DNA from: a virus
Reading direction: 5' to 3' (one strand)
DNA length: 64,000 nt
Virus record (IMG/VR): IMGVR_UViG_3300028654_000009
Shown here: positions 1 through 64,000 of the stretch, piece by piece
How the letters are laid out: every line of letters begins with the position of its first letter
Position numbering within the stretch: position 1 is the first letter of the stretch
The notes under the pieces: model-generated
Database searches by the model: none
Told to the model about the DNA's origin: nothing
The model's input: the letters and a program-made list of their open reading frames with translations, nothing else
Program-made: the position numbers and the translations under genes

Positions 1-176
1 TGTGCGGTATGGATGCGTCGCAGCACGTCTTGGATGGAGGTGGGGTTGTGGCCGGCATTGCGCGGGTGTGTCATCGCCCAAGGAAACTCCAAAAGAAGCT
101 GGGCGACGATCTGCTCGGGCTCCCCCCGGAAGGTTTCGACTTCCTGAGACCAAATATTTGTAATCTTGACCGTCAT
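1..176 (-). CDS. Partial hypothetical protein (MTVKITNIWSQEVETFRGEPEQ...), runs off the window edge
   Basis: ATG at 176 overlaps the TAA of the 1344-aa gene (TAATG coupling). The frame is open to position 1. Confidence 0.7.
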   Translation of the reverse strand, partial: MTVKITNIWSQEVETFRGEPEQIVAQLLLEFPWAMTHPRNAGHNPTSIQDVLRRIHTA

Positions 177-3100
177 TACTCTAACGCTCCCAGACTTTCG
201 TACTCGGGCTGCTCGCCCTGCTCGCCCAGCGGGTCATACCATTTTTTATCTTTTGGTTTTCGGTACTGGTCAATATCTTGGAATCGCTTTTCTGCGTCCG
301 CCATGACTTGCTTTTTGTTGAACCGATTTGTCTCAAACCCGGGGATGACCTCCTGGGCCCCCTCATTATAGTGCTCCGGAATCATATTAGCATGCTCACG
401 GAACTTGTCAAGCATTGCTCCCTTGTTTTTATCGAACCAATCCCAGGTCCCCTTCCATGCTTCCGGATTTTCTCCAGGCAATCCGCCCATAACCAAGGCG
501 GCATTGTGAGTCAACAACCTAGAGTGATCCATAACGGGCCTATGTCCGCCATCGAACAGTCCCCCGTGGTCAATAGCCAACGGCAGACCGTTAGGCTGGA
601 TCATCAGATTGTTGCTGTGGCGATCTGAGTTGCCCGTTAGATAGTCCATAATGGCAATCCGGCGCATGGCTTCACGTGCCTCCGGCCGATCGGCTACCCG
701 GCCGGGCTCATAACCCGACCCCACATCACTGAAAGCTTGATGTAGCGACTTTACCCCAGGCTCCATATGTACGACCAAAGCGGGATTATGGAGCCTCTCT
801 TGAATATTGCCCTTCCCTCCCGGAATATTGAGCTGGGTGGCATGAACCTTTTGGTGAAGGTGCCCGATCCCGCCGGCATGGTACATGGCCTGATTGGTTA
901 GCTCATTCCAGGCGGACAGGGGGGTTTGCTGGTTGCTGGCCGGCTTGACCATGTAGCGCTTGCCTCCGTGTTGATAAACGGCCTTGGGTTCGATATCGCC
1001 CTTACCGTCAGGCCCTCTCCCTTCCCACACCATGGTGGGCTCGTGCGTGTTGTTACTGTCGTTCAGGTTCTTCTCAAACGTGTTGACGTCATTCTGGTGG
1101 GCAGCCGGATGGGCCTTCATCAGGCTGTTGTGAATCATCTTGGCTCCCAAGGTGGCATCGAAGCCCTGATGACCAAACACGCCCATCAGCTGGTCCTTCC
1201 CGCCCGCAAGGGCTTTGGACATCATTCCGTCGTCCCCAAGCAAAGGCTCCAGAGCGGCCTTCCATTTGGGGTCCCGTCCACGCCGATGCTCTTCCACTCG
1301 CTTGTTGAGCCAGTTGATCCGTTTTTGGAAGCCAGCACGAAGGTTGTACTTCGCGCGCGGGTCGGTCACGTTCTCCAGGCGCTTCTCGAACGCTTCTTGG
1401 ATAGGCAGCTTGTTTTCGTCGTACCAGGGCAGTACGTGGCGCGCGTCCCAAGAGTTCAAGCCCGGAATCTGATAGTCCCTGTCTTGGGGGAACGAACCTG
1501 GCCTGTTGTGGCCTGCGGCATAAGAAAATGCGCTGCCGTGATCAATCGCCAAAAGGGTCTTATCGGGCCTTACAAGGAGGTTTTCACTGTGTCTGTCTTG
1601 ATTGTCGATCAGGAAATCCATCAGCTGAATTTTGCGGATGTCCGCCTGGTTCGTAGGCAGGTGGTCCCTTTTGAATGAGGTGTTCCCAATATCCTTAGCC
1701 GGCTCCGCTCGGATTACCTGCGCTGGTACCATCCAATCGCCATACCCATGAGGGGCCGTGAAGGTTTCCTGGTGAAGCCTGCCGATACCCGCAGCGTGGT
1801 ACATAGCCTGGTTGGTGTTTTCCGCCCAGCCCGGCATGAACCCGTGTTTGCTGTAGGGCTTGACAATGAACTTCTGAGCCTTTGCGTAGCCCTTGACCGG
1901 CAGCTTATAGATCATCTTGGGATCGCCGCCCCTTGAAAGCTTATCTATTGTCTTGTCGGCATGGTCATAGATGCCCGAAGACCTCTCCGGCTTGACATGC
2001 GCAGCCATCCCTTGCCGATACGCCTCGACCGAATAATGGTGATGGGGCATAGGTTCTTCTGCTGCTGGATTGGAGAGATGGGGAGCCTTGACCTCTTCTG
2101 CGAAGTCGTTGGCGTTATCAATCACGGCCTTCGCCATACGCAGTTTAGGATACTTCGAATGCCCCCTGACTTTCTCGATGTGAGCCGCTGCCACCTGAAT
2201 CGGAAGCGAAGGATCGTCCTGGGTGGCCTCTATCATGTGGTGGAGGTGCTCATCTGTCAGGCGAGGGTCCGCCATCAAGTCTTCATGACGGTGAAACACA
2301 GGGTTTCCCTCGTGGTCGCGAGTGGAGTGTGCCAACACCCTCAATGCCAGGTTAGAAAGCGGGTGATAGAACGCGGTTTTGTAAACGTTGTGGTCGGGGT
2401 CGAGGATCGCGTTGGCTACGTCAGTTGGATCGGTCGAGTCCATCTTGAGAGCCAGCGAGCGTTCAATGGGGTCCGGGTGCTCAAGCAGGTGTGCAGCTTC
2501 AGAGGGCTCGTGTTTCTTGACATAGTCCTTGAGGTCTTTCTTCCCCTTCCAGCTGAACGCGGGTGTCTTGACCCGGTCGTTGATTCTTCCGTCTAGGGTG
2601 GCTTCGTCTTCTGCAAAAGCTTTTTCGTGTTCTTCGGGCGTAGCTAGTTGAGACTTATGCGGTCCCACAATAGTCTCCCAATGTGGGCTCTGATAGCCAG
2701 GCCCAGCAGGTTTGGTGGAATGTGAAAAATCGTTCTCTTTGGCCCATTGTGCGTTGTCTTCGGCGCGTGGGTGGACGGCGCCCCACATCGGCAACATTGC
2801 GTGGATATCATTCTGGTGAATCCAGGCTGAAGTGATAGGCCCCTTGTACTCTCGCTTGAAATTATGGAGGATGCTGTACAGCTCTCCCGGAGGGGCGCCC
2901 ACAATAGGCGTCCAGGAGGTTTTTCTGTCATGCGACACGTGCGCAGGGCCGACGGCGGATTGAGCTTCGGCAGGAGACATCGCCCGGTGCATAAGGAATG
3001 ACCTGGTGCCGTCCGGGTGAACCTTGACTTGGGTTTTCCCAGAAAGCTTGTGGAGGCCCCTGACGCGCGCGGGGCCCTCCATTCTGGGGATATTCTCCCT

Positions 3101-4210
3101 GGTTGGGTCTTCCCTGAAACGCCTTTGATAATCCGGGTCAGAAGCGACTTGCCACCTTGCTACGGCCTGCTCGCCTTGGGGAGAAAGGTCTTGAAAGGGA
3201 TCGTAGCTGGGGAGGGCTTTGTTTAGGCCAGCGCCGCTATGGGCGATCGCGTAGGGGCTGTCTCTCGGCAACCTCTCCAAATGGGCTCCCCCATTAGGGA
3301 CCACGGCCGACACGGACCCTTCGTCTTCCGCTACATTCCGATAATAATAACCGCGCTTGGCGGCCCCTCTTTTTATGGCGCCCGCCATATAACCGTTGGC
3401 CCTAAAGTCATCGTGGGCCGACATGGGAGTGTTCGACATAGGGCCCACGATCCTGACAGGGAAGATATCTGGCTTGTGGTTTGGCGATATAGATGTCCCG
3501 TCTCCAAAGGTGGGCATCGCGGTAGCGTAATGATCTTCTGCCATAGGCCCGCTATTGTATCCGGTCCTCTGGACGCCCCTAGCTTGCAAGGTCTTGTGGC
3601 CGGCGAGCAAGGTCTTCCCATATTCTCTTGTGCCGTCCCAGCTGCCCTCTGCCGGAACACCGATTCTTGCATGCAAAGCCTGCTCTGCAGCCTTCCGGGT
3701 CCCGATATGCAGCCCCACTTTGCCGCCAACTAGCTCACCGCTCGGACTCCCATGCCACCACACCTTTTCCCTGTGGCCGTCGTTAGTGGCTTTGGCCAGG
3801 CCTTCGCCCTCTTCAACGCTGAACAACTGGCGCAGGAGGTTAGCCTCACCAGGAGGCCCTTCGAGGTTTTCCCACACGTCCCTGGGAATGCCTTTGAGCA
3901 CCGGAATCCACTTCCAGGCGCCATCCTTGACTTCCTCGTCAGGGTCATGGGTCGAATGGGCGTCACCTGAGCAGAGAGCCGAGAACAGGTGGATCATTGC
4001 GCCGGACGGATTAACTTCAGATTTGATATGCGTCAGTGACTTAGGGCGCAGGCCGGTCTCCTCGTACAGCTCCCTGGCGGCAGCTACCGTTTTGTCTTCG
4101 CCCTCGTTGAGACCCCCACCTGGCATCGTCCAGGTGCCACGGTCGGAGCGCTTCCCGAGCAAAATCTCGCCTTTCCCGTTGGTGACGAGTATGAGAGAAA
4201 CTTGCTTCAT
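176..4210 (-). CDS. Polyvalent multi-enzyme protein: NUDIX hydrolase, two ADP-ribosyltransferase-like domains, helical repeats and two PI3/PI4-kinase (HipA)-like domains; probable virion cargo
   Basis: NUDIX box GGGLNEGEDKTVAAARELYEETGL. WHGS...GLHIGT...YYRNVAEDEGSVS. MHRAMS...TSWT...WETIV. Two kinase signatures: DFLIDNQDRHSENLL...IDHG and DYLTGNSDRHSNNLM...IDHG. Coupled to head genes. Confidence 0.75.
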   Translation of the reverse strand: MKQVSLILVTNGKGEILLGKRSDRGTWTMPGGGLNEGEDKTVAAARELYEETGLRPKSLTHIKSEVNPSGAMIHLFSALCSGDAHSTHDPDEEVKDGAWKWIPVLKGIPRDVWENLEGPPGEANLLRQLFSVEEGEGLAKATNDGHREKVWWHGSPSGELVGGKVGLHIGTRKAAEQALHARIGVPAEGSWDGTREYGKTLLAGHKTLQARGVQRTGYNSGPMAEDHYATAMPTFGDGTSISPNHKPDIFPVRIVGPMSNTPMSAHDDFRANGYMAGAIKRGAAKRGYYYRNVAEDEGSVSAVVPNGGAHLERLPRDSPYAIAHSGAGLNKALPSYDPFQDLSPQGEQAVARWQVASDPDYQRRFREDPTRENIPRMEGPARVRGLHKLSGKTQVKVHPDGTRSFLMHRAMSPAEAQSAVGPAHVSHDRKTSWTPIVGAPPGELYSILHNFKREYKGPITSAWIHQNDIHAMLPMWGAVHPRAEDNAQWAKENDFSHSTKPAGPGYQSPHWETIVGPHKSQLATPEEHEKAFAEDEATLDGRINDRVKTPAFSWKGKKDLKDYVKKHEPSEAAHLLEHPDPIERSLALKMDSTDPTDVANAILDPDHNVYKTAFYHPLSNLALRVLAHSTRDHEGNPVFHRHEDLMADPRLTDEHLHHMIEATQDDPSLPIQVAAAHIEKVRGHSKYPKLRMAKAVIDNANDFAEEVKAPHLSNPAAEEPMPHHHYSVEAYRQGMAAHVKPERSSGIYDHADKTIDKLSRGGDPKMIYKLPVKGYAKAQKFIVKPYSKHGFMPGWAENTNQAMYHAAGIGRLHQETFTAPHGYGDWMVPAQVIRAEPAKDIGNTSFKRDHLPTNQADIRKIQLMDFLIDNQDRHSENLLVRPDKTLLAIDHGSAFSYAAGHNRPGSFPQDRDYQIPGLNSWDARHVLPWYDENKLPIQEAFEKRLENVTDPRAKYNLRAGFQKRINWLNKRVEEHRRGRDPKWKAALEPLLGDDGMMSKALAGGKDQLMGVFGHQGFDATLGAKMIHNSLMKAHPAAHQNDVNTFEKNLNDSNNTHEPTMVWEGRGPDGKGDIEPKAVYQHGGKRYMVKPASNQQTPLSAWNELTNQAMYHAGGIGHLHQKVHATQLNIPGGKGNIQERLHNPALVVHMEPGVKSLHQAFSDVGSGYEPGRVADRPEAREAMRRIAIMDYLTGNSDRHSNNLMIQPNGLPLAIDHGGLFDGGHRPVMDHSRLLTHNAALVMGGLPGENPEAWKGTWDWFDKNKGAMLDKFREHANMIPEHYNEGAQEVIPGFETNRFNKKQVMADAEKRFQDIDQYRKPKDKKWYDPLGEQGEQPEYESLGALE

Positions 4211-5055
4211 TACAAACTTCCGGTGAACATCCCCAAGCCCATCTGGCGCTGGAGTTTCTTGACCAAGAACTTCCGCTTATCCTGAAGGATCTTCAACCGA
4301 TCGTTGAACAAATCAGGACCGGGAGTAGACTGACTCTGGGAAAGCCCATCGATGCTCAAGCTCGCCGAGGTGGACCTCGAATACGTGGTCGCGAGCATGG
4401 CTAGGACTTCCATAGCAGTGATGACGCCGATGAGCTGGTTCACCACGCGAGGAACCATCCCGTCCTTGAAGCCGGTCGTATAGATAACCTCGAAGAACGA
4501 AGCAATCCAGGGGCGATGTCCGAAGATGGCCATAAACTGCGCTCCGTAGGGCCCTGTTCCAATCTGAGCATAGTTGTTCGTCTGCAGAGCGATCGTCAAA
4601 GGGATGAGATTGAGCTGTCCCTGGTGGAGGTAGCCCACGTCGATCCAGTCCAAGGGAATTGAGTAGATCGTCTGCTCGTTCGATGCAGTGATGGTGACGG
4701 CCTGCAGAGACTGAATAGGCCGATGTCTCAATTGCATGAACCCGAGAGACTCATACTCGGGCTTGTCGAAAGCGAGCTTCTCTTTGAACTGCTTAGGGAA
4801 GATATCGAACCCGCCGTCGATCTCGGCCAGAGCTACAGCCTCAATGATATACTCCTTGAGTTCTTCCGGGCCTATGTACATGGGCTTACCAGTACGCGGA
4901 TCTTTGACTGCTGAGATAAGGGGAATGCCCCACAGGTGAAGGCGGATAACCTTCTCAGGGGTGATCAGCGGCTCGTGCTGGAGCCATACGCCCTCAATTT
5001 TGTTGATGTCGAAAATTTCACCGACACCGTCTTTGCTAGTCGTGTAATCGGCCAT
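4210..5055 (-). CDS. Head completion/neck protein
   Basis: Downstream of the capsid gene. YTTGF and SLSIDGLSQS segments resemble Herelleviridae-like head-tail adaptors. Confidence 0.6.
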   Translation of the reverse strand: MADYTTSKDGVGEIFDINKIEGVWLQHEPLITPEKVIRLHLWGIPLISAVKDPRTGKPMYIGPEELKEYIIEAVALAEIDGGFDIFPKQFKEKLAFDKPEYESLGFMQLRHRPIQSLQAVTITASNEQTIYSIPLDWIDVGYLHQGQLNLIPLTIALQTNNYAQIGTGPYGAQFMAIFGHRPWIASFFEVIYTTGFKDGMVPRVVNQLIGVITAMEVLAMLATTYSRSTSASLSIDGLSQSQSTPGPDLFNDRLKILQDKRKFLVKKLQRQMGLGMFTGSL

Positions 5056-5128
5056 TAAAGTCGCGCTCTTTTCTTGAGATTATCGGCAGCCCACAAGGGC
5101 TGCATGTTGGTGTAGTGGGAGGCCTTCA

Positions 5129-5539
5129 TTAGCAGTCGCTCCCGTCAGTAGCAGCCAAGATAGCAGCCTGAAGCACCGCGATTTTCTGATTGGCAGACTC
5201 GGTAAGAGTAATCCTGATCGACACCGTCCCTCGGATGGGGTCAGTGGCCAAGAGAGAAACCTTCCAAATCGAGGGGTCTTGAGCAAACGGCTGAACGGCT
5301 GCTCGGTTGAACTTTTTATTGCTATCAATGTTCTGAAACTGGATCAGCATAGTCGCCCCTACGACCGGCATGTACCGGAGACCGGCAGGCTCCCAGCCCT
5401 TCGTCAAAGGGAGCTGATCCTTGTCAATCAGCTGGATGTAAACGTCAAAGGGGGTGCCCTCGAATACCTCCACCTGGGTGATGAATTCGAAGTGATTGAT
5501 ATCAGAAACGTTGCCCAGAAGGCGCGCGCCAAAGTTCAT
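5129..5539 (-). CDS. Hypothetical virion protein (beta-rich)
   Basis: 136-aa ORF in the structural module, preceded by AATCT-N6-ATG. Confidence 0.55.
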   Translation of the reverse strand: MNFGARLLGNVSDINHFEFITQVEVFEGTPFDVYIQLIDKDQLPLTKGWEPAGLRYMPVVGATMLIQFQNIDSNKKFNRAAVQPFAQDPSIWKVSLLATDPIRGTVSIRITLTESANQKIAVLQAAILAATDGSDC

Positions 5540-5545
5540 GACCTT

Positions 5546-5561
5546 AGATTAGGCCGAATCT
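5546..5561. promoter_or_regulatory. Back-to-back putative late promoters (AATCT on both strands)
   Basis: AGATT at 5546-5550 is 6 nt from the ATG at 5539 (-). AATCT at 5557-5561 is 6 nt from the ATG at 5568 (+). Confidence 0.65.
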
Positions 5562-5567
5562 TGATTG

Positions 5568-5987
5568 ATGCGTTATGTCTTACCTTTGCTGGCGATCCTG
5601 CTGACGGCCTGCCCTCCCAAGGCACTTCCACAAGACCCCCAAATGGTCCAGGCGGTCCAGATTGCGTGGAGCTATTACAAGCTCCCAGGGAAGCCCCCTA
5701 CGTACGTCCTGATGCAGGGCGCGGCCCTTACGTGCAGGAATAGCCCGGGCACAGAAATGGTTGGCTGGGGATGTAAGGGCGTGGTTCACCCAGGCTGCAC
5801 TTGCGTCGCCGGCACGGAAGACGGGGCGAGCTTTGCTATTGCTCGGGTGGATAATCAGCCGTGGCACACGACTGCAATTTGTCACGAAGCCCAGCACGCT
5901 GCTGTGGGCAACTACAACCATACGCAACCAGCCTGGGACAACCTGTTGCTCCCCTGCCAGGCCGCTCAGACTGCCGCCGGGCTCTAG
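5568..5987 (+). CDS. Lipoprotein with HExxH zincin-like motif
   Basis: Signal and lipobox MRYVLPLLAILLTA-C. CHEAQH motif. Several Cys residues. Confidence 0.65.
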   Translation: MRYVLPLLAILLTACPPKALPQDPQMVQAVQIAWSYYKLPGKPPTYVLMQGAALTCRNSPGTEMVGWGCKGVVHPGCTCVAGTEDGASFAIARVDNQPWHTTAICHEAQHAAVGNYNHTQPAWDNLLLPCQAAQTAAGL

Positions 5988-6529
5988 TCCTCTTCAGAAC
6001 TCTTTCGGCTCTCCCAGAATTCTTCGAGTTCTCTGTCCCTTTCGGCCAACGTAGTTCCCAGTAGGTCATCGAGGGCGCCGTCATCATAGGTGCCCGTTGC
6101 AAGTGCCTTCCCGAAGAATCCACTAACCTCATTTACGAACGCTGTTGGAGACAGCAGCTCCCTTGGGGTGGGCATGGTCCCGGGGCTGACGTGGTGGAGG
6201 CGTTCAAACTTCTCTCCTAGATCAAACCACCACTCAATCTCCTTGCCTAGGTCGATAGCAAGGATGATTTCGAGTTCCATCCCCTCACTTATGGCCCCTC
6301 CGACGATATAAACAGCAACACGGTCAGAGGTTGCCAAATACGCCTGGGCGGCGATGATTCCTAGCTGTCTGTCCACTTCTTTGGTGTCGTCTAGAAATTG
6401 CGTGTAATACCCGTGTGGAGCAAAGGGCGCTCTCCCCATGCTCAGCTGGTGAGTTGCATACCGATGGCTCTTAAGGATGTTCCCCGAAACTTCGCCCCGC
6501 AGCCTGCTGCAAACGAATACCGTTTCCAT
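5984..6529 (-). CDS. Nucleoside 2-deoxyribosyltransferase-like (DUF4406-like) protein
   Basis: VFVCS.LRG....N, PFAPH.YYTQFLDD...DR.LG and ISEGM.LEI motifs. Confidence 0.6.
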   Translation of the reverse strand: METVFVCSRLRGEVSGNILKSHRYATHQLSMGRAPFAPHGYYTQFLDDTKEVDRQLGIIAAQAYLATSDRVAVYIVGGAISEGMELEIILAIDLGKEIEWWFDLGEKFERLHHVSPGTMPTPRELLSPTAFVNEVSGFFGKALATGTYDDGALDDLLGTTLAERDRELEEFWESRKSSEED

Positions 6530-6828
6530 CAGTTGAGGTTTGGGTTTGGAGGGATTTTGATCCCCTCTTTTTCGAGGGTCTTGATTGCAAGGTCGTTGGC
6601 GCGGCCGTACTGAACTCGGAAGGTGTCAACCAACACTTCACAAGGTAGACCAGAAAATCCAGCTGCGCGGGCGGCCGCAAGGACCAGAGAAAACAGCGCC
6701 AGGAGCGGGTTAGGAGAAATGTCGCCGGCCTTTTCAATCAACACGGAGGAGTTCACGCCGGCTGTCTTTTCCCAGCCTTCCGGTAGCAGATCCTCCAACG
6801 AGTGTTTCTCAGAATCGTCTTTAGGCAT
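6529..6828 (-). CDS. Hypothetical protein
   Basis: 99-aa ORF. AATCT-N6-ATG upstream (6835-6839). Coupled to the next gene. Confidence 0.6.
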   Translation of the reverse strand: MPKDDSEKHSLEDLLPEGWEKTAGVNSSVLIEKAGDISPNPLLALFSLVLAAARAAGFSGLPCEVLVDTFRVQYGRANDLAIKTLEKEGIKIPPNPNLN

Positions 6829-6867
6829 CTTCTAAGATTAGCATACAAATCAATGAATTACAAACGC

Positions 6868-6901
6868 AAAAGGCCCCTGCAGTTTCCAGCCTGCAGGGGC
6901 C
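6868..6901 (-). terminator. Rho-independent terminator
   Basis: 11-bp stem GGCCCCTGCAG/CTGCAGGGGCC followed by TTTT on the minus strand. Confidence 0.85.
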
Positions 6902-6931
6902 ACTAAAACCTACATGTATGACCTATAGGTT

Positions 6932-7579
6932 TTAGTATTGCTTCTCAAAATCAGAGAACACGTAACGAGGTGCGTTGGGGTAATTGTTGTTCTTCAGGAA
7001 GCCAATTTCCACAAACGAAGTGGGATTGTCGTTGCGACAGTCTCCGTAAGTTGGCTCCGGGAAACTGGGAAACAAATAGAAAGCATCGACGGACAGCGTG
7101 TAATATGTGTTAGGGTTGATTACATACACCGACCCGTCCGTGAAGTTGCAGGAACCAGAGCTAGCATACCATACAATCTGGAGCCCGGCAATCATAGGCA
7201 GACTGTAGTTGAACGCTCGCGGATCATAATTGCCCCACGCTCGCTCCATGTAAAAGCCACAGCTAGGGGTGTCAAGATTGTCCGAAGTGCGCTCATACAG
7301 GTACTTGTTGACACTCGAATCCCACCTAAGTTTGCTGTGTGTGGGACCGGTCAAAACGGGGGGAGAGGAAGTCCCTTCCCCGGTCCAGCTCGACTGGGTT
7401 CCGTCAGACTTCCAGTGATCCACGATACGGCAATAGCTGCTTTCCTTCTCCTGGGCAACTCCGACCTTGTCGGCAGCCAGCTGCGCGCTGAAATCCTTTG
7501 TGGTGGGAGCCTTGACGGGCTCGCCTCCACATGCTACCAATACCAAACCAACGATCATTGAGAGTGCTACTTTCTTCAT
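6932..7579 (-). CDS. Lipoprotein (moron-like cassette)
   Basis: MKKVALSMIVGLVLVA-CGG lipobox. AAGGA SD. Has its own promoter and terminator. Confidence 0.75.
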   Translation of the reverse strand: MKKVALSMIVGLVLVACGGEPVKAPTTKDFSAQLAADKVGVAQEKESSYCRIVDHWKSDGTQSSWTGEGTSSPPVLTGPTHSKLRWDSSVNKYLYERTSDNLDTPSCGFYMERAWGNYDPRAFNYSLPMIAGLQIVWYASSGSCNFTDGSVYVINPNTYYTLSVDAFYLFPSFPEPTYGDCRNDNPTSFVEIGFLKNNNYPNAPRYVFSDFEKQY

Positions 7580-7621
7580 TTCATTCCTTTCTGTTACGGG
7601 TTTTGGGTTCCTAAACGGGAT

Positions 7622-7649
7622 AGTTTAGCAGAGTTTTATTGAGTGTCAA
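7622..7649 (-). promoter_or_regulatory. Sigma70-type promoter for the lipoprotein gene
   Basis: TTGACA-N16-TAAACT on the minus strand. Confidence 0.7.
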
Positions 7650-7656
7650 GGGGGTT

Positions 7657-7676
7657 ATTACAGGGTACCCTGTAAT
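7657..7676. repeat. Perfect 20-bp palindrome (possible operator)
   Basis: ATTACAGGGTACCCTGTAAT, 7 bp upstream of the -35 box. Confidence 0.7.
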
Positions 7677-7678
7677 GC

Positions 7679-7709
7679 AAAAGGCCCAGGAGGTTATCCT
7701 GGGCCTTTT
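7679..7709. terminator. Rho-independent terminator after the capsid gene (bidirectional shape)
   Basis: AAAA-GGCCCAGGA-ggtta-TCCTGGGCC-TTTT. Confidence 0.85.
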
Positions 7710-7738
7710 ATGGTCTAACTAACTAGTTACTTAGCTTA

Positions 7739-9130
7739 TTACAGCTGTCCGCGCAAGTTGTCGATCAGCACGTTCTTGCGGGGCTCCACAACCGCCAAAG
7801 TCAAGAACCGCAGATGCGCCTCGGGGATGCTGAGGTCCGAGACCGCCAGCTTCACTCGGCTGTAAGGGGCAAGCTCCTTCAGCTCCATGGTGTCGCCCTG
7901 GATGAGATAGCCCGTCACGAAGCCCGGGAGCTTATTCCCGAGGTCGAGGAAGGTGGTGTTACCCGACACCGCCGAGATAACCCGACCAACGAACTTGGCC
8001 GAGGAGGCCGCGCCGCCAGCGTTCGTGCGGTACACATTGTACCCGCGAACCGTACCAGAACCCGGAGGGGTGATGGTCAGGGTGATCTTGTCGTTCAGGT
8101 TGACCGAGGCCGACGCGATAGAGGCCGAAGCCGGGGACTCGCCGTTCTCGTTGAACGAGGTGACGTAGAAGGTGTAGACGCCAGCCGCGAGAGCCCCACC
8201 GGCGCTGTTGGCAATGCCGAGGGTAGGAGCGGTAGGAGAGTTGGCGCGGGTGCGAGCCGGCTTGCTCTTACCACGAAGGAACTGGCTGGCCTCGATGTTG
8301 ACGGTACCACCAGAAACCCACTGCTTGCGGAGGTCGCCACCGGTCGAGTCCTGAGGGGACCCCGCGAGAATTACTCGCTCCTTGCCGATAACCAGCTTGT
8401 TGTAAGCCGAGAGGACAATCGGGTCAACCAGAAGGCGGTTGGCAGTGCCGAAGTTGAGAGCGCTACGAACCGCCGCGTCCTCAACCTTGCCCTGGTCCAG
8501 GGTGCCGCCGCCCGAGAGAACCACAGAGTCGTCCGAGCCGAACTCTGAGAACATAAGGTCTCGGCTGTTGACCTGCATGTCGCTCTGACGAACCTGGAGA
8601 CCGAGCCCGTGAATGTTCGGGAGGGCCGGGACGGCGAAGGGATTGCCGTCGAACACGCCCGCGTTCGAGAAGTCGTCGATACCACGGAAGCTGTCGAACT
8701 CGATGTCGCCAGCGATCTTCTTGGCAGCGTCAGCAGCGGCGCGCTCGTCGCTCTTCTTGCCGTCAACAGTCGCCACCATCGTCGAAGCGATGGTCACCCG
8801 ACGAACGTGGGAGTAGAATGCCATTGGCACCGTAACCCGCACGAAGTCCGAGGTCTCTTCCTGTCCGACCTGGCCTTCGAGCTGGGCAGACCCGCCGAAG
8901 ATACCGTAGCTGAGCTGACGGTCGAACTGGTAGAGGGTGGCCTTGCAGGACGAGGTCCCCACGATCTTCTGGAGCTTGATGTGGCTCTCATCGAAAGTGA
9001 CGTTGTTCATGACCGGGCTGCAGTCCTCGATTTGAAGGGCAGCACCCTGGGTCAGCGTACTGGGGGCTGCGTCATAGTTGCCAGCCTCCAACGCCTTCTT
9101 AAGTTCAGTAACGGCATCCATTGCGTTCAT
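7739..9130 (-). CDS. Major capsid protein (SPO1/Herelleviridae-like)
   Basis: 463 aa. N-terminal KALEAG...P...GAALQIE motif. C-terminal LAVVEPRKNVLIDN. Strong SD, downstream terminator, follows the scaffold gene. Confidence 0.9.
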   Translation of the reverse strand: MNAMDAVTELKKALEAGNYDAAPSTLTQGAALQIEDCSPVMNNVTFDESHIKLQKIVGTSSCKATLYQFDRQLSYGIFGGSAQLEGQVGQEETSDFVRVTVPMAFYSHVRRVTIASTMVATVDGKKSDERAAADAAKKIAGDIEFDSFRGIDDFSNAGVFDGNPFAVPALPNIHGLGLQVRQSDMQVNSRDLMFSEFGSDDSVVLSGGGTLDQGKVEDAAVRSALNFGTANRLLVDPIVLSAYNKLVIGKERVILAGSPQDSTGGDLRKQWVSGGTVNIEASQFLRGKSKPARTRANSPTAPTLGIANSAGGALAAGVYTFYVTSFNENGESPASASIASASVNLNDKITLTITPPGSGTVRGYNVYRTNAGGAASSAKFVGRVISAVSGNTTFLDLGNKLPGFVTGYLIQGDTMELKELAPYSRVKLAVSDLSIPEAHLRFLTLAVVEPRKNVLIDNLRGQL

Positions 9131-9172
9131 TTGTGTGTTCTCTCCTGATGGTTTTTGTTGTTGGGGCAGTTG

Positions 9173-10129
9173 TTAGGCGAGGAACTTGGCGATATCGTCA
9201 ATTCCTGCGGACCCAACAACAAACTTGTTGATGAGGTCTCGGTCAGATTTGGCAAGCTTCGAAGAGGAGGTTGCCTTGTTGAGCTTCTCAATCACTTGCG
9301 ACTTCGTAAGCGACCGGGGATCAACAGGGGCCTTCTCGGCCGGCTTATCGGTGGTACCAGGCTTGCTGATGTAGGAAATCCCAGCGACAGACTTCCGCAT
9401 GACCTGGCGCTTGGTCACCATATCGGTGATTGCCTTGATGGTCTCGGCCATGGCCACTTCCTGCTTGGCAAGCTGGTCGTCCTTCTCTTTGATCGACTTG
9501 CGCAGCTTGCTGATTTCAGACATCTGAGACTTGGCCATTCCGCCGTTCCCGTCATTGGGAGTCCCAGTGCTGATTTCGCCCTTGCCGATTCCCGGCGGAG
9601 GACCGCCAGCTCCCGGCGGAGGACCGCCGGCCGAAGCCTCGGGGCCCGGGGGAGGGCCGGCCGATGCGTCAGGGCCCGGAGGGCCTGCAGAGGCCTCAGG
9701 ACCGCCCGCCTCGGGGCCGCCACCCTGCGATTCCATCGCCATGAGGGCGGCGTGGGCTGCCATCAGGTGCATCTTCAGCTCTTCAGGCGGGAGCTTCATG
9801 TACTCGGCCTGGAGTGCTTCCGGAGTGGCGCCGGCATCTGTCGCCGGGTCCTGGCCGCCGTCTGGACCGCCGTCCATCGGGGGCGCTGAGCCCTCGGCAG
9901 AAGCGTCGGCAGAAGCGTCGGGAGCGCCAGAATCCTCGGGACCGGCGCTCGACTGCTCGCCCGGAGGTCCGTCAGTCGCGCTTCCGTCCGGAGTGGTCTC
10001 GGCAGTGGTCTCTTCGCCAGGGTCGGCCTTGGAAAGGGTCACTTCCTCCGTATCGGACTTGAGCATGACGGCGACATCGTTAGTCACCTGCTCAAGCAAC
10101 TTGTTGATTTGAGATTTCGAGAGCTTCAT
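9173..10129 (-). CDS. Capsid scaffold/assembly protein
   Basis: Acidic, P/G-rich with coiled coil, directly upstream of MCP. Many [LM]xK[SA] motifs. Confidence 0.75.
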   Translation of the reverse strand: MKLSKSQINKLLEQVTNDVAVMLKSDTEEVTLSKADPGEETTAETTPDGSATDGPPGEQSSAGPEDSGAPDASADASAEGSAPPMDGGPDGGQDPATDAGATPEALQAEYMKLPPEELKMHLMAAHAALMAMESQGGGPEAGGPEASAGPPGPDASAGPPPGPEASAGGPPPGAGGPPPGIGKGEISTGTPNDGNGGMAKSQMSEISKLRKSIKEKDDQLAKQEVAMAETIKAITDMVTKRQVMRKSVAGISYISKPGTTDKPAEKAPVDPRSLTKSQVIEKLNKATSSSKLAKSDRDLINKFVVGSAGIDDIAKFLA

Positions 10130-10162
10130 TAGGTTGTCCTTCCTTGAGGGTTGGGACCCTAA

Positions 10163-10633
10163 TTAGGTGGTCGAGAGGGTGTTCCAGATCGGAGCCCAGG
10201 TCGACTTCAGGTTACCTGCGATCATTGCGGTCGTCGAAGGCACGGTACCGTTGGCAGTCTGGTAGGTATTGATATAAGCGCCAGTGCGGCCCGCGTCGGC
10301 ATAGAGCAGAGCGAGGTCGCCGAGGACATCGATATCTGCGCCAGCGCCCGAGGAGATATTCGACTCGGTGCAGACGTTGATGATGGTCGGGCAGTAGACC
10401 TGCGCGGCGTTGCCGAAGATGTCGGTGCTCACCGGCGCACTGGCCGGCGTGGTCTTCACAACAATGACCTTCTTACCGGCGGCCGGCGAAGAGTCAGAGC
10501 TGAGAACGGTGTAAGGATTCAAGTCGGTGTCGACGAAATCGTTCGAGACCGGATAGTTGGTCGCCAGACGCAGCTTGAGGTTTTCAACCAGCTGCCGGTG
10601 AAGCGTCGCAACCTTGTAGTTCGTAGTGGCCAT
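10163..10633 (-). CDS. Putative head structural/decoration protein
   Basis: 156 aa, T/S/A-rich. AAGGAG SD. First gene of the scaffold-MCP unit, with AATCT at 10695-10699 upstream. Confidence 0.55.
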   Translation of the reverse strand: MATTNYKVATLHRQLVENLKLRLATNYPVSNDFVDTDLNPYTVLSSDSSPAAGKKVIVVKTTPASAPVSTDIFGNAAQVYCPTIINVCTESNISSGAGADIDVLGDLALLYADAGRTGAYINTYQTANGTVPSTTAMIAGNLKSTWAPIWNTLSTT

Positions 10634-10704
10634 TTAGGGAATCTCCTTGAAAGTTTGAAGTGAGCCCCTCTAGGGGCGTTTCGGATACAAACTTAGATTC
10701 CTAC

Positions 10705-10732
10705 TTGACACTGGCTACGAATAATGTATAAT
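10705..10732 (+). promoter_or_regulatory. Consensus sigma70 promoter of the endonuclease cassette
   Basis: TTGACA-N16-TATAAT. Confidence 0.8.
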
Positions 10733-10740
10733 TAATGGTT

Positions 10741-11085
10741 ATGTTTGAAGACAAGACGTATGAGCCGGTCACCTTTGAAACCCAACTGGAGTGCGCAGGT
10801 TGCCGCCTGCTCAAACACCACACTTTGTTCCATCAATACAGGCGGGAACGACAAAGAGTTTTTGCTAGTCGATGCAAGGCTTGCCGAAGGGAAGACCGCA
10901 TGACCAAGGTCTACCCGGAGGTCTGTGCCTGTTGCCTTCTCCATCGCCGCCTGGATAACAACCAACAGTGCAGAACCTGCAACTCTGAAGCTGGCCTGCG
11001 CGAATGCCGGGCCTGCAACAGGTTACTGCCCCTGTGGGCGTCGTTCTATGGCCGGAGCCGTAGGTGTAAGGAGTGTCGAAAATGA
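10741..11085 (+). CDS. Cys-rich zinc-finger protein
   Basis: Six CxxC pairs. Likely leaderless start at 10741. Confidence 0.6.
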   Translation: MFEDKTYEPVTFETQLECAGCRLLKHHTLFHQYRRERQRVFASRCKACRREDRMTKVYPEVCACCLLHRRLDNNQQCRTCNSEAGLRECRACNRLLPLWASFYGRSRRCKECRK

Positions 11086-11948
11086 GCGGCCGGCCTCCAG
11101 CGCTCGATCCGAAACATCTGGGCACCGTAATGGAGCTTTACGGCTCCGGGCTGGGAACTACCAAAATTGGAAAGCAACTAGGGGTAAGCTCCAGGGCGGT
11201 TCGCTACTTGATGAAACAGAGCGGCATCCCCCTCAGGAGGGATGATTTCGCCAAACTAGTTATCAATGACGGCTTCTTCGACGAAATTGACACGCCAGAG
11301 AAGGCATATTGGCTGGGCATATTGATTACCGATGGGAATGTGTCTGGGACCCGAATAACGCTGAACCTGAAAGATCGGGAGCATCTGGTAAAGTTCGCTG
11401 AAGCTCTAGGAGGCGGCCAGACACTATCTATCAAAGCAAAACACAAACAAATGGAAGGTCGGGATGTGGTTTGCTTCAACCTCCAGTTTAGAAGCAAACA
11501 CATGGCCGGAGCGCTGTCAAAATACGGGGTCGTCCCTCGCAAAAGTGCAACATCATACCCATGGAACGGTCCGGCTGAATTGATGCCACACTTTTGGAGA
11601 GGGTGTGTGGACGGCGATGGGTGGATTACTGAGATAAAGCCAGGTAGGTTTGCTATTGGTCTGTGTGGAACAAAAGCGATGACACAAGCGTTCTCAGACT
11701 TTTCTTATTCTGTCACTGGGGTTGCTCACAAAATCAAAGCACAGGGCAACATTTTTGTTTGCAGCGTCGGCAGCATAGAGGTGGTCCGAAAGTTGGCAAT
11801 TTGCCTGTATGGAAACCTAGATAAGGCTAGTAGCCTTGACAGAAAGCTGGATAAAGCTATTTTGGCGATGGGGGCTTTGGTCCAGCAACCCCCGCCTGGG
11901 CGCCCGAAGAAGGCAAAGCCCCAGCTGGTGGGGCCCCAGAATCAATAG
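11082..11948 (+). mobile_element. Free-standing LAGLIDADG homing endonuclease with N-terminal HTH
   Basis: AYWLGILITDGNV and HFWRGCVDGDGWI motifs. Antisense to the structural operon. Confidence 0.85.
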
Positions 11949-14900
11949 GCATAGGTCCTTCATGTCCTGGTACCAAACTGTGGACAAAATTCGGAGTTTT
12001 TTGAGGCGAGTACATTGCTTTCCGTTTTGTCCCCAAAACCTTGTTGAACAGGCTCGGTGCTGCAAACTTTTGCTCCTTTGCCATACCCAAAGCTTTGTCT
12101 GCTGTTTCGAAGTTGTGGCCGAGACCAAACGACATTGACAGCTTGTGCTGGCCATTGACCGGAGGAAGGGCTTCCAACCCGGCCTTTGCGTGTCGGATAA
12201 ATTGCGCTGCGTGCTCGTGCGTAGGTGCCCAGAACGACATTTCGTCTCCTCCGCTGCGCCATGCCTTCCCCGTCCCCACCTTAGCCGCTGCATCACGAAA
12301 CGCTCCGCCCATAGCCTTGATAGCACTGTCGCCAGCATCGTGACCGTGGATGTCGTTCACCTGCTTGAAGCTGTTCCCGTCAGCGGACACCCAAACACCA
12401 GGCCGGTTCTCCTCGCGAAATTCCGACGCAGCCCTCTTGTTACCGATGCCCGGTATCATCGGGTCGCCGTAAAATCCATGAACCAGGGCTCTGGTAATCG
12501 GGTGGTCGTGCCCATGAATCTGACGTGCCTGAGCGATAGCCGTACGGTGATCGGGCACCGTAGGCTCGGGGGGCAGGTGTAGGGTCTCCTCGTCCTTCCT
12601 CATTTCGGAAGACATTTTCTTGTATCGCACAGTACCAATTCCGGTCTTGGCATTGTGTAAGATTAGCTGAAGTTCGCCCTCGGTCAAGGCGTGGCCGTCC
12701 ATCGCTGCTCCATGCGGCCCAAACTCAATCGTGTGTGGCTTGACCATGCCCGGTCGGTGGAACTCGAACACCGAATTAGGCTTCGGCATCGGCATTTTCA
12801 TGACCGTCAGCTCTGGAACCGGATTGGGCTTCGCGACCTCGGTGGAGGGGGTCGTTTCGGTGACCGAGAAATTGGGACTCCACTTGAGGCCATGAAGCCC
12901 AGCGATAGCCGAAGCGTCCATCTTGCCCTCGGGAACCATTGCATGCAGAAGGCCGTGGTAGTCTTCCAGGTGGTGGACGACATCACGACTGACCGAGAAC
13001 CGGCCCGCCGGGTGAATTTTGTCGCCATGCTTGATGCCTACCGAATAGATAGTCGGCATATCAATTTTGGGCTCAATGGCGTCCGCAATATCTTTCCTCA
13101 GGTCGATGAGAGCTGCTTCCATCTCCCTGGCCTTGGCCAAGAACTCCATGTTCTGGCCATTCCTCTCTCGATGCTCGGCAGCTTCGAGGAGCTTGGGGAC
13201 CAAGTGGTGATAATACAAGAACTGAGCGGGGATCTCTCCGTACTTTTCCACATAGCTTTGGTGAACCAATGCCGTGCGCAAAGACGTTCCGGAATCGGGC
13301 TCGTCACTCTTCTGGACCGGATCAATCCAAGGCTTGATAGAGTCCCAAAATGGTTCATGGTGGGTCCCCGACTGCTTGCCCTTGTTGGTCATACCCACAA
13401 ACTGCTCGTGCGGACGAATCGTAATCCAGTGTCGCCAGAAAGCAGGGAACAAGGCGTCCTTGGGGTCCTCGAACGTTGAACCCCACTTTGGGTGATTAAG
13501 AGTGTATTTTACGGCCGGGTGGTTCTTGGCGTACCAGTCGTTATACGGCCTCATTATGGTATCGATGTTGTTGGGGTTCCACAGCATGTTCTTCAGGTAA
13601 GTGAGGGTCCGCTTATCTTTCATTACGTGCAGACCGAACATGTTGCGGATAAAGTGAGTATCAGGTACAACCGAGTCGCCACCACCCAACATCCCATAGG
13701 TGTAAAGACCAGTTTTGACCGCAAGACCCGGGACAGCGGTAAACGGAGACTCCCCTGGGTCAGGTTTACCCAGCAGTTTAGCTCGCTCACGCTTGGCCTC
13801 CCACAGTTGACCCTTGTGTTTGTTTCCCATTAGCTCGGAAACGGCGTCGAGGGCGTGATGACGGTGTCGGGATACCAGGTCGACGAGACCGTGATGCAAA
13901 GAATGATAACGAGATAAGTTTTTGAATGACCCTTCCATCAGGGGAGTCGTGCCGGGCAGCTCGCCAGCATACCGACCAGCGGCCGTTGGGTCGCCTGGGA
14001 ACTCTCCCCATTCATCGTGGCGAATACCGATACGGTTGCCCACATAATAGGCCGGGTTTGTAGCGAACGCTTCTTTACCGGTCTCGGGCAGCGTATTCGG
14101 AGAGTCCAATTCTCTGAATTTTGGCTCAATCGCCGAGAAGCCCGGATTTCTCGGATCAAGACCGGTGGCGTGCATGGCGTCCACAAGTCTAGCGTACTGT
14201 AGCTCCTGCACCGGGACCGGCCGATTCGGAGACAGCTGGGCAAACATCACGGCATGCATGATGACCTCTGGCGGTAACTTACCGGCCTTGATCAACTTAT
14301 GAACCTTGCTCCAGTTGGTCATAGCAGTGTCCATGGCCTTTTCGACTTCTGGAGACTTCAACAATTTCTCATAATTCGCAGCCGATTCTGGGCCATCATC
14401 AGAGGGGAGATAGGCTTTGAAACTTCCCATGGGGGTCCGCAAAACGCCTTTTTTGGGATCAAAAGAGGGGTGTTTGACAGATGGATTGGGGCGTATTTTG
14501 GTTCCTCGGAAGGTGGCAGCCGTAAATTTTGGGGCCTTAGCTTCTTCCTGTTCACTGTCGTCGAAATCCTCAAGGATCGGCTTGTCGGGTTTCGGGGCCT
14601 CCGGGGGCGTCGCAGGCGCGTCGCCCTCTCGCTTAGCCAGAGACTTCTTTACGGTGTACGCCTCCGCGATGTCGGCAAAGTGATTGAGAAAATCGTCCGA
14701 CACTTCCGGGAGCTTCGCCTTGGCAAACCCCATGAACTCGCTCCGCGTAAATTTTCGATTACCGAAATCTCGCAAAACAGCCTTGCAGGTATTCCTGATT
14801 CGGTCGTCTACGTGTTCCTTCTGGAGAGCGGCGCCTCCAGTGAGAGAAGATGGAGCCCCTCCACCCATGCCGGCCTCTATCGCCTTGCGCACAGTCGAAA

Positions 14901-15579
14901 GAACCATCGCAGACCGAAGCAAATTGAGAGAAGCCTCGGCCTTGGAATCAATGATTTCGACCTCGGTCTCGTACCCTGATAGTTGGGCGTACTCGGGGTC
15001 GATTATGGACGTGTTTTCAGACTTCTTGAAGCCTTCGGGGGCGTTGGGGTCGGATAGCAGAATGGTGTCGCAAGCTTTGAGACAGGGTTTGATAGTAATC
15101 GCGACTCTGCGGAAGATGCATTGCTTGATAGTGTTACCCTCTTTCTTGAGGGTAGAGCCTTCGATGCTAAACCGACACAGGATCTTCTCGTCATTGGCCA
15201 CAGCGTCTCGAATTTGGGCGGCAACGGCCATGGCCTCGGCGTGTCCCGCTCCGTCATACAGACGGACTACCCCAAAAAGGTAGGGCACTCTGACCTGGTC
15301 CCAGAATTTCTCTTGCTCTGTGGTCTCGCAATCTCCCTTCTTGAAGATTTTTTTAACATAGATGACACGGCCAATGGTTTCCTTACCAAAGCCAGTTTCG
15401 GCGTCAACGTGTTCCCAGTTAACGGTAGCTGTCCCCTCTTCTGCACTAGAAATATCAATACCGTCTAGCTCGACAGTCTCACCGCTGCTATCAATAAGTT
15501 CAGCACTGAAGATGCCTCCCAGCAACATCCCAGTTTTGGATTCTTTCGGCTGGTCTCTTGGATTGCTCATGATATCCAA
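11857..15579 (-). CDS. Prohead protease polyprotein fused to an HhH-GPD glycosylase-like domain and a GGDEF diguanylate cyclase
   Basis: Protease motifs DSSGE, NWEH, FSIEGS and VAITIKPC. HhH VPGLAVKT...VVPDTHFIR. GGDEF motif ADGNSFKQVNDIHGHDAGD...RSGGDEM. The start may be the ATG at 15570. Confidence 0.85.
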   Translation of the reverse strand: MDIMSNPRDQPKESKTGMLLGGIFSAELIDSSGETVELDGIDISSAEEGTATVNWEHVDAETGFGKETIGRVIYVKKIFKKGDCETTEQEKFWDQVRVPYLFGVVRLYDGAGHAEAMAVAAQIRDAVANDEKILCRFSIEGSTLKKEGNTIKQCIFRRVAITIKPCLKACDTILLSDPNAPEGFKKSENTSIIDPEYAQLSGYETEVEIIDSKAEASLNLLRSAMVLSTVRKAIEAGMGGGAPSSLTGGAALQKEHVDDRIRNTCKAVLRDFGNRKFTRSEFMGFAKAKLPEVSDDFLNHFADIAEAYTVKKSLAKREGDAPATPPEAPKPDKPILEDFDDSEQEEAKAPKFTAATFRGTKIRPNPSVKHPSFDPKKGVLRTPMGSFKAYLPSDDGPESAANYEKLLKSPEVEKAMDTAMTNWSKVHKLIKAGKLPPEVIMHAVMFAQLSPNRPVPVQELQYARLVDAMHATGLDPRNPGFSAIEPKFRELDSPNTLPETGKEAFATNPAYYVGNRIGIRHDEWGEFPGDPTAAGRYAGELPGTTPLMEGSFKNLSRYHSLHHGLVDLVSRHRHHALDAVSELMGNKHKGQLWEAKRERAKLLGKPDPGESPFTAVPGLAVKTGLYTYGMLGGGDSVVPDTHFIRNMFGLHVMKDKRTLTYLKNMLWNPNNIDTIMRPYNDWYAKNHPAVKYTLNHPKWGSTFEDPKDALFPAFWRHWITIRPHEQFVGMTNKGKQSGTHHEPFWDSIKPWIDPVQKSDEPDSGTSLRTALVHQSYVEKYGEIPAQFLYYHHLVPKLLEAAEHRERNGQNMEFLAKAREMEAALIDLRKDIADAIEPKIDMPTIYSVGIKHGDKIHPAGRFSVSRDVVHHLEDYHGLLHAMVPEGKMDASAIAGLHGLKWSPNFSVTETTPSTEVAKPNPVPELTVMKMPMPKPNSVFEFHRPGMVKPHTIEFGPHGAAMDGHALTEGELQLILHNAKTGIGTVRYKKMSSEMRKDEETLHLPPEPTVPDHRTAIAQARQIHGHDHPITRALVHGFYGDPMIPGIGNKRAASEFREENRPGVWVSADGNSFKQVNDIHGHDAGDSAIKAMGGAFRDAAAKVGTGKAWRSGGDEMSFWAPTHEHAAQFIRHAKAGLEALPPVNGQHKLSMSFGLGHNFETADKALGMAKEQKFAAPSLFNKVLGTKRKAMYSPQKTPNFVHSLVPGHEGPMPIDSGAPPAGALPSSGAQAGVAGPKPPSPK

Positions 15580-15597
15580 CCAAGATTCGGCTGGAGC

Positions 15598-15801
15598 TTA
15601 ATTCGTCTCGAAACGGACAGCCGAAACGACGCGCTGGATCTGGACGTCTTCGACATCACAAGGAGCCAGGTCGTTCTTCCCGATGACATCCGCCCATTCG
15701 TCAAGCTCTTCTGGAGGCGGCGGTCTGAAGTCGTCGGCCACTTGGATCTCGTAAACGGAAGTGGCCATCTCCTGGACTACTACACGGTAGGTCTTACTCA
15801 A
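15598..15801 (-). CDS. Small hypothetical protein
   Basis: TTG start with GGGGAG SD. Fills the gap between MuF and the protease. Confidence 0.5.
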   Translation of the reverse strand: MSKTYRVVVQEMATSVYEIQVADDFRPPPPEELDEWADVIGKNDLAPCDVEDVQIQRVVSAVRFETN

Positions 15802-16573
15802 CGTCTCCCCCTTCTCTTTGTTGTTTGTATTCGTCGTGGTCCTTGGACTTGAAAGTGACGAAACCGTTGCTATTAAAACCAAATCCGGGCATGAGGATGG
15901 TCATGCTGCACCTACAATTTGGGTGCAGGACGGTACAGGGATGATCGTCGCCCCGCTTCCAGTAGCCTGAGCCCACCTCGGACAGTTTCCACACCCTGGG
16001 GGTAGTCTGGTCCGGCAAAAGGAACAAGCTCGTGCAGTCTTCGCACCGAGACTTGTCCCTGACCGTCACCCAAAACACTGTCGGGTCTTGCTGGCTGGTA
16101 GCCGCAGCGATTTTTGAGATTCCGTCAAGAGTGCCCATATTCCGAGCGCGGGTGGACTCTGTATCGACGATTCGGCGCACGTCCGACGTGACTTTACCCA
16201 TGACCTCGCCAAGCTCGTCACCCAGAACCTGGTGAAAATTGGCGCTTTCGCCTTTGGCCTCAGCATCATGAAGGGTGGCCTGGACCGTGTGTACGATTTT
16301 GGCCTTCGCCAGCTCACGGTGAGCGTCGAGGTATTGTTCGGCGACGGATTTCAGGCTGTCCCGAAGCTTCTCCGAGGGAGTAAACCCTTCGCTCCTGGTG
16401 GCGTTGTCAAACAGCCCTGGGAGGCTCAGGGTGTCGTTGTGAAGCTTGACACCCACACGGATAGTCTTGTCCTTGCCTGGACCCAGGAAACGCTGTTTAG
16501 CCCTCTGGAATAGGCCGTCGATCGCCGCGTGAATGGCGTTGATGGCCTTCTTCGTGAGGATGAACCGAGGCAC
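15794..16573 (-). CDS. MuF-like minor head/head morphogenesis protein
   Basis: TE..RA.N.G, D...C..C and HPNCRC motifs. Confidence 0.8.
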   Translation of the reverse strand: MPRFILTKKAINAIHAAIDGLFQRAKQRFLGPGKDKTIRVGVKLHNDTLSLPGLFDNATRSEGFTPSEKLRDSLKSVAEQYLDAHRELAKAKIVHTVQATLHDAEAKGESANFHQVLGDELGEVMGKVTSDVRRIVDTESTRARNMGTLDGISKIAAATSQQDPTVFWVTVRDKSRCEDCTSLFLLPDQTTPRVWKLSEVGSGYWKRGDDHPCTVLHPNCRCSMTILMPGFGFNSNGFVTFKSKDHDEYKQQREGGDVE

Positions 16574-16574
16574 G

Positions 16575-16733
16575 TTACGGCTTCGGGGACTTCGAGACCT
16601 TGCTCTTGACCCAGCTCCACACCTTGGCCGGGAAGGCGAAGTTGTGCCAAATAGCTAGCGAAGAGAAGACCAGCAGGGCGCCGATGCAAGAGAAAAACCC
16701 GATGTAGATGAGAACGGTAAAAATTAGTTCCAT
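16575..16733 (-). CDS. Small single-TM membrane protein
   Basis: Hydrophobic helix with a basic tail. AATCT-N6-ATG at 16740-16744. Confidence 0.55.
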   Translation of the reverse strand: MELIFTVLIYIGFFSCIGALLVFSSLAIWHNFAFPAKVWSWVKSKVSKSPKP

Positions 16734-16778
16734 CACCAGAGATTGGGGGTGCGCCACAATGCGGCGTAAAATAAGTTC

Positions 16779-16806
16779 TTGACATCTGAGATTATTTTGA
16801 TACTGT
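16779..16806 (+). promoter_or_regulatory. Sigma70-type promoter (leaderless)
   Basis: TTGACA-N16-TACTGT-N6-ATG(16813). Confidence 0.6.
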
Positions 16807-16812
16807 TAGGAC

Positions 16813-17094
16813 ATGTCAAACAACGAATTTGCCCGGACCTCTGATGCCATTCGGGAATACGTTCGCGTCGTTGGAGCGGAAAGCCCCGACAGCCCCTGGA
16901 TCGTGTCCCCGTACGATACCTGGGAGCGGAACCCCCACTATCAGGGTCCTGCGGTTCCCCACCCCGATGATTTCGACGACGAAGAGGCTCCGGCCTTCTT
17001 CATCAACCCGGCCCCCACTCCGGTTCCCTCTACGGACTACCCGGTCCCGGCCGGGCTCATCTTCGACCCGTTCGACAACGGAATTGATTTTTAG
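16813..17094 (+). CDS. Small acidic hypothetical protein
   Basis: WIVSPYDTWERNPHYQGP motif. Has its own promoter. Confidence 0.65.
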   Translation: MSNNEFARTSDAIREYVRVVGAESPDSPWIVSPYDTWERNPHYQGPAVPHPDDFDDEEAPAFFINPAPTPVPSTDYPVPAGLIFDPFDNGIDF

Positions 17095-17096
17095 TC

Positions 17097-17300
17097 ATGG
17101 CCGGCTACACCGACTGCGCCTGCGACACCTGCTTCGAAATCGCCATTGGGAAGCAAGGGGAAGCCTTGTGCTGCCTGTGCGAGGAGGCTGGGTGCGACCC
17201 CTCAAGCGGGCTCTGCTACGTGGAGGAGGATTCCCAGGAAGAAATTGAGGAGGGGCTTATGAACCCCTACGGAAAGCTAATCTGTCCCAAAGGGGGCTGA
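17097..17300 (+). CDS. Small Cys-rich acidic protein
   Basis: CxCxxC and CCxC motifs. Follows the previous gene by 2 nt. Confidence 0.5.
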   Translation: MAGYTDCACDTCFEIAIGKQGEALCCLCEEAGCDPSSGLCYVEEDSQEEIEEGLMNPYGKLICPKGG

Positions 17301-17479
17301 GGCGGAGCGTATAAAAGCGATTCCCCTTGCGCGTCCGAGAGCCATTCCAAAAGGAAGCGCTCTTTGCGACGCGCATCTCCGCGTGCGTTTTGTCCCAACA
17401 TGCCTCGGGAGATGGCAGTCTCTATGGCGGCGTCGAGGCCCATTGACTTTACGACTTTGTCGAGGGCCTTGACCGTCAT
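17267..17479 (-). CDS. Small hypothetical protein
   Basis: ATG immediately after the portal stop codon. Confidence 0.45.
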   Translation of the reverse strand: MTVKALDKVVKSMGLDAAIETAISRGMLGQNARGDARRKERFLLEWLSDAQGESLLYAPPQPPLGQISFP

Positions 17480-17481
17480 TA

Positions 17482-19605
17482 TTATTTCTTCTTGAAGTGC
17501 GCGGCCACGTCGAGAATCTCTTTTACGGCCGCCTTCGAGTCTTCCTCCCACCCGTCCATAAAGTGCTCGACAGTCTTGTTGTGTTGTGCTAAGAGCCGCC
17601 GCTTGTCCGGCGGGAGCTGCATCTCGTGCTTGCTCAGGGCGTCAAAGGCGATATCGATCGAGCGAGCCAGGTCCGAGGCTCCTGAACCAGTCGCCCCTTG
17701 CCCCGAGGCGTCTGGGCTGGCCGCCGACTGCTGTTTCTGGGTGGGCTCTGGAGTGTTCTGGCCGCCGGCTGAAGGTCCCTGTGACGGGTCTCCCCCGCCT
17801 CCTGGCTGCCCTCCTGGGGCCCCTCCACCGCCGCCCCCATCCTGTGGGGGCCCGCCACCCTGGGCCTGCTGCTGCTGGGCCATCTGGGCCTGTTGCTGCG
17901 CTTGCTGTTGCTGGACCCACTGGAACCAGAATGGGTCTCTCACGTAGGCCAGATTGGGGTCCTTGCTGGCCCCCTCACGGCCGCAGAAGTGCTCCAGAAT
18001 TTGGCCGACGGTGAAATACTGGTCGAGGTAGGTCTTGAACACCGGATTAAGCGGGATTGTGCCGCCCCATGCCTTGCCAACCGGCGGCTTCTCGACTCGC
18101 TCCGAGATGTCGTCATAGTTCATCCAGATCGACATGTCCTGCTGGGTCCGGACGGCTTCTTTCTCGGCGTTGTCGGATTCGAGACCGACGAGCCTTACCG
18201 AGGCCTTCTTGGACAACTTAGGGTCGATGAGGGGGAACAGGTGCTGGTTGATGAAGTCTTCGAAATTCTTCAGCAGCGGCCGGATACCGACATCCCGGGC
18301 CGCCGTCATTTTGTACTCGTTGTTGCTCTCCGACAGGGCCTGATTGTTGGTGCCCTTAGACAGATATGACCATCCAGGTAGTTCGTCTGGAGACATCATG
18401 AATGCAGTTAGGATTTCCCGAGCATTCAAATCGCACAGGTACTGAAACTCCATATCCTTCCCCCCGCCCGTATCGATAGGCTTCCAATCAATACTTTCAT
18501 CGACGCCACAACCAAACACTGGCATGCGCCACGAGTTATTGACGCTGTTGATGCTAGCGTTGAACTGTTGCTTGATATTGTGGATGACCTGTGGGTTAGC
18601 ATCCTCGGACGAAATCACCAGCATGCCGCGAGCGGCGCGGCCTGATTGAAAGTAGAGCTTGTTGTGTTGGGTCAGATTAATGTGCGTGGTCACCGCACTG
18701 ATGATCGTGTCGATAGGCGTGACGGGATACCCGTCTAGCTCGACGTCTGGAACTGGGTAGCAGTTGTAGACCGACATCTCCTCGGCCGTGAACGCCTGCT
18801 TAGGAGTTCCTTCTACCACCTGTACATAGCAATAGTCGCCGGCCTCGTACTTCTCTTTCTCCAGCTTTTTGCCGGTGATTCTGCAAAGAAGGTGGTACGC
18901 GTCTTGGCGAACGGACTCTAGGCTATCCTGGTTGGAAGGAGCTGCGTCATAAATCGTTCCCGCATCGACGGCGACGAAGTGGTGGAACTTTTTCTTGCCC
19001 GGAGAGTCCGGGTCATCGATCCAGACTTTTTCACAGGCGATTCGTCCGACGACCAAAGCGTTTCGGGCCTGGAGGGCCAGGAACTCGGAGAAAGTAGTAA
19101 CCATATCTAGGCCCGTCGTTTCGCCACACAGGTTGAGTTTCTTGACGGCCCGGTCGATCTGGACATTGAATTCCTTTTTCTCCTCGGGCGACATCTTGTC
19201 CAGCTCGCCTGTATTCGCCTTGATGACGAACCCCGTAGAGAAACGGTCTTCACGGGGGCGCCCGAACGAACTGAGGTGGTTCTGGCGAGCCCTTACAATG
19301 TTTGAAACCAACGAGTCCTGGATTGCAATGCGCTTGAGCATTGCGTCCGGGATGAGTCGCATCTTGGCGCGGTAAACGCCACTGTAAGTATTATTGAGAG
19401 TCGGGTCGGTTTCGAACGATAGCCTTTCTACGCTATCATTACCCTGCCCGTTAAGGACGTTGAGGATCGATTTGGTGAGACTTGGCTTGTCCTCCCCTGT
19501 GCGAACGTACACCATTGACTTGGCCAGGTTCGCAGAAAGTTGCTCCTCGTTGAGCCCCAGTCCGTAAGTCAGGTTGGAGGTGGATTTTGGGGTTCGCCTT
19601 TTCAT
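17482..19605 (-). CDS. Portal protein
   Basis: VDAGTI, GYPVTPID, YFQSG...RGML, KDMEFQ and G..PLL..EDFIN motifs. Q/G-rich C-terminal extension. Confidence 0.9.
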   Translation of the reverse strand: MKRRTPKSTSNLTYGLGLNEEQLSANLAKSMVYVRTGEDKPSLTKSILNVLNGQGNDSVERLSFETDPTLNNTYSGVYRAKMRLIPDAMLKRIAIQDSLVSNIVRARQNHLSSFGRPREDRFSTGFVIKANTGELDKMSPEEKKEFNVQIDRAVKKLNLCGETTGLDMVTTFSEFLALQARNALVVGRIACEKVWIDDPDSPGKKKFHHFVAVDAGTIYDAAPSNQDSLESVRQDAYHLLCRITGKKLEKEKYEAGDYCYVQVVEGTPKQAFTAEEMSVYNCYPVPDVELDGYPVTPIDTIISAVTTHINLTQHNKLYFQSGRAARGMLVISSEDANPQVIHNIKQQFNASINSVNNSWRMPVFGCGVDESIDWKPIDTGGGKDMEFQYLCDLNAREILTAFMMSPDELPGWSYLSKGTNNQALSESNNEYKMTAARDVGIRPLLKNFEDFINQHLFPLIDPKLSKKASVRLVGLESDNAEKEAVRTQQDMSIWMNYDDISERVEKPPVGKAWGGTIPLNPVFKTYLDQYFTVGQILEHFCGREGASKDPNLAYVRDPFWFQWVQQQQAQQQAQMAQQQQAQGGGPPQDGGGGGGAPGGQPGGGGDPSQGPSAGGQNTPEPTQKQQSAASPDASGQGATGSGASDLARSIDIAFDALSKHEMQLPPDKRRLLAQHNKTVEHFMDGWEEDSKAAVKEILDVAAHFKKK

Positions 19606-19606
19606 T

Positions 19607-20584
19607 TTAGCCCGCCGTCAGAATGACCACGTTAGCTTTTTCGGTAGACCGATTTTTGATAGAGAGCGAGTAGCAGGTCCCCCACTTTACATAAATTCCC
19701 GTCAGGTCATCGTTTGCCGGGGCGATCGGGTCAAGGCGTTCGGTTTCAGCGGTGTTCCCGTTGGACTTGATTGCCACAGACTGGTCCGTTTCGATGCAGA
19801 CAAAACGCTTGCTCCCCGAGTAGGCGATCAGCCCGGCCACGCCTGGAACAGCGGTCTCGATAGCAACCGGAACCGTAGAGATGAACTCCACGAAGGTTGA
19901 TGTCACAGCAGCGGCGATGTAGCTTCCGGTCGTGCTGGGAGAGAAGCCTGCCGATATATCAAAAGTATCGCCAACCTGTAGGCCGGCAGAAGAGTAAGCC
20001 AGGAATTGAGAATTTAGGGTCACGGGAACGGTCTCCGAAACTCCGGTGAAAATGCTGCCCGTCGCGCGCGAAAGGGTTAGCGTAGTGGCAGTCGCGGCCA
20101 GCACGTTCCATTCCCCTTCGTTCATGGGGTCAAACAGGTGGGGGTCTCCGGTATTGATACCGGGGATGAAGACGTTGTCTCCGACCACCACCGCCCCAAA
20201 CACGGCACCTGCCGAATGGGTAACGGTTACGGTCTGATTAGTGTTCAGGGTGATCGTGACATTCCCACCTGCCAAGGTAAGGTTTCGGTCGGTACGAAAG
20301 TTAGGGGCAGCTCCGGTGCCGGTAAACGCCAATCGATACCGACCATCGCCCAAAGGCGATGCAATGATAGAGAACTGGGACGAGCTATTGATAGTCAGAG
20401 CCACCAGTGTCGAGAAAATCACCTTCTCTTGAAGAGGCTGCAAAACGGTTGTAGTTGAGTGAGGAAGGTCTACATCAAGACCTTGCAAGGGTCTCTTCCA
20501 GTCAATCAAACGCCTCATCGGGTTGTTGTTTGGCTGAGAGTCTGTGTATGCCAAAGCTTGTAGAGACAGATTGAGAGTGGGCAT
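19607..20584 (-). CDS. Virion structural protein (beta-rich)
   Basis: T/S/V/G-rich, 325 aa, between terminase and portal. AATCT upstream (20597-20601). Confidence 0.55.
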   Translation of the reverse strand: MPTLNLSLQALAYTDSQPNNNPMRRLIDWKRPLQGLDVDLPHSTTTVLQPLQEKVIFSTLVALTINSSSQFSIIASPLGDGRYRLAFTGTGAAPNFRTDRNLTLAGGNVTITLNTNQTVTVTHSAGAVFGAVVVGDNVFIPGINTGDPHLFDPMNEGEWNVLAATATTLTLSRATGSIFTGVSETVPVTLNSQFLAYSSAGLQVGDTFDISAGFSPSTTGSYIAAAVTSTFVEFISTVPVAIETAVPGVAGLIAYSGSKRFVCIETDQSVAIKSNGNTAETERLDPIAPANDDLTGIYVKWGTCYSLSIKNRSTEKANVVILTAG

Positions 20585-20608
20585 GGTCTTCCCGTAAGAT
20601 TACCTTGC

Positions 20609-22666
20609 TTAGCCCAGGTCCCAGCTCAGCTTCCCGGTCTTCCCAGTCTTGCTGTTGGCCCCCTGTCCGGAGGACTTTTTCTTCTTTCCTGGCTTCTGGG
20701 ACGAACTTTCTTCCTCGCCGTAATAGCTAAACACGGAACTGCCGTCCGGATTCTCAATACGCATTGGAGGCCTCCCGACCGTGGACACTTCCTCCTCCAT
20801 GCCTCCTGTCTTGGAGGCGACGTAATTCCGCATCCAGTCCGCGTGCGGTTTAGGAGTTGTTTCAGCTTGGGCTTTCTCGTTCGAGACCGCCAGACCGCCG
20901 TCCATGCTAAACACGTTCATCACGATATACCGGACACAGTCCGCGCCGTCATCGTTATCCTCGGAAGGGATGTTGGTGGGTTTCCCGGCTGCGTCGTTTT
21001 TCCAGTGGTATTCGACGATGCTTCTGATGAAAGCTTCCATGTGTTGGTCGTCATCAATATCCAAAACGAAGAACAACTCGGGCTCGTCTGTGCCTGGGTT
21101 GAGTTTTTTCCTGACGATATTGATACCGCTTACCACAGAACCTGGCTTCTTGGACCAATTCTGTATCTTCCAGCCATTCTTGCGGAACATCTTGTTCATC
21201 TTCGGGTCAGCCGTGTCTGGGTAGATTTTTGCCTCCCAGTCTTTGTACGGCTCAGAGACCTCAAGCATCTGGTCGGGGTCAAGCCCCGGCATCATGATTG
21301 CGTTCGTGATGAACTGACGAGCGCCGTCCTTGAAACCCAGGCCGAAGGCGAAATTGTGGGTAGACCCCCAGTCGATTCCGCCATTCCACTCCACATCTCT
21401 CTGAGCCATGGCGGCCATAAACATGGCCTTGGTGTAAAGCCTCGGCTCGATCCCTTCTGGCAGCTCTCCGAAAACCTTCTCGTAGGCCTCGGCGGGGGTA
21501 AGAACATGTTTTTTGCGGTCGAACCGATGATATATCAAACCGGTCGAGGCTGGCTTAAGACAGAGGAGCTGGGCGATACCCATCTCTATGCTGTTGACTT
21601 TGATAAGCTGGTCTTGGACGTGTTTGATAGGCTTGAGGAACTTTGATGTGTTCGTTTGTCTGGTAGCCAGATTCCCCTTGCATGCAGAGAACAGCTTGCA
21701 ATTGGTCATACAGCCGGAATAGGCCATGTCCTCGGTGTATGACTCCTTCTGTTTGAAGGTGAACGAATTGTAGGTATCCTCGTCCACCGTACTACGCTCC
21801 TGTGTAGAGCGAAACACCTTCAATTTTGGCAAATCCGGGCGGTGGCGCTTGGGAGGACACGCCTCGGTCACGTCAAGGATGTTGAAGTGCTTTATCTTGA
21901 GCCCGGTCTTGTCGGCGTTGTTGATTTCGTCCTGAACGATGCCGAATGCCGTTTTCCTGGTGGAGGTCAGAATGGTTAGCGGGGGGACCTTGACACCATC
22001 CCTTCTGGTCAACGGCGTAGGAATATTCTTCGCTTCTTCGTAAGCCTTGATGTTGACGATGATGTCAATCTCATCAAGACACAGAAGGGGTGAGTGCTTC
22101 CCGTTTGTCGAGGTGATGGTTGCGACTACGATTTCTGCCTGGTTCTCTACCCTGAAGTAGCCAGAGTGCTCACGCTCAGGGAGCGAAAGGAATTCCTTTT
22201 CGGTCAACACCAGGCCCCCTGGGTTTACGGGCCGGTACAGGATTACACCCGTTTTCCTTTTGGAGTCTCCAGCAACAAACCCTCGGAGATGTTGCCTCGA
22301 CAAAAACTTCTTCAAGTATTTTTGGGCGTTGGTGCTCTGCTCCTCGATGGCCGCGAGGTGGACCACAGAGATATCAAGATGGAACAAGGCCAGGACCTCT
22401 ACCACGGACTGGGTGAGCGTTTTCCCGGCATCACGGGCAGAATAATACAACACACGCGGGGCCTCATCGCCGGTTGCGGTGTTGGGGTCATAGTGAGCGA
22501 AATGGGAATATGTCGCCCAAGCCATATCAAGCGGTGTCGTGTTGGAATCCGGGTCTACAATAGCGTCCGGAAGCTCAAGGTCCAGGTGGACGTAAATCCA
22601 GTCCTTGAGTTCCTCCCGCGTATTGCAAATCGTGAATATCGACTCGCGCATCTCGGGGTCGAGCAT
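20609..22666 (-). CDS. terL: Terminase large subunit
   Basis: Walker A SARDAGKT, Walker B LCLDEID, nuclease motif GGIDWG and C-terminal DDGADCVRY. Confidence 0.9.
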   Translation of the reverse strand: MLDPEMRESIFTICNTREELKDWIYVHLDLELPDAIVDPDSNTTPLDMAWATYSHFAHYDPNTATGDEAPRVLYYSARDAGKTLTQSVVEVLALFHLDISVVHLAAIEEQSTNAQKYLKKFLSRQHLRGFVAGDSKRKTGVILYRPVNPGGLVLTEKEFLSLPEREHSGYFRVENQAEIVVATITSTNGKHSPLLCLDEIDIIVNIKAYEEAKNIPTPLTRRDGVKVPPLTILTSTRKTAFGIVQDEINNADKTGLKIKHFNILDVTEACPPKRHRPDLPKLKVFRSTQERSTVDEDTYNSFTFKQKESYTEDMAYSGCMTNCKLFSACKGNLATRQTNTSKFLKPIKHVQDQLIKVNSIEMGIAQLLCLKPASTGLIYHRFDRKKHVLTPAEAYEKVFGELPEGIEPRLYTKAMFMAAMAQRDVEWNGGIDWGSTHNFAFGLGFKDGARQFITNAIMMPGLDPDQMLEVSEPYKDWEAKIYPDTADPKMNKMFRKNGWKIQNWSKKPGSVVSGINIVRKKLNPGTDEPELFFVLDIDDDQHMEAFIRSIVEYHWKNDAAGKPTNIPSEDNDDGADCVRYIVMNVFSMDGGLAVSNEKAQAETTPKPHADWMRNYVASKTGGMEEEVSTVGRPPMRIENPDGSSVFSYYGEEESSSQKPGKKKKSSGQGANSKTGKTGKLSWDLG

Positions 22667-22669
22667 GTC

Positions 22670-23344
22670 TTACTTCTCCGAAGCCTTCTTTTGAGCAGCC
22701 AGCTCCGCGATTCTCTTGGTGGCTGCCGAAGGCGTTCTTACGAAAGTCTCAAGCGGAGGCAGCTCATCGTCCGAGCGCTCGCTGGATGGCGGGGACTTTT
22801 TGTTGTCCTGTCCAGTCAAAGTAGAAATGAGAGCGGCCAGTTCTCTAAGCTGCGTGATGGTCGCTCGATCGGTTGCGCCTTTGAGGCCTTCCTGGGCTGG
22901 CGCCAAGAAAGTCACGTCGCCTGTCTGGAGGTATTTTGCTAGGTTGTCTCGATGCTGCTTATTGATAGCCGCCATCATGTCCGCAGCCAGCTGAACCCCC
23001 TCCGTGATCGCCATGACCGCCCTGGTCTTCGCGCGTTCCACCGCAGTCGACTGCCACTCTTCTCTGCGGGCGTTCCAATCTCCCTGAACCGCTGCATAAA
23101 CGAGCTGTCCCAGGCTGATGGTAGGGTTGAGGGCTCGGATTTCGGCGAAGGTCTTGCCGTGCAAGAAGAGGTTGAAAATTTTCTCTGCTACCGAATCCGA
23201 CAAAGGGAAGCTCGAACTCTCGCCCCTGCTCTTCTTCTCCAAAAAGTAGTCTAAAGCGTACCTCTCAGCTGGCCTTAACCAGTCAAGGTGGCTATCGGCG
23301 CTTTTTTCTAGCTGCAGGCTTTCGTTTTTTGGTTGGTTTGACAT
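22670..23344 (-). CDS. Probable terminase small subunit
   Basis: Helical protein with an HTH-like segment, directly upstream of terL. Start uncertain (23344 or 23398). Confidence 0.6.
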   Translation of the reverse strand: MSNQPKNESLQLEKSADSHLDWLRPAERYALDYFLEKKSRGESSSFPLSDSVAEKIFNLFLHGKTFAEIRALNPTISLGQLVYAAVQGDWNARREEWQSTAVERAKTRAVMAITEGVQLAADMMAAINKQHRDNLAKYLQTGDVTFLAPAQEGLKGATDRATITQLRELAALISTLTGQDNKKSPPSSERSDDELPPLETFVRTPSAATKRIAELAAQKKASEK

Positions 23345-23687
23345 TGAGTTCGGGAGCCGGTCCCGATTCGAAGATTGGGGCGCCGTTGTATTTGACACAT
23401 AGCTTCCAGCTGTCCCCTAACAGCGTGCGCACCCACTTCCACAAATTCTGAAAAGAAGTCTTCGAAGGGGGCTTGGCTGGAGGGCCCGTCCAGTCGTATT
23501 GGACGAGCTTTTCGCTCACGTCCAGGACGGCTTCGGCCTTGTCGATCTTGGGCATCACACAGAATGGCCAGGAACGAAGTTGAAGCGCCTGGGCCTCGTG
23601 AAGAGCGCCCGTCCTCTCGAATAGGTCACGCAAAAGGATGAGCTGCTCCTTGGGCGTTAGCTGAGCCTTCCCAGGAATCTTATCCAT
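23292..23687 (-). CDS. Hypothetical protein
   Basis: 131-aa ORF in the operon with a basic tail. Confidence 0.55.
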   Translation of the reverse strand: MDKIPGKAQLTPKEQLILLRDLFERTGALHEAQALQLRSWPFCVMPKIDKAEAVLDVSEKLVQYDWTGPPAKPPSKTSFQNLWKWVRTLLGDSWKLCVKYNGAPIFESGPAPELNVKPTKKRKPAARKKRR

Positions 23688-24687
23688 TGCGTTTCATCCT
23701 TTCATTTATGGCATTCTTGAGCTTGTCAATAGGAGATCCGAAGGGCGGGACGAAGGACGTTGTGAACTTCTCGAAGCTGGCCTCCACCCCTAGAGACTCA
23801 GACACCTCAGTCCGGCGGGCTTTTTCGATAAACAGCCGGGTCTTGCAACCTGGGAACCTGGCCCGCAAATGATTCTGGCGCTCGCGGACGTGGGTGGGGG
23901 TCCCGTAAATCGAAAACCGAATGTCGTCCGTGGCTCGGACTCCGTCCAAATGGTCGTCGTCCAGAATCGGGGCGTCTGGGCGATCGTCATAGGCCCAAAT
24001 CATGCGGCAGACCTTGCCGGTAGCGTATGAGGAATCCCATGTAAGGGAATCAACAGAATGCTCCACCAGGCTGATGAATTTGAACTCGTTGGCATCAGTC
24101 TTGGTCATCCATCGAGGCGAACCGACATATGTCACCTGCCCAACGTCCTGGCGCTTGTGAATGTGACCGGAAATTACTTTCTTGAACGGGAGCGACCCCG
24201 GGTCAACGCCATCTTTTGCGTAAAATGAATCGTGATACTGTGCTCCGTAGAAGGTCTGATGGCAGAGCAACGTGTGCGGGTGGCCTTCGCTCTCATACAG
24301 AGCTAGGGCGGCTCGCAAAAAGTCCACAGGGTCTGGATAGTACGGCATGGCCGCTATACCGGGGTACAGCAGCTGCGGGACGTCCACGGTCTTGATGTTT
24401 GGGTGGGCGATCATGGCGTGCGGGAACTGGCTCGTGGGAGACACGAGGTCGTGGTTCCCTACCAATGCCACCACCTGGGTTACGGCCTGCAGATTCGTAA
24501 ACCACCTCGACCAAAATTCAACGCCCCTCGTGTCTATGATGTTGTGGGAATGGTATTGGTCACCCATGAACACCACAGATTCGATCTGGCGGGCGCACAC
24601 GGTTTCGTAAATGAAGCCCAGCAGAGCCTCACAATCCTTCTGGTGCTCGGGGGTGTAGTGCGGGTCCCCGATTAGAAGACTGAGCAT
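23680..24687 (-). CDS. sbcD: Mre11/SbcD-like nuclease (gp47-like)
   Basis: GDPH, GDQYH, GNHD, CHQ, SGHIH and YVGSP motifs. Confidence 0.85.
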   Translation of the reverse strand: MLSLLIGDPHYTPEHQKDCEALLGFIYETVCARQIESVVFMGDQYHSHNIIDTRGVEFWSRWFTNLQAVTQVVALVGNHDLVSPTSQFPHAMIAHPNIKTVDVPQLLYPGIAAMPYYPDPVDFLRAALALYESEGHPHTLLCHQTFYGAQYHDSFYAKDGVDPGSLPFKKVISGHIHKRQDVGQVTYVGSPRWMTKTDANEFKFISLVEHSVDSLTWDSSYATGKVCRMIWAYDDRPDAPILDDDHLDGVRATDDIRFSIYGTPTHVRERQNHLRARFPGCKTRLFIEKARRTEVSESLGVEASFEKFTTSFVPPFGSPIDKLKNAINERMKRNG

Positions 24688-24983
24688 GGCTTTACGGCTC
24701 GGATTTCGCTCGCCGGGACGAAGATGAATTCGCCTTGGACTCCCTCTGCGGTCAAACGCTTCTTCGACTCCGGCTGGTTCCGCAATTCAGGGTTGACGTA
24801 AATGACTGCGCCGGCTTTCAGCTCAGGGTATGCGTCATTCCCGGGCTTGAAATCGAGCACGACCTCCAGCGTGGCCAAAGCCCCGGTAGAGATAGCGAAA
24901 CCTTTAGCGGGGTCAGGCTTCGTGATCACGAAAGGTCTACAAGCAACCACGTTGTTTGTCGTATAGATAGCGTTTCGGTCCAT
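24672..24983 (-). CDS. Divergent GroES-like co-chaperonin
   Basis: About 100 aa. V-x-C-x-P, a mobile-loop-like KGFAI, EVV, LKAG.VIYV and EFIFVP.SEI.AV. GroEL is present in the window. Confidence 0.6.
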   Translation of the reverse strand: MDRNAIYTTNNVVACRPFVITKPDPAKGFAISTGALATLEVVLDFKPGNDAYPELKAGAVIYVNPELRNQPESKKRLTAEGVQGEFIFVPASEIRAVKPCSVF

Positions 24984-26071
24984 TATTCCTCCTGATTGGT
25001 TTCTGGGATGACGCCCTTGAGCCGCAAAATCTTCCGCTCGAACACAGACAACGTTTCGATGGCCTTCGCCAGCGTGAAGCTAAGCTCGGCTCGCTCCATC
25101 TGGACGTCCGGGCGCACGTCTTCTCCGGCGTCCATCATCAACCCGCCCTGACGAAGACCGCTATTCCCCGTTGACATGGCACGAGAAGAATGTCCGCTTG
25201 CATAGTCGCCAGTCGAAATCACGCTGGCAGCGGCCATGAGGTCGGCTATCTCGCCTGTCGTGGTCCTATTCTTTTCGGGAGTCTCGTGGTTCACGAAGTC
25301 CGCCATATCTGAAAAATCATTTGACATCTGCCTGCTGTTGAATTTGTTGGCCCGATAGAGCTTTCGCTTGTCGCTCGGGTAGAAATGGATTACGGTCTCG
25401 GAATACGCATCGATCACGTTGCCCGTCATTCGCCCAATCGCCACGGGAGCGAACACGTCAGGGGCATCTGAGGGAACAAACTTGTCTACCGCCGCTATCA
25501 GCCCCTCTGAAGAAATCTGAATCATATCCAGGAACGACAGATGGGACTTTGGCATCTTGTTCCAGAAGATTTTGCTGCGCGAGATGGCCAAGGGTAGATT
25601 CGTCTCTACGATTTTGGTCCTTAGCAGCCCGATTTTTTCGTACAGCTCTACCAGCTGGGGGACCTCCCGAAGCTCTGGGCTGCGCATCACGAAAGTGGCG
25701 AACGGGAAATTGATTTTGAAGAACAATAGCTGGCGCCAGGCCTTGGATTTAATTGCCAGAGAGATGCTCTCGGTAAAGGTCGACTGTCGCTCACGGAAGT
25801 ACGGGCGAGCCGTCAGGACGTTCTTCTTCACGTCGACAAAGTAATCACAAAAAGGAGCGTAAGCGCTCCGCCCCTGGTCTCGTTCAATCAGGGCCAGCTT
25901 GAATTCGTTCTCCAGCCGGCACAGCTCAAGAATATTCGCCTCCCTCGCTATCGAGGCCTTCTTGCCCTTGGCTCCCCCGTGGCCCTTAATCAGCTGCTCA
26001 AGGTCAGAAGCGAACGAACGGAAATGTTCGTGTGCGATATCGTCCATATCAATATGAGTGTTACGCGACAT
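24983..26071 (-). CDS. Phage sigma70-family factor lacking region 4.2 (probable late sigma)
   Basis: Region 2 TNLPLAISRSK...FLDMIQISSEGLIAAVDKF. Region 4.1 AIETLSVFERKILRLKG, with a stop soon after. Confidence 0.8.
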   Translation of the reverse strand: MSRNTHIDMDDIAHEHFRSFASDLEQLIKGHGGAKGKKASIAREANILELCRLENEFKLALIERDQGRSAYAPFCDYFVDVKKNVLTARPYFRERQSTFTESISLAIKSKAWRQLLFFKINFPFATFVMRSPELREVPQLVELYEKIGLLRTKIVETNLPLAISRSKIFWNKMPKSHLSFLDMIQISSEGLIAAVDKFVPSDAPDVFAPVAIGRMTGNVIDAYSETVIHFYPSDKRKLYRANKFNSRQMSNDFSDMADFVNHETPEKNRTTTGEIADLMAAASVISTGDYASGHSSRAMSTGNSGLRQGGLMMDAGEDVRPDVQMERAELSFTLAKAIETLSVFERKILRLKGVIPETNQEE

Positions 26072-27569
26072 TGATTACCTTGGTCTGCTTTCTGGGGAAG
26101 ACGGAATCAAAAATCCGGCGGCGCTCCTCGGCGTGTTTCCTGAGGACACCGATGTTATCGATCCCGTAGTCCACGTAGTTGAACTTGTTTTTTCCAGGAG
26201 GCTTCCTGGTCCCCCGCCCAATACTTTGCCGAATCCGGTTCTCAGAGGTCAACCCGATCAGGTCGTAAATTACGGTAGGAGTCTTGATATCTGTTCCGAT
26301 TCCGATACAGGAAGTGCCCACCAGAATATCTAGCTCTCCAGCGTCGAATTTAGATACCAACTCCATCGGGTCGGACTTGAAGAACTCCTCGGGAATCTCT
26401 TTACGCTGGACAGCGTTCAGACCTCCGTGAGCGAAACCCACCCGCAACTCCTTGATGAATGGGTACAGTCGTGGGAATTGGGAAACCTCGTCAATCAGCA
26501 CGAGCGGCTTGTAGCCCTTTACCATCCCCTTGTGGACCAAATTGGCGACATGGGGGTAAATCAGCGGGTTGGCGTGCAGGTGCTCCCGATTCATCTTGAT
26601 AGCGTCTGTAGAGTAGAACGACGAATCGGAGTACACCATAAACTGGACGAAGTTAGGTTCGGCCAGGTAGCCTCCGTCCACGGCTTGCTCCAGGCTCATC
26701 TCGTAAACGATTCGACCGATGATCCCCTCCAGCACGAGGTCGAGGCCGTCATGTCGTTCCGGGGTCCCCGAGAACGAAAACCGATATGGAGCCTCGCTCA
26801 GCAGCTCTACGGCGATCTTCGAGACCGACTCGGCAGGGATGAGGTGGCACTCGTCAAAAGCCACCACCGGCTTCGCCCTAAGCTTCTCCTCGTGTTCGGA
26901 GCCCTTCTCGATCATCATCAAGGACTTAGAGACCGCAACCACAAAGTGTTTGGAGCTTTCCTTTTTGCCGCCGAAGAACTTGCCCACCTTGCCTACACCG
27001 AAGTGGTGGACCATGTCGGAGTAAAGCTGGTTCGCGATCGACAGGGTCGGAGTCACAATCACCGCAGGGAGCCCCAGAGCGAGCAGGATGCGATTGATCA
27101 CCAGACTCTTGCCGGACCCCGTGGGAAGCGAAACGGCCCCGTGGCGCGCAGCCAGGAGTGCTTCCATGGCGCCCTGTTGGTAGGGGCGCGGCTCGTACGG
27201 CTGGTGGGCCAGTTTTATGGCCCTGGCGCCTGGCATCGGGAAATCGGCGATAACCGGCTCGCCGTACTTTTCGGACAACCGCTGGGCCAAGCCGGCGTGG
27301 GTCCAATACCCGCTCGCATCCTGGAACACGCAGGTCTTGTTCACCTCCGAGGCCAGCTGGCGGATTTTGTCGTTCAGCGCTTCGAGCCCGTGTTTCTTGA
27401 CAAACCAATGGCTTTGGAGTTTGTCGTCGGGGAGTTTCGACACCCGACGCCACACGCCAAGCTCGTACTGAATCTTGCTGTCTTTGTACGCCAATAGCCT
27501 GCGAACGTCATCAATGTCAATCGATAACGGCAGGCGACAGACGGTAGGACTCTCTAAGACAAGCGGCAC
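26061..27569 (-). CDS. SF2 helicase (UvsW-like)
   Basis: PTGSGKS, DECH, SGT, GIGTD and QSIGRGTR motifs. Confidence 0.9.
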   Translation of the reverse strand: MPLVLESPTVCRLPLSIDIDDVRRLLAYKDSKIQYELGVWRRVSKLPDDKLQSHWFVKKHGLEALNDKIRQLASEVNKTCVFQDASGYWTHAGLAQRLSEKYGEPVIADFPMPGARAIKLAHQPYEPRPYQQGAMEALLAARHGAVSLPTGSGKSLVINRILLALGLPAVIVTPTLSIANQLYSDMVHHFGVGKVGKFFGGKKESSKHFVVAVSKSLMMIEKGSEHEEKLRAKPVVAFDECHLIPAESVSKIAVELLSEAPYRFSFSGTPERHDGLDLVLEGIIGRIVYEMSLEQAVDGGYLAEPNFVQFMVYSDSSFYSTDAIKMNREHLHANPLIYPHVANLVHKGMVKGYKPLVLIDEVSQFPRLYPFIKELRVGFAHGGLNAVQRKEIPEEFFKSDPMELVSKFDAGELDILVGTSCIGIGTDIKTPTVIYDLIGLTSENRIRQSIGRGTRKPPGKNKFNYVDYGIDNIGVLRKHAEERRRIFDSVFPRKQTKVINVA

Positions 27570-27576
27570 GATATGT

Positions 27577-27605
27577 ATCGTACCACACGATTAACCGGAT
27601 TTCAA
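27577..27605 (-). promoter_or_regulatory. Sigma70-type promoter (leaderless)
   Basis: TTGAAA-N17-TACGAT-N7-GTG(27569). Confidence 0.6.
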
Positions 27606-27820
27606 GCCTTCTTACGCTCGAAACGTCGTCCGATCTGTTCGTACTCGATATACAGGTGAGCGCCGCAGGTGACGCACACGTGCTTCTCCTGATTGCCGAC
27701 CGAGGAGCCTACCCTCTCGGTCTTTTGATGGGTGCAGCCCCACGCTTCGGTGGGAAGCTCCCTCTTGGCCTTTGCGCTGTGTCCCAGGTCTCGTACCCCT
27801 TGCTTCGTAAACTTGCTCAT
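27602..27820 (-). CDS. Small zinc-ribbon-like protein
   Basis: CTH...CVTC. GGAG SD. ATGA overlap with the upstream gene. Confidence 0.5.
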   Translation of the reverse strand: MSKFTKQGVRDLGHSAKAKRELPTEAWGCTHQKTERVGSSVGNQEKHVCVTCGAHLYIEYEQIGRRFERKKA

Positions 27821-29052
27821 GATTTCTGTTTCTCCAGTTGTTTTTGTTCCGCTATGTATGCTTCCCACTCTGGCGCTGTTCTGTATCCAGGCATCCGGCA
27901 CCCAGGCATCCACCTCAAATGCGCGTTACCACTCAGTACCGCAGTTTTGAAAGCGTCAACGAATTTATCCGCCTCCGCCTGGACTTGCTCCTCGGTCATT
28001 GAGAGTTTACAGTGAAAATTCAAATGGTCAAACATTGTTTTTGACACACCTCTGATACCGAACTCTCCGATAAATCCTGTGGTGATTCTGCCAGAGCGAG
28101 TTTCGTGACCGCCCCACAGATCAAGGGGGTGCTGGTCTCGAAAGTCCCCTTTTTGGAACCTCGGGTCTTCGCGGTGGCCCAACCCCACCCACACATCAGG
28201 CGCCGACAAGGCGATTGGCACCTTCCAGTCGTCCTCTTGCCACCCTGGGAGCCACGAGCAAAAGCCTCGAACGTAGTCGACAGCGTCAGGGTTCTTTTTC
28301 GCAGCTTTCGCCCGGTCGTACCGGTACATGGCCACGGCCCCCCAAAACTGCAAGCGGGCTACATCGTCTTCGAGCTTGATGTGGCGCTTCCAAAACTGCT
28401 CGGCTTCCTGCTTGGTGGCTGGCAGCTCCTTGTGGCGGAAGTTTGGGTAGATATTCCAGTAGGCATCGAACCAGGCCTGATCCTCGGCCGAAAGCGCCAG
28501 GGAAGACTTTACCATCCAATGCTCGAACACGTTGTCCGTTTCCAAAACGAAATCCATGCTATAAACCTTCTTGAGGCCGAAGGATGGGTCGTTACTGCAC
28601 TTTATGTAGCATTCACAGGTGTTTTTGACAACATCTAGGTTATACCGAGACACAGCCCCGAGGAAGGCGGTAAGGCACCTGGAGCGTTTTTTGAGGTACC
28701 CACTCGCCGGCCACTCAGCAAACAGCCGCTCGAAAGCTTCAATATTGGGGTCCGCTGCCTTCGGCAAAGGGGCCTGCAATCGCTCTACAGCCTCGTTGTA
28801 CTCTTCTTGGGTGTTCGGGGGCAGGACGACCGATTCGGCGCCCCAGGGCTCGTCTGCGCGTTCTCCGCGCATGATGGCGGGCTTCTGGCCCGCACGAACA
28901 ACGATTCGTTTCTGTGCCTGCAGGTCCGAAAGAATCTGGGCCACCTCGGAACGTGAAAGGCTGTACTCTTTGGCAAGAGTAACCTCGGACACCCGAGCTA
29001 TTTCGAGCCCGTCTGGTAAAATACACTCAAACAATTCCTGAGCGGAGGTCAT
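27817..29052 (-). CDS. Replication initiator-like protein (N-terminal wHTH plus two DnaD-like repeats)
   Basis: LAKEYSLSRSEV..IL..L HTH. FERLFAEWP and FDAYWNIYP..K..A...W repeats. Confidence 0.55.
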   Translation of the reverse strand: MTSAQELFECILPDGLEIARVSEVTLAKEYSLSRSEVAQILSDLQAQKRIVVRAGQKPAIMRGERADEPWGAESVVLPPNTQEEYNEAVERLQAPLPKAADPNIEAFERLFAEWPASGYLKKRSRCLTAFLGAVSRYNLDVVKNTCECYIKCSNDPSFGLKKVYSMDFVLETDNVFEHWMVKSSLALSAEDQAWFDAYWNIYPNFRHKELPATKQEAEQFWKRHIKLEDDVARLQFWGAVAMYRYDRAKAAKKNPDAVDYVRGFCSWLPGWQEDDWKVPIALSAPDVWVGLGHREDPRFQKGDFRDQHPLDLWGGHETRSGRITTGFIGEFGIRGVSKTMFDHLNFHCKLSMTEEQVQAEADKFVDAFKTAVLSGNAHLRWMPGCRMPGYRTAPEWEAYIAEQKQLEKQKS

Positions 29053-29552
29053 TGAGACTCCTCGACGGCAAGCAGCTCTGACATATCAAACCGCAACTTA
29101 AGAGGAGGCTTCCTCCCTGTAAACATATCTGGCACACCCTCAATCGCTCGAACACGCAGGGTTTTGGGACATATCTTCCAAATCTTTTCGGTCAAACCGA
29201 TGGTCACCGCGCTGGTTTTTTCCGCCACCTCCGGGACGAATTCCGCCTGCCCATCACTATCAATCATCGTGGAAAGATAAAGCATTAGCCATCGACCGGC
29301 CGGGGACAGCTTCAGGTCTTTGAGTCGTGAAAAGAGAAACAATGGGACCCTGGGCAAGGGGACTTGGGGAGGTAGCTCTCGTAACGGCCCCTTATAAGTC
29401 GCCGTGCTTACACCGACTATCTTGGCCACCTCCCTTATTGGCAATTGGGTCTGCAACTGAACTATCGCGGCTAACCGGGCTCCAGGAGAAGTTGGCCAAG
29501 ACTCATTGGCCTTGCGCATTAAACTGTAACTCAAAAACGGTTTCTGTATCAT
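29049..29552 (-). CDS. HTH DNA-binding protein
   Basis: IREVAKIVGVSTAT. Start inferred from the promoter position. Confidence 0.55.
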   Translation of the reverse strand: MIQKPFLSYSLMRKANESWPTSPGARLAAIVQLQTQLPIREVAKIVGVSTATYKGPLRELPPQVPLPRVPLFLFSRLKDLKLSPAGRWLMLYLSTMIDSDGQAEFVPEVAEKTSAVTIGLTEKIWKICPKTLRVRAIEGVPDMFTGRKPPLKLRFDMSELLAVEESQ

Positions 29553-29559
29553 GCCAAAG

Positions 29560-29588
29560 AGTCTATCACGGGCAACAAAAAGGGTCAA
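29560..29588 (-). promoter_or_regulatory. Sigma70-type promoter (leaderless)
   Basis: TTGACC-N17-TAGACT-N7-ATG(29552). Confidence 0.7.
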
Positions 29589-29940
29589 GAGTCTTGTTTT
29601 AGTGTACCGTATCCAAAACATCAGAGCCACTGCAGCTTTTGTATTAGACTGTGGCGCCTTTTGTTGTAGCGGCCATTTTCCGCATATAAGGAACGCGCGC
29701 GTCAGATCCGGATCTAATTAAGACTACCTCAGAACTCAGAGACTATAAAGGCTCCCTTGAATTCCGAGGACTTTTTTTTTGAATTTTTCTGGGGAAGTCC
29801 AAGTGTGCGAAAATTCACATACAGTCCCTTTCCGAGCAAAAACTCCGACCCCCAAAATGATGGGCGCGCTGCCGTGCGTCAGCGTCATTTTGATATCTGT
29901 TTTCCAGGATTGGCGGGAAATATTTTCTGCAAAGTGGGGC

Positions 29941-29969
29941 TTGCGGCTGACACGGGGCTCTGGTATACT
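29941..29969 (+). promoter_or_regulatory. Sigma70-type promoter of groEL (leaderless)
   Basis: TTGCGG-N17-(TGG)TATACT-N8-ATG(29978). Confidence 0.7.
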
Positions 29970-29977
29970 CAACACCT

Positions 29978-31816
29978 ATGGCTTCTACTATCAAATCCCA
30001 TGCCGCGTTCAAGACCGTTCTTCCCAAGGGTGACAAGCTAGACAGAAAAATTCTGGACACCCTGAAAACCGTAGCCGAAGTGGTCGGTGGAACGCTGGGG
30101 CCGTGCGGTCGCCCGGTGCTAATCGAGCGCTCCGAAGACGGTATCCCGCCCGTCGTGACCAAAGACGGCGTGACCGTGTTTCGGGCTCTCGGCTTCGAGG
30201 ACGCCACCTCCCAGTGTTTGCTGGAGGTCACCCGCGATGCCTCGGTGAGAACGGCCGATAGCGCTGGAGACGGAACGACCACAGCCACCATTCTGGCTGA
30301 AGCTTTTGTGCGGCACACCCTGCAGTATTGCAAGGACCACAAGAGCCTCTCACCCGCGAAGGTGGTGCGAGAAATCCAGGCGACGTTCCAGAACGTCATG
30401 AGGCCGGAGCTGGAACGACTGGCCGTGAAGTATTCGCTCGACGATGAGGGACTACAGGGGCTCTGGAACGTGGCGAACATTTCCGCCAACGGAGACTCCG
30501 CCCTGGCCGACGCCGTCATCGATTGCTATCAAATCTGCGGAGACGACGGCAATATCACCGTCGCCGACGGCAACGATGGACAGGGTTCTCGGTACGAGCC
30601 TGAGAAAATCGAAGGGTATCCTATTGCTATGGGGTACGAGTCTTCGTGCGGCCGGCTGTTTCCGATTTTCATCAACCGCCAGGACACCCAGCAGTGTGTG
30701 TTGGACCGGCCGATTTTTATCCTGTACTTCGGGCGGTTGAACGAAAGCCAGTCCGCGATTGACCTTCTCAACCAGATTCAAACGGCGTGGGAAAACCATG
30801 AACTTGCTACCCCCAATGTCGTGTTCGTGGCGACGGGGTTTTCTGACCAGGTGGTGGCAGATTTCGCCGGCAACTGGCTGAACGGTGAGGCCATCAACGT
30901 GTTTCCTCTGGCCTGTCCCGACAGCCCCCAAACCAACGGGTCGCGGAATTTCATGGACGACCTTGCGGCCGTCACGGCTGCCACAGTCTTCGACCCGATC
31001 ACCAAGAAGCTGGAGACAGCGACGCTAGGGGACCTGGGGAACATCGAGCTGAAGGGCGTAGAGAACCCTGAAACGTTGGAGACGAAGTACACCTGGGAGC
31101 CCCGGGGCGTCAAGCATTTTGAGTGCTCGCGCTATCGCAGCTCAATCGTGGGCTTTGCAGACGAAGAAATCTTGATTGCCCGCCAGGATGTCGTTCGCGC
31201 GCGGGCTGAGCACGAGTCTTCCACGCTGGATGCCGTTTGGACTCGCGAACGGCTGGCCAAGTTGACGGGAGGTATCGCTCGGCTCAAGGTGATGGGCAGC
31301 TCAGGTGCCGATATCTCCGAGCGTCGCGACCGAGCCGACGACGCGATTTGCGCTGTCCGGGGCGCAATCAAGTATGGCACCCTCGTGGGCGGTGGTTGGG
31401 CTCTTGCTCGGCTGGCTATGGTGTTGCCTCAGTCCGAGGTCAACAGCGCGATCCTGCGGCCGGCGCTTTTGCGCCCGGCGGAGACGCTGTTCGCCAACGC
31501 TGGGTTTTCTACGGAAGAGAGCCGAGGTTTGATACTGCCCGTACTCGCGTCCACGGAGCACGGCGACCCGAACCAGGCCGTGGTGTACGACCTGAATTCT
31601 GGGCGCCACGTAAGAGGCCTGGCGGCCGGGCTGCTCGATTCGTATTCTGCGGTGTTTGAGGCTCTGAAGAACTCCATTTCGCTGGCGTCGCTGTTGGGCA
31701 CCCTTGGAGGGACCATCGTTCACCCTCGCGACAAGTCATTCGACATGCAGGACGCCAAAGACGCAGCTGAATTTGCAAGAATGATGAGCGTCAACCCGGC
31801 TGACGAACGGCCGTAA
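29978..31816 (+). CDS. groL: GroEL-like chaperonin
   Basis: TLGP.GR.V, TKDGVTV, AGDGTTTAT, ISANGD, ERLAKLTGGIA and GGG.AL motifs. Confidence 0.93.
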   Translation: MASTIKSHAAFKTVLPKGDKLDRKILDTLKTVAEVVGGTLGPCGRPVLIERSEDGIPPVVTKDGVTVFRALGFEDATSQCLLEVTRDASVRTADSAGDGTTTATILAEAFVRHTLQYCKDHKSLSPAKVVREIQATFQNVMRPELERLAVKYSLDDEGLQGLWNVANISANGDSALADAVIDCYQICGDDGNITVADGNDGQGSRYEPEKIEGYPIAMGYESSCGRLFPIFINRQDTQQCVLDRPIFILYFGRLNESQSAIDLLNQIQTAWENHELATPNVVFVATGFSDQVVADFAGNWLNGEAINVFPLACPDSPQTNGSRNFMDDLAAVTAATVFDPITKKLETATLGDLGNIELKGVENPETLETKYTWEPRGVKHFECSRYRSSIVGFADEEILIARQDVVRARAEHESSTLDAVWTRERLAKLTGGIARLKVMGSSGADISERRDRADDAICAVRGAIKYGTLVGGGWALARLAMVLPQSEVNSAILRPALLRPAETLFANAGFSTEESRGLILPVLASTEHGDPNQAVVYDLNSGRHVRGLAAGLLDSYSAVFEALKNSISLASLLGTLGGTIVHPRDKSFDMQDAKDAAEFARMMSVNPADERP

Positions 31817-31831
31817 GTGGAGAGGATTAGG

Positions 31832-32101
31832 TTGCCGCTCTTCAAACTGCGCTGTGGTCGGTGCGAGAAAGAAAAGAAGGTCATGCGTGACAGCCCTCCC
31901 AAGGAGTGTTGCCCTTGCGGTGGAGAATTCCAGCGGGCTGGGAATGGGCCTTCTTCCCAGGTGGTGGAGAGACTGGACAACGGCCTGATGCCCAAGCCGC
32001 TGGAGCGCTTGGTGGACGCCGAACGCTTGCACCAAGAGCGTGCGGACAACGCCGAGTCGGGCGCGGGACGCACGCAGGGGCTGCGCGGTCGAGATGTCTA
32101 A
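31832..32101 (+). CDS. FmdB-like zinc ribbon protein
   Basis: (M)PLFKLRCGRC...CCPCGG. Start uncertain (31817 or 31832). Confidence 0.55.
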   Translation: MPLFKLRCGRCEKEKKVMRDSPPKECCPCGGEFQRAGNGPSSQVVERLDNGLMPKPLERLVDAERLHQERADNAESGAGRTQGLRGRDV

Positions 32102-34238
32102 CGTTCGCCTTAAAAAGCTGTACGGGGGCCGCTTCAGGTCTTTCAAGCAGCCTTTTTCCATCGACCTCCCCGATACGGGGATGGTACTGATCTCTGGCTT
32201 GAACCAGGATACCGGAGACCCGAGCGGGGCCGGGAAGTCTTCCCTCGTTCTGGCGATTTCGTACCTGTTCGGCGGCTGCCCTTTTCCTGGAACGGAGCTT
32301 CAGAACAGCGAAGACGACGAGCCCTTCCTGGTTGGTGCCGTTTTAGAGAATGAGCACGGCCAGTGGACCGTAGAGAGGCAGAAGGGCCTGCGCATTACGC
32401 CGCCCGGTGGCCCGACGATGAAGGGGAAGATAGCCGAAGTCGAGCTAGATGCTTTGTTCGGCATGGACGAGAAGACCCGAGCCATCACCACCTATCGGGG
32501 CCAGAACGAGGACGGGCTATTTATCTCGATGCCTGACGCCGCGAAGAAGGAATTTCTTTCTTCCGTGCTGGGGCTCGAAGTGTTTTCGAGCATTGCTGAA
32601 GAGGCTTCTGCTAAGGCCAAGTTTTTACTTCAAGAACAGTCGAAGCAAACTGGCGTTCTGGAGGAGGCTACGCGGTCGTTGAGCCTGGACGAACAGGAAG
32701 TCCGACCGATAGACGAACTACAGGCCGAGTCTGCATCCTTGGCTGGACTGATTGAGCAGCTCGATTTGGCCAAGACCGAAAATCAAAGCCAGCTGGAGGA
32801 GCAGGACCGACGCTGGGAAGAAATCTACCAAAAGATTCAAGAGACCCAAGCCGCCATCGTGGCCAAGACCGCCAAGGTAAAAGCCAAAGCGCAAGAAAAG
32901 CGAGACGCCCTGAACGTTGCGTGGCGTGAAGCCTTTGTGACCGTTGAATCTGACTCCATCAATGCTCTGCTCAACGAAAGAACGATGGTTCAAAAAGACC
33001 TGGCCGAGGCGGCCAAGGAAGACACCCAGGCTTCTCAGGCTCATGAACGCAAGCGCGCCGACATCAGGACCAAAATCGCCTTGCTCGGGGTCAAGGTAAG
33101 AAAAATTCCCGAGGTCGAGGCGAGCATCAATACCCTGGACGCCGACATAAAAGCCCTAGAGGCAAACGTCTGCTCGACGTGTAGCCAACCCTGGCTGACG
33201 GACAGTTTGCCTGGAATACTGGCTGGCAAAAAACTCGAACTGGAGGACAACAAGAAAGCTCTCCAGGCCCTTTTGGTTGAGAAAGACCTGTGTTCTGAAC
33301 TCTCTGGCCAGTTGAAGTCCATGTCTGATTGGCCTCCGAGTGAAAAGGCGCTGTCCCTGCAGGGGCGCCTGGATGGGCTGACGAAATGCCTCGAAGTAGA
33401 AAGCAAAGCTGTTGCCGGGGTGACTGCGGCCAAGGCCAAAAAGGTGAAAGAAGATATCGCCGCTTTGGATGAAAAGGAAACTCAGGTCATCGGCTCGCAA
33501 ACAGCTCCGCTCAATGAGCAGTTGGCGCTGCTTACGGCAGAAAAGACCGCTCTGAGTAAGACGCTGGCTGACGGAGGGCGACTGAAATGCTCCCTCATTG
33601 ATAAGGCCTCGGTTCTGCAAGCTCAGAAAGCGGGCATAGACCACCGCATCGAAGCGCACAAGGTACAGCAGAAGCTGTTGCTCAAGAAACGGGAGAGAGT
33701 AAGCGCTCTTCAACTTGCGGCTGACCAGCTGGCAGAAGAACTCCACCTTGAGCAGGACGTCGCTGCTTTGGTGGGGAAGAACGGATTCCTGAATGTGATT
33801 TTCGACGACGTCCTGGCGGAGGTGGCTGCTTCCACCAACGAGATTTTGGCTGGCATCGCCAACGTCAGACATATCGTGGTCAGCTTTGATACAGAGGACC
33901 CCACCAGGATCGTCCCGATGGTGTCGGTCAGCGGAGAATCTCGTCCCCTTCGTTCGTATCTGAGCGGAGGTCAACAGTCGGCCGTCAAGCTCGCCCTGGA
34001 CCTCGGGCTCGGAGCGGTGGTGGCGAAACGTCGGGGCCGGTACCCAGGATTTCTGGTGTTGGACGAGAGTTTCGATGGGCTCGGCCCCGTTGCCCAAGAG
34101 AGCTGTCTCGAAGTCCTTTCTGCCGCTTCCAAAGACAGATTGATATTCGTCATTCAACACGCCGATCGGTTTGCTGGCATGTTCGACGAGGTAATTCACG
34201 TCAAGTTCGTTGACGGAGAATCGTTTATCGGCTCATGA
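32094..34238 (+). CDS. sbcC: Rad50/SbcC-like ATPase (gp46-like)
   Basis: FRSF, SGAGKSS, coiled coil with CSTC hook, LSGGQ, LVLDE and IQH motifs. Confidence 0.92.
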   Translation: MSNVRLKKLYGGRFRSFKQPFSIDLPDTGMVLISGLNQDTGDPSGAGKSSLVLAISYLFGGCPFPGTELQNSEDDEPFLVGAVLENEHGQWTVERQKGLRITPPGGPTMKGKIAEVELDALFGMDEKTRAITTYRGQNEDGLFISMPDAAKKEFLSSVLGLEVFSSIAEEASAKAKFLLQEQSKQTGVLEEATRSLSLDEQEVRPIDELQAESASLAGLIEQLDLAKTENQSQLEEQDRRWEEIYQKIQETQAAIVAKTAKVKAKAQEKRDALNVAWREAFVTVESDSINALLNERTMVQKDLAEAAKEDTQASQAHERKRADIRTKIALLGVKVRKIPEVEASINTLDADIKALEANVCSTCSQPWLTDSLPGILAGKKLELEDNKKALQALLVEKDLCSELSGQLKSMSDWPPSEKALSLQGRLDGLTKCLEVESKAVAGVTAAKAKKVKEDIAALDEKETQVIGSQTAPLNEQLALLTAEKTALSKTLADGGRLKCSLIDKASVLQAQKAGIDHRIEAHKVQQKLLLKKRERVSALQLAADQLAEELHLEQDVAALVGKNGFLNVIFDDVLAEVAASTNEILAGIANVRHIVVSFDTEDPTRIVPMVSVSGESRPLRSYLSGGQQSAVKLALDLGLGAVVAKRRGRYPGFLVLDESFDGLGPVAQESCLEVLSAASKDRLIFVIQHADRFAGMFDEVIHVKFVDGESFIGS

Positions 34239-34834
34239 AAAAGACGTGCTCTAAATGTAAAATTTCTCAAGATGAAACGGAGTTTTACCGCCATCGCGCT
34301 CAATGTAAGAAGTGTAAGAGAAAGTACCAAAAATATTATCAAGAAAATAATATCGTGCGGTATGAAGAATACCAAAAGGAGTATAAAGCAGCGAATAAAT
34401 CTTCTAGAGCAGCGAATCAAAAGGAGTATCACAGAAATAAAATGGAATCAGATCCAGTCTATAGGACTAAAAGGAACATCCGTCACAGATTCCGTCAAGC
34501 ACTTAAAGGCGGATTCAAGTATGGCTCGTCCGTCAAATTGCTTGGCTGCACCGTACAGGAAGTGTGGGACCATCTTTGTTTCTTGCTCCTTCCAGGAATG
34601 ACTCCGGACCACCACCCTTTGACAGGAAATTCGAAGAATGGCTGGCACATTGACCACATCGTTCCTTTAGACAGTTTTGATCTTGAGGACCCGATTCAAC
34701 TAGCAAAAGCTTGGCACTATACCAACCTACAACCCCTCTGGGCTATTGACAATTTCAAGAAGGGGAGTAAAACAGGGACCTTGACATTGAACCAGTGTCC
34801 GGTTAAACTTCTTTCAACAACCGAGGAGATCACA
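34235..34834 (+). mobile_element. HNH endonuclease (reading frame runs on into the next gene)
   Basis: CSKC...CKKC and WHIDHIVP...WHYTNLQPLWAIDNFKKG. AT-rich. Confidence 0.8.
34781..34809 (+). promoter_or_regulatory. Sigma70-type promoter
   Basis: TTGACA-N17-TAAACT, then GAGGAG SD and ATG at 34835. Confidence 0.7.
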
Positions 34835-35080
34835 ATGGCCCTGACTATTAAAGACATTAGAACGATCCAGGACTTCGCTCGCAAGCGGTTTGTCGGGCAG
34901 CCGGCCCGCGCTCGCCTTGAAGAAACTGGCGAGGCGCTCTCGCCAAGCGAGTTGGCAACCATTGCCAACATAGAGGCAACTCTGAATTTTCTCTCCGAGA
35001 AGGGTGTCCTTCAAAACGCTGACCGATTCGGTGTGGAATTCCGCACTATTGATTCGGAAGTCATCGACGCAATCGCATAG
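34835..35080 (+). CDS. Hypothetical protein
   Basis: Has its own promoter and SD, in frame with the HNH ORF. Confidence 0.65.
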   Translation: MALTIKDIRTIQDFARKRFVGQPARARLEETGEALSPSELATIANIEATLNFLSEKGVLQNADRFGVEFRTIDSEVIDAIA

Positions 35081-35090
35081 AAAGGGAACA

Positions 35091-35420
35091 ATGGCCGACA
35101 AGAAGGAAAAGCAGTACAAGAAGTTTCAGACACTGGACGAGGAGTGGCGCACCAACGCTTTGACGAAGTCCGAGCCTGACCTGAACAAGGCGATTCGCGA
35201 TGTGGCCGTGCAGTCCATCGTGCTTGAGCTGGCGAAGGAAGCTGACCAGGACCTGGCCGCTGCCAAGGAGGCCGTGAAGACTGCTTCCGAGCAGTACAAG
35301 GAGGGCAAGAAGCGTCACTCTATTGAGATCGAGTTCCTGGTGGAGTGTCTTCGTTCGCGAGGCGCGAACATTCCTTCGATCGACGAGTTTTTGGAGGGAG
35401 TGAAGGCCGACCTGGTTTAA
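35091..35420 (+). CDS. Hypothetical coiled-coil protein
   Basis: SD-like AAAGGG. Strong coding bias. Confidence 0.7.
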   Translation: MADKKEKQYKKFQTLDEEWRTNALTKSEPDLNKAIRDVAVQSIVLELAKEADQDLAAAKEAVKTASEQYKEGKKRHSIEIEFLVECLRSRGANIPSIDEFLEGVKADLV

Positions 35421-35441
35421 TCGAGAAGGTAATCTGTGGGG

Positions 35442-35765
35442 ATGCCGCTGATTACCCCGACGAAGCAGACGCTGAAACGCTATGGCTTGTCGCTTGAAGA
35501 ATGGCAGGCCATGGCGGAGAAGTACAATCATGCGTGTGCAATTTGTAAGACTGAGCCCAAGAAGGGGCGCCTTCACATCGACCACGAACACGTGAAGGGA
35601 TGGAAAAAGATGGCACCATCTGAACGCAAAAAACATGTAAGGTGCCTTGCATGTTTCCGATGCAATGTGTCGTTTATAGGCCGTGGAATAACAATTGCTC
35701 GGGCACAGGCCGTTGTTGACGTACTCGCAGAATATGCTTTGAAGCACCCAGGAAGGACTATTTAA
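35442..35765 (+). CDS. Endonuclease VII (Holliday junction resolvase)
   Basis: YGLS.EE, CAIC, LHIDHEH and VRCLACFRCN motifs. AATCT-N6-ATG upstream. Confidence 0.85.
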   Translation: MPLITPTKQTLKRYGLSLEEWQAMAEKYNHACAICKTEPKKGRLHIDHEHVKGWKKMAPSERKKHVRCLACFRCNVSFIGRGITIARAQAVVDVLAEYALKHPGRTI

Positions 35766-36808
35766 TGGCAACAGATGACGGCTGGTCGTTCAGCGATTAC
35801 GGATTGGCGGAAGAACCGCCGCAGCAACATTTTGCTCCGGAGTTTCCGCCACACCGATTCCCGGAGGTCGAGCCTGAGGAGGCTTATAACCCTCTGCAGC
35901 ATGAATCGGCCCTCGACCAGGAGATGTCCGAAGCTGAGCGTCGCCTTCACAAGGCCTCTCTTTACCGTCAGTTTTTGACAGGTAACGTATTCTCTGGAGA
36001 CCAGGACCAAGAGACGCTGGAGGTAGAGGCGGAGTTCCGAGAGTTCGCTAGGTTCCGTCTGGGGAAGCTGTTGGGGATCTCTTCGAACAAAGCCGACCCC
36101 ACAACTGGCTTCAGCGAAGCGGACGTCAAGGTCCTGCGGTTCCTGATAGAGAGCGTGATGGACAACGCAAAGGTTCGAGCGTCTTTGGGTCTCGGCGGGG
36201 CGCCGGCAACAAAGCGCCCCAAGCCCGAGCTGACGAAGCATGTGGTCCAGCCACAAAACCCCACCTTGCGGCCCCGCCCCCAGCCGGAGAGCGCAAGGCC
36301 GCGCCAGCAACAGAACGTCCGGCAACAGCCCCAATCGCAGCCCCAGCAGACTCCTCCCCCCAAGCGACCCCAGGGTCCCCTGCGGACCCAGCCGCCCGCC
36401 CAGCAGCAGCCCAAGAAGGACTGGAGCGTGGCCCTTCCGGACGACACCCTGATTCAGGAGAACGGACGGACCTTCAAGGCGAAGTGGGTCCAGATGGGGC
36501 AACACGAGTACGGAGACGCCGTGGCCGCCCGCCTGGAAAAGCTGCAGCCGGGAGAAGCAACAAGGCTGTCAAACGGGATTCAGGTAGTGAAGACGGAGGG
36601 GGAAGAGTTTTTCAAGGTGGTGCTTCGGGACCTGACACCGCAGGTGAAGGGTGAGGGAGGGTTCCCTACTCCAACAGCGGCTCAGTTGTCAATGGCTACT
36701 CAAAATATAGCTGCCGAGCAGGTGCAGAACTTCGCCCCGAGCGGTAGCGGGGGCGGCATGACTGGTCGCGCTGCCTCAATCGTTGCACAAGTATTTGCAG
36801 AGGAATAA
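35765..36808 (+). CDS. Hypothetical protein with a P/Q-rich linker
   Basis: 347-aa ORF, translationally coupled. Confidence 0.7.
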   Translation: MATDDGWSFSDYGLAEEPPQQHFAPEFPPHRFPEVEPEEAYNPLQHESALDQEMSEAERRLHKASLYRQFLTGNVFSGDQDQETLEVEAEFREFARFRLGKLLGISSNKADPTTGFSEADVKVLRFLIESVMDNAKVRASLGLGGAPATKRPKPELTKHVVQPQNPTLRPRPQPESARPRQQQNVRQQPQSQPQQTPPPKRPQGPLRTQPPAQQQPKKDWSVALPDDTLIQENGRTFKAKWVQMGQHEYGDAVAARLEKLQPGEATRLSNGIQVVKTEGEEFFKVVLRDLTPQVKGEGGFPTPTAAQLSMATQNIAAEQVQNFAPSGSGGGMTGRAASIVAQVFAEE

Positions 36809-37195
36809 ATGAACAAGGAAGAATTGGTCCAGCAGCTACATAACGCCCAGGTCGAGGTTGCTCGACAGGCTCCCCCAATTGGTGAAGGAGCAACTACGGT
36901 TAAGGTCGACCTCGCAAAGGCGATGGAAACGCCTCGTGAGAGAATCAAGCCATGTTTGCCTGAGGGGTATCGGTACCCCCAGAAATACGAGTTTGGCACA
37001 CGCACCGAAGGGTTGTCGGCTGAGTGTGTCGCCGTCGGGGAGCACATCAACGAACAGAAGTTCAAGGCCACCCCTATCGAGGAGAAGGTCGAAAGTTTGA
37101 CGGCCCAAGTGGCGATGTTGAGTCAACGGGTAGCAGATTTGACGGTGTTTGTGGCCAAGATCAATCACAATAACAACAAAAAGGAGACCGAATAA
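36809..37195 (+). CDS. Hypothetical protein
   Basis: GAGGA SD, in operon. Confidence 0.65.
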   Translation: MNKEELVQQLHNAQVEVARQAPPIGEGATTVKVDLAKAMETPRERIKPCLPEGYRYPQKYEFGTRTEGLSAECVAVGEHINEQKFKATPIEEKVESLTAQVAMLSQRVADLTVFVAKINHNNNKKETE

Positions 37196-37842
37196 TGTCC
37201 GCAGGTTCCAGTATGCGTCGTGGGGTCGAGGCCGCCCAGAATCAGGCCCTCAAGAAGCCGTCCGCAGTCGAGCGTCTTGACAATCTCGAAGCCGCTTTCA
37301 AGCAGCTCGTGGAGTCCATCAACGAGAACTTCAAGGCAGACCGTCAGGTTCGCGAGTCCATCGTGAAGACCCTTAATGCGGTCACCGATTTGGTGGGCGA
37401 GGAAAAGGTTCAGGCTAAGCTCCAGGAGCGCGACCTGGCAGAGCTGGAGAAGCGGGCTGACGATGCCGAGCAAGCGCTCGACAAGCTGGTGACCGACGGC
37501 CGAGTCGTCGAGTCTCTGTCGTTCTCGGACAAGACGGTTGTCATCAAGGTTCGGCAGCTGAAGGACGGCGTGGTGATGCCTCCTCGCCACCTGATTCTCC
37601 CCCCAGACGGACTCACCGAAGAGGTCCGCAACCTTCTCCCCGGCACCTCTGCTGGAGAGTCTCTGAGCCTGGCTGACGGAACCACGGTCGAGATCCTGGC
37701 CCTGTTCGAGGCCGTTGAGGTTCCCGCTGAGACTCCCGTCGAGGTTGCTCACCCGGACGCGATTATCCCGCCGGCTGTCGGGACTACCGATTTTGTGGAG
37801 GTCAAGGCCCCGATTGAGGTTACGGAAGTAAAGGCGGAATAG
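37195..37842 (+). CDS. Hypothetical coiled-coil protein with a possible Gre/FKBP-like C-domain
   Basis: AAGGAG SD. LLPGTSAGESL...VEILALFE pattern. Confidence 0.6.
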   Translation: MSAGSSMRRGVEAAQNQALKKPSAVERLDNLEAAFKQLVESINENFKADRQVRESIVKTLNAVTDLVGEEKVQAKLQERDLAELEKRADDAEQALDKLVTDGRVVESLSFSDKTVVIKVRQLKDGVVMPPRHLILPPDGLTEEVRNLLPGTSAGESLSLADGTTVEILALFEAVEVPAETPVEVAHPDAIIPPAVGTTDFVEVKAPIEVTEVKAE

Positions 37843-37844
37843 TC

Positions 37845-39401
37845 TTGGCCGGGACCAAGAAGCCACAGCGCGCGCCTGAGTGTCCGCGCTGTGGTAAGGT
37901 CATGGGCAAGAACGGGTTCGAGAGGGACGGGAAACAGAAGTGGAGGTGCTTCAAGGGTTCCAATTCTGGAGACGGCGCTAGAGGCGAAATCTGCTATTCT
38001 GGCGTCAATGTGGCGGCTGACGATCCCAAGAAAGCTCCTGCGGACTTCAAGCTGCAACTGTCGGGGAATTTGTTTGTCATTACGGGTGCCCAAAATGGCA
38101 CCCCTGTGGTCGGAGAGTTCCTAGAAACTTTGAAGGTCGTGGCCGGCGCTCGGAAGGCCCAGCTGGTGGTCGTTCCGATGCGATATCGAAACCCGACGTC
38201 TACTTGGACAGCTTCCCAGGCTGGAGACGAAGTGTGGGCCGAAGAGGTTATTCCTTACTTGTGCAACCAGCGCCGCGTTTTAAGCAAGCACTTGGTTTTG
38301 CTGGGGGACGCAAAGGTGCAGCCTACGGCGACGGACCCTACTGCGGGCTTTGACGGCGTCACAGGAGAGAAATCGGCCATCCTGGCTCACACCAAGGTGG
38401 CTCTTCGGTCTGTGCCGCAGTTGGCAAGCCATGGTGGCCCCAAAATCATGGTCACGACTGGCTCTGTCACCAGAGCCAACTACACAGACAGCCGCGCCGG
38501 GGCCCTTGGAGAGTTCCACCATAGCCTGGCCGCCGTTATCGTAGAGATCACCGGGTCAGGCGGGTTTCACATCAGGCACCTTCACTGGGACCCTAAGCGG
38601 AAATCGGTCGTTGACCTGGACGTGGAATACTTTGCCAGTGGGAAAGTCACGAAAGCCCCTCGGGCTCTCGCTTTGATATGCGGCGATCTGCACGTTGGCT
38701 CTGTTGACCCAGGCGTGGAGAAGGCCACCTTCGGAAAAGGAGGCATGATGGAGCGTCTCCGACCTCTAAACCTCGTCCTTCACGACACCTTTGATGGGAT
38801 TAGCGTCAACCCTCACATGGTCAATCCTTTTGAGAAGCTGCGGAGGCAAAATTCTAAGCTCTCCAACGTTCGAGAGGAAGTCCAACGGTGTATTTCATAC
38901 GTTCGCGAAGTCACGCCCGAAGACTGTACGGCAGTCGCTGTGGCAAGCAATCATGATTCGTTCCTGTCTAGGTGGGTCGCGACTAACGACTGGCGCACGG
39001 ACCCAGAGAACGCTGAATACTACCTGGAATTGGCACACAAGATGGTGAAGCGGGGTACCGGGAACGCTGTAGCGATTGCCTTTGAAGGCTCAGGAATTCA
39101 CATACTGTCTCCGGACGAGTCTTTCCGCCTTGCAGGAATCGAGCTAGGGATGCACGGCCATTTGGGCCCAAATGGCGCCAAGGGGTCTCTGAAGAATCTT
39201 TCGAAGATCGCCCAGAAGTCGGTAACAGGCCACTCTCATACGGCCGGCATCATTGGTGGAGCGATCGCGGTGGGAACCTCCACGACATTGAGACTTGGCT
39301 ATAACGTGGGTCCTTCTTCTTGGGGACAGGCCCATTGTTTGCTGTTGGCGAACGGCAAGAGGCAGCTCGTTTTCATCGTCGATGGTAAGTGGCGTATTTG
39401 A
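37845..39401 (+). CDS. T5 A1-like metallophosphoesterase/nuclease with N-terminal zinc ribbon
   Basis: VITGAQN.T.V, GDLH, LHD.FDG, SNHD, HGH.GPNG, GHSH, GPSSW and NGKRQ motifs. Confidence 0.75.
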   Translation: MAGTKKPQRAPECPRCGKVMGKNGFERDGKQKWRCFKGSNSGDGARGEICYSGVNVAADDPKKAPADFKLQLSGNLFVITGAQNGTPVVGEFLETLKVVAGARKAQLVVVPMRYRNPTSTWTASQAGDEVWAEEVIPYLCNQRRVLSKHLVLLGDAKVQPTATDPTAGFDGVTGEKSAILAHTKVALRSVPQLASHGGPKIMVTTGSVTRANYTDSRAGALGEFHHSLAAVIVEITGSGGFHIRHLHWDPKRKSVVDLDVEYFASGKVTKAPRALALICGDLHVGSVDPGVEKATFGKGGMMERLRPLNLVLHDTFDGISVNPHMVNPFEKLRRQNSKLSNVREEVQRCISYVREVTPEDCTAVAVASNHDSFLSRWVATNDWRTDPENAEYYLELAHKMVKRGTGNAVAIAFEGSGIHILSPDESFRLAGIELGMHGHLGPNGAKGSLKNLSKIAQKSVTGHSHTAGIIGGAIAVGTSTTLRLGYNVGPSSWGQAHCLLLANGKRQLVFIVDGKWRI

Positions 39402-39432
39402 AACGCCCCAGTTGCGTGTCCGAAACCGCCCG

Positions 39433-39461
39433 TTGCGTAAACTACCCAGCTCTGCTATACT
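39433..39461 (+). promoter_or_regulatory. Sigma70-type promoter (leaderless)
   Basis: TTGCGT-N17-(TGC)TATACT-N6-GTG(39468). Confidence 0.7.
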
Positions 39462-39467
39462 TATCCG

Positions 39468-39860
39468 GTGATTGCAGAAGCTGAGCTTGTAGAAGGTATC
39501 AAAAAGACGTACGCAACGATACAGACGTTGTCGTCGAAGCTTGACCGCAGCCGGGCTGTTCTTACCAAACACGGAGCGATTTTACTGTCCGCCGAGGCTA
39601 ATTTGGCGTCGGTAAAAAGTGACGCACGCGAGACACTCAACTCGGAGGTCATAGACCTGGGGCGCTACAAAAGTTGCCGCAAGCAAATTGCGGATATAGG
39701 TGCCTTCATCGACGAAATCCGAATCAATATCGGCAACGCTGCAGTCGAGGTGGAAGGCACCAGACAACAACTGGAGGGCGCCAAAGCTCTGTATTCTGAG
39801 TTGGTGAAAACCTTAGAGAACCCAAAACTTGCGACCGTACTTCCGATGGAGCGTCCATGA
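39468..39860 (+). CDS. Hypothetical coiled-coil protein
   Basis: 130-aa helical ORF behind the promoter. Confidence 0.6.
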   Translation: MIAEAELVEGIKKTYATIQTLSSKLDRSRAVLTKHGAILLSAEANLASVKSDARETLNSEVIDLGRYKSCRKQIADIGAFIDEIRINIGNAAVEVEGTRQQLEGAKALYSELVKTLENPKLATVLPMERP

Positions 39861-40057
39861 GCGATGAGCGTCTAACTGCAGATCCCGATTTCATCTTGTT
39901 GAAGCGTTTCGGATACAGCATTCAAAAGCTTGAACAGAGATACCCGGACGGCTGTCCGGCGCATATCATCGCCCCGGCGCTGGGCCTCACCGAGGAAGAG
40001 CTTGTGGCCAAACACGAAGAGATCGTCGTCAAGCTTCGCGCCCTGATGGGAGCATAA
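39857..40057 (+). CDS. Free-standing sigma region 4-like HTH protein
   Basis: IIAPALGLTEEELVAKHEEIVVKLRALM resembles region 4.2 (IA..LGLT.E.V......KLR). Confidence 0.5.
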   Translation: MSDERLTADPDFILLKRFGYSIQKLEQRYPDGCPAHIIAPALGLTEEELVAKHEEIVVKLRALMGA

Positions 40058-41853
40058 TGAGCTTCAAGGCGTTTTCGACTCCACACTGTCACCCCCTTTC
40101 TCTCGACTCTGGAGCCACCCCTGCTGCGTTTGCAAAGCGTGAAGTGGAGCTAGGCTCCGGAAGTATCACCTGCACCGATCACGGGTCACTGGCAGCAGCT
40201 TATGAGGTCACGAAGCTTGCCAAGAAGCACAACCTGCTGCCCTGTGTGGGGCTCGAAGCGTACGTGCGTGACGACAATTGCCCAATCCTTGGGAGCCTTG
40301 GGGTCGCAAAGACAGACACTATCCCCAAAGGAATGGACAAGGAGGCCTGGCTTGCCGAACATCCTGACGGTTCGTACTTCGAGTATTCCAAATACCAACA
40401 CCTGACCCTGGGGTTTCGGGACTACGCCGCGTACCTTACCGGCGTTCGCCTGCTGTCTGACGCCGACGCCCGAGCCGAGCGGCATGGGTCCGAGCTGAAG
40501 CCATTGTTCGCCTGGGACCAAATCGAAGAGCTGGCCTCAAAAAATGTAACGGCGACTTCGTCCTGTTTGATAGGGATGGTTGGGCGCTTTCTGTTGGAGC
40601 ACAACAACGAGGACGCGGCAGAGGCATACTTCGATCGACTCAATCACTTGTTCAAGGGCCGATTCTACGTGGAGGTCTTCCCTCACGAGTGTACCCACAA
40701 CTGGACCAACAAGGTGTTTTTGGAAGTGGAGGCTCCCGAGGGGAAGCGTCGCCTCCCTTTCCATACCGGGAAGAAGCTGCGTACCAACAGAAACGAGCCC
40801 AAGGGCATTTCTGCAGAGGACCTGGCAGCGGTGTTCAAAGGTGGTGGTTACCAGACCCTGCATGAGATTTGCCACTACCGGAAGTGGGAAGCCCTCCCGG
40901 CTCCTGTGAAATTGTTGAGCGTCGAGCGTATCGAGGGCTTCATCGAGAATGAATGCGACCCTTACGGGAATACGGACGTCCAGATCAACGTCAACAAATT
41001 CGTCCTTAGGCTTGCAGAGAAGTACAACGTGCCGGTTCTGCCTTCTGACGATAGCCACCTCGCGACACCTGACGAGAAGAGCGTCCAGGACGTTCGTTTA
41101 GCGCAGCAGGGCGATTGGCGCTTTCACAAGGCGTACTATCGGATGTCGTCTGACGACGCTTACCCTTATTTTAGGGACAAATTGGGTATCTCGCCCAAAC
41201 AGTTTGAGAGTTGGATTGACAACTCCCACGAGTGGGCCCAGGGGTTCAAGGGGTTCAAGTTCGACGGAACCCCAAGCCTCCCCAAGAAGTTCTATCCCTC
41301 TGACACTCTGGCTCACCTGAAGGCTTTAATTCAAAAGCATGGGAAGTTCCCACGAGGCGATAAAAGGTACGTGGAGCGTCTCAAAAAAGAAATTGAGATG
41401 GTTCACAGGAACGGGAAGATTGACCTCCTGCCGTACTTCTTCAGCGCAGAGGAGTGTACGCGGCTGTATTCCAATCAGGGCATGCTGACCGGATTTGCTC
41501 GTGGCTCTGCAGGGGGTTTGTTGATTTCGTATCTGCTGGACATCACCCAGCTGGACCCGATTCGGTATGAACTGTCAATGGAGCGTTTTTTGACTACTGA
41601 CCGTGTTCTGTCGGGGAAGCTCCCAGACATCGACCAAGACCTTACGTCCCGCGAGCTGTTGGTAGGCCAAGAGACGGAAGTGGTTGAATTTGAAGCAGAG
41701 GATGGTACACTCCACATCCTGCCCGAGTGGTTCAAAGTGGAGACGGACCAGGGGCTAATGACTGTCAGAGAGGCCAAGGAGAAGGACGCGGACGTCTACC
41801 CTTGGTGGCTGGAGAAAGAAATAGATGAGAATCAGGAAAATCCACCGGGCTAG
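40057..41853 (+). CDS. dnaE: DNA polymerase III alpha, N-terminal part (PHP domain and palm start)
   Basis: HCH..SLD, TDHG, GLEAY, DSH, RGSAGG.L.SYLL.IT.LDP, ERFL and PDIDQD motifs. Confidence 0.92.
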   Translation: MSFKAFSTPHCHPLSLDSGATPAAFAKREVELGSGSITCTDHGSLAAAYEVTKLAKKHNLLPCVGLEAYVRDDNCPILGSLGVAKTDTIPKGMDKEAWLAEHPDGSYFEYSKYQHLTLGFRDYAAYLTGVRLLSDADARAERHGSELKPLFAWDQIEELASKNVTATSSCLIGMVGRFLLEHNNEDAAEAYFDRLNHLFKGRFYVEVFPHECTHNWTNKVFLEVEAPEGKRRLPFHTGKKLRTNRNEPKGISAEDLAAVFKGGGYQTLHEICHYRKWEALPAPVKLLSVERIEGFIENECDPYGNTDVQINVNKFVLRLAEKYNVPVLPSDDSHLATPDEKSVQDVRLAQQGDWRFHKAYYRMSSDDAYPYFRDKLGISPKQFESWIDNSHEWAQGFKGFKFDGTPSLPKKFYPSDTLAHLKALIQKHGKFPRGDKRYVERLKKEIEMVHRNGKIDLLPYFFSAEECTRLYSNQGMLTGFARGSAGGLLISYLLDITQLDPIRYELSMERFLTTDRVLSGKLPDIDQDLTSRELLVGQETEVVEFEAEDGTLHILPEWFKVETDQGLMTVREAKEKDADVYPWWLEKEIDENQENPPG

Positions 41854-44230
41854 TTCCCCGCGCCCTGAAGAAGGAGCTATCAAGCCTTGGTTCCCGGGCT
41901 GGTTTCATGAACGCTTCGGGGACCATATCGCGCAAATCAGCGTAGACACGACTCTCAAAATGAGGTCGGCCGTGAAGGACGTGTCGCGTGCTAGGCACGG
42001 GTATGTGGCCGACGACGTTGAAAAACTAGCCGCAAAATTCCTGACGCCCCCGATGGGGATTTCGGATCATCGTTTCGCTTTAGGTGACGATAGCGAGGAT
42101 GAAGGACGAATGCTCGGGTCTTCTGTGCCAGGGCATGTGGGCAGCGATGCTGCCCTTATCGAGTACATTCGACGCTATCCTGAGGAGTGGGGAGTTGTCC
42201 AGAAGGCTTTGGGTTTGCCTCGCAACAAAGGCAAGCATGCCTCGGCGTACGTTTTGGCTAACCGTCCGATCAAGACATTCATCCCCCTGACGACCGTCAC
42301 GGGTGAGCAGGTCACAGCGTTCACGGCGGCCCCTGTCGAGGCGGCTGGCGGAGTTAAGATGGACTATTTGGTGGTCTCCCAAATTAAGGACATCCAAGAC
42401 GCTATCAGGATTGTTCAAGGACGGCATGGAGGTGAGCCGACCACCCAAGTTCTGAACGGGATTCCTGTCCCGCCACAGCGCCTGGTCCCTTTGCCGGCCG
42501 GCGGGTATGCAGACATCGCAGACCTCCCTCCCGACCCATCTGTGTTCAAAGAGATCGCTCTGAGTCGCACCGATACCGTGTTCCAGTTGAACACCCCGGC
42601 AGCAAAGAAATGGCTCGAACATTTTTCTCATCAACGCCCCGATGGCTCTTATGTTATCGACAGCGTCAAGGCTATCGCTGACTTTACGGCCCTCGACCGA
42701 CCGGGACCCCTGGACGCATTCGTCATCAATCCTGACTGGGACGGGCCGCCCGACCACCAGGACGCGCGACATAACATGCTCGTCGAATATGCTCGCAGAA
42801 AGCGTGGGGCGACACCTTCGCCAGAGATTCAGCCGATCATGGAAAAGATGCTTCCTGAGACGGCGGGCATCTTGATTTATCAGGAGCAGGTCCAGCGGGT
42901 GTACCAAGAGCTGACGGGCTGTACCGGTGTAGAGGCTGAGGGGTTCAGGGCAGCCGTGGCCAAGAAACAAAAGGAAGATGTCGATAAGGCTTACCCGTTT
43001 TTTATGGCCGCTGCCGAGAAACAGATTGGCAAAGAGAATGCCCAGCAATTGTGGGACGCCATCGAGACGTTCTCCGCCTACGGTTTCAACAAGGCCCACG
43101 CTACGGCGTACGCCCTTACTGCCTATGCCTGTGCGTGGCTTAAGTTCCATTATCCTTTGGAGTGGTGGACGGCGGTCCTGGGCAACGCTACCAAAAAAGC
43201 TATCAACGAAAAGTTCTGGCCCTATTGCCACAAATTCGTTTTGCTACCCGACATCCGGTTGTCGGGGCACGATTGGCAGATAGAGGGCGACAAAATCCGA
43301 GCCCCGCTGTCTCTTCTCAATGGAGTAGGCGAGAAAGCGTTCGAGCAGCTGTGCAAGTATGCCCCTTACGATTCCATCCTGGATTTCGCCAAGGCGATTA
43401 AGAAGCACCAAGACTCCAACCCGAAGGCGCGCGAACGCAAGGTAAAGGGCGAGGACCGAACAGAGACGGTGGAAGGCCCCGGGCTTTCTTCTATTCATCG
43501 TTCGACGGTGTACCGAATGATAGTCGCAGGGACCATGTCTTCTCTCTTCCCACAAAATTACACTGTCGGCGAGTGTATCGCCGCGTATGACGCCGCCATG
43601 ACCGAAGTGTTTGGTAAGAAGTATACGAAGACCAAGAAGGCCGTGTTCCCCACACTCGACACCTACGGCCGCTATCAAATCAAAAAGGAGGTGCTGCCAA
43701 CGTATGGCGAAGACCTTCGCGTTTTGGTAGTGAAGGCCGGCCTTCCTGCGTATCTCAAACTATACGACGGGAAGAGATTGAGATTCAGCTGGGTCAAATG
43801 GAGCAGGACGCATTATCGAGAAATTGAGACCGAAGACCCCGTCATTGGTTGGGAGAGACTGGAGTCCCTCGTGGAGGCAACTACCGTTCCTCCTGGCGGT
43901 TTCTCGTGCGCAGTTGTTTGCTATGTAGACGCACGGGAGTTTATCAATTACGGACCAAACAAATCTAAGAGAGGTTTGAAGTTGCATGTAGACGTGGGAG
44001 GTGGTAGACTGGAGTCTGTCTTGTGGCCCAGAGGCGATAAGGGCCTGCCGCCGGGAGCCAATAATCTTGAGCCCGGCTGCATAGCGGTTCTTGCTCTCGA
44101 ACGGAACGACTCCACGAGGGGGTTCAACGTGAGAGCTTTTGAAGTAATTCGTGCACCACAAAAACTGAAGGAGGAAGATGTCGACGCCAAAGATAGCGGA
44201 CCTGCTGACCACAATCCAGCAAGCAAATAA
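41825..44230 (+). CDS. dnaE: DNA polymerase III alpha, C-terminal part
   Basis: AQI...KDVSR, GKHAS, KMDYL, VFQL, RPGP, IYQEQ, YGFNKAHA and GVG motifs. Has its own GGAG SD. Confidence 0.92.
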   Translation: MRIRKIHRASSPRPEEGAIKPWFPGWFHERFGDHIAQISVDTTLKMRSAVKDVSRARHGYVADDVEKLAAKFLTPPMGISDHRFALGDDSEDEGRMLGSSVPGHVGSDAALIEYIRRYPEEWGVVQKALGLPRNKGKHASAYVLANRPIKTFIPLTTVTGEQVTAFTAAPVEAAGGVKMDYLVVSQIKDIQDAIRIVQGRHGGEPTTQVLNGIPVPPQRLVPLPAGGYADIADLPPDPSVFKEIALSRTDTVFQLNTPAAKKWLEHFSHQRPDGSYVIDSVKAIADFTALDRPGPLDAFVINPDWDGPPDHQDARHNMLVEYARRKRGATPSPEIQPIMEKMLPETAGILIYQEQVQRVYQELTGCTGVEAEGFRAAVAKKQKEDVDKAYPFFMAAAEKQIGKENAQQLWDAIETFSAYGFNKAHATAYALTAYACAWLKFHYPLEWWTAVLGNATKKAINEKFWPYCHKFVLLPDIRLSGHDWQIEGDKIRAPLSLLNGVGEKAFEQLCKYAPYDSILDFAKAIKKHQDSNPKARERKVKGEDRTETVEGPGLSSIHRSTVYRMIVAGTMSSLFPQNYTVGECIAAYDAAMTEVFGKKYTKTKKAVFPTLDTYGRYQIKKEVLPTYGEDLRVLVVKAGLPAYLKLYDGKRLRFSWVKWSRTHYREIETEDPVIGWERLESLVEATTVPPGGFSCAVVCYVDAREFINYGPNKSKRGLKLHVDVGGGRLESVLWPRGDKGLPPGANNLEPGCIAVLALERNDSTRGFNVRAFEVIRAPQKLKEEDVDAKDSGPADHNPASK

Positions 44231-44876
44231 TACGATTGCAACTCCGGTAGAGACGGTTCACCGGACCATCGCTGCTGGCCACCAGATGCGGCAGCAGGAC
44301 GCCCGGGATGCGCTCCCGGGGCTCAAGAAGCAGCTGACCGAGCTAACCGTTCCGGAGCGTCTGTTCGCTCTTTATGCTACCGGGTCGACCGCTGGCACCG
44401 AGGCTTTTCTGTCGGCCAACGGCGGAGTGGTGCTGTCAGTCGACCGTTTCTGGCTCGACCTGGCCGACCAGGTGCAGCTGGGCCCGGACCACATGGTCCG
44501 CACCACCGAGCACTTCATTTTGTTCCGGGCTCTGGAGAACAAGGGCAAGGACCTGGAGATCGGGAAGACAACCGTGCCCGATTACCGAGAAGCAATCTGT
44601 AACACGCTACCGGAGCTGGCAGCATGGGTTCGTGACCGTGCTCTTTCTGCCGGCAATACGGCGCACAACTATCAATTCCTCTTGAATCAAATCTTGGAGC
44701 AGGTCATCGCAGGCGATATCGACGGTAAGAAAATTCCGGTACTCATCGTAGGCAATACTTCACCCCAGGAACAAGCATCTCTTTCATCTCTCTTCGCAAA
44801 GACGGGGGCTCATCATTTCGATGAGGACTTCGTCCCCAAACTTAACACCATCACAGACCTCTTTCGCAAACTGTAA
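44178..44876 (+). CDS. Hypothetical protein
   Basis: AGGAGG SD. 232 aa. Confidence 0.7.
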   Translation: MSTPKIADLLTTIQQANNTIATPVETVHRTIAAGHQMRQQDARDALPGLKKQLTELTVPERLFALYATGSTAGTEAFLSANGGVVLSVDRFWLDLADQVQLGPDHMVRTTEHFILFRALENKGKDLEIGKTTVPDYREAICNTLPELAAWVRDRALSAGNTAHNYQFLLNQILEQVIAGDIDGKKIPVLIVGNTSPQEQASLSSLFAKTGAHHFDEDFVPKLNTITDLFRKL

Positions 44877-44884
44877 AGCCCACA

Positions 44885-45091
44885 ATGCCGTCGTCCATTA
44901 ACGATGATGAAACCTACAAACGCCTTCGCGAGAGAGAGGTTTCTCTAGGCAAGCAAAAGCTCAAACTTATGCGCTCGCTGGCCACGCTGGCTGGCGCTCG
45001 TCAAGCTATGGAGAACCTATCCCCAGACCTTGAGAAGGCCAGAAAAGATGTCTTTGATTACACCTACCTGTTCAACAACTACAACGAATAA
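44885..45091 (+). CDS. Small hypothetical protein
   Basis: 68-aa ORF filling an operon gap. Confidence 0.5.
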   Translation: MPSSINDDETYKRLREREVSLGKQKLKLMRSLATLAGARQAMENLSPDLEKARKDVFDYTYLFNNYNE

Positions 45092-45129
45092 CTCTCTTCG
45101 CAAACGTCCCGAAAACTGAAAGGAAACAC

Positions 45130-46248
45130 ATGGCAAACGATATCGATAACGAGCTACCAGAAGGATTCGCCGAGGCCTCTTACGGCGCCGGCAAGTACGA
45201 GACTTTTGCTCTGAAGCCCGACTCCACCTTGGTGGTGCGCATCCTCCCGCCGATGAAGTCGCTGATCAAGTCCCGCGATTACGGAGCATTTTGGTACACC
45301 CACTTCATGAAGGGGACCGACCAGCGCAACCCAGACAAGATCAAGACGTACCCCGTTCTTGGTATCGAGGAGCGGGATTTCCGCAAAGGCGGCATCATCA
45401 TCAAGCAGGACCCGCTGGTCGAGGCTCGTCGTCCTTACCTGGACAAGATCGACGCCATCACCGCCTCTGGCAAGGAGAAGGGGTTGTCCAAGGAAGAGAT
45501 CAGGAAGGCCGTAGCCCCCTACCGGGAGTGGCTTGAGGACCACGGGTACAGCGGCAAGTGGCATCTGTACGCCATCAACAAGTCAGGCCAGTTCGGCATT
45601 CTGCGTATCAGCAACCGGCTGATGAAGGAGCTTCGGGCCGAGGTCAAGAAGCTCATCGCCCGCGAGATCAATCCCATGGGGGTAAAGGGCGTGTTCTGGT
45701 CGTTCACTCGTACGGGAAACGGATTCCAGGACGCTGATAAGGTTGTCCCGAATCGCATCGTCAACCCTGGCGATGGCAGCGAGCGGCTCGACTTCCATAC
45801 CCTCACCGCAGAAATCGGTCGGGCAGCTCTGGAGGCCCTCCCGGATTTGGAGGAAGAGAAGGCTCGCATCTCGTACTCTATCGAGATCATGGAGGCCCTT
45901 GCTAAGGACTCGTCTCCAGAGAACGTCGCGCATCTCTTGAACCGTACCGATTCTCGGGACCAGGCTGATTCTAATGTTCCCGCCGAGTCGAGCCGTCAAG
46001 AGGACGACGAAATCCCGGCTGGAGTTGCGGCGAGCAGCCCTACTCCTCCGCAGGAGAAGGCCGCCGAGCCGGCTCCGGCTGAGCCGACCGAAGAGGACGA
46101 AGAGGCCGCGCTGCAAGCACAGCTGGCAGCCCTCAAGGCCAAGAAGGCCGCCAAGGCCAAGCCCGTTGCCAGGCCTGCGGCCAAGCCCGAGCCGCCGAAG
46201 GCTCCGCCGGTCGATGACGACGGCCTAGACAGCGTCTTCGAAAGCTAA
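45130..46248 (+). CDS. Single-stranded DNA-binding protein (gp32-like)
   Basis: VRILPP, G....F.RTG.G and acidic tail DDDGLDSVFES. Lies next to RecA. Confidence 0.75.
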   Translation: MANDIDNELPEGFAEASYGAGKYETFALKPDSTLVVRILPPMKSLIKSRDYGAFWYTHFMKGTDQRNPDKIKTYPVLGIEERDFRKGGIIIKQDPLVEARRPYLDKIDAITASGKEKGLSKEEIRKAVAPYREWLEDHGYSGKWHLYAINKSGQFGILRISNRLMKELRAEVKKLIAREINPMGVKGVFWSFTRTGNGFQDADKVVPNRIVNPGDGSERLDFHTLTAEIGRAALEALPDLEEEKARISYSIEIMEALAKDSSPENVAHLLNRTDSRDQADSNVPAESSRQEDDEIPAGVAASSPTPPQEKAAEPAPAEPTEEDEEAALQAQLAALKAKKAAKAKPVARPAAKPEPPKAPPVDDDGLDSVFES

Positions 46249-46253
46249 AACCC

Positions 46254-46841
46254 ATGGGGATTGAATCCGGCAAACATACTTACGTCGTCCCGGCTGGGGA
46301 CGGCGTAAGGCCCCCCATTGTAATCGATTTGAAGAAGGTGGCCATCGCCGAGGCCCGGCTTCAGGACGTGGCCATTGTCAATAAGCAGACCGCCTCGGAG
46401 TTGTTGTCGACGTACAATGATGTCTGGCTAAAGCTGCAAGAGAATTGCACCAAGCTTGGGTTTGAACGTGACGAGGCGAAAAACGCCGTTGGCCGGACTC
46501 GCGCCGAAGCTCTGCTGGGCTGCAACGACGACACCTTCAAGAAGATGGGGCACGCCAAAGGCTCTGCAGACCTCAGGAACGCGGTCGTGGATCTTGACCT
46601 GGATGTCAAGGCAGCAGAGGACCGCCTGAACCAAATCAAGGCCGTGTTGGCGTTCCTGGAGGCCAAGGCTAAGGCCTTCGAAAACGCTTACAACTCAGTC
46701 AAGGCGTTGGTTCGCGGACAGGGCGAAGGAGGAGTGTCGGCCCCGGTGCCTCTGCGGGCGGGCGCCGCCAATCCGCACAATGACCCTCCAGAGGAAAGAA
46801 GCTCCCTTCCACCAGGTTTCGCTGACGTAATTTACAAGTAG
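46254..46841 (+). CDS. UvsY-like recombination mediator
   Basis: Helical coiled coil between SSB and RecA. Confidence 0.5.
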   Translation: MGIESGKHTYVVPAGDGVRPPIVIDLKKVAIAEARLQDVAIVNKQTASELLSTYNDVWLKLQENCTKLGFERDEAKNAVGRTRAEALLGCNDDTFKKMGHAKGSADLRNAVVDLDLDVKAAEDRLNQIKAVLAFLEAKAKAFENAYNSVKALVRGQGEGGVSAPVPLRAGAANPHNDPPEERSSLPPGFADVIYK

Positions 46842-46851
46842 AAAGGAACGA

Positions 46852-47994
46852 ATGGCTAACAAGTGGGTTAAGCAGTTGCGCCAGCTCGAAGGCGCAGTGA
46901 CACATTACCGGGACCCGTACGCTTCTGTGATTCGGAGTCCAAGCCCGTCTGTAAACTGGCTCTTTGCCAACACGCACGGACTGCCACGCGGTTACTCGAT
47001 GCTTCTTTGGGGCGAGCCCAAGGCTGGAAAGTCCCTGTTGTCGAATTCAATGACGGGACAGCTCATGCGCGACGACCCAGAGGCCATCGTGGTGAAGATC
47101 GACACCGAGTTCCGAGACGGAGGTCAGGTCACCACGCAAGTGGCGAAGGGGTTTGGAATTGACCTTGACCGTTATGTCGTCATTGAGGCGAACGACCCGA
47201 GCCACGTGTTCGACCAAATTAAGGATCAAATCGGTCCTATGGTCGAAGCCGGGGCTCCCATCGGGATGATTATCATCGACTCAATCACAGGTGTGCAAGG
47301 GCGGCAGGAAGCGGTTAGCGTTAAGGGTATCCAGGGGCGGACTTTCGGTGACCACGCTCAAACGGTCCAGATTGGCCTGAAGAGCATCCTTCCTATCCAG
47401 CGGAAGGGCAAAATCTCACTGGTCGTTTGTGCCCATGCCCGTGCCGAGATGGACCAGGCGGAAATCATGCGAGGGAACAAGACCAAGGCTGCGGCCTCGT
47501 TCGGTGTTCTTCATCACTGCGAATACTTCATCCACGTAGAGCGCAACAAGACGAAGGCCGGGCGTACTGCGGAGGACGGGACCGAGTTTATCGACGAGTC
47601 GAAGCAGGACATGGCCGACACGGGCGAGAAGACGGGCCACAAGATTCGCGTGTGGATGCAGAATTCGTCGATGGGCGGGACCGACCGTGTCGGGGAATTC
47701 ACGGTTGATTACAAGCGCGGCATTATCAATCAGCACGAAGAGTTGTTCAAGCTAGGGTACCGCCAGCATATCATTGAGCGTCCGAACCTGAAGACGTACG
47801 TTATCAATGGCAAATCTTTCAACGGAAAGGTTGCATGTTTGTCCGGAATACGCGATACTCCAGAGCTGCAGGAGTTCATCAAGAACGCTTTGTTGCTGGC
47901 CGAGAAGGAAGACCGCGTGTTGGTCAAATCGGCCCCTGAAGCTCTTGCAGAAGGAGAGAAAGATGAATCCGAGACTGAGGACACCAACGAGTAA
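46852..47994 (+). CDS. recA: RecA/UvsX recombinase
   Basis: GLPRG, GEPKAGKS, IDTE and IIIDSI motifs. Confidence 0.9.
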   Translation: MANKWVKQLRQLEGAVTHYRDPYASVIRSPSPSVNWLFANTHGLPRGYSMLLWGEPKAGKSLLSNSMTGQLMRDDPEAIVVKIDTEFRDGGQVTTQVAKGFGIDLDRYVVIEANDPSHVFDQIKDQIGPMVEAGAPIGMIIIDSITGVQGRQEAVSVKGIQGRTFGDHAQTVQIGLKSILPIQRKGKISLVVCAHARAEMDQAEIMRGNKTKAAASFGVLHHCEYFIHVERNKTKAGRTAEDGTEFIDESKQDMADTGEKTGHKIRVWMQNSSMGGTDRVGEFTVDYKRGIINQHEELFKLGYRQHIIERPNLKTYVINGKSFNGKVACLSGIRDTPELQEFIKNALLLAEKEDRVLVKSAPEALAEGEKDESETEDTNE

Positions 47995-48283
47995 CAAGCA
48001 GGCGCTGCAAGATATACCTTCTGGGGTGCCGTTCCAGTTCTATTTTGGGGGACCAGAAGTGTTCGAAGCTCTGGACCAATACCGAGAGGCCTCGAAAGGG
48101 GCCGTCTTCAGAGCGTACAAGCAGGTCGGCGTGTTTGATAGCGACGGTGAAATATGGGCCGTAAACCCATTGGTAGCTAACCGGTTCGAGCGTCCCGGGC
48201 GAGAAGTGATTGTTCTCGAAAAGGACGAGTACGGTAACCCGATGGAGGTGGAGGTCCCGAAGGCGTCGAAAGTCTCTCGATGA
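47963..48283 (+). CDS. Hypothetical protein
   Basis: AAGGAG SD before the ATG at 47963. ATGA coupling to primase. Confidence 0.55.
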   Translation: MNPRLRTPTSNKQALQDIPSGVPFQFYFGGPEVFEALDQYREASKGAVFRAYKQVGVFDSDGEIWAVNPLVANRFERPGREVIVLEKDEYGNPMEVEVPKASKVSR

Positions 48284-49251
48284 TTCGCAGAGAGATTGAC
48301 CCGGAACGGTTGTTTGATTGGCTGAAGAATTCTTCAATCGAGCATCGGACGATTGCAAAATCGTTCGTGTTCAAGTGCCCTCGGTGTCACCGCGACACGG
48401 TCTACATGTATCGCCAGAGCGGGTACTTCACCTGTCAAGCCTGCACCGACCAGGGGAAGCCGTTTCGGGGGGCACCGGAATTCTTGTTTCGGGAGCTGGT
48501 GGCCCTGACCCTTCAGGACCTACGCGAGCTTTTGTATGATAGCCCAGACGCCGCTATCAAGCTCGAAGCCAGCCTAATCGACGACCAGGACGAAGAAGAC
48601 GAGGTGGGTGAGGCCTTACCCCTGGAAGAATCGTGGCCGCTTCACTGTGTTGAGCTAATAGAGAAAGAGGCTGCCCCTGGGGTGGAGTATCTCGCTTCGC
48701 GCGGAATCCCAATTGAACTGGCGGAGGCGTATCAGATTCGGTACTCGTTCAAGGAGCGTTCGATTGCCTTCCCGATGTTGGTCTCGGGAAAGCTGTATGG
48801 GTGGCAGTACCGAATCATTGGTAGTCCTTCCAAGTTTAGACCGAAGTCGAAAAACAGTGACGGACTCCCCCGGCACAGATTTGTTTTGTTCGGGGACCTG
48901 CTTCGCGGCTGCGAACGTGCTATACTGTGTGAGGGTCCTGTGGACGCCATCAAAGCGGGGCCTGGTGGGGTTTGCACCATGGGGAAGATGGTGAGCCAGC
49001 AGCAGGTGGACCAGGTGCTGTCGTGGGGCGTCAAGGAGGTGTGTGTTGCACTGGACCCTGATGCGGCGTCGGATGTCGGGGCTCTGATATCGAAATTGAA
49101 AGGGGTGCGGGTGACGAAGGTGGAGCTGCCTTCCCGTGCAGACGGAGAGAAAGCTGACCTAGGAGCGCTATCGTTCGAGGAAGCACGTAATTCCGTGCGA
49201 GCAGCCAAGCCGTGGAATCTAGGCATGGTCAATGTTTATCTGAAAGGCTAA
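48280..49251 (+). CDS. dnaG: DNA primase
   Basis: CPRC..C..C zinc domain, YLASRGI, CEGPVDA and LDPDA TOPRIM motifs. Confidence 0.88.
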   Translation: MIRREIDPERLFDWLKNSSIEHRTIAKSFVFKCPRCHRDTVYMYRQSGYFTCQACTDQGKPFRGAPEFLFRELVALTLQDLRELLYDSPDAAIKLEASLIDDQDEEDEVGEALPLEESWPLHCVELIEKEAAPGVEYLASRGIPIELAEAYQIRYSFKERSIAFPMLVSGKLYGWQYRIIGSPSKFRPKSKNSDGLPRHRFVLFGDLLRGCERAILCEGPVDAIKAGPGGVCTMGKMVSQQQVDQVLSWGVKEVCVALDPDAASDVGALISKLKGVRVTKVELPSRADGEKADLGALSFEEARNSVRAAKPWNLGMVNVYLKG

Positions 49252-50721
49252 GTGGCTGAAAAAGACAACATAGCATTCAGTGTCCGCCAGCAACAAGCTG
49301 TTTTCGGACACGCCCTCGTGGGTCCAGAGCTGTGGGACCAGTTGGAGCAGTTCGGGGTATCGAAGTCGTGGATTGCGGACGCAGCCCTGCAGGAGCTGTG
49401 GGACCACATCGCCAGGTTTCGCAAGTATTACGCCCGCCCACCAGGCCCCGAGGAGCTAGTCGAATTTGTAGCTGCCAAAGACCCAGACCTACGGCCGGCG
49501 ATGTCTCGCCAGGTTACAGCATGCATCACCTCGGCAAACGACATCGCCCTAGACATCCTGACGAAGAATCTCTCGTCCTGGGCCAAATCACGGGTGATCG
49601 CCGACAAAATTACCAACATCGCCAAGCTGTACAATGCTGGCGAGCACGAAGCCGCAGCCAAGCTGTACGAACAGGGCTCTGTTGACCTTGAGCGTATCCG
49701 AAGCATGTCCGGGACCAAGCCAGATAAGATGGAGGACGCCATTATCCGTTTCGACGGCGAGGCAGCGCGCCGGCTAGAGGACGCAAACAACCTGACGCCT
49801 TATGGTGTCACGTTCTTGGACGACTGTTTGGGCGGCATCATTCCCAACGATTTGGTGCTTTTCGGGGCTCGCACCTCCGTGGGGAAGACCGAGCTGCTCA
49901 AAATCATCGCCCAGCACAACGCCAAACAGAAACGACGGGTGGCGTTTTTCGCGCTCGAAGCGGAAGAGGCTGAAATCGAGCGGCGAATAAAATTTGGGCT
50001 ACTCGGACGGCGCCTTCGAGGAGATGAACAGTCACTGGCGGGCTTCAACTATGCAGACTGGCGCATGGGGCGGTTGGAAAAGAGGCTGGCGAAGTTCTCT
50101 AAGTCAGTAGAGGAAGAGTTTCACGACACGTACAACACGCTGAAGACGTACTACCGTATCAAAAACGACTTCGGTCTCCCAGACCTCGACAGAGAGGTCT
50201 TGAAAATCTTTGACGAGACAGAGCTTATTATCATCGACCACCTCCAGTATTTTGACAGTGACGGAAAGAACGAAAACCACGACATGAAAATGCTCGTGAA
50301 AAAGCTGAGACACCTTGCCCTCGGACTCGGGAAGCCGATTCTAGCTATCTCCCATCTCCGGAAGGACTCCGGACAGACTCTCGCTCCAGGCCTAGACGAC
50401 TTCCACGGCTCTTCAGACATCACGAAAATCGCGACCACAGCCATCATGCTGGCTCCAGCTTGGGGGTTTTCGGCCGGGGATATCAGAGCCAACGGCTCTC
50501 CCACTTTCATTCGGATTGTCAAAAACCGTCTTGGTTCCGATCGGGTGGCGACAACCGGCGTGGCATTTTATGACCGAGCCGAGGGTACGTACACTCCCTA
50601 TTACGCTCTAGGTAGGTTTAATGCTCATGATACCTTGTGGAAGGCTCAGAAAGAGAACTTTCCAATCTGGGCCGACGGGCACCACCTACTCAAGAGCGCT
50701 AACGACGTCACAGAAGGATAG
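49252..50721 (+). CDS. dnaB: Replicative helicase
   Basis: GARTSVGKT, ALE, IIIDHL, SHL, GS.DI and KNR.G motifs. Confidence 0.9.
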   Translation: MAEKDNIAFSVRQQQAVFGHALVGPELWDQLEQFGVSKSWIADAALQELWDHIARFRKYYARPPGPEELVEFVAAKDPDLRPAMSRQVTACITSANDIALDILTKNLSSWAKSRVIADKITNIAKLYNAGEHEAAAKLYEQGSVDLERIRSMSGTKPDKMEDAIIRFDGEAARRLEDANNLTPYGVTFLDDCLGGIIPNDLVLFGARTSVGKTELLKIIAQHNAKQKRRVAFFALEAEEAEIERRIKFGLLGRRLRGDEQSLAGFNYADWRMGRLEKRLAKFSKSVEEEFHDTYNTLKTYYRIKNDFGLPDLDREVLKIFDETELIIIDHLQYFDSDGKNENHDMKMLVKKLRHLALGLGKPILAISHLRKDSGQTLAPGLDDFHGSSDITKIATTAIMLAPAWGFSAGDIRANGSPTFIRIVKNRLGSDRVATTGVAFYDRAEGTYTPYYALGRFNAHDTLWKAQKENFPIWADGHHLLKSANDVTEG

Positions 50722-50729
50722 GAGGACTT

Positions 50730-51332
50730 TTGAAGAGCGAATCAGAAGAGGCCGAGCATGATTCTCATGACACGTCACCCGTTCCCGTAGAAATAGCAGA
50801 CATCGAGCTGCGCGAAATTTACGTGCTCGATAGCGTCTCGAATTCTATGGCTGTCGCCATCACAAAGAGTCTTAGGAGAATGGAGGCGGAAGACCCCGAC
50901 CTCCCAATCACTATCGTAATAAACTCCTGCGGAGGCGAGGATGGGGCCGGATGGGCCATCTTCGATGCCATCCAGATGTGCACACCCTTGGTGATCGGGC
51001 ATGTAATCGGGAACTGTTTTTCGATTGCAACTTTGATACTGCAGGCGTGCGACGTCAGGGCTCTTTCAAAGCATTGTCGATTTATGGTTCACTGCGGGTC
51101 GGTTAGTTACTCGGGCCCCCATCAATACATCGGCCCCTACATCAATGAGTCCAACCTGCTAAATGACCAATATTACACGACAATGGCGCAGCGAGCTAAG
51201 ATGAAACCCGCCGTCTTCCGTAGGATGTGTGAAAAGGAGACGTTCCTGTCCGCCGTGGAGGCCGTGGAGGCCAATCTTGCTGACACGGTCATCCTCCCCC
51301 GCCCCCGAAAACGCCTCAAGAAAGTTGTTTAA
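50730..51332 (+). CDS. clpP: ClpP-like protease
   Basis: INSCGG, G.CFS.A..I, FMVH and FLSA.EA....LAD motifs. Confidence 0.85.
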   Translation: MKSESEEAEHDSHDTSPVPVEIADIELREIYVLDSVSNSMAVAITKSLRRMEAEDPDLPITIVINSCGGEDGAGWAIFDAIQMCTPLVIGHVIGNCFSIATLILQACDVRALSKHCRFMVHCGSVSYSGPHQYIGPYINESNLLNDQYYTTMAQRAKMKPAVFRRMCEKETFLSAVEAVEANLADTVILPRPRKRLKKVV

Positions 51333-51333
51333 C

Positions 51334-51963
51334 ATGCTCAATATCAGCACCTTCACCTCCCACAAAACCGCCATCCTAATCGTTCTCGGAGTCGTGCTGG
51401 TCGCGGTCCCGAGCTTCCTTGCCGGACGGCATTTTGCTCCAGTCGATGTTCGGACTGTAGAGACCACCAAGACTATTGAGACCCGTCACGAGCTGCAGAC
51501 CATCGTTCAAAAGGTCGACATCGAGGAGTTGAAGAAGGCGATTTCGCAGATTCAGATCAAGAACAATGTCGTCACACAGCGGGTCATCGAATACCACGCC
51601 GACGGCACCAAAGAGGTCAAGGAAACGGTAGTCAACAAGACCGAGACTGACAAGAAGACCGATACTTCTTCGGAAAAGAAGACTGACGATCAGGCGACCA
51701 CCAACACCAACGTGACAGACAACAAGCAGGTCGAGACCTCGAAGATGGTGGAGCAACTACGCAAGCCCAACTGGGGGCTGGCGGCGCAGGTGGGATTGAA
51801 CCTTCTTCATCCTATCGACGGGATCGGGAACGTTATCCCCGGCGTCCCCAAGCCAATGGTTCTGCGCTTGGTGCTGGAGCGTCGATTGTTCGGTGGCCTG
51901 TATGGCCAGGCCTGGACGGACTCCCATCTTGATGCTGGCGTTGGTTTGCGTTTAGGGTGGTAA
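51334..51963 (+). CDS. Membrane-anchored or exported protein with C-terminal amphipathic beta strands
   Basis: N-terminal TM segment, T/K/E-rich linker, ends GVGLRLGW. Confidence 0.6.
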   Translation: MLNISTFTSHKTAILIVLGVVLVAVPSFLAGRHFAPVDVRTVETTKTIETRHELQTIVQKVDIEELKKAISQIQIKNNVVTQRVIEYHADGTKEVKETVVNKTETDKKTDTSSEKKTDDQATTNTNVTDNKQVETSKMVEQLRKPNWGLAAQVGLNLLHPIDGIGNVIPGVPKPMVLRLVLERRLFGGLYGQAWTDSHLDAGVGLRLGW

Positions 51964-52212
51964 GTGACCAGGAAGTACAAATGCGTCGACATGATCGGCG
52001 CCAAACGCCACATCGTGGTGCTGACCGACGACCCTTCCACACCTGACCAGAAAGAGGCTCGCCGACAGGCGTTCCTTCAGTTGGTCTTTGTGGATGGGCT
52101 CTTCCAGGGGCTGTTGAATTGCGGGCCTTTGCCGTTTGAGACTTTGAGAATGCAGCACAACGGCCAGGCCTGGTTCGTCGAGATGGAAAATACAGAAAGG
52201 GACACACAATGA
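51964..52212 (+). CDS. Hypothetical protein
   Basis: In-operon ORF. Confidence 0.5.
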   Translation: MTRKYKCVDMIGAKRHIVVLTDDPSTPDQKEARRQAFLQLVFVDGLFQGLLNCGPLPFETLRMQHNGQAWFVEMENTERDTQ

Positions 52213-52769
52213 GCGATATCGTTTGCACAGCATGTACGGTCAAGACTGCCAAGAAGGCTCCTGTTTATGAGATTTACGATGCTCACGGTGTCCCCAGCAC
52301 CGTTGACGAGGTTTTGTTCCACAGCCGAGAGTCGTGGGCCTCTGTGGTCCATTATTTTGGCTCCGAGCCTCCCACGAACATCTTCCTCACTCACCCTCGG
52401 GTTCCTGGGGCAAAGTTCCGGGCTTCGATTCAGACCGTAGTCGAAGAGAACGACAAGGTGTTCGACGGGACCGAGAAGCAAGCCTTGAAGGCTGGCTGGG
52501 TCGAGAATGAGTTTGGCTGGGTCTGCAAGGAGTGCGCAGGGACCGAGTTCGAAATCGGCGGTTCGGCCGATGACGAAGAAGGCAACACCCTCAAGGCGGC
52601 CTTCGTGTCCGCGACTTCTGCCGAGCTGGTGGACGGGGAGGAACAGCTTGAGCACAGCAATGGTAAGCTCGCGGCCCCTACCGAGAAAGCAAAGAAGGAA
52701 AAAGTCAAGAAGCTGGTTGAGAAAATCGTCGAGGAAGAGCCCTCGATCGACATCGAAGAGGCGGAGTAA
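52209..52769 (+). CDS. Hypothetical acidic zinc-binding protein
   Basis: CTAC...CKEC. SD present. Confidence 0.65.
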   Translation: MSDIVCTACTVKTAKKAPVYEIYDAHGVPSTVDEVLFHSRESWASVVHYFGSEPPTNIFLTHPRVPGAKFRASIQTVVEENDKVFDGTEKQALKAGWVENEFGWVCKECAGTEFEIGGSADDEEGNTLKAAFVSATSAELVDGEEQLEHSNGKLAAPTEKAKKEKVKKLVEKIVEEEPSIDIEEAE

Positions 52770-52771
52770 CT

Positions 52772-53110
52772 ATGACCAGCGACCCCGACGAGATGCTCGA
52801 AGACCTTATGCGCGACGGCGAGGTGATGATCGTTTCTATCAGTCCCTCACCAACAAACGCGGGCCTTGTCGAGGTGCAGCTGGCGGTAATCTGTAGTGAC
52901 GTTTTTGCGTGGGGGTCTTCGGACTGTGAGCCGGTGTCGTTTTCCGAGCTACCAGAGGTGTATTTGGCCTGGCGCAAGGATAGGAATTATGGCACAATGC
53001 TTTGGGCGTGCAGGAAGAGGAACCGCCGACCCCAGCAAGCGTGGGAACGAAAACTGAAGGACTCGGGGCACTGGTCTAACGAGTTTGAATCACTACCGAA
53101 AGAGGGATAG
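52772..53110 (+). CDS. Hypothetical protein
   Basis: CSDVFAWGSSDCE motif. GGAG SD. Confidence 0.65.
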   Translation: MTSDPDEMLEDLMRDGEVMIVSISPSPTNAGLVEVQLAVICSDVFAWGSSDCEPVSFSELPEVYLAWRKDRNYGTMLWACRKRNRRPQQAWERKLKDSGHWSNEFESLPKEG

Positions 53111-53117
53111 GGATAAC

Positions 53118-54857
53118 ATGTTTGAGCCAAAGGGTCTGGGATTGGAGATTTTTCAGAAGCGTTATCGGGCACACCCAGACGAAACCTGGGCCATGGCCTG
53201 CAAGCGTGTCGCTGCGTTCGTGGCTTCTGCCGAGGACGGAGCTGCCCAGGTGCAGTACAGCGAGAAATTCAACTCCATCCTGGTGGAAGGCCTTTTCGCT
53301 CCTGGTGGGCGCATTATGTACGGCTCCGGGCGCCCCCGAGGTCAGCTATTGAACTGTTTCGTCATCCCTACGGCTGATAGCCGCGAAGGGTGGGGGCGCC
53401 ATCTGTCGGACACGGTGATTATTTCTGGCACGGGCGGAGGAATCGGCACGAATTTCTCTCCGATTCGACCCAAGGGCGCTCCCATTCATGGGACCGGCGG
53501 CTACGCCACAGGCCCCGTAAGCTCTATGCGCATGCAAAACGCTGCCGGCGAGGAAATCAAGGCCGGTGGTGGGCGCCGAACAGCTCTCATGAGCGCATTG
53601 GAGCACGACCACCCAAGCATTTTTGAGTTCCTGGACGCAAAACTCGACCTCGGTCAGCTCAACAACGCCAACGTGTCAGTGATTTTCGACAAAGACCCAG
53701 AGCTTTTCTTCGCAGCGGTAACGAATGACGAAAAGGTTCCCTTGACGTTTGGCGGGCGCGTGATTGCGGAGGTTCCGGCCCGCGAAATTTGGGACAAAAT
53801 CGTCAAGAACGCACTGAAGTGTGGTGAGCCTGGCGTTCTCAATGGCTATCTGGCCAACAAAACCAACAATGCGTGGTATTCGGACAAGCTTGTGTGTACG
53901 AACCCTTGCGGTGAAATCTGGCTCGCCCCGTACGATTGCTGCTGTCTGGGGGCGTTGGTGCTCCCCCGCTTTGTTCACTCCGGAGGGGTCGATTACGCGG
54001 CCCTGGGCGAGGTGGTGAACACCGCCGTTCGTTTTCTGGACAACGTCCTGACCGTCAATACGTACCCGCTGTCCGAAATCAAGGAGCAGTGTTCGTCTCT
54101 TCGACGGATCGGGCTCGGCGTGATGGGGCTCCACGACATGCTCCTGATGCTCGGCCTCAAGTACAACACCGACAAGGCCCTAGAGCTGGTCGATAAGGTG
54201 ATGGGGTTCATCAAGAACAGAGCTTACGAGGCCTCGATCGACTTGGCCAAAGAGAAGGGGTCGTTCCCGAAGTTCAATCCCGAGCTGTTTTTGCGTTCTG
54301 GCTTTGCCAAGACCCTGAAGCCCTCCGTTCGCTCGAAGATTCGAGAGTTCGGGATCAGGAACGTGGCCCTGTTGACGGTGGCCCCTACTGGAACCACCTC
54401 GATGGTCCAAGGGGTGACTTCAGGGATTGAGCCAATGTTTGCGCCCGCCTATCGTCGCAAGTTCCGAGATACGGACAACACCCTCAAGGAGGAGATCGTG
54501 ATCCATCCCCTCTTGCGGGAGTACATCGAGGCCGGCCGAAGCGTCAAGCATTTTCAGGGCGCCCACGAGCTGAAGCTGCGCGAACACTGCGAGATGCAGC
54601 GGGTGGTCCAAAAGCACCTTGACAACGCCTGCTCGAAGACAATCAACTTGCCCCCGGGCACGACCGCAGAGGAGCTGTCCGAGCTGTATATGGAATTCCT
54701 GCCAGACCTGAAGGGAATAACCGTCTATCCGGACGGGAGCAGAGAGGACCAGCCCTTGACCCCGATTTCCCTTGAGGACGCAATCAAGCATGCCAAGAAT
54801 GCGGTGGAAGCTGACATCGAGGGCGGGCGGTGCAAGTCTGGGGTTTGCGAGATTTAA
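53118..54857 (+). CDS. nrdJ: Class II (B12-dependent) ribonucleotide reductase
   Basis: PGGR, NCF, GGG.G, TNPCGE, CCLG, RRIGLG, APTGT and SKTIN motifs. C-terminal CKSGVCEI. No nrdB nearby. Confidence 0.9.
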   Translation: MFEPKGLGLEIFQKRYRAHPDETWAMACKRVAAFVASAEDGAAQVQYSEKFNSILVEGLFAPGGRIMYGSGRPRGQLLNCFVIPTADSREGWGRHLSDTVIISGTGGGIGTNFSPIRPKGAPIHGTGGYATGPVSSMRMQNAAGEEIKAGGGRRTALMSALEHDHPSIFEFLDAKLDLGQLNNANVSVIFDKDPELFFAAVTNDEKVPLTFGGRVIAEVPAREIWDKIVKNALKCGEPGVLNGYLANKTNNAWYSDKLVCTNPCGEIWLAPYDCCCLGALVLPRFVHSGGVDYAALGEVVNTAVRFLDNVLTVNTYPLSEIKEQCSSLRRIGLGVMGLHDMLLMLGLKYNTDKALELVDKVMGFIKNRAYEASIDLAKEKGSFPKFNPELFLRSGFAKTLKPSVRSKIREFGIRNVALLTVAPTGTTSMVQGVTSGIEPMFAPAYRRKFRDTDNTLKEEIVIHPLLREYIEAGRSVKHFQGAHELKLREHCEMQRVVQKHLDNACSKTINLPPGTTAEELSELYMEFLPDLKGITVYPDGSREDQPLTPISLEDAIKHAKNAVEADIEGGRCKSGVCEI

Positions 54858-54859
54858 GC

Positions 54860-54887
54860 TTGACATCCCGGCGGGATGCGGTATTGT
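54860..54887 (+). promoter_or_regulatory. Sigma70-type promoter (leaderless)
   Basis: TTGACA-N16-TATTGT-N6-ATG(54894). Confidence 0.65.
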
Positions 54888-54893
54888 CTTCCC

Positions 54894-56066
54894 ATGACAC
54901 CCGAGAGACCCGAGCTGGAAGTCCAGAAGTTCCTCCGCAAGAACCATAACCGAGACGGGCTTAACGCCCTGCATGAAACGTACGCAATCGATTTCAAGCG
55001 GCACAACGAGCACCCGAACCTGGTGCTGCTGAAGTACAACATGATCGATTCCCCCATGGGGGAGAAGATCGTCCAGGAGTGTCGCGGGCTGATTCTCGAC
55101 TCCGAAAACAACTGGGAGGTCGTGGCCTTCCCGTTCGAGAAGTTCTTCAATCTGGGAGAGTCTCACGCCGCCAAAATCGATTGGTCTCAGGCCGTGGCCG
55201 AGGAGAAGGTGGATGGCTCCATCATCACGCTGTACCACTACGCCGGCAAGTGGCATGTGTCGACGTCTGGCGTGCCGGACGCTTTGTGTTCTCCCGCCCT
55301 GGACTACCTGACGTTTGCCGAGTTGTTTTGGGCGTCCCTGCAGAACGGACCTATCGCACGCGAAGAATTTTGCGAAAAGCTGTGTGAAAATTACACGTAC
55401 GTCTTCGAGCTGACAACCCCCTACAATCGAGTGGTAGTGCGTCATGCTGACAGCAGAGTCACTCTTCTGGGGGTTAGGAACCGAATTAACTTCCATGAGG
55501 AGCCCCTGATCGATATGGGCTCCATCGGAGCCTGGGCGCTCGGCGTAGAGAGAGTCAAGCAGCCCGAGCGGCTTAGCGCTTTCCGTGGTCCAGAAGACGT
55601 GGTAGCGTACGTCCGGAATATGAACCAAGGGGCCGAGCTGACCGACGAGGGCTTCGTGGTTGTGGATTACAGCCGCAGGAACGCCACAGGCAGCTTCCCT
55701 CGCGTCAAGGTGAAGAACGCCAAGTACCTTCTGGTCCACGGCGCCAAAGACGGGCTGCTGAGCCGCAAGCGCATCCACGAGCTGGTTCGGGCTGGAGAGA
55801 CGGCGGAAGGTCTGGCGTATTTCCCGGAGCTGGCGGACGATTTCCTGAGGGCCCAGGCTCGCCACAAGCGGCTCGTCGCCGACATCGAGCTGACGTGGGC
55901 AAGCTTGAGCCACATCACGGACCAGCGGGCGTTTGCTCAGGTCGCAACCCAATATCCTTTCTCCGGGGCCCTGTTCGCTCTCAAAGCGAAGAAGACCGAA
56001 AGCGCCGGGAAGTACCTGGCCGAATCAATCACCTTTCCCGCCTATCTCAGGCTGATGGAGTGCTAG
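54894..56066 (+). CDS. T4 Rnl1-like RNA ligase
   Basis: ECRGLI, KFFN, EKVDGS, FEL..P.N..V, EGFVV and RVKVK motifs. Confidence 0.88.
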   Translation: MTPERPELEVQKFLRKNHNRDGLNALHETYAIDFKRHNEHPNLVLLKYNMIDSPMGEKIVQECRGLILDSENNWEVVAFPFEKFFNLGESHAAKIDWSQAVAEEKVDGSIITLYHYAGKWHVSTSGVPDALCSPALDYLTFAELFWASLQNGPIAREEFCEKLCENYTYVFELTTPYNRVVVRHADSRVTLLGVRNRINFHEEPLIDMGSIGAWALGVERVKQPERLSAFRGPEDVVAYVRNMNQGAELTDEGFVVVDYSRRNATGSFPRVKVKNAKYLLVHGAKDGLLSRKRIHELVRAGETAEGLAYFPELADDFLRAQARHKRLVADIELTWASLSHITDQRAFAQVATQYPFSGALFALKAKKTESAGKYLAESITFPAYLRLMEC

Positions 56067-56068
56067 TC

Positions 56069-56494
56069 ATGTCAGAAATCAAGGTCAAGAAACTCTCTAC
56101 CAAAGCTCGGATTCCCACAAAAGCCGAGCCAGGGGCCGCAGGTTTTGACCTGTATGCAAATGAGGTGGCGTATCTGCGTCCAGGGGAGATTACCAGGGTG
56201 GGCTGCGGGGTCGCTGTAGAGATCCCGCCAGGTTGGGAGGGCCAGGTGCGTGGGCGCTCGGGCCTCGCCTCCAGGGGCATCTGGGTGACCCTGGGAACCA
56301 TCGACTCCAGCTACCGAGGCGAGATCGGCGCCATCATGACCCTTATCGGGAACGTCGACTTTCACGTCGTGCATGAGGGCGACCGGATTGCCCAGCTGGT
56401 GATTTGTCCTGCTCCAGAATTTACCCTTGTGGAAACACAGGAATTGAGTCAGACTGAACGTGGGACCAAGGGGTTTGGTTCTACTGGAAAATAA
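56069..56494 (+). CDS. dut: dUTPase
   Basis: AGFDL, RSGLA, GTIDSSYRGE, GDRIAQ and RG..GFGSTG motifs. Confidence 0.95.
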   Translation: MSEIKVKKLSTKARIPTKAEPGAAGFDLYANEVAYLRPGEITRVGCGVAVEIPPGWEGQVRGRSGLASRGIWVTLGTIDSSYRGEIGAIMTLIGNVDFHVVHEGDRIAQLVICPAPEFTLVETQELSQTERGTKGFGSTGK

Positions 56495-56505
56495 GAAAGG
56501 GACAC

Positions 56506-56697
56506 ATGGCACGATATCTTGACAGCGAGAATCTGGAAATTTTCATCAAGGGCAAGTACGAAGGAGAGAGCGCCCAGGACGTGGTCGACGACGACCCGGA
56601 CTACGTGGAGTCTCTCCTCACGGGAGAAGGCCTCGACGCCGACGAGCGAGAGGTTCTGTCTACACTCTACAACGAGTGGGCGAGCTTTCAGCGATGA
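56506..56697 (+). CDS. Small acidic protein (GKYxG...DPDY motif)
   Basis: GKYEGE..DV..DDPDYV. Confidence 0.6.
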   Translation: MARYLDSENLEIFIKGKYEGESAQDVVDDDPDYVESLLTGEGLDADEREVLSTLYNEWASFQR

Positions 56698-56915
56698 GCG
56701 CTATCAACAGCACAAGTGAAGAAACGAAGCAGATTTTGGGATGCCTCTCCACTGTGGTGGTTTTGGTTCTCGCGATAGCGATCTGGGGAAGTCGCTGTGT
56801 AGCCAGCGGCAACGCCTACAACACACAAATCGCCAAAACCCATACCGATGCAATTGTAGAATGCATCAAAGCTGGACATTCGCCAGGTGATTGCAAGGGG
56901 GCTATCAATCCATGA
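56694..56915 (+). CDS. Small membrane protein
   Basis: One TM segment. C..AGHSP..C tail. Confidence 0.55.
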   Translation: MSAINSTSEETKQILGCLSTVVVLVLAIAIWGSRCVASGNAYNTQIAKTHTDAIVECIKAGHSPGDCKGAINP

Positions 56916-57220
56916 GCCACCCCGACGACTACGTCCACATGGTCCCCGAGCCCAAGTATCAAGAATTCCTTGCTTACAAGGCTAGAATCGAAGAGTTGTA
57001 CGCCGCCCTCGCTGGCCGTGACGAGGACTTCTACGAGACGCAGGACATCGCCGACAAGCTTACTACCAAGAACTGGGAACTCGAAGAAGAGTTGCGCTAC
57101 AAGAACGGGCTGGTGAGAGGCCTTCAGACAGCCCTCAGGGGGATGCAGGCCGTTGTCCAGTCTCAGTCGCAGCACATTGTCAACTTCACGGCCACGGAGC
57201 TATGGAGAGACGAGGGGTAA
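56912..57220 (+). CDS. Hypothetical coiled-coil protein
   Basis: ATGA coupling. Confidence 0.55.
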   Translation: MSHPDDYVHMVPEPKYQEFLAYKARIEELYAALAGRDEDFYETQDIADKLTTKNWELEEELRYKNGLVRGLQTALRGMQAVVQSQSQHIVNFTATELWRDEG

Positions 57221-58194
57221 TGGAGTTCGACGACACCATCGACTTGCCTGAGGGCTTCGCAAAGACCTGCAGGATCGTTCCAGGGATTGATAAGGCCGAC
57301 TATATCTTGGTTGTGGACGTATCAAACCTGGCCTGGAGGTCCGCCTTCGCTTACGATTTGTCGATCGGCACCAAAAAGACAGGGCACGTTCACGGGGCCT
57401 GCACCCTCCTTCTTTCGACTATTGCGAGGAAGATTGCTGCAGGCAATTGGTTCGTGGTGTTCTGCTATGATGGGGCTGGAGCAAAGAAGCGCCGACAAGC
57501 TATCCTCCCCGAGTACAAGGCTAAGCGTGACCTGGAGAGGTGGAATCCTTGCCCAGAGGTGGAAGAGGTCTTCCGGTGCTTGCCTGGGCTCCATCTCAAA
57601 AAGGATCTAGCTGAGGGCGATGACGCCATCGCTTATGCCACAGAGAAATTCGCACGAGAAACCCCCGTGACAATCCTCAGCGGGGACAAAGATGTCTGGG
57701 CACTGCTTCGGTTTGACAACGTGAGCGTGTTTTACCCCAATCGCGACAAACTCATCACCAAGGAAGACGTCGAGGAGGAGTTCGGGGTCAAAGACCCTGG
57801 CCGCATCAAGCTTGCCAAAGCCCTGTTCGGAGATAGCTCAGACGAAATCAAGCCGCCAGTTCCGAGGTTGCGGAAGGCGAAATTCACAGACGCCCTCAAT
57901 CACCCGACGGTAGACAATATCGGCTCCCTTTTGGTAGCAGCTGGAGCCACACAGCCTCCGACTAAAAGCAACATAAAGAACCTGGCCAACCTATTAGACC
58001 ACCGAGTTGACCTTGAGACACGGCTTGAGGCAATCACCCCTTTCCTGGAGCCGTTCTCTCTGGTAGACTTGGTCACAGGGATCAGCACAGGCAATAGGGA
58101 GGAGTTCTTAAGGCTCTTGGAGACCTACGCCTGCAAACAGGTGGCAGAGAAGGCGGCCTACTTCTTTGGAATGGAGTTCTACTCCAATGACTAA
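57220..58194 (+). CDS. 5'-3' exonuclease / flap endonuclease (RNase H-like)
   Basis: VVD..N, YKAKR, EGDDAIA, SGDKD and L.GDSSD motifs. Confidence 0.9.
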   Translation: MEFDDTIDLPEGFAKTCRIVPGIDKADYILVVDVSNLAWRSAFAYDLSIGTKKTGHVHGACTLLLSTIARKIAAGNWFVVFCYDGAGAKKRRQAILPEYKAKRDLERWNPCPEVEEVFRCLPGLHLKKDLAEGDDAIAYATEKFARETPVTILSGDKDVWALLRFDNVSVFYPNRDKLITKEDVEEEFGVKDPGRIKLAKALFGDSSDEIKPPVPRLRKAKFTDALNHPTVDNIGSLLVAAGATQPPTKSNIKNLANLLDHRVDLETRLEAITPFLEPFSLVDLVTGISTGNREEFLRLLETYACKQVAEKAAYFFGMEFYSND

Positions 58195-58411
58195 AGACCA
58201 GGACGCGAGGAGCTATTTAGCAGAGAAGGTTCGCTCTTGGGCTGGGGTGGAGTGCCCGGCCAGATTTTCGGAACCAGGCAAGCCGGCGCAATCAGCGGAT
58301 TGCGGAGAGTGCCCATTGTGCGTGTGTAGGCAGACGCTGTTTAAGCTAAGAGAGGCCTTTGCTCAGCACATCTATGACCTAAAAGAGGAGGACGAGGCAT
58401 ATGAGAGATAG
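58187..58411 (+). CDS. Small Cys-rich protein
   Basis: CGECPLCVC. Confidence 0.5.
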   Translation: MTKDQDARSYLAEKVRSWAGVECPARFSEPGKPAQSADCGECPLCVCRQTLFKLREAFAQHIYDLKEEDEAYER

Positions 58412-58640
58412 AGAGTTTCTGAAATCGCCTAGCGAAATCGCAGCTAAGGTTGAGGTTGAGGGGCTGAGAGTTCCAGAACGGGACTTTGCCATGGTGCAGG
58501 CCGGGATGGTACACGCCATCGAACAGTTCATCGATTGGACTTCTGACGACGGATGGTTGGATGTGGGATGGATGCGCCGAAGGCTGTTTGAGATAGCCAC
58601 CAGACCATACGAAGGACCTAAGGAAGGGGAGGAAGAATGA
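58401..58640 (+). CDS. Hypothetical protein
   Basis: GAGG SD, coupled. Confidence 0.55.
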   Translation: MRDREFLKSPSEIAAKVEVEGLRVPERDFAMVQAGMVHAIEQFIDWTSDDGWLDVGWMRRRLFEIATRPYEGPKEGEEE

Positions 58641-59461
58641 TTAACGTACGTATTTTGGCCGACTCCATCGCACCTTGCGGGAAGAGGCTGACCACCTGGG
58701 AGTGCGAGTACCCGCGCGCGATCCATGCCGAGGTGAAGACTCACCGCGCTCTCTCAACCAACAGCGCCTCTTCCCGAGCCATTCCCGTCGCCAAGATGAT
58801 CGAGCGCGTGGTGACCAACCCGTGGATTCCCGACCATATTGGCAAAAACCAGCGGGGCATGCAGGCGGGCGATCAGGTCCCCGAAGAGGTCCGTCAGGCT
58901 GCGGTCGATGACTGGCTGTATCTCCGAGACGAAGCTGTCAAGACCGCTACTCGGCTGATGAACGCTGGTATTCACAAGCAGATTGTGAATCGCGTGCTGG
59001 AGCCGTGGATGCATATCGTTACTATCATTTCCGCTACCGAGGTGGGAAACTTCTTTGGACTCCGCCGCCACAAAGACGCTGAGCCCCATTTCCAAGACCT
59101 TGCAAACGCCATGTTCCGGACGCGGGAAGAGTCGACTCCGGCAGAGCTGGAGGCAGGTCAGTGGCACCTGCCTTTGATTTTTGTAGACGATGAAGACTGG
59201 CGAGCACTCGACGGCTTTACCATTCCAGACCTCAAAAAGGTTGCCGTCGGCCGGTGCTGTAGGGTTTCATACCTGACTCACAGCGGGACTCGGGCTCCCG
59301 CAGAAGATATTCGGCTCCACGACGATTTGATCCGTAACGGACACATGTCGCCGACAGAGCACGTCGCCCAGGCGCTTGACATTCGGAATAGGTCTGGTAA
59401 CTTCCGTGGGTGGCGACAGTACCGCAAAACCATCCCCAACGAGTGCTTCCCGGAGGGGTAA
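58637..59461 (+). CDS. thyX: Flavin-dependent thymidylate synthase (ThyX/Thy1-like)
   Basis: PR.IHAE..THR..S.N..SSRA, HKQ..NR.LEP, RVSY and H.SP.EH motifs. Confidence 0.85.
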   Translation: MINVRILADSIAPCGKRLTTWECEYPRAIHAEVKTHRALSTNSASSRAIPVAKMIERVVTNPWIPDHIGKNQRGMQAGDQVPEEVRQAAVDDWLYLRDEAVKTATRLMNAGIHKQIVNRVLEPWMHIVTIISATEVGNFFGLRRHKDAEPHFQDLANAMFRTREESTPAELEAGQWHLPLIFVDDEDWRALDGFTIPDLKKVAVGRCCRVSYLTHSGTRAPAEDIRLHDDLIRNGHMSPTEHVAQALDIRNRSGNFRGWRQYRKTIPNECFPEG

Positions 59462-59462
59462 C

Positions 59463-60167
59463 ATGCTGATCCAGCCCGTAAGTGACGTCCACACAGAGTT
59501 CCACCGAGACGGCGGGAAGGACTTTTTTGAGAGTCTTCCCGTGGAGGGCGACGTCTTGGTGATGGCTGGAGACATTGGCCATGCCGGGAATCTGGGGCCC
59601 GTTTTCGAGCGCGTTTCGAGGCGTTGGAAGGATGTGGTATACGTCGCCGGCAACCATGAAGCTTACGGGACTGGCATCGTCGAAAGTCGAGAGGTTCTGC
59701 TGAAGACCGTAAAGCCTTTCTCCAATGTCCACTTCCTCAACAACGACTTTGTCACGATCGACGAAATAAAGTTCTTCGGCGGTACAGGCTGGTTCCCCAA
59801 GTGCCCGCCTTCGGCCCAGATGAACGACTTCAACATGATTTCGGATATGGACCCCGAAGCGTACCGTCTTAATCAGGAGTTCCAGGTGAACTACAGGCGC
59901 CTCGAATCCGATGCCGACGTGATTGTGACGCATCACCTCCCTTCAATGCAATGTGTCACGCAGAGGTGGAAGCACAGCACCTTGAACAAATACTTCGTTT
60001 CGGGGTTTGCACCCGAGCATTCGGGTGCCGCTTTGTGGGTTTATGGGCACACCCATGACTCGAACGACTTTATGCTCGGGTCCACCAGGATGGTTTGCAA
60101 TCCCTTCGGATATGTCACAGAGGACCAGAGCCAATTCTTCAATCCGTATCTACGTTTGGAGGTATAA
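59463..60167 (+). CDS. Calcineurin-like metallophosphoesterase
   Basis: SDVH, AGDI, GNHE, THHLP, GHTH and NPFGY motifs. Confidence 0.9.
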   Translation: MLIQPVSDVHTEFHRDGGKDFFESLPVEGDVLVMAGDIGHAGNLGPVFERVSRRWKDVVYVAGNHEAYGTGIVESREVLLKTVKPFSNVHFLNNDFVTIDEIKFFGGTGWFPKCPPSAQMNDFNMISDMDPEAYRLNQEFQVNYRRLESDADVIVTHHLPSMQCVTQRWKHSTLNKYFVSGFAPEHSGAALWVYGHTHDSNDFMLGSTRMVCNPFGYVTEDQSQFFNPYLRLEV

Positions 60168-60517
60168 TGCCAAAGTCAATCATGGAGGTGAGCCAACTGC
60201 ACCGAGAAATCGCCCTGACCACCGTCAGTGACTGTGAAGAGTGCCATGGCCAATGCGGCCGGTGGGACTCCGAAGCCATGGACCAGTGGTACCCCTGTTC
60301 GGCCTGCTACGAACGGGCCGTGGGCGTAAGCCTTGGCCTGGCCGCTGCCAGAGATCAGATTGACGGCCTGGTGTTTCACTGCCGAATTCTCGAAAAAAGG
60401 TTTGACACGCTCAAGGGTGAGCGCTATGGTAGTTGCATGGTAACGCTCTCAAACATCTACTACACGGCCAAGTGCTGGTTCCTGCACCACGCTTACAAGT
60501 TCATCCCCTTTATGTGA
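60167..60517 (+). CDS. Hypothetical zinc-binding protein
   Basis: CEECHG...CSAC. GGAGG SD. Confidence 0.6.
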   Translation: MPKSIMEVSQLHREIALTTVSDCEECHGQCGRWDSEAMDQWYPCSACYERAVGVSLGLAAARDQIDGLVFHCRILEKRFDTLKGERYGSCMVTLSNIYYTAKCWFLHHAYKFIPFM

Positions 60518-60521
60518 CACA

Positions 60522-61034
60522 ATGAAAAGCAATCATTGCGATGTCTGCGGCAGCGGCAACCCCGAAAATGACAACTGTTACGGGTCTTTATGCTGCAGTA
60601 TCAGGGAGGAGAAGCTCAACGCAAAGCTTAAGAAGCTCCGGCGGTTCCGGGCCGCCTACAGCCGGACCATGGAGATCCAGCGTGAGCTTTTGCGTGAGCT
60701 GAAGAATGTTTCATTAGAGAAAGAGCTTGATCTTTTGTTGGTTCTTCAGGCGACTTGCGAAAGCTCGGAGGCCCGCTATCAGAAAGTGCTGAAGGAGAAT
60801 GGCCAGGCAGGCGGTCAGTCGGCGAAGACCAAGAAACGGAAGACAAAACCTATCGAGATCCCTTCCTCTTGGAGGCTCATCACAGAGGACGATAACGAGG
60901 ACTGGGTCTGCGAGCTTCGAGCTTTTCCAAATTGCGGGAAAAACGCCGTGTGTCGCCCCAAGAATTTTACGCGGACACAAGGTGCGTGCCGCAAGCACGC
61001 TCTCATGGCGGCAAAAACCGGAGATTGGAAATGA
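60522..61034 (+). CDS. Hypothetical protein with C-terminal Cys/His domain
   Basis: GACRKHA domain shared with the next gene. Confidence 0.65.
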   Translation: MKSNHCDVCGSGNPENDNCYGSLCCSIREEKLNAKLKKLRRFRAAYSRTMEIQRELLRELKNVSLEKELDLLLVLQATCESSEARYQKVLKENGQAGGQSAKTKKRKTKPIEIPSSWRLITEDDNEDWVCELRAFPNCGKNAVCRPKNFTRTQGACRKHALMAAKTGDWK

Positions 61035-61336
61035 GCACCTACCGCACCGAGCAGCTGTTAGAGCAGATTCTAAAGGCGCTAGAAGCCCTGGCGGGGGTGC
61101 GGCCGCCCAAGGCTAAGAAGCCCAAGGCTAAGAAGCCCAAGGCTAAGAAGCCGGCCTTCCCTAGGTCTTGGAAGCTGATCGCCGACGACCCGCTGGAGGA
61201 CGGCTGGTTGTGTAATCTGAATCGCTTCAGAGACTGCAACAGGTTTGCCTGGTGTAAGCCTAAGGCGGACGGTGACGGAAGAGGTGCCTGTCGAAAGCAC
61301 GCCCGTATGGCAGCGGAACGAAAGGATTGGACATGA
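61031..61336 (+). CDS. Paralogue of the previous gene's C-terminal domain
   Basis: SW.LI.DD...W.C.L..F..C...A.C.PK...GACRKHA.MAA...DW. Confidence 0.65.
   Translation: MSTYRTEQLLEQILKALEALAGVRPPKAKKPKAKKPKAKKPAFPRSWKLIADDPLEDGWLCNLNRFRDCNRFAWCKPKADGDGRGACRKHARMAAERKDWT
61106..61150 (+). repeat. Three copies of a 15-bp tandem repeat (PKAKK)3
   Basis: CCCAAGGCTAAGAAG x3, exact. Confidence 0.95.
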
Positions 61337-61590
61337 GCCTGAACCAGGACGTCTGGTGTGTGGCCTGGCTTGATCGCGAAGCCCCGGGCCCGTCTACTAA
61401 GCGTCCGGTTGTCTGGTGTGCCACGAAGGGCGGTCGAAGTCCTTCCGAGGCCGCCTGGTCTGACGAGACAAGATGCGGGTACGCAATAATCCTGCGTTGC
61501 GGGAGCGCCAGACGGACCCCCACCTGTCCAGACTGCATCAAGAAGATGGAAAAGAAACCACGAGCAGCAACAAGAAAGGCCGGCAAATGA
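61333..61590 (+). CDS. Small Cys-rich protein
   Basis: WC, TRCG and TCPDC motifs. Confidence 0.55.
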   Translation: MSLNQDVWCVAWLDREAPGPSTKRPVVWCATKGGRSPSEAAWSDETRCGYAIILRCGSARRTPTCPDCIKKMEKKPRAATRKAGK

Positions 61591-62192
61591 GCGCAGACAA
61601 GCGAACCGTGAGCACCGATGCCCTGGAGACCCTCGGACAAATCCACACCAAGCAGGAGAAGCGCGACGCGATCCATTTGGCGGTTTTGCCGGTGATGGCC
61701 TCCTGCAGCTTGCTTCCGGGTGAGGATATCGTTATCAAAGACGGAGTAGCTTACGACCCGTCCGATGTCGAGGCCCGAGGATCAGAAGTTCTGTGCATCG
61801 TCGACCCGTTCCTCGAAGGTAAGGTCAAGAAGGGCCAGAAGTTCTGGGCCATTCTGCGGCCCCGGCTGGTAAAGTCTCTGCGCCACGTTTGGGAGCACCC
61901 TGCGTTCCCGGAGGGGAGCGAAGAGCCTAAGCTGGAGACGGCGAAGGCCGTAACTACCGCCCAGATTGCCTCCCGACAGTGGATTCAGGACTTTGCTGCA
62001 AGCGTTTCACTCAAGTACGATGTCCTCATGGAGGGGGCCGATAGCTACCTCAATCACGGCGACTATCTTTGCTTTGGCGGACTGCTTGAGGGCGAAGACG
62101 TACCTGATGAGTTTTGGAACCACTACGAAGTGGTGACGGGGAGAACTGTCCCCGAAGCGAATCGCGGCAGCTTCTTTACCTGCAGCTGTTAG
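61587..62192 (+). CDS. Hypothetical phage protein
   Basis: RDAIHLAV, IVDPFL, LRHVWEHP and C-terminal FTCSC. Confidence 0.7.
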   Translation: MSADKRTVSTDALETLGQIHTKQEKRDAIHLAVLPVMASCSLLPGEDIVIKDGVAYDPSDVEARGSEVLCIVDPFLEGKVKKGQKFWAILRPRLVKSLRHVWEHPAFPEGSEEPKLETAKAVTTAQIASRQWIQDFAASVSLKYDVLMEGADSYLNHGDYLCFGGLLEGEDVPDEFWNHYEVVTGRTVPEANRGSFFTCSC

Positions 62193-62494
62193 ACGGGCTG
62201 CTGACCGCCCACAACCTGACGGTCGGTCTGGTACGTTGCCGCCCCGCCGTTGAAGGCCGAGAGGTCAGAAAACATCACAGCATTAGGCGGCCCACGTAAA
62301 GGAGCTAGACAAGCCCGGAAAGTCGTGGTAGAAAGAAGCTCGGTCACTTGAATCTGGACCGAAGCTACCCCAACTTTTGATAGCGAGCCTTCCTGTCCAA
62401 CCAACACCCCAGTAGTGCTGGCGCAGGTCAACATGCCACTGGCGTTCGCCGCAGTAATGGTAACGGTGATTGGATTTGAAAGAATGGCCGACAT
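62189..62494 (-). CDS. Orphan late/virion-like beta protein
   Basis: T/S/V/G-rich. AATCT-N7-ATG upstream (62502-62506). Confidence 0.55.
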   Translation of the reverse strand: MSAILSNPITVTITAANASGMLTCASTTGVLVGQEGSLSKVGVASVQIQVTELLSTTTFRACLAPLRGPPNAVMFSDLSAFNGGAATYQTDRQVVGGQQPV

Positions 62495-62518
62495 GAGTTA
62501 TAGATTAGGTGGAGCAAA

Positions 62519-62716
62519 ATGCTGAACGACGACGCGATTCCGATTGATATCGATGAAGACGTGGTGACCGAGGAGGTCTCGTACGACGACATCACCGTGC
62601 CGTACGCTTTCACCCCTCTTGAGATGGTAGGCCTCCTGATGGAAGCCGGGATGGGGAAGAGCGTCGAAAATTTCCTCAAAGTTTGGGATGGACCTAAGCT
62701 CCAGGGGATGGTATAA
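62519..62716 (+). CDS. Small acidic protein
   Basis: GGTGGAG SD. Confidence 0.55.
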   Translation: MLNDDAIPIDIDEDVVTEEVSYDDITVPYAFTPLEMVGLLMEAGMGKSVENFLKVWDGPKLQGMV

Positions 62717-63165
62717 TGCCCTGCTCACCACTTATGCACTCGCGTTGGTTTCTTTATCAAAACACTCTTTTGAAGGGCCCCGAGAAAAACTGGTGCCCAC
62801 ATTGCGACCGGCCTTCTTTCTCGTTTTGGCTGTCTCAGGTGCACGAAAAAGCGGACAATGCGGACGACACCAATGCCTACTGGATGAGGGTGTTCAATCA
62901 AATCGTGAAACACGGCAAGGAAGACACCGAATACTGGGTGCCCTACAAGGCAGCTCCCGTCAGGCGCCAAGGCCTCATATCTTATGGATTCAAGGAAGTT
63001 GGGGATGGTAAGTTCGAGGTCTCGTTCGGTAAAGACCCGTCTGAAATCTCAATATTGGATTGCCTGAGACAAGAACAGTACCTCTGGGAACCAGACCAGC
63101 GCCGTCTTATTCAAAAATTGAAAGAGGAAAGGTACGAAAGGAATCGACCGAAGAAACAGGATTAA
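62716..63165 (+). CDS. Hypothetical protein
   Basis: TAATG coupling. CPHC motif. Confidence 0.55.
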   Translation: MPCSPLMHSRWFLYQNTLLKGPEKNWCPHCDRPSFSFWLSQVHEKADNADDTNAYWMRVFNQIVKHGKEDTEYWVPYKAAPVRRQGLISYGFKEVGDGKFEVSFGKDPSEISILDCLRQEQYLWEPDQRRLIQKLKEERYERNRPKKQD

Positions 63166-63175
63166 TTTGGGCGTG

Positions 63176-63210
63176 GTGCAAGACGACCGGCCGGCCTACC
63201 TTGCACTTTT
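63176..63210 (+). terminator. Possible terminator
   Basis: GTGCAAG...CTTGCAC followed by TTTT. Confidence 0.4.
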
Positions 63211-63393
63211 GGACGACTGCGTATTTTGGACAAACCAGGCCTCGGTTTGGGGAGGATGAAGGGGTACGCAGCGGCGCCCGCTATTTTACGCCTACGGGCA
63301 ATCTATACACTGGACTGTGTAGAACACATTCACAAGACCTGTGCCATGGTGGTACCGGGGTCTATCAGAGTAACGCAACAAAAGGAGTATACA

Positions 63394-64000
63394 ATGAGAC
63401 GAGTATTGATTGGATTAGTATTGGGCGCGGCGCTTGCCGCATGCGGCGGCACGCGACAGGGGGTCGATGTCCCTGTGTCTGACCCGGGCCTTGTGGACGT
63501 GAGCCAGGTAAAGCTGCTCGCGAACGAGCACGACATCGTCAACGATGCGAACTCGTTTGGGTTCTTGGAGTCTTTCGACAGTTTCAACGCAATTGGCCCC
63601 GCTGGCAGCGGGGCTCCCGAGGCGAGCATCAGGGGATCTGGCTCGTTTCGCTACGTGCAGGGCACCGTGTCGGGTGCGAGCGCGTGCACGTCCGGTGGGT
63701 CATGCTGGATCATCAGCACCGTCGGGTCGGCTACGGCCCCATTCGTGGTGTGCCAGGCCGGCGCCGGGAGCGGCCGCGACCTCAAGCTCCGACCAGCGGT
63801 GGGCGTCGAGGCCAACAACGTTGGCTCTCTCTGGCCGGCGGCGTGGTCAAACGGAGGCGCCCAGTGGACTGGGAATACTTACTCGGGGAATTCGGGCAAT
63901 GACCCGGCGACCTGGAACGCCACGTTTAACAACATGGCGTGCGTGTGGTCGGACACCAACCAGACCGTCACTCCGACGCTGGTCTATGCGGCTTCGTTCG
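63394..64000 (+). CDS. Lipoprotein (partial, runs off the window)
   Basis: AAGGAG SD. MRRVLIGLVLGAALAA-CGG lipobox. Frame open to the window end. Confidence 0.75.
   Translation, partial: MRRVLIGLVLGAALAACGGTRQGVDVPVSDPGLVDVSQVKLLANEHDIVNDANSFGFLESFDSFNAIGPAGSGAPEASIRGSGSFRYVQGTVSGASACTSGGSCWIISTVGSATAPFVVCQAGAGSGRDLKLRPAVGVEANNVGSLWPAAWSNGGAQWTGNTYSGNSGNDPATWNATFNNMACVWSDTNQTVTPTLVYAASF

Follow-up and report, generated by a model that had tools for sequence, protein, structure and literature searches.

The window analysed here, 64,000 nucleotides of the viral record IMGVR_UViG_3300028654_000009, carries the head module of a myophage, an uncultured relative of Myxococcus phage Mx1. Its capsid-maturation protease is fused to enzymes, which the phage probably loads, cuts and delivers via the head. 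The best explanation as a whole, to which we give a probability of roughly 60%, is that protease and cargo occupy the prohead, that cutting takes place at [LMV]-x-K-[AS], and that the products are ejected into the host. The basis is in silico: the fold of the protease, conserved sites, the placement of sites at junctions, and homology to an experimentally mapped site in Listeria phage A511. From these we infer that cleavage really occurs, that a second large protein of 1344 aa may be packaged as well, and that the enzymes, once ejected, would have roles in the host. The polyprotein idea of the sequence-only reading is thereby supported in part. The features are listed in Table 1.

Table 1. Features of the head module, with positions in the window; predicted cuts fall after Lys
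Feature	Position	Strand	Basis or remark
1344-aa polyvalent protein (P0002): Nudix, module B, modules C/D, two PI3/4-kinase-like domains	176..4210	-	
MSKA (aa 997-1000) and LMKA (aa 1030-1033), between kinases 1 and 2	1112..1222	-	block edges
MAKA, aa 692-695, junction before kinase 1	2126..2137	-	matrix score 3.9
LNKA, aa 329-332, module B/C junction	3215..3226	-	matrix score 5.3
Module B, aa ~141-322, strongly conserved polyvalent-protein domain	3245..3790	-	best matches 47-68% identical
LAKA, aa 138-141, Nudix/module B junction	3788..3799	-	between block edges 136 and 140-150
Nudix hydrolase module, aa 1-136, intact Nudix box	3803..4210	-	Pfam and translation
Major capsid protein (MCP), 463 aa	7739..9130	-	PHROG 752 at 1e-45
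LKKA, MCP aa 10-13, predicted maturation cut	9092..9103	-	predicted removal of 12-residue propeptide
Scaffolding protein, 318 aa, 9 motif copies	9173..10129	-	role from position and composition
Protease-cargo fusion, 1240 aa (P0001)	11857..15579	-	ORF
GGDEF nucleotide cyclase domain, aa ~1008-1215	11935..12558	-	Pfam PF00990, 5.5e-9
MRKD, aa 993-996, variant site ahead of GGDEF	12592..12603	-	within pLDDT<50 linker 990-1007
LRKD, aa 827-830, variant of conserved [LI]-[RK]-K-[AST] position	13090..13101	-	
LAKA, aa 814-817, candidate junction site	13129..13140	-	after pLDDT<50 loop 808-813
VQKS, aa 755-758, candidate junction site	13306..13317	-	matrix score 5.3
Large conserved cargo domain, aa ~355-758, HhH-GPD DNA-glycosylase-like	13306..14517	-	pLDDT above 90
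Three-helix bundle, aa 257-319, then Ala/Pro-rich disordered linker, aa 320-346	14623..14811	-	
MCP N-arm copy, aa 233-256	14812..14883	-	directly after K232
VRKA, aa 230-233, predicted self-cleavage site	14881..14892	-	would split protease from cargo
Capsid maturation protease domain, aa 17-180	15040..15531	-	AF2 pLDDT above 90
MuF/SPP1 gp7-like minor head protein, 259 aa	15794..16573	-	PHROG head-morphogenesis and minor-head families
Portal protein, 707 aa	17482..19605	-	Pfam PF04860 and several PHROG portal families
LTKS, portal aa 43-46	19468..19479	-	predicted loss of variable N-terminal propeptide

The capsid protease and its predicted site

By its modelled structure, the N-terminal domain of the fusion is a capsid protease that adopts the assemblin/HK97/T4 gp21 fold, with Ser and His in the active site. 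A Pfam search with this domain gave no match; in Foldseek, the top 39 matches were herpesvirus assemblins, and T4 gp21 (5jbl) was also matched. D30, H57, S138 and G141 are invariant among the 120 homologues listed, and the Mx1 orthologue of the fusion is annotated as a putative prohead protease. The fusion begins with TTG at 15579, or alternatively with ATG at 15570, and has 162 homologues of 682-2170 aa; among the 120 listed, a GGDEF domain is present in 64, a PI3/4-kinase-like domain in 13 and a ParB-like domain in 2, and in 40 no family was recognised.

The motif [LMV]-x-K-[AS], with a presumed cut after Lys, is very likely the site of the prohead protease. The sequence-only reading had taken it as such, and the capsid-protease fold and the register with A511 Cps both support it. 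In A511, the mature N-terminus of Cps was mapped experimentally, and the GenBank record begins the mature protein at Ser24, after Lys23, whereas the cut in the MCP studied here is predicted by alignment. The K23-S24 bond is in register with the sites in this MCP and the SP-10 MCP, and also with internal copies in A511 gp84 and in the protease studied here, where it aligns with VRKA 230-233. The comparison with Herelleviridae made by the same reading thus holds: the MCP, 58% identical to that of Mx1, has distant matches to Herelleviridae MCPs. L-x-K-A occurs at the MCP N-terminus in 28 of 28 relatives, Mx1 included.

K232 of the fusion is invariant in all 120 homologues listed, with L/M/V/I at P3 and A/T/S at P1', and lies within a low-pLDDT stretch. 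What follows it is a copy of the MCP N-arm (AIEAGMGGGAPSSLTGGAALQKEH in the fusion, ALEAGNYDAAPSTLTQGAALQIED in the MCP), which is conserved throughout the family and present also in the A511 gp84 and SP-10 proteases; within this genome, the arm occurs in the MCP and the fusion only. The next segment forms three AF2 helices (257-272, 279-289 and 295-319, pLDDT above 90) ahead of a linker with pLDDT below 50. This bundle may serve in docking.

Distribution of the motif

All the motif instances named by the sequence-only reading are present where it had placed them, and its list was extended in four proteins. The scaffold holds LSKS, LSKA, MAKS, LRKS, MRKS, LTKS, LNKA, LAKS and the added MLKS; the portal has LAKS 27 and LTKS 43, with VIKA 127 and VGKA 509 added; the 1344-aa protein has LAKA 138, LNKA 329, MAKA 692 and MSKA 997, with LMKA 1030 added; and the fusion has VRKA 230, VKKS 310, VQKS 755, LAKA 814 and the variants LRKD 827 and MRKD 993, with LLKS 406, VEKA 412 and LIKA 429 added. 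L-x-K-A is a helix-friendly pattern, and GNAT motif A (LGKA) gives false matches.

The comparison of head with other proteins that had been suggested as a check found the head enriched, with 27 matches in six head proteins against 7.3 expected from composition (Poisson 1.5e-8) and 61 against 47.8 in the remaining 124 ORFs of the 132-kb genome. By the same composition-based measure, observed and expected counts are 9 and 0.8 in the scaffold, 7 and 2.3 in the fusion, 4 and 1.1 in the portal, and 5 and 1.9 in the 1344-aa protein, a modest enrichment (P about 0.04); the large tail proteins of this genome showed none.

The motif had been defined on these same proteins, and the test was therefore rerun on relatives and with an independently trained matrix. 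In about 57 related loci, the ratio of observed to expected matches was 6.2 in 23 scaffolds (129 vs 20.8), 3.35 in 42 portals, 2.2 in the protease fusions and 1.13 in 781 other ORFs, family-wide counts that overstate significance because homologous sequences are not independent. The MuF/SPP1 gp7-like protein was not enriched in 42 relatives (0.96). In 111 homologous cargo regions, the ratio was 2.4, against 0.65-1.25 for control motifs with Arg, Asp, Gln, Asn, Thr, Ser, Ala or Gly at P1 or with reversed or shifted order, and 1.8 for the control with Glu at P1. The matrix was trained only on the Lys columns of the relatives' scaffolds and on MCP N-termini, with the 99th percentile of control lysines in this genome as cut-off. 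It picked K232, K757 and K995 in the fusion (3 vs 0.94 expected) and K331, K694, K999 and K1032 in the 1344-aa protein (4 vs 0.86 expected); VRKA 230-233 scored 7.8 and the MCP site 10.5.

In an alignment of 22 scaffolds with 27% mean identity, K34 and K294 are the sole invariant residues. Among 42 portals, the LTKS column (K45) has the motif in 35, immediately ahead of the conserved core, and a second recurrent column, at aa 659, has it in 33.

Cargo of the protease fusion

The large cargo domain has no match in Pfam and aligns with Thermotoga maritima Ogg (3n0u) at a VIA-align Z of 13.4 and an rmsd of 3.4 over 208/209 residues. In its signature GLAVK622TG...VPD640TH, D640 is invariant and K622 is kept in at least 90%. 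VQKS 755-758 stands at a helix end, immediately before a pLDDT<50 loop (759-763), and its column carries the motif in 29 of about 49 homologues though the flanks vary. The LAKA 814 column has the motif in 33 of 51 homologues, and fusion proteins of relatives terminate nearby, at query positions 803-810. At LRKD 827, whose use in this phage is uncertain given Asp at P1', 29 of 51 homologues have the motif (LRKA in Mx1, score 9.2), and separate downstream genes of four relatives start at query positions 838-840. MRKD 993 scores 4.5, and the strict motif occupies its column in 23 of 51 homologues. The separate cyclase gene of Mx1 begins at the position aligned with it, and that of the related locus L052 at query position 976. 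The cyclase domain, with the loop GGDEM, aligns with SiaD (7e6g) at a VIA-align Z of 18.6, and Foldseek matched many diguanylate cyclases. In Mx1, the beta domain and the cyclase are separate genes without an obvious path into the head, whereas here they are fused to the protease.

For the fusion, the placement of sites at domain boundaries is supported in part. The matrix-picked K232, K757 and K995 all adjoin or sit within pLDDT<50 linkers in the AlphaFold model, whereas the linker bias of the strict motif, 3-4 of 7, is not significant: 406, 412 and 429 belong to a folded domain, and VKKS 310 forms part of a confident AF2 helix. Some of the sites listed are probably not used, namely VKKS 310, in its helix, and LRKD and MRKD, with Asp at P1'.

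The 1344-aa polyvalent protein

Here the boundaries proposed for the motif are borne out by homology blocks and by the junction motifs and gene boundaries of relatives. Pfam recognises NUDIX (7.8e-17) and PI3_PI4_kinase (3.6e-15), and the Nudix box GX5EX7REUXEEXGU can be read in the translation. In several relatives, aa 136 is the last position of the Nudix block. Near LAKA 138, whose score is slightly below the cut-off, proteins of relatives begin at query 128-148 or stop at 130-131, and two of them (P0123 and P0124) have LKKA at the Nudix end though a different module comes next. Module B had no match in Pfam and gave a weak Atlas lead to ART-PolyVal (score 0.88); it is common to 73 polyvalent proteins and is fused to a MuF head domain in four homologues. 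Its nine closest relatives have the motif at the start in 9/9 and near the end in 7/9, and more distant polyvalent proteins have it at the edges at about the 15% background. At the next junction, a separate 797-aa protein of a relative (P0127) starts at query 325-329 and another (P0145) stops at 322. Alignments of kinase 1 begin at 689-692, where P0127 has LAKA aligned with MAKA 692. The homology block of kinase 1 ends at about 974 and that of kinase 2 starts at about 1027, with MSKA (nt 1211-1222, score 3.9) and LMKA (7.1) between them. An AlphaFold model, homology blocks and relatives thus support the placement of candidate sites at module junctions in both large proteins.

Ordinary maturation might account for much of this: the MCP, portal, scaffold and K232 would be cut and the large enzymes left whole, the fusion cargo as one chain of about 110 kDa and the 1344-aa protein as a late enzyme that stays in the cytoplasm, outside the head, with junction motifs as by-products of linker composition and the helix-friendly L-x-K-A. 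The lack of significant linker bias in the fusion, P1' Asp at two junctions, the weak enrichment in the 1344-aa protein and the single matrix match in its Mx1 orthologue (1479 aa), with few high-scoring sites in this Nudix protein, agree with such a course. So does the missing loading signal of the 1344-aa protein, in which an MCP-arm copy, an N-terminal propeptide and a conserved tail were all searched for and not found, and the N4 vRNAP is packaged without cutting (PMC5512222). We nevertheless consider it rather unlikely, since a matrix trained on other proteins selects exactly linker lysines, close relatives keep the junction motif despite different neighbours while it fades outside the clade, and control motifs and large tail proteins lack enrichment.

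The motif at module starts could also descend from an old start codon (TTG, ATG or GTG) followed by N-terminal Lys-Ala/Ser, a scar of gene fusion or a live internal start, so that modules would be made by translation instead of proteolysis. L, M and V are the residues of the three bacterial start codons, Met begins three junction sites (MAKA, MSKA and MRKD), and true gene starts lie at aligned places in relatives. Such an origin is nonetheless very improbable: a P3 Leu is encoded by TTG at 3 of 16 sites, equal to the 18% background, and a P3 Val by GTG at 1 of 6, no consistent Shine-Dalgarno-like sequence lies upstream, and the motif recurs in the MCP N-terminus, the portal and many scaffold positions, where starts make no sense. 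The homologous bond in A511 is, moreover, cut by proteolysis.

Proposed mechanism and its biological meaning

In the reading that we prefer, the protease would cut after Lys in [LMV]-x-K-[AS]. As in related Herelleviridae, it would trim the MCP by 12 residues, take a variable N-terminal peptide off the portal, chop the scaffold at many sites, one of which would free the conserved C-terminal 24 residues, and cleave its own chain at the invariant Lys232. Beyond Lys232, this clade has the MCP N-arm copy and the three-helix bundle, to which enzymes have been appended; in the phage studied here, these are an HhH-GPD-like and a small beta domain together with a GGDEF cyclase. Being part of the protease, the cargo would enter the prohead with it. 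The cut at Lys232 would free it, and cuts at the linker sites K757, K816 and perhaps K995 would probably divide it again. The 1344-aa protein, if inside the prohead, would probably be cut into single enzymes too.

The appended domains might instead be a disposable prohead core, degraded and expelled like T4 gp22 and undelivered. Several sites per chain recall scaffold degradation, and prohead proteases and propeptides usually exit the head (PMC10052503). This fate appears improbable, given that catalytic signatures are kept family-wide (the GGDEF loop with its guanine-binding Asn and Asp, the HhH Lys/Asp, the Nudix box and the kinase DRH/IDHG), that the sites are few and at junctions, leaving folded domains of 15-60 kDa too big for capsid pores, and that cargo types vary as effector repertoires do.

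Delivery of this sort is not new in kind: polyvalent proteins and the protease-processed ejection proteins of T4 and SPN3US precede it. Polyvalent proteins with assemblin-like peptidases have been described, and T4 Alt is packaged and injected (PMC5512222). Processing of ejection proteins by the protease is likewise known; in SPN3US, gp245 processes its own C-terminal propeptide as well as the MCP, the portal and ejection proteins, cutting at A-x-E (PMC10052503). The Mx1 genome paper makes no mention of a protease, capsid, Nudix, kinase or cyclase. In the phage studied here, the predicted fragments would be too large to exit the shell and so would stay behind with the DNA and reach the host upon ejection, where they may act in host takeover or against its defences.

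Genomic Setting of the Head Genes

The window belongs to a 132-kb IMG/VR viral contig whose completeness is estimated at 80%. The nearest cultured relative is Myxococcus phage Mx1, with 58% identity in the major capsid protein (MCP), 37% identity in the 1240-aa protease fusion (P0001) and a syntenic head module; from this kinship we infer a Gram-negative host among the Myxococcota. The window MCP also shows a distant kinship to the MCPs of Herelleviridae. The genes for the protease fusion and for the 1344-aa polyvalent protein (P0002) are on the same strand and in the same block as the terminase, portal, MCP, and neck genes, in an order that is syntenic in Mx1 (see the table). The MuF-like protein of this block is cargo-free and is not enriched in the motif [LMV]-x-K-[AS], the predicted prohead protease site.

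Several other ORFs accompany these genes. On the opposite strand, a LAGLIDADG-like homing endonuclease ORF of 291 aa (motifs ILITDGNV and CVDGDGWI) shares 92 nt with the 3' end of the protease-fusion gene; no gene is annotated at the corresponding position of Mx1. Two small ORFs within the head-neck block encode lipoprotein-type signal peptides (MKKVALSMIVGLVLVACGG and MMRYVLPLLAILLTACPP) and could represent morons or exclusion genes. A protein of 181 aa gave a match to DUF7768 (PF24963, E 8.8e-24). The gene that follows the 1344-aa protein, a 499-aa ORF, is similar to the C-terminal portion of WNM70334, the Mx1 'kinase', and could encode a further kinase-like effector; its N-terminus as called is probably over-extended.

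Features of the head block, in gene order, followed by neighboring ORFs (nucleotide positions in the window unless marked aa)
Feature	Position	Strand	Remark
Large terminase		-	first in head-block order
325-aa protein		-	between large terminase and portal
Portal	17482-19605	-	
Portal, low-complexity stretch	17482-17900	-	aa ~570-640
MuF-like protein	15794-16573	-	
1240-aa protease fusion	11857-15579	-	
Protease fusion, predicted cleavage site and MCP-arm copy	14812-14892		
Protease fusion, pLDDT <50	aa 225-257, 320-346, 759-763, 808-813		
Protease fusion, pLDDT <50	aa 836-838, 917-932, 990-1007, 1220-1240		
156-aa protein		-	between 1240-aa protein and scaffold
Scaffold	9173-10129	-	
MCP	7739-9130	-	followed by several small genes
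281-aa protein		-	after small genes, before 1344-aa protein
281-aa protein, PEYESLG	4741-4761		aa 99-105
1344-aa protein	176-4210	-	
1344-aa protein, PEYESLG	176-205		aa 1334-1340
Homing endonuclease ORF	11073-11948	+	
Lipoprotein-signal ORF	6932-7579	-	
Lipoprotein-signal ORF	5565-5987	+	
DUF7768 protein	5984-6529	-	
499-aa ORF	end at 153	-	

A Predicted Lysine-Type Cleavage Site in the Ordinary Head Substrates

L-x-K-A occurs approximately 10-13 residues from the N-terminus in every one of the 28 MCPs of relatives, that of Mx1 among them; the residues that precede it are variable, and those that follow are conserved (LEAG..AAPSTL.QGAALQ.ED). The sequence-only reading had stated that Cps, the capsid protein of Listeria phage A511, is matured at a Lys-Ser bond, and the GenBank record of Cps bears this out: its mat_peptide feature, from which the cut position was taken, begins at residue 24 (...EDALK/SFTTGYGITPDTQTDAGALRRE, the slash marking the cut). 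In the alignment this position is in register with TELKK/ALEAGNYDAAPSTLTQGAALQIED of the window MCP, and the cut is therefore placed after Lys. Similarly, the portals have a variable N-terminal region of 40-90 residues, which in 35 of 42 sequences ends in [ST]-L-x-K-[SA] directly ahead of the conserved core. In the scaffold, an alignment of 22 sequences with a mean identity of only 27% leaves K34 and K294 as the sole invariant residues, both with Leu at P3, and K200 and K246 are almost invariant. A cut at K294 would release the conserved C-terminal 24 residues, which, to judge from other scaffolds, may be the coat-binding end. The complex predicted for the C-terminal region of the scaffold and the arm/bundle module of the protease fusion scored 0.25, against a mark of 0.32, a score that speaks neither for nor against binding. 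Substrate sites are thus conserved in the MCP, the portal, and the scaffold, and the protease gene is located between the portal and the scaffold/MCP genes. A literature search found no virion proteomics for Mx1.

The portal also contains, near its C-terminus, a long Gln/Gly/Pro-rich low-complexity stretch. The motif occurs right after it, in the column of aa 659, in 33 of 42 relatives, and the window phage has His at P1'. Because the low-complexity stretch adjoins this motif column, a C-terminal trim of the portal at this place is possible.

Enrichment of the Motif in Head Proteins

Every motif instance listed in the sequence-only reading is found at its place, together with a few that it had overlooked. 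Against composition-based expectations, the six head proteins pooled contain 27 motifs (7.3 expected), with 9 in the scaffold (0.8), 7 in the protease fusion (2.3), 5 in the 1344-aa protein (1.9), and 4 in the portal (1.1). The remaining 124 ORFs of the genome contain 61 (47.8 expected), and by the same count no enrichment was found in the four large tail proteins.

Since the motif had been defined on the head proteins of the window, its enrichment was retested on relatives, for which a protease-profile search provided 57 related loci (a first, MCP-based locus search gave only 4). The observed/expected ratio, over homologues that are not independent, is 6.2 in the scaffolds, 3.35 in the portals, and 2.2 in the protease fusions, versus 0.96 in the MuF proteins and 1.13 in 781 other ORFs; in the MCPs, with one site each, it is 1.44. 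In 111 homologous cargo regions, to which the same dependence applies, the motif reaches a ratio of 2.4 when P1 is Lys, versus 0.9-1.25 for control motifs with Arg, Asp, Gln, Asn, Thr, Ser, Ala, or Gly at this position, 1.8 with Glu, and 0.65 when the order is reversed. The idea that the motif consists of relic start codons (L, M, and V being encoded by TTG, ATG, and GTG) was rejected because of codon usage and is also contradicted by the sites in the MCP, portal, and scaffold.

Upstream of the window, the genome encodes a 1770-aa polyvalent protein (C1:5847-11159, minus strand; L064:848-6160:-) with an N-terminal mCpol domain (PF18182) and several GNAT domains. It contains 9 strict motifs, compared with 2.7 expected, and three of these are probably non-sites, being the LGKA of GNAT motif A, which is a source of false motif matches.

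The Protease Domain and its Copy of the MCP Arm

The protease domain was identified by fold search alone. Its AlphaFold model (aa 1-330, 30 homologues) has pLDDT >90 over aa 17-180, and Foldseek placed herpesvirus assemblins at ranks 1-39 (best E 3.8e-3, prob 1.00) and T4 gp21 (5jbl) at rank 41; the E-values are weak and the list of matches is uniform. Among the 120 homologues listed, H57, S138, D30, E140, and G141 are invariant, and H57 and S138 are assigned, by analogy, as the putative catalytic His and Ser. Pfam, its S78 model included, gave no match to aa 1-240 at E up to 1; neither did PHROGs for the N-terminus of the fusion, nor a 30-sequence profile of the protease against PDB sequences. 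This absence of a curated-family match reflects divergence and is no disproof.

K232 is invariant in all 120 homologues listed, in the context [LMVI]-x-K-[ATS], and a copy of the MCP N-arm, 24 residues long, begins directly after it. This internal copy is ancestral, because it is also present in the short cargo-less protease of A511 (ETFMK/SWTTGHGTTPDTQVNAGALRRES) and in that of SP-10. In these Herelleviridae prohead proteases (A511 gp84, L066, DQ003638.2, 2585-3379; SP-10 gp139, L065, 2518-3261), as in the window, the cleavage site and N-arm of the phage's own MCP are copied internally, and a short helical tail follows. The arm copy may be the means by which the protease is recruited into proheads and releases itself.

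Enzymes Carried by the Protease

The cargo that follows the three-helix bundle is a feature of the Mx1-like clade, and it varies: among the 120 homologues listed, 64 carry a GGDEF domain, 13 a PI3/4-kinase-like domain, and 2 a ParB-like domain, while nothing was recognized in 40. The Mx1 fusion contains a kinase-like module, and the beta domain and the cyclase are two separate Mx1 genes. In the window phage, the AlphaFold model of aa 225-1240 (50 homologues, mean pLDDT 83) consists of confident domains between low-confidence stretches, which are listed in the table. The C-terminal domain is a GGDEF cyclase (PF00990, 36.4 bits versus a cut-off of 23.8), with VIA-align Z-scores of 17-18.6 to many diguanylate cyclases. 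Its loop reads GGDEM where the family consensus is GGDEF, and the pattern D-x-N...N-D-x-x-G-H-x-x-G-D, which would include the guanine-binding Asn and Asp, is present.

With the 1016-residue cargo model as query, Foldseek returned GGDEF matches only. The sole non-cyclase match from VIA-align is that of the middle domain to the Thermotoga maritima Ogg of the HhH-GPD family (3n0u; Z 13.4, rmsd 3.4, 208 of 209 residues), a borderline Z-score since the domain is helical and was searched inside the 1016-residue model. In the segment GLAVK622TG...VPD640TH, D640 and H642 are invariant across 50 homologues and K622 is kept in at least 90% of them; the Lys and Asp are spaced as in endonuclease III (approximately 18 residues), and we take them to be equivalent to K120 and D138 of that enzyme. 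The Pfam HhH-GPD model gave no match at E up to 1. The middle domain is described here as probably, though not provenly, HhH-GPD glycosylase-like, and a single chain would unite a protease, an HhH-GPD-like domain, and a GGDEF domain, which are unrelated to one another. It has to be considered that this cargo could simply be a disposable core of the prohead, a role that is hard to square with the conservation of its catalytic residues.

Candidate Sites and Module Junctions

A position matrix was trained only on the scaffold Lys columns and MCP termini of relatives and applied to every Lys of the genome; 1568 control lysines served to set the threshold, at their 99th percentile. In the fusion it selects K232, K757, and K995 (3 versus 0.94 expected), all of which adjoin or lie within low-confidence linkers of the AlphaFold model. 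In the 1344-aa protein it selects K331, K694, K999, and K1032 (4 versus 0.86 expected), and K140 is slightly under the threshold. The homology-block edges of this protein are at aa 136, 140-150, 316-329, 557-564, 689-692, 974, and 1027, so that all five of its strict motifs are at block edges, in agreement with the domain-boundary claim of the earlier reading. In the fusion, the strict motif is an imperfect site predictor: its occurrences at 406, 412, and 429 fall within the middle domain, which is folded, and VKKS 310 is part of a confidently modeled helix. In the most serious alternative to processing of the cargo, cleavage would be confined to the classical substrates and K232.

The relatives bear on this choice. 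Among 53 fusion homologues, which again are not independent, the motif recurs in the columns of positions 232 (51 sequences), 757/758 (29), 816 (33), 829 (29), and 995 (23); the window phage has Asp at P1' of two conserved junction positions. Module B of the 1344-aa protein has the motif at its start in 9 of the 9 closest relatives and near its end in 7 of the 9, whereas in more distant polyvalent proteins with module B the motif is near the 15% background, as is expected if the site grammar belongs to the protease clade. In addition, P0123 and P0124, two homologous proteins of relatives, keep LKK/A at the end of the Nudix module despite a different next module. Gene boundaries of relatives map onto the same junctions as the candidate sites. 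The homologue P0127 starts at position 325-329 of the 1344-aa query, and other proteins start at positions 128-148 or end at 130-131 and 322. Similarly, four downstream genes of relatives have their start at fusion positions 838-840, fusions terminate at 803-810, and the start of the Mx1 cyclase coincides with the MRKD position. In Mx1 itself, cuts are predicted at K14/A15 of the MCP, at K57/S58 of the portal, after K39, K196, and K266 of the scaffold, at K242/A243 and K844/A845 of the fusion (WNM70322), and at K35/A36 of the kinase (WNM70334). In the reading that we favor, the multi-enzyme chains of the window would be cut between domains.

The 1344-aa Polyvalent Protein

This second chain also combines unrelated domains, namely Nudix, module B, and two kinase-like domains. 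Module B is common to 73 large polyvalent proteins that carry ART-PolyVal (PF18760), InPase (PF18823), MuF (PF04233), 2H, and related families. A Pfam search of module B gave no match, and an Atlas feature search gave a weak ART-PolyVal lead (0.88; the family is on 20% of cluster members). The link of the 1344-aa protein to the head rests on three observations: the position of its gene, four homologues in which module B is fused to MuF, and the junction motifs. The MCP-arm pattern, looked for as a loading signal, was found in the MCP and the protease fusion only. The Nudix fold begins at residue 2 and the first site is at aa 138, and the protein, unlike the T4-type internal proteins, has no N-terminal targeting propeptide; the protease fusion relies on covalent attachment instead. 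The system may nevertheless work like the T4-type internal proteins, although it is not counted among them.

The heptapeptide PEYESLG is shared by the 1344-aa and 281-aa proteins. As a loading signal it was rejected, since it is not conserved in relatives and the match is probably due to chance.

Comparison with Known Systems

In Herelleviridae (A511 Cps and gp84; SP-10), the MCP is homologous to that of the window and the same Lys-[Ala/Ser] site has been mapped experimentally in A511. The protease is likewise homologous, with an internal MCP-arm copy and a helical tail, and the SP-10 scaffold is rich in [LVI]-x-K-S. However, these proteases have approximately 250 aa and are cargo-free, whereas that of the window has an enzyme extension of approximately 1000 aa; this extension and the companion polyvalent proteins are restricted to the Mx1-like clade. 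The HK97 protease gp4 belongs to the same protease superfamily. In HK97, the gp5 delta domain is processed by a cut between Lys103 and Ser104, and the C-terminal part of the protease targets it to the prohead; this phage has neither a separate scaffold nor enzyme cargo.

Other phages process head-internal proteins with a single protease that recognizes a short P3-x-P1 motif, as described for T4 gp21 (IPI-III, Alt), phiKZ gp175, and SPN3US gp245; the substrates are the MCP, portal, scaffold or core, the protease itself, and proteins of the head interior that leave it at ejection (PMC10052503, PMC7411985). For SPN3US gp245, removal of its own C-terminal propeptide and cleavage of ejection proteins and portal at A-x-E are proven (PMC10052503). 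The P1 residue is Glu in these three phages (L/I-x-E, A-x-E) and Lys in the window. Their substrates shed N-terminal targeting propeptides, whereas the window cargo forms one covalent chain with the protease. Mass spectrometry has proven the processing in T4, phiKZ, and SPN3US; in the window it is predicted.

The polyvalent proteins, for which packaging and joint delivery with the DNA have been predicted (Iyer, Burroughs, Anand, de Souza, and Aravind, 2017; PMC5512222), include GGDEF, Nudix, GNAT, ParB, and ART-type domains and, like the window proteins, combine several unrelated enzyme domains per chain among late virion genes (PMC5512222). Their processing is mostly ascribed to embedded zincin peptidases; rare assemblin-like peptidases, to which a processing role is also assigned, are always C-terminal, whereas the window peptidase is N-terminal and is the phage's own and apparently only prohead protease (PMC5512222). 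The window chains also differ in having the site grammar of the capsid protease at their junctions and an MCP N-arm copy after the first cut, neither of which is described in that work (PMC5512222). Variable enzyme or toxin domains are also carried by essential head-internal proteins of the MuF/SPP1 gp7 type and by portals (PMC5512222); in the window, the carrier is the protease. A literature search found no earlier case of a diguanylate cyclase joined to a prohead protease. New here are the role of the protease as a carrier, at the N-terminus, of enzymes that vary across the clade, the MCP-arm copy that follows an invariant cut site, and a Lys-type site grammar at the junctions of several polyvalent proteins in one genome.

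Implications for Mx1-Like Phages

We propose, at odds of roughly one in three, that the protease, Lys232, the MCP-arm copy, and the bundle form an evolvable, general cargo-loading cassette. A fused enzyme would enter the prohead by mimicry of the N-arm, in the manner of encapsulin cargo-loading peptides, would be freed by the protease's own site grammar, and would then be injected. Mx1-like phages would thereby deliver a pre-made, clade-variable set of enzymes (c-di-GMP synthase, DNA glycosylase, kinases, Nudix, mCpol, and GNATs) that is active before phage gene expression.

If true, the proposed processing and delivery would provide a readable rule for a whole phage clade, with at least 162 protease fusions in public data, which tells which virion proteins are processed, and where. 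It would also identify enzymes that arrive in the host before phage genes are expressed, among them a c-di-GMP synthase and a DNA-glycosylase-like enzyme; to our knowledge, neither of these two is known as a capsid-delivered protein. With Mx1 in culture on Myxococcus xanthus, the proposal is directly testable. More generally, it would link the polyvalent proteins, so far a purely computational concept, with the well-studied prohead-protease processing of the T4/phiKZ type and with a hitherto undescribed carrier, namely the protease. The arm copy common to the Mx1-like and Herelleviridae proteases suggests a mode of prohead recruitment, which would be of general interest for capsid assembly and for engineered protein delivery by phage heads.

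Follow-up and report, generated by a model that had tools for sequence, protein, structure and literature searches.

A diguanylate-cyclase module joined to a head-type protease in a relative of Myxococcus phage Mx1 is probably loaded into the capsid

Why is a diguanylate-cyclase domain found among the head genes of a phage? The question is raised by one gene, here called P0001, in a window of 64,000 nt taken from the IMG/VR record IMGVR_UViG_3300028654_000009, to which all coordinates refer. P0001 occupies 11857..15570 of the minus strand (15579 from TTG) as a single open frame without stop, and all of its features described below lie on the same strand. Translation from the likelier start, the ATG at 15570, yields 1237 aa, and translation from the TTG at 15579 yields 1240 aa. 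The genes are arranged in the order TerL, portal, MuF-like gene, P0001, scaffold-like gene (9173-10129, separate from P0001) and MCP gene (7739-9130). P0001 thus has the MuF-like gene and the portal on one side and the scaffold and MCP genes on the other, which is the expected place of a maturation protease gene. The same order of head genes was found in Mx1 and in metagenomic relatives, and the source phage is a contractile-tailed, Mx1-like relative of this Myxococcus phage. The encoded chain is laid out as a protease, a copy of the MCP N-terminus, a ~460-aa region, a ~145-aa module (module B) and a GGDEF module. It is practically certain that a real GGDEF domain is fused here to a real head-type protease. 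The initial annotation had proposed such a fusion, and it was recovered as one in-frame ORF with a Pfam match to GGDEF and an assemblin-fold N-terminus. An artefact of assembly was ruled out as its origin, since the fusion occurs at 18 independent loci and in at least 60 fused database proteins.

The AF2 model and its fold matches place a capsid-maturation protease domain at aa ~17-185 (about 170 aa; 15025..15531), and by this model the first ~170 residues of P0001 are predicted to be a Ser/His protease of the assemblin/T4-gp21 fold. The core of the domain was modelled with a pLDDT of 94-97. In VIA-align, the best match was T4 gp21 (5jbl; Z 10.8, rmsd 2.9 over 126 aa); the herpesvirus assemblins scored Z 8-10 against the P0001 N-terminus, and the next unrelated fold, MCE, reached only Z 5. 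In Foldseek, nearly all matches listed for the N-terminus, and all of those with E ≤ 1e-3, were herpesvirus assemblins, with T4 gp21 ranking lower. The candidate catalytic residues H57 (15409-15411) and S138 (15166-15168) are invariant among 39 aligned relatives. Twelve of the 39 relatives matched phrog_1028 'head maturation protease' (best E 4.9e-6); the N-terminus of P0001 itself matched neither phrog_1028 nor any other PHROG protease nor any Pfam protease family, the S78 head protease included. Among other kinds of head protease, Pfam S78 had no match and ClpP had one: a ClpP-family protease gene (50730-51332), located in the replication region, also matches 'head maturation protease' PHROGs, so that the assemblin-fold domain is not the sole candidate for the maturation protease of this phage.

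At the other end of the chain, the last ~240 residues are modelled as a complete GGDEF diguanylate-cyclase module that has no allosteric I-site. The GGDEF domain proper (aa ~1039-1175; 12055..12465) was delimited by Pfam and by fold. PF00990 matched aa 1053-1157 with 36.4 bits (gathering cut-off 23.8; E 5.5e-9), and the profile of the P0001 family matched 47 solved GGDEF sequences from the PDB, down to E 3e-12. The AF2 model of aa 1000-1215 had a pLDDT of 93.7. All PDB matches listed for it by Foldseek were GGDEF domains or diguanylate cyclases (probability 1.00, E 2e-8 to 7e-6), headed by SadC, WspR and DosC (E about 1e-8). Both motifs reported in the initial annotation, D-x-N-x-FKxxNDxxGHxxGD and RxGGDEM, were located. 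The former reads A-D-G-N-S-F-K-Q-V-N-D-I-H-G-H-D-A-G-D at aa 1066-1084 (12328-12384), with D1067, N1075, GH and D1084 at 12328-12381, and the latter reads R-S-G-G-D-E-M at aa 1108-1114 (12238-12258), with its A-site GGDEM (G1110-M1114) exactly at 12238-12252. A motif match of this extent is far beyond chance. The canonical residues comprise the metal-binding D1067, the base-reading N1075/D1084, R1108, G-G-D-E 1110-1113 and K1168. All of these except D1084 are unchanged across the 39 full-length relatives, which share only 35-54% identity overall, a pattern that indicates selection on the catalytic site. At the fifth position of the A-site P0001 has Met, and most relatives have Phe. In PleD the phosphate-binding Lys/Arg of the C-terminal helix are K442/R446; P0001 has the invariant K1168 in this helix, but the region of the Arg reads K-E-Q-K-F rather than K-x-x-G-R, so that a counterpart of R446 is not clearly present.

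The product of such a domain can be predicted from a few positions. N1075 and D1084 align with the N...GHxxGD of WspR and GcbC, and this guanine-specifying Asn/Asp pair corresponds to PleD N335/D344. Among 46 aligned head-module GGDEFs the D1084 position is Asp in 34 and Asn in 9. Hypr enzymes, which produce cGAMP, are recognised by a Ser or Thr where other GGDEFs have the guanine-specifying Asp; P0001 has D1084, and the alignment to WspR/GcbC confirmed the earlier claim that Asp, rather than Ser/Thr, stands at this discriminating position. An I-site of the PleD/WspR type was defined as an RxxD motif that precedes the A-site by five residues. Its absence had also been noted before and was borne out, as K-V-G-T is found in P0001 where WspR has RSSD in the alignment, and RxxD occurs at this position in 0 of 39 aligned relatives. 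A reading of the domain as mCpol/Cas10-palm was ruled out by GGDE in combination with the GGDEF-type N/GHxxGD motif, as well as by the best matches, all of which are GGDEF diguanylate cyclases. Judged from its residues, the GGDEF of P0001 is predicted to be an apparently intact, feedback-insensitive c-di-GMP synthase, and we consider it reasonably likely that it is catalytically competent.

Two conserved elements flank the catalytic core. Upstream of it, AF2 predicted a helix pair at aa ~1008-1040 (12460..12558), formed by residues 12-23 and 28-38 of the fragment aa 1000-1215. A homodimer of this fragment with two GTP was predicted with an ipSAE of 0.53 versus 0.00 for the best control, a mark that 20 of 30 proteins solved as one-chain pairs, but just 1 of 23 solved single chains, attained. 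At least 60% of the contacts agreed between the runs, and the partner pLDDT was at least 85. The lowest-error contacts were found between the helix pairs (29:29, 33:33 and 12:32 in fragment numbering), and the predicted interface consists of the helix pair, GH 1079-80 and GG 1110-11. The helix pair is thereby predicted to hold two GGDEF copies together with their active sites face to face, although the prediction may in part reproduce GGDEF dimers that have already been solved. Downstream of the core, a C-terminal extension (aa ~1190-1212, HSLVPGxEGP; 11944..12012), recognised by its invariant residues and the AF2 model, packs onto the GGDEF as an extra strand, with a Pro/Gly/Ala-rich tail behind it. 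P1196, H1200, S1201 and G1208 of this extension are invariant in the family (pLDDT 96-98), and the Mx1 cyclase has the extension as well. Compared with PleD, WspR, SadC and DgcB, the GGDEF of P0001 has the fold, the A-site, the metal/guanine residues and a helical stalk, here predicted to dimerise the domain, in common with them, but it differs from bacterial diguanylate cyclases in the lack of RxxD and of a recognised sensor, in a shortened first helix, in Met for Phe in the signature, in the extra C-terminal strand and in its viral head-module context.

The 770 aa of aa 236-1005 gave no convincing match in a Pfam scan of each family member and in a search of PDB sequences with the profile. 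The best Pfam score, E 0.0046 to a DUF, was obtained in 2 of 39 members, and no PDB sequence was found by the profile. At the level of sequence, neither a known sensor domain nor an HhH-GPD glycosylase has support here. This part contains a middle region (aa ~356-815, ~460 aa; 13135..14514) that is conserved not only in the family but also in Mx1, as well as module B (aa ~845-990, ~145 aa; 12610..13047), which is characterised by an HHLEDYHG motif and has no Pfam match. Module B always accompanies the GGDEF: it lies directly upstream of it in 45 of 45 loci, sharing its ORF at 38 and occupying an adjacent ORF at 7. It could be regulatory and gate the activity, or it could act as a targeting domain. 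The initial annotation had interpreted the protein as an unregulated cyclase without sensor domain. Of this interpretation, the GGDEF with intact A-site, Asp and no I-site, fused to a head protease, stands, and no known domain was found in aa 236-1005; 'unregulated' and 'no sensor domain' are not established, since the conserved module B always precedes the GGDEF.

The P0001 family has at least 140 full-length members on Mx1-like contigs of ~130-180 kb, and matches to the GGDEF module at E ≤ 1e-10 comprise 272 clusters at 50% identity. A survey of related proteases for variable cargo, as suggested with the initial annotation, revealed GGDEF, a PI3/4-kinase-like domain, an ADP-ribosyltransferase together with GGDEF, or no cargo. 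Of 67 informative related loci, 45 have a GGDEF, which is part of the protease chain at 18 and the product of the next gene at 27; we count this persistent association for the cargo model described below. The core catalytic residues are intact in 35 of 44 surveyed head-module GGDEFs and broken in 9 of 45, the broken signatures being GGDRF, SGDKS, GGDCF and others; the fused GGDEFs have them intact in 17 of 18 cases. With 9 of 45 relatives broken, catalysis is not the sole thing that keeps the module in the head cluster. The public labels of the relatives are only the automatic 'GGDEF domain-containing protein'.

Mx1 (OR576727.2) is the only cultured relative (36.6% identity). It shares the order of the head module with the window phage, but the three parts that form a single chain in P0001 are separate, abutting ORFs in Mx1. 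The 'putative prohead protease' WNM70322 corresponds to aa 18-844 of P0001 (38% identity), the hypothetical protein WNM70323 to aa 858-980, module B being a separate 150-aa ORF there, and the 'nucleotide cyclase' WNM70324 to aa 1009-1211 (37% identity). The Mx1 protease ORF bears ~380 aa of different C-terminal cargo, and the Mx1 cyclase lacks the FK Lys and the GH His, both of which are kept in P0001. The genome announcement of Mx1 leaves the annotated cyclase undiscussed (PMC10720576).

Conserved motifs along the chain indicate where it might be cut. BLASTP revealed a segment resembling the N-terminus of the MCP (aa 227-255; 14815..14901; E 2e-7), in which V/L-x-K↓A (↓ marks the candidate cut) is followed by AxxAGxxxxAPSxLTGGAALQ. 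The family shows no variation at K232, G237, P243, A251 and L252, and the VRK↓A of P0001 matches LKK↓A in the MCP's own N-terminal segment. Two further candidate sites with a conserved hydrophobic-x-Lys pattern, LAK↓A (aa 814-817) and LRK↓D (aa 827-830), lie at 13090..13140; of the 39 relatives, 95-97% have the Lys and 97-100% have a hydrophobic residue at -2. The MRKD motif, which had already been noted to precede the GGDEF, was located at aa 993-996 (12592..12603) in the linker before the GGDEF module. As MRK↓D it shows the same conserved pattern (Lys 97%, hydrophobic at -2 97%, P1' A/M/D/S), and the linker just downstream of it (aa 1000-1009) was modelled with low confidence (pLDDT 53). Altogether six conserved hydrophobic-x-K motifs are present in the P0001 chain, of which three (aa 816, 829 and 995) coincide with split points of relatives: the gene-fission points in 20 loci map onto aa ~830-860, and in Mx1 and 6 loci a short cyclase ORF that stands alone begins near MRK↓D. 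The density of [LIMVF]xK[AS] is 6.7 per 1000 aa in head proteins versus 2.7 elsewhere, and the scaffold contains 9 such motifs versus 1.1 expected. Gene position and motif conservation suggest the hydrophobic-x-Lys motifs as candidate cut sites of the protease. However, MRK↓D has Asp at P1', unlike the Ala/Ser of the MCP-like site, which counts against a cut there.

Our main reading, to which we assign a probability of roughly 0.5, is that P0001 serves an Mx1-like phage as a head-assembly polyprotein and is a 'polyvalent' capsid-cargo protein, being cut, packaged and ejected as a cyclase. As protease and cyclase are united in one head-module protein, the signalling enzyme is probably taken into the phage capsid. 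The chain would enter the procapsid via its protease/scaffold-like part, and the protease would cut it after the Lys of the hydrophobic-x-Lys motifs (aa 232, 816, 829 and 995). The B and GGDEF pieces would then remain in the head as internal proteins and exit with the DNA. In the newly infected cell, a constitutive dimer would turn host GTP into c-di-GMP before phage gene expression, and this synthesis would be free of product inhibition. In a Myxococcus-like host, the c-di-GMP-controlled pili, EPS and motility would be expected to be disturbed, going by general knowledge of c-di-GMP. The parts of this reading differ in strength. Incorporation of the GGDEF module into the capsid is somewhat favoured, and its ejection and action in the next host are more tentative, somewhat short of an even chance. 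It is rather doubtful that a large, globally distributed Mx1-like clade carries in its capsids a product-insensitive cyclase with an obligate module B, cut at Lys and injected to cause a flood of c-di-GMP.

The proposal has precedents. T4 Alt and IPI-III are packaged into the head, trimmed by the assemblin-fold gp21 and injected with the DNA. The fold of gp21 is shared with the P0001 protease (Z 10.8), but the T4 cargo has a short N-terminal capsid-targeting sequence and is cleaved after Glu, whereas the cargo in P0001 and its relatives is part of the protease chain or encoded by the next gene, and the candidate sites have Lys at P1. Herpesvirus UL26, P2 gpO and lambda C/Nu3 likewise combine an N-terminal maturation protease with a following procapsid-internal part in one chain. 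Their C-terminal part is a scaffold that is degraded or expelled, unlike that of P0001, which comprises ~1050 aa including an enzyme domain and is accompanied by the separate scaffold-like gene. Phage polyvalent proteins, a few of them with GGDEF, have been predicted to be delivered on invasion (Iyer, Burroughs, Anand, de Souza and Aravind, 2017, J Bacteriol, PMC5512222). That study lists GGDEF among the rare components, with a possible disturbing effect on the nucleotide signalling of the host, and mentions assemblin-like peptidases in the role of processing domains (PMC5512222). Like a polyvalent protein, P0001 combines at least two unrelated enzymatic domains (protease and GGDEF) and is linked to virion genes. 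The assemblin-like peptidase of polyvalent proteins is, however, 'always' C-terminal (PMC5512222), while that of P0001 is N-terminal (aa 17-185) and, unlike those proteins, stands in the canonical prohead-protease gene position. Moreover, the GGDEF example given there is a Firmicute prophage protein of an architecture unlike P0001, and the B-GGDEF cassette, the alternation of fused and split forms and the Lys-motif borders are absent from that paper. Literature searches for phage GGDEFs tied to virions or to a prohead protease yielded the study of Iyer et al. (2017) alone, and no experiment. GGDEF in polyvalent proteins was already predicted in 2017; new here are the large family, the B-GGDEF association, the Lys motifs at gene-split points and the predicted homodimer.

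Among the other readings, the one that survives best, although we regard it as unlikely, is that the cyclase acts in the producing cell, where the late polyprotein would raise c-di-GMP before or without encapsidation. Its purpose could be, for example, to immobilise the cell, to alter its surface against superinfection or to time lysis, and the protease fusion would be a mere means of co-expression or of later destruction. The location of P0001 in a late structural operon and a GGDEF module predicted to be a self-sufficient dimer, which needs no activation, are consistent with such a role, as are the 27 loci with a separate GGDEF gene, for which packaging is not required. Neither EAL (PF00563) nor HD-GYP (PF13487) nor PilZ (PF07238) was found in the 132-kb, ~80%-complete record to reverse or read the signal, which would also fit. 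For a cytoplasmic enzyme, however, the strict retention between portal and MCP and the in-frame fusion at 18 loci are hard to explain, and the conserved Lys motifs at the module borders argue in the same direction. In addition, most other GGDEFs of cultured phages are small early-region genes of different architecture. Bordetella phages FP1/CN1 and ~61-kb Pseudomonas siphophages have small stand-alone GGDEF genes annotated as diguanylate cyclases, and Bacillus phages G (gp350) and SP-15 have GGDEF-fold proteins with the same annotation. The FP1 gene lies in the early/DNA-metabolism region and encodes a protein of ~156 aa with a single domain; its GGDEF is about 30% identical to that of P0001 over the core only, with no module B and no link to head genes.

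It is quite improbable that the GGDEF is mainly a structural or binding module, that is, an internal head, scaffold-like or nucleotide-binding piece for which cyclase chemistry is dispensable. The 9 of 45 head-module copies that have a broken core and are still in place with module B would be explained by this, and the conserved C-terminal extension and N-terminal helices lie outside the catalytic core. Yet every canonical residue is intact in P0001, as in 17 of the 18 fused copies, the invariance of D1067, N1075, R1108, GGDE and K1168 extends across 39 relatives of 35-54% identity, and there is no I-site for c-di-GMP binding. Least probable is another product (cGAMP, c-di-AMP, linear pppGpG or another oligonucleotide) made as a decoy or competitor against CBASS or type III CRISPR: such a product would fit Asn for Asp at the base-discriminating position in 9 of 46 head-module GGDEFs, the subgroup including Mx1 that also changes the FK Lys and GH His, the interference with host nucleotide signalling proposed by Iyer et al. 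(PMC5512222) and the escape of Mx1 from the M. xanthus CBASS/type III-B island that stops Mx4, for which the authors propose unknown countermeasures (PMC11506125), but P0001 has the canonical guanine-reading N1075/D1084 and not the Ser of Hypr enzymes, its best structural and sequence matches are all c-di-GMP synthases, and nothing ties the resistance of Mx1 to the cyclase gene.

If the cyclase of P0001 is packaged and active, as in the capsid-cargo reading that we prefer, infection would open with an uncontrolled pulse of c-di-GMP. In a social, surface-motile host this messenger governs pili, exopolysaccharide and development. Few phage-injected enzymes are known, such as T4 Alt and the N4 virion RNA polymerase, and to our knowledge no virion-delivered second-messenger synthase has been demonstrated. 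P0001 would be the first second-messenger synthase known as a delivered virion protein and would represent a new viral way to seize a bacterial signalling network or to blunt nucleotide-based immunity. The alternation of fused and split forms together with the Lys-motif borders would provide a concrete model for the loading of swappable enzyme cargo via the head protease. As the family includes the cultured, plaque-forming Mx1 on M. xanthus, the cargo idea is directly testable. Cells infected with Mx1 have been reported to round up after adsorption (PMC6070905), which is a weak circumstantial point for a delivered cyclase.

The 1240-aa polyprotein of the head module (P0001) is encoded on the minus strand by an uninterrupted ORF (11857-15579 when counted from a TTG; translation more likely begins at an ATG at 15570). 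Its GGDEF domain contains the motif ADGNSFKQVNDIHGHDAGD (aa 1066-1084; 12328-12384, minus) and the signature RSGGDEM (aa 1108-1114), whose GGDEM lies on the minus strand at exactly the coordinates of the initial annotation (12238-12252); MRKD is found at aa 993-996. All searches agreed that this is a GGDEF domain, as had been claimed: PF00990 matched aa 1053-1157 (Pfam; 36.4 bits against a cut-off of 23.8, E 5.5e-9), phmmer with P0001 matched only diguanylate cyclases among PDB sequences, a profile built from 39 relatives matched 47 solved GGDEF sequences, and the top Foldseek matches of the AF2 model of aa 1000-1215 (pLDDT 93.7) were all SadC, WspR, DosC, PleD and similar proteins. Alignment to WspR and GcbC placed the metal-binding D1067, FK, N1075, GH, the base-specifying D1084, R1108 and GGDE at canonical positions; in the same alignment the Arg of the C-terminal K-x-x-G-R was not clearly found in P0001. 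The fifth signature residue is Met in P0001 and Phe in most relatives. The lack of an RxxD I-site upstream of GGDEM also held, with K-V-G-T in P0001 opposite the RSSD of WspR and RxxD at this position in none of the 39 relatives. These results showed a real, canonical GGDEF domain that lacks the I-site and shares its chain with a head-type protease, within a head-module family that is conserved.

The protease half was also confirmed. The head module runs on the minus strand in the order TerL (20609-22666), portal (17482-19605), MuF-like minor head protein (15794-16573), P0001 ORF, a 156-aa gene, an acidic, Pro-rich scaffold-like gene (9173-10129) and MCP (7739-9130). The N-terminus of P0001 itself had no match in Pfam or PHROG, and 12 of 39 relatives matched phrog_1028 'head maturation protease'. 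The AF2 model of aa 1-235 (core pLDDT 94-97) aligned best with T4 gp21 (5jbl; Z 10.8, rmsd 2.9 over 126 residues), followed by herpesvirus assemblins (Z 8-10), compared with Z 5 for the next, unrelated fold. This fold evidence strongly suggests that the N-terminus is a protease, with H57 and S138, invariant in the relatives' alignment, as candidate catalytic residues. The genome also encodes a ClpP-family protease (50730-51332, plus; PF00574, E 8e-27; PHROG 'head maturation protease', E 3.5e-25), its gene lying in the replication module with a DnaB-like helicase on one side and ribonucleotide reductase on the other. This protein is an additional candidate for head maturation or, alternatively, a candidate host-takeover protease.

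P0001 comes from a 132-kb IMG/VR record (~80% complete), and a database search revealed 141 relatives, the largest contigs being mostly 130-180 kb. The only cultured one is Myxococcus phage Mx1 (36.6% identity), where the region is annotated as three ORFs instead of one chain: a 'putative prohead protease' of 1239 aa, a hypothetical protein of 150 aa and a 'nucleotide cyclase' of 243 aa, homologous to aa 18-844, 858-980 and 1009-1211 of P0001, respectively. The cyclase gene is not discussed in the Mx1 genome announcement (PMC10720576). Most of the 141 relatives carry PF00990 as cargo, some have a PI3/4-kinase-like domain instead and some no recognised domain; in one kinase-type relative a GGDEF gene starts immediately past the stop codon. 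GGDEF shares a chain with an ADP-ribosyltransferase (PF03496) in a 1740-aa protein (P0040; L004:3195-8417) and with PF26820 in two further relatives (P0033, P0107).

For the locus survey, 80 IMG/VR loci were fetched via the protease domain and, with three further loci added, scanned with HMMs from our own alignments. In 18 of 67 informative loci GGDEF is part of the protease chain itself, and in 27 it occupies its own ORF directly downstream; in the other 22, the most distant relatives with short protease proteins of 400-860 aa, it was not found within the 2-8 kb of available downstream sequence. Directly upstream of GGDEF lies module B (12610-13047, minus; aa 845-990), a segment of ~145 aa with an HHLEDYHG motif and no match to any Pfam family, which the second ORF of Mx1 encodes as a stand-alone protein. 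It preceded GGDEF directly in all 45 positive loci (38 in the same ORF, seven in an adjacent one), and B-GGDEF is therefore a conserved unit; three loci had module B and no detectable GGDEF. Because this neighbour is uncharacterised and without a Pfam match, the initial annotation's statement that there is no sensor domain is not acceptable in that form. In five loci (L003, L019, L020, L029, L048) the protease and B-GGDEF ORFs share one frame with a single TAA or TGA between them, and the start codon abuts the stop or lies one codon on; this could reflect translational coupling or occasional read-through. When aa 1000-1215 served as phmmer query against the full library, 87 clusters matched at E<=1e-30 and 272 at E<=1e-10. 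The matches cover the helix pair, core and C-terminal extension in proteins mostly of ~400, ~730 or 1100-1700 aa, and they make up a distinct, sizeable and apparently phage-borne GGDEF subfamily.

Integrity was scored on a core set of D1067, N1075, R1108, D1112 and E1113, all canonical in P0001. Of 44 surveyed loci scored, 35 had the complete set and nine a broken one (e.g. GGDRF, SGDKS, GGDCF); among the fused copies, 17 of 18 retained it. A mainly structural role of the domain is one alternative. Another is that the enzyme makes some other nucleotide to interfere with cyclic-nucleotide immunity. The base-specifying position is Asn in 9 of 46 aligned sequences (surveyed copies, P0001 and Mx1), and both the FK Lys and the GH His have been lost in a subgroup to which Mx1 belongs. 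Mx1 was not stopped by the CBASS/type III-B island of M. xanthus, an observation without a tie to the cyclase gene (PMC11506125). Homodimer prediction for aa 1000-1215 with two GTP gave an ipSAE of 0.53, against 0.00 for the best control. Among proteins of solved structure, 20 of 30 one-chain pairs attained this mark, as did 1 of 23 single chains; the pass may partly reproduce GGDEF dimers already solved. At least 60% of contacts agreed between runs, with partner pLDDT of at least 85. The predicted interface comprises the N-terminal helix pair (aa ~1003-1049), GH 1079-80 and GG 1110-11, and the active sites would face each other.

Six hydrophobic-x-Lys motifs were conserved in a 39-member alignment, all on the minus strand: VRK/A (aa 230), FAK/A (aa 285), LIK/A (aa 429), LAK/A (aa 814), LRK/D (aa 827) and, before GGDEF, MRK/D (aa 993) with Asp at P1'. 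VRK/A opens a segment resembling the MCP N-terminus, VRK/AIEAG..APSSLTGGAALQ (14815-14901, minus) against LKK/ALEAG..APSTLTQGAALQ in the MCP (BLASTP E 2e-7); its key residues are invariant throughout the family, and it may combine a shared cut site with a docking element. Relatives that split the gene do so at aa ~830-860 and ~990-1000, just past the last three motifs. Head proteins contain the pattern [LIMVF]xK[AS] at 2.5 times the density of the rest of the window, and the scaffold has nine copies where 1.1 would be expected. On sequence grounds, the Lys motifs fit a putative maturation protease with Lys at P1 that would cut the chain into modules.

Judged by its sequence, P0001 is a polyvalent protein and probable capsid cargo, built on an N-terminal head protease and a B-GGDEF cassette. 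We infer that the chain would be incorporated into the procapsid and cut into modules, and that the cargo would be retained in the head, ejected into the next host and make c-di-GMP there; alternatively, the cyclase may act late, in the producing cell. The observation in the initial annotation was confirmed, and its interpretation is partly supported. T4 Alt and IPs with gp21, and the protease-scaffold fusions UL26 and gpO, are established mechanistic precedents. The idea was foreshadowed in 2017 by Iyer et al., who defined phage polyvalent proteins (PMC5512222); in those the assemblin-like peptidase is said to be 'always' C-terminal, whereas in P0001 it is N-terminal and in the prohead-protease gene slot. 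GGDEF genes are present in other cultured phages: Bordetella FP1 has a stand-alone gene of ~156 aa in the early region (the sole context examined), ~61-kb Pseudomonas phages yield short matches of a similar kind, and GGDEF-fold proteins are also encoded by Bacillus phages G and SP-15. No experimental work on phage GGDEF tied to a prohead protease or virions was found in the literature; a virion-delivered second-messenger synthase would, if true, be a first, and the family is large with a culturable model in Mx1.

Further genes were observed around the polyprotein. A LAGLIDADG-type homing endonuclease gene (11073-11948, plus; phrog_4645, E 1e-38; two LAGLIDADG-like motifs) has been inserted convergent to the polyprotein and directly after it, its 3' end overlapping the Pro-rich tail by ~90 nt; in Mx1 the corresponding position holds no gene, just a non-coding gap. 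A nucleoside 2-deoxyribosyltransferase-like gene (5984-6529, minus; phrog_355, E 2e-10) is located within the head-gene block. Downstream of MCP, a 1344-aa protein (176-4210, minus) with NUDIX (E 8e-17) and PI3/PI4-kinase-like (E 4e-15) domains and a weak Fam20C-kinase-like match constitutes a second multi-enzyme 'polyvalent' head-region protein, and this NUDIX hydrolase gene is common to Mx1 and other relatives.

Follow-up and report, generated by a model that had tools for sequence, protein, structure and literature searches.

The replicative DNA polymerase of a relative of the Myxococcus phage Mx1 is encoded by two adjacent genes that divide the active site between them. At the break, both chains carry what comparisons of sequence and predicted fold support as the remnants of a split intein, with every splicing residue lost. 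These remnants probably act as a clasp that holds the split polymerase together and does not splice. The window is the whole stretch of DNA analysed (64,000 nucleotides of IMG/VR record IMGVR_UViG_3300028654_000009), and all positions refer to it. An initial annotation, made from the letters of the window, had proposed that a decayed split intein was domesticated as such a clasp. The intein origin, the loss of the splicing residues and the genuine two-gene polymerase are borne out by sequence, profile and fold; the job as a clasp is one that we infer.

Results

The dnaE of this phage is present as two genes, with products of 598 and 801 residues. Together they make up a C-family DNA polymerase alpha subunit (DnaE) with a PHP domain, a palm with three catalytic Asp residues, fingers and HhH, and the Pfam and PHROG matches run colinearly over both genes.

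40057..41853, + strand: dnaE N gene, 598 aa; encodes the PHP domain and the start of the palm, including two catalytic Asp, and closes with the intein-derived tail
41623..41640, + strand: PDIDQD in the N gene, the two palm catalytic aspartates (ORF translation; Pfam alignment)
41668..41850, + strand: N tail Q538-G598, net charge -13; core E541-W584 homologous to IntN residues ~55-100
41719..41733, + strand: LPEWF at the block B (TxxH) position, aligned to LTEDH of genuine IntN; Thr replaced by Pro, His by Phe
41811..41814, + strand: GGAG, Shine-Dalgarno sequence for the C gene, 10 nt upstream of its ATG
41825..41853, + strand: overlap of N and C genes, 29 nt, in different frames; the same in 7 independent loci
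41825..44230, + strand: dnaE C gene, 801 aa; remaining palm with third catalytic Asp, fingers, HhH
41825..41896, + strand: C head M1-P24, net charge +4; MRIRKIHR (first IntC strand), then a linker to the palm sequence GWFHERFG
42356..42370, + strand: KMDYL in the C gene, third catalytic Asp (ORF translation)
43079..43099, + strand: YGFNKAH, intact, in the C gene (ORF translation)

The break falls between PDIDQD and KMDYL, and it divides the Pfam DNA_pol3_alpha match: positions 20-111 go to the N gene and 121-259 to the C gene, which is read in the +1 frame relative to the N gene. The N half is 53% and the C half 42% identical to the DnaE of Mx1. That protein is unsplit, and compared with it about 81 residues have been added at a single point in the palm, namely the tail Q538-G598 and the head M1-P24. 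The initial annotation had described a DnaE cut between its catalytic residues, a C gene with its own Shine-Dalgarno sequence and ATG that overlaps the N gene by 29 nt in the +1 frame, and a break site other than the cyanobacterial one, YGFNKAH being intact. The reading frames and motifs agree with it in each respect. No gene lies between the two halves in the window, where there is the 29-nt overlap instead; the fractured genes of Dassa et al. 2009 often have a free-standing homing endonuclease gene at this place. A blastn search of phage genomes with the junction region gave no match.

The tail had been likened to the C-terminal half of Npu DnaE-N, and this likeness is real and above chance. 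DnaE split inteins were the top matches when a profile of the tails was compared with the PDB (E 0.002-0.03), with tail positions 7-51 lying on intein residues 55-100. In a library of 1.84 billion proteins, the same profile (HMMER) found the genuine IntN fragments P0046 (E 1.7e-6) and P0048 (E 3.8e-6), and the HMMER matches of the tails include the Npu and Ssp DnaE inteins. Moreover, the tail of the window itself is 50% identical to P0046 over 36 aa (BLASTP, E 3e-8), and when the tails were compared with three real IntN sequences by hhalign, the probability was 97.2% and the E value 4e-11. Significance came solely from profiles and from P0046, the closer IntN: a Pfam scan of the tails gave no direct Hint match, phmmer searches of the PDB with the window tail and with the fused insert of an unsplit relative found nothing, and neither did a BLASTP comparison between the tail and the IntN that the phage L028 carries. 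Judged by sequence similarity, the tails thus descend from the Hint superfamily. The first tail residues, GQET, align with a host loop in unsplit relatives, so the intein-like part begins at about E541. The last ~14 residues of the tail vary among relatives. P0046 has a match of its own to Pfam Hint, which lies below the gathering score.

The basic MRIRKIHR at the start of the C chain had been compared to the first IntC strand. It does correspond to that strand, both in alignments of the heads and in a structure match that reaches residue 114 of the Npu DnaE intein. Every relative's C gene begins Met-Lys/Arg-Ile/Val, with the onset of the conserved first strand at residue 1-2. The end of the tail coincides with the end of IntN and the start of the head with the start of IntC. 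The two genes are adjacent and broken at the point where an intein takes up its endonuclease, as in the adjacent ORFs of Dassa et al. 2009.

A Hint-like arrangement in three dimensions is also predicted. The evidence for the fold is a template-free AlphaFold (AF2) model (mean pLDDT 83; 89-97 per 10-residue block over residues 21-100) of a relative that is naturally fused, and its Z stays below 8. Nearly all top Foldseek matches of this model were inteins. The best match by VIA-align was the Npu DnaE intein (Z 7.0, rmsd 2.2 Å for 62 residues), with residues 22-92 of the model on residues 52-114 of the intein, which covers IntN 52-102 together with the first strand of IntC. In a search independent of Foldseek, the top 26 of 48,161 chains all belonged to the Hint superfamily, and unrelated chains appeared from Z 2.9. 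A prediction of the complex between the tail (66 aa) and the head (34 aa) reached a score of 0.24 against a mark of 0.32 and is counted neither for nor against their binding.

As the initial annotation had suggested, we looked for the same split in relatives. At least 20 diverged relatives have it, each with an N half of ~580-610 aa that ends in the same tail. Between the halves lies an ATGA overlap, a 425-nt spacer, a 66-aa ORF or, in one relative, an Endonuclease_7 gene; the spacer ORFs of two other relatives matched no family. Five relatives are naturally fused and keep the same insert within one unsplit chain, and the split, fused and insert-free states are scattered over the DnaE tree. 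Mean pairwise identity is 56% for the tail core and 58% for the whole N part. Judged from these sequences, the remnant is under selection, and the tail is conserved like the polymerase. The acidic/basic polarity noted at the outset holds among the relatives too, with net charges of -3 to -13 for N tails and 0 to +5 for heads.

We propose that this C-family replicative polymerase would work as two separately translated chains, with the cut in a palm surface loop that separates the first two catalytic Asp residues from the third. The N chain ends in the acidic C-terminal half of IntN (N2), and the C chain starts with the basic first strand of IntC (C1) and a short linker. N2 and C1 together would make up a single lobe of the Hint fold. 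Its second lobe, with block A, block F/G and all splicing residues, has been deleted, so that no peptide bond is made. Tail and head may meet by charge and then co-fold by strand complementation, as in a live split intein, and their pairing may bring the palm halves together as a single active site. The opposite charges fit the electrostatic capture step that has been published for split inteins (PMC11766414). That tail and head bind, and that the polymerase needs this binding to assemble, we infer from these features.

The fused relatives bear on this proposal. They retain the insert, so it may not exist solely for holding two chains together; in these five unsplit proteins assembly is not needed, and the palm halves might associate adequately without the insert. 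A relic of an intein could instead have become a structural fixture of the palm, or a place where another replisome protein docks, with the palm interface mainly joining the chains and the gene break a neutral result of endonuclease traffic. The dispersal of split, fused and insert-free states over the tree speaks for such a relic as well, as do the tails of Aeh1 NrdA, which are dispensable for heterodimer formation (PMC3045599). However, the break is always placed precisely where the N2-like part gives way to the C1-like strand, the split forms keep their opposite charges, and every C gene has the conserved first strand at residue 1-2. We regard a relic without a clasp function as unlikely. 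The clasp remains the reading that we prefer, and for Mx1-like phages as a widespread family we lean slightly towards a more general version of it: a split-intein lobe (N2 + C1) would have become a splicing-free heterodimerization module that rebuilds the polymerase active site from two chains, with switching between split and fused forms in evolution.

Splicing itself is very unlikely, because block A and TxxH are missing, as are His-Asn and the +1 nucleophile. A complete Hint fold has blocks A, B, F and G in ~130 aa or more; the insert here has ~81 aa, and its model aligns to residues 52-114 only of the Npu DnaE intein. Upstream of the tail there is solely the host sequence LLVG. The next residue, where an intein has a Cys or Ser nucleophile or Ala, is Q in the window and W, C, K, E, G, F, Y, S or A in relatives. 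At the Thr and His positions of block B (Thr-x-x-His), the whole family has Pro and a hydrophobic residue. In the heads, the first strand and then a linker lead into FPGWF, with no conserved Asn, no C-terminal His-Asn and no Cys, Ser or Thr nucleophile at the junction. The absence of Cys1, TxxH and His-Asn, first remarked for the window, is thus a property of the family.

A much reduced, non-canonical split intein that still joins the two halves by trans-splicing is very improbable. The fragments are homologous to split inteins, and this polymerase family has live inteins, and one live-looking split intein, at other places. By contrast, only ~65 of ~135 Hint residues are left here, the first tail residue is variable, and the catalytic positions of block B and of the C junction are replaced.

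That the split should be an artefact, or be made good in some other way, is hardly credible and already largely refuted. The +1 frame difference, the 29-nt overlap and the 3n+1 length of the extra DNA (~220 nt) would suit a pseudogene or an error in assembly, and also a programmed +1 frameshift or a self-splicing intron. However, exactly this junction recurs in 7 independent loci, which come from different samples and were put together by different assemblers (ENA, JGI and Logan), spacers and whole genes separate the halves in relatives, the tail is conserved as protein, and the extra DNA has no Rfam intron match (E up to 10) and folds as RNA worse than shuffled sequence (z = +1.66). We therefore rejected both a 1-bp assembly error or frameshift and a group I or other intron, and the two-gene split is genuine, as first described.

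Discussion

Split inteins and genes fragmented by endonucleases are known already; what follows the loss of splicing is not. In the literature that we covered, we found no description of a natural split-intein clasp that is dead for splicing.

The cyanobacterial DnaE split intein (Npu/Ssp; PDB 4kl5, 1zde, 1zd7) interrupts the same host protein family, and there too the gene is broken at the end of IntN. Its IntN is acidic and its IntC basic, and the phage remnant resembles its residues 52-114 in sequence and predicted fold. The insertion sites differ: the phage remnant lies in a palm loop after PDIDQD, whereas the cyanobacterial intein lies in the FNKSH region, which is intact in the phage. 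Moreover, the phage remnant lacks the first ~51 and last ~23 intein residues and all catalytic residues, so that splicing is not expected of it, and its two halves are adjacent, whereas the cyanobacterial genes are at distant loci.

Dassa et al. 2009 (PMC2677866) described phage-like metagenomic loci in which a split intein divides a replication gene, DnaE among them, into two neighbours; a free-standing endonuclease gene often lies in the gap. The relative of the window phage with an Endonuclease_7 gene between its halves resembles these loci. Unlike the phage remnant, which has one lobe and zero catalytic residues, the inteins of that study keep all six Hint motifs and five catalytic residues.

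The closest precedent for the DnaE tails is NrdA-a/NrdA-b of phage Aeh1 (Crona et al. 2011, PMC3045599). The break in this essential enzyme runs across the active site and bears unique, oppositely charged tails; there is no RNA or protein splicing, and the authors speculated that the tails may be degenerate remnants of a split intein. It is also the only tested analogue, and there the heterodimer itself could do without the tails. The two systems differ in three ways. In that study the origin of the Aeh1 tails was unknown and no similarity to inteins was shown for them, whereas homology is statistically supported for the phage DnaE. The polarity is reversed, the tail of the Aeh1 N fragment being basic. 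Finally, tail function was tested biochemically in Aeh1, whereas the clasp role of the DnaE tails is a predicted one.

If the proposal is true, this would be the first sequence-proven natural split intein retained only for its binding step, and the guess about the Aeh1 NrdA tails would be confirmed. The degenerate-intein idea raised for those tails gains sequence evidence from the DnaE remnant. A binding lobe that survives under selection with the catalytic lobe gone suggests that a selfish element is reducible to protein-protein glue. It also offers a testable answer to how phages tolerate the fragmentation of essential genes. As a natural module of ~55 + 10 residues, the remnant may serve as a small non-covalent dimerizer, and paired split and fused versions of it exist. 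For annotation, such DnaE halves should be treated neither as pseudogenes nor as frameshifts to merge.

The live-looking split intein elsewhere in this polymerase family is that of L028 (JGI 3300043534). The end of its IntN has a closely similar pattern, and its IntC starts Met-Arg-Ile-Leu, like the head in the window. It differs in its site, GRHA|C, and in having kept Cys1, TKDH, His-Asn and the +1 Cys. The C-terminal extension of its IntN looks HNH-like by eye, which Pfam does not confirm. The L028 phage also has a dead remnant at the palm site.

The split dnaE gene

The window belongs to a 132-kb IMG/VR viral contig of a phage whose nearest cultured relative is Myxococcus phage Mx1, and the genes around dnaE form a replication and recombination module resembling that of Mx1. 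DnaE itself is encoded by two genes that overlap by 29 nt in different frames:

40057-41853, + strand: dnaE N gene, ORF of 598 aa
41825-44230, + strand: dnaE C gene, ORF of 801 aa, in the +1 frame relative to the N gene
10 nt upstream of the C-gene ATG: GGAG
41623-41640, + strand: PDIDQD, in the N chain
42356-42370, + strand: KMDYL, in the C chain
43079-43099, + strand: YGFNKAH, intact, in the C chain

By Pfam, the N gene comprises PHP and DNA_pol3_alpha positions 20-111, and the C gene carries DNA_pol3_alpha positions 121-259 together with the finger and HhH domains; the PHROG 405 match is likewise colinear across both. The initial annotation placed the break between PDIDQD and KMDYL and left YGFNKAH intact, and the motif positions on the two chains agree. 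Directly upstream, a 66-aa ORF (39857-40057) with no PHROG match is probably translationally coupled to dnaE, since it ends on the first base of that gene. A stretch comparable to 40708-40938, in the PHP domain, occurs in the unsplit Mx1 DnaE as well.

The initial annotation called for a check of reads and relatives for the same split; it was found in other assemblies and in relatives. The halves of diverged relatives are joined by an ATGA overlap (L005, L026) or separated by a 425-nt spacer (L004), a 66-aa ORF (L030) or a 169-aa Endonuclease_7 gene (contig of P0007), and every C gene starts Met-Lys/Arg-Ile/Val. A frameshift or an intron is unable to account for these arrangements and was rejected; Rfam gave no match, and shuffled controls fold more stably than the RNA. 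An assembly artefact was also rejected: the exact N protein is present on 18 contigs, and the same two genes lie at seven loci in ENA, JGI and Logan assemblies, with at most one base difference over up to 4.2 kb and none in the junction.

The Endonuclease_7 gene (PF02945; Logan SRR23617192) occupies the place between the halves that a free-standing homing endonuclease has in fractured genes. The spacer ORFs at L004:3426-3917 (163 aa) and L030:5246-5446 (66 aa) match no Pfam or PHROG family.

Additional residues at the palm break

Mx1 DnaE is a single protein of 1289 aa. Aligned with it, the window DnaE has ~81 additional residues, all at one point in the palm: a tail on the N chain (Q538-G598) and a head on the C chain (M1-P24). 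Unsplit relatives have a variable loop of 0-8 residues here, with LLV on one side and GWLxxRFG on the other. The N tails carry net charges of -3 to -13 and the heads 0 to +5; the window pair, at -13 and +4, bears out the acidic N part and basic C part described initially. About 20 N halves (577-611 aa; NCBI, JGI, ENA, Logan) share the same terminal tail, including two that have live-looking inteins at other sites. Mean pairwise identity is 56% in the tail core and 58% across the entire polymerase N part, indicating similar constraint on both.

An intein remnant

When PDB sequences were searched with a profile built from 16 tails, the leading matches were cyanobacterial DnaE split inteins (E 0.002-0.03). 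The alignment pairs tail positions 7-51 with intein residues 55-100, so the tail stops where IntN, the N fragment of a split intein, stops. Against 1.84 billion representatives, the profile found the genuine IntN fragments P0046 (E 1.7e-6) and P0048 (E 3.8e-6). In P0046 a piece of the DnaE fingers is followed by an intein bearing Cys1 and TEDH, and the protein matches Pfam Hint and Intein_splicing below threshold; the window tail is 50% identical to P0046 over 36 residues (E 3e-8), LTEDH lying opposite LPEWF. The claimed likeness to IntN holds; hhalign of the tails with three real IntN gave a probability of 97.2% (E 4e-11).

In five relatives (P0024, P0031, P0035, P0036, P0037) tail and head lie within one ORF. 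AlphaFold2 modelled P0035:515-630 (35-row alignment, no templates) with mean pLDDT 83, and 89-97 per 10-residue block over residues 21-100; the tail gives four strands and a helix, the head one strand. The top Foldseek matches in the PDB are nearly all inteins, Npu DnaE first (E 0.018, probability 1.00). VIA-align superposes model residues 22-92 on Npu intein 52-114, that is, IntN 52-102 plus residues 1-12 of the C fragment, IntC (Z 7.0, rmsd 2.2 Å, 62 residues). In a Foldseek-independent search of 48,161 chains, the first 26 all belong to the Hint superfamily (Z 5.9 to 2.9), unrelated chains appearing from Z 2.9. With Z below 8 and a predicted model, the fold match supports the sequence result but would be insufficient alone.

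The DnaE of the relative L028, in three genes, has the dead remnant at one break and a live-looking split intein at the other (GRHA|C), whose IntC begins Met-Arg-Ile-Leu, resembling the window head. Across this three-gene locus (L028:3501-9818), the N gene contains a complete intein within PHP; the middle gene, of 429 aa, closes with a live-looking IntN (Cys1, TKDH) followed by a Cys/His-rich extension for which Pfam has no match; the C gene opens with an IntC that also looks live and terminates in His-Asn|Cys. This DnaE family abounds in full inteins containing LAGLIDADG domains (P0012, P0014, P0037, P0040, L029:3207-6656), at several other sites in N and C halves alike.

Loss of the splicing residues and a proposed clasp

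The reported absence of block A, TxxH and His-Asn was borne out. The remnant lacks the first ~51 and last ~23 intein residues, the would-be position 1 varies freely, other residues take the place of the Thr and His of block B, and the C junction has neither His-Asn nor a +1 nucleophile in the window or its relatives. Because these elements are missing, trans-splicing of the two chains would be very unlikely.

The remnant presumably corresponds to the N2/C1 lobe, the C-terminal half of IntN plus the first IntC strand. Tail and head may still bind each other, folding into one Hint lobe that would dock the two palm halves and bring the three Asp into one active site. Live split inteins assemble by charge capture between a disordered, anionic stretch of IntN and a cationic IntC, which then fold jointly (PMC11766414). 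The remnant appears to match these capturing parts.

Fractured genes described by Dassa et al. 2009 (PMC2677866), three DnaE loci included, have fully competent split inteins, whereas the window remnant is catalytically dead. The fragmented Aeh1 NrdA needs its unique, oppositely charged tails, for which a degenerate split intein was speculated without sequence evidence (Crona et al. 2011, PMC3045599); the window DnaE is likewise fragmented, with tails of opposite charge at the break. It bridges the two cases: the polymerase is fragmented, and its tails, though demonstrably of intein origin, are catalytically dead. A literature search of incomplete coverage found no paper on such a polymerase.

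Evolution of the split, fused and insert-free forms

A quick maximum-likelihood tree was built from 45 N parts (root not inferred; L023 is insert-free). In it, one clade with support 100 unites 17 split, five fused and one insert-free protein. Three split forms (L008, L019, P0040) fall among insert-free proteins, and the starred branches require the split state to have changed four times or more. The element must therefore have undergone repeated movement or loss, a pattern to be expected where endonucleases come and go. The fused forms are nested in the split clade, a hint that fusion is secondary, though the forks there are weakly supported.

The insert-free member, unsplit P0023, is sister to split P0004 (support 96) inside the insert-bearing clade, which points to recombination or to a clean loss of the module. 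The window C half reads KDVSRARHGYV, without a four-Cys insert; the C halves of L004, L005, L026, L028, P0018 and P0024 carry a ~30-aa four-Cys zinc-ribbon-like insert early, after KDVSRA.
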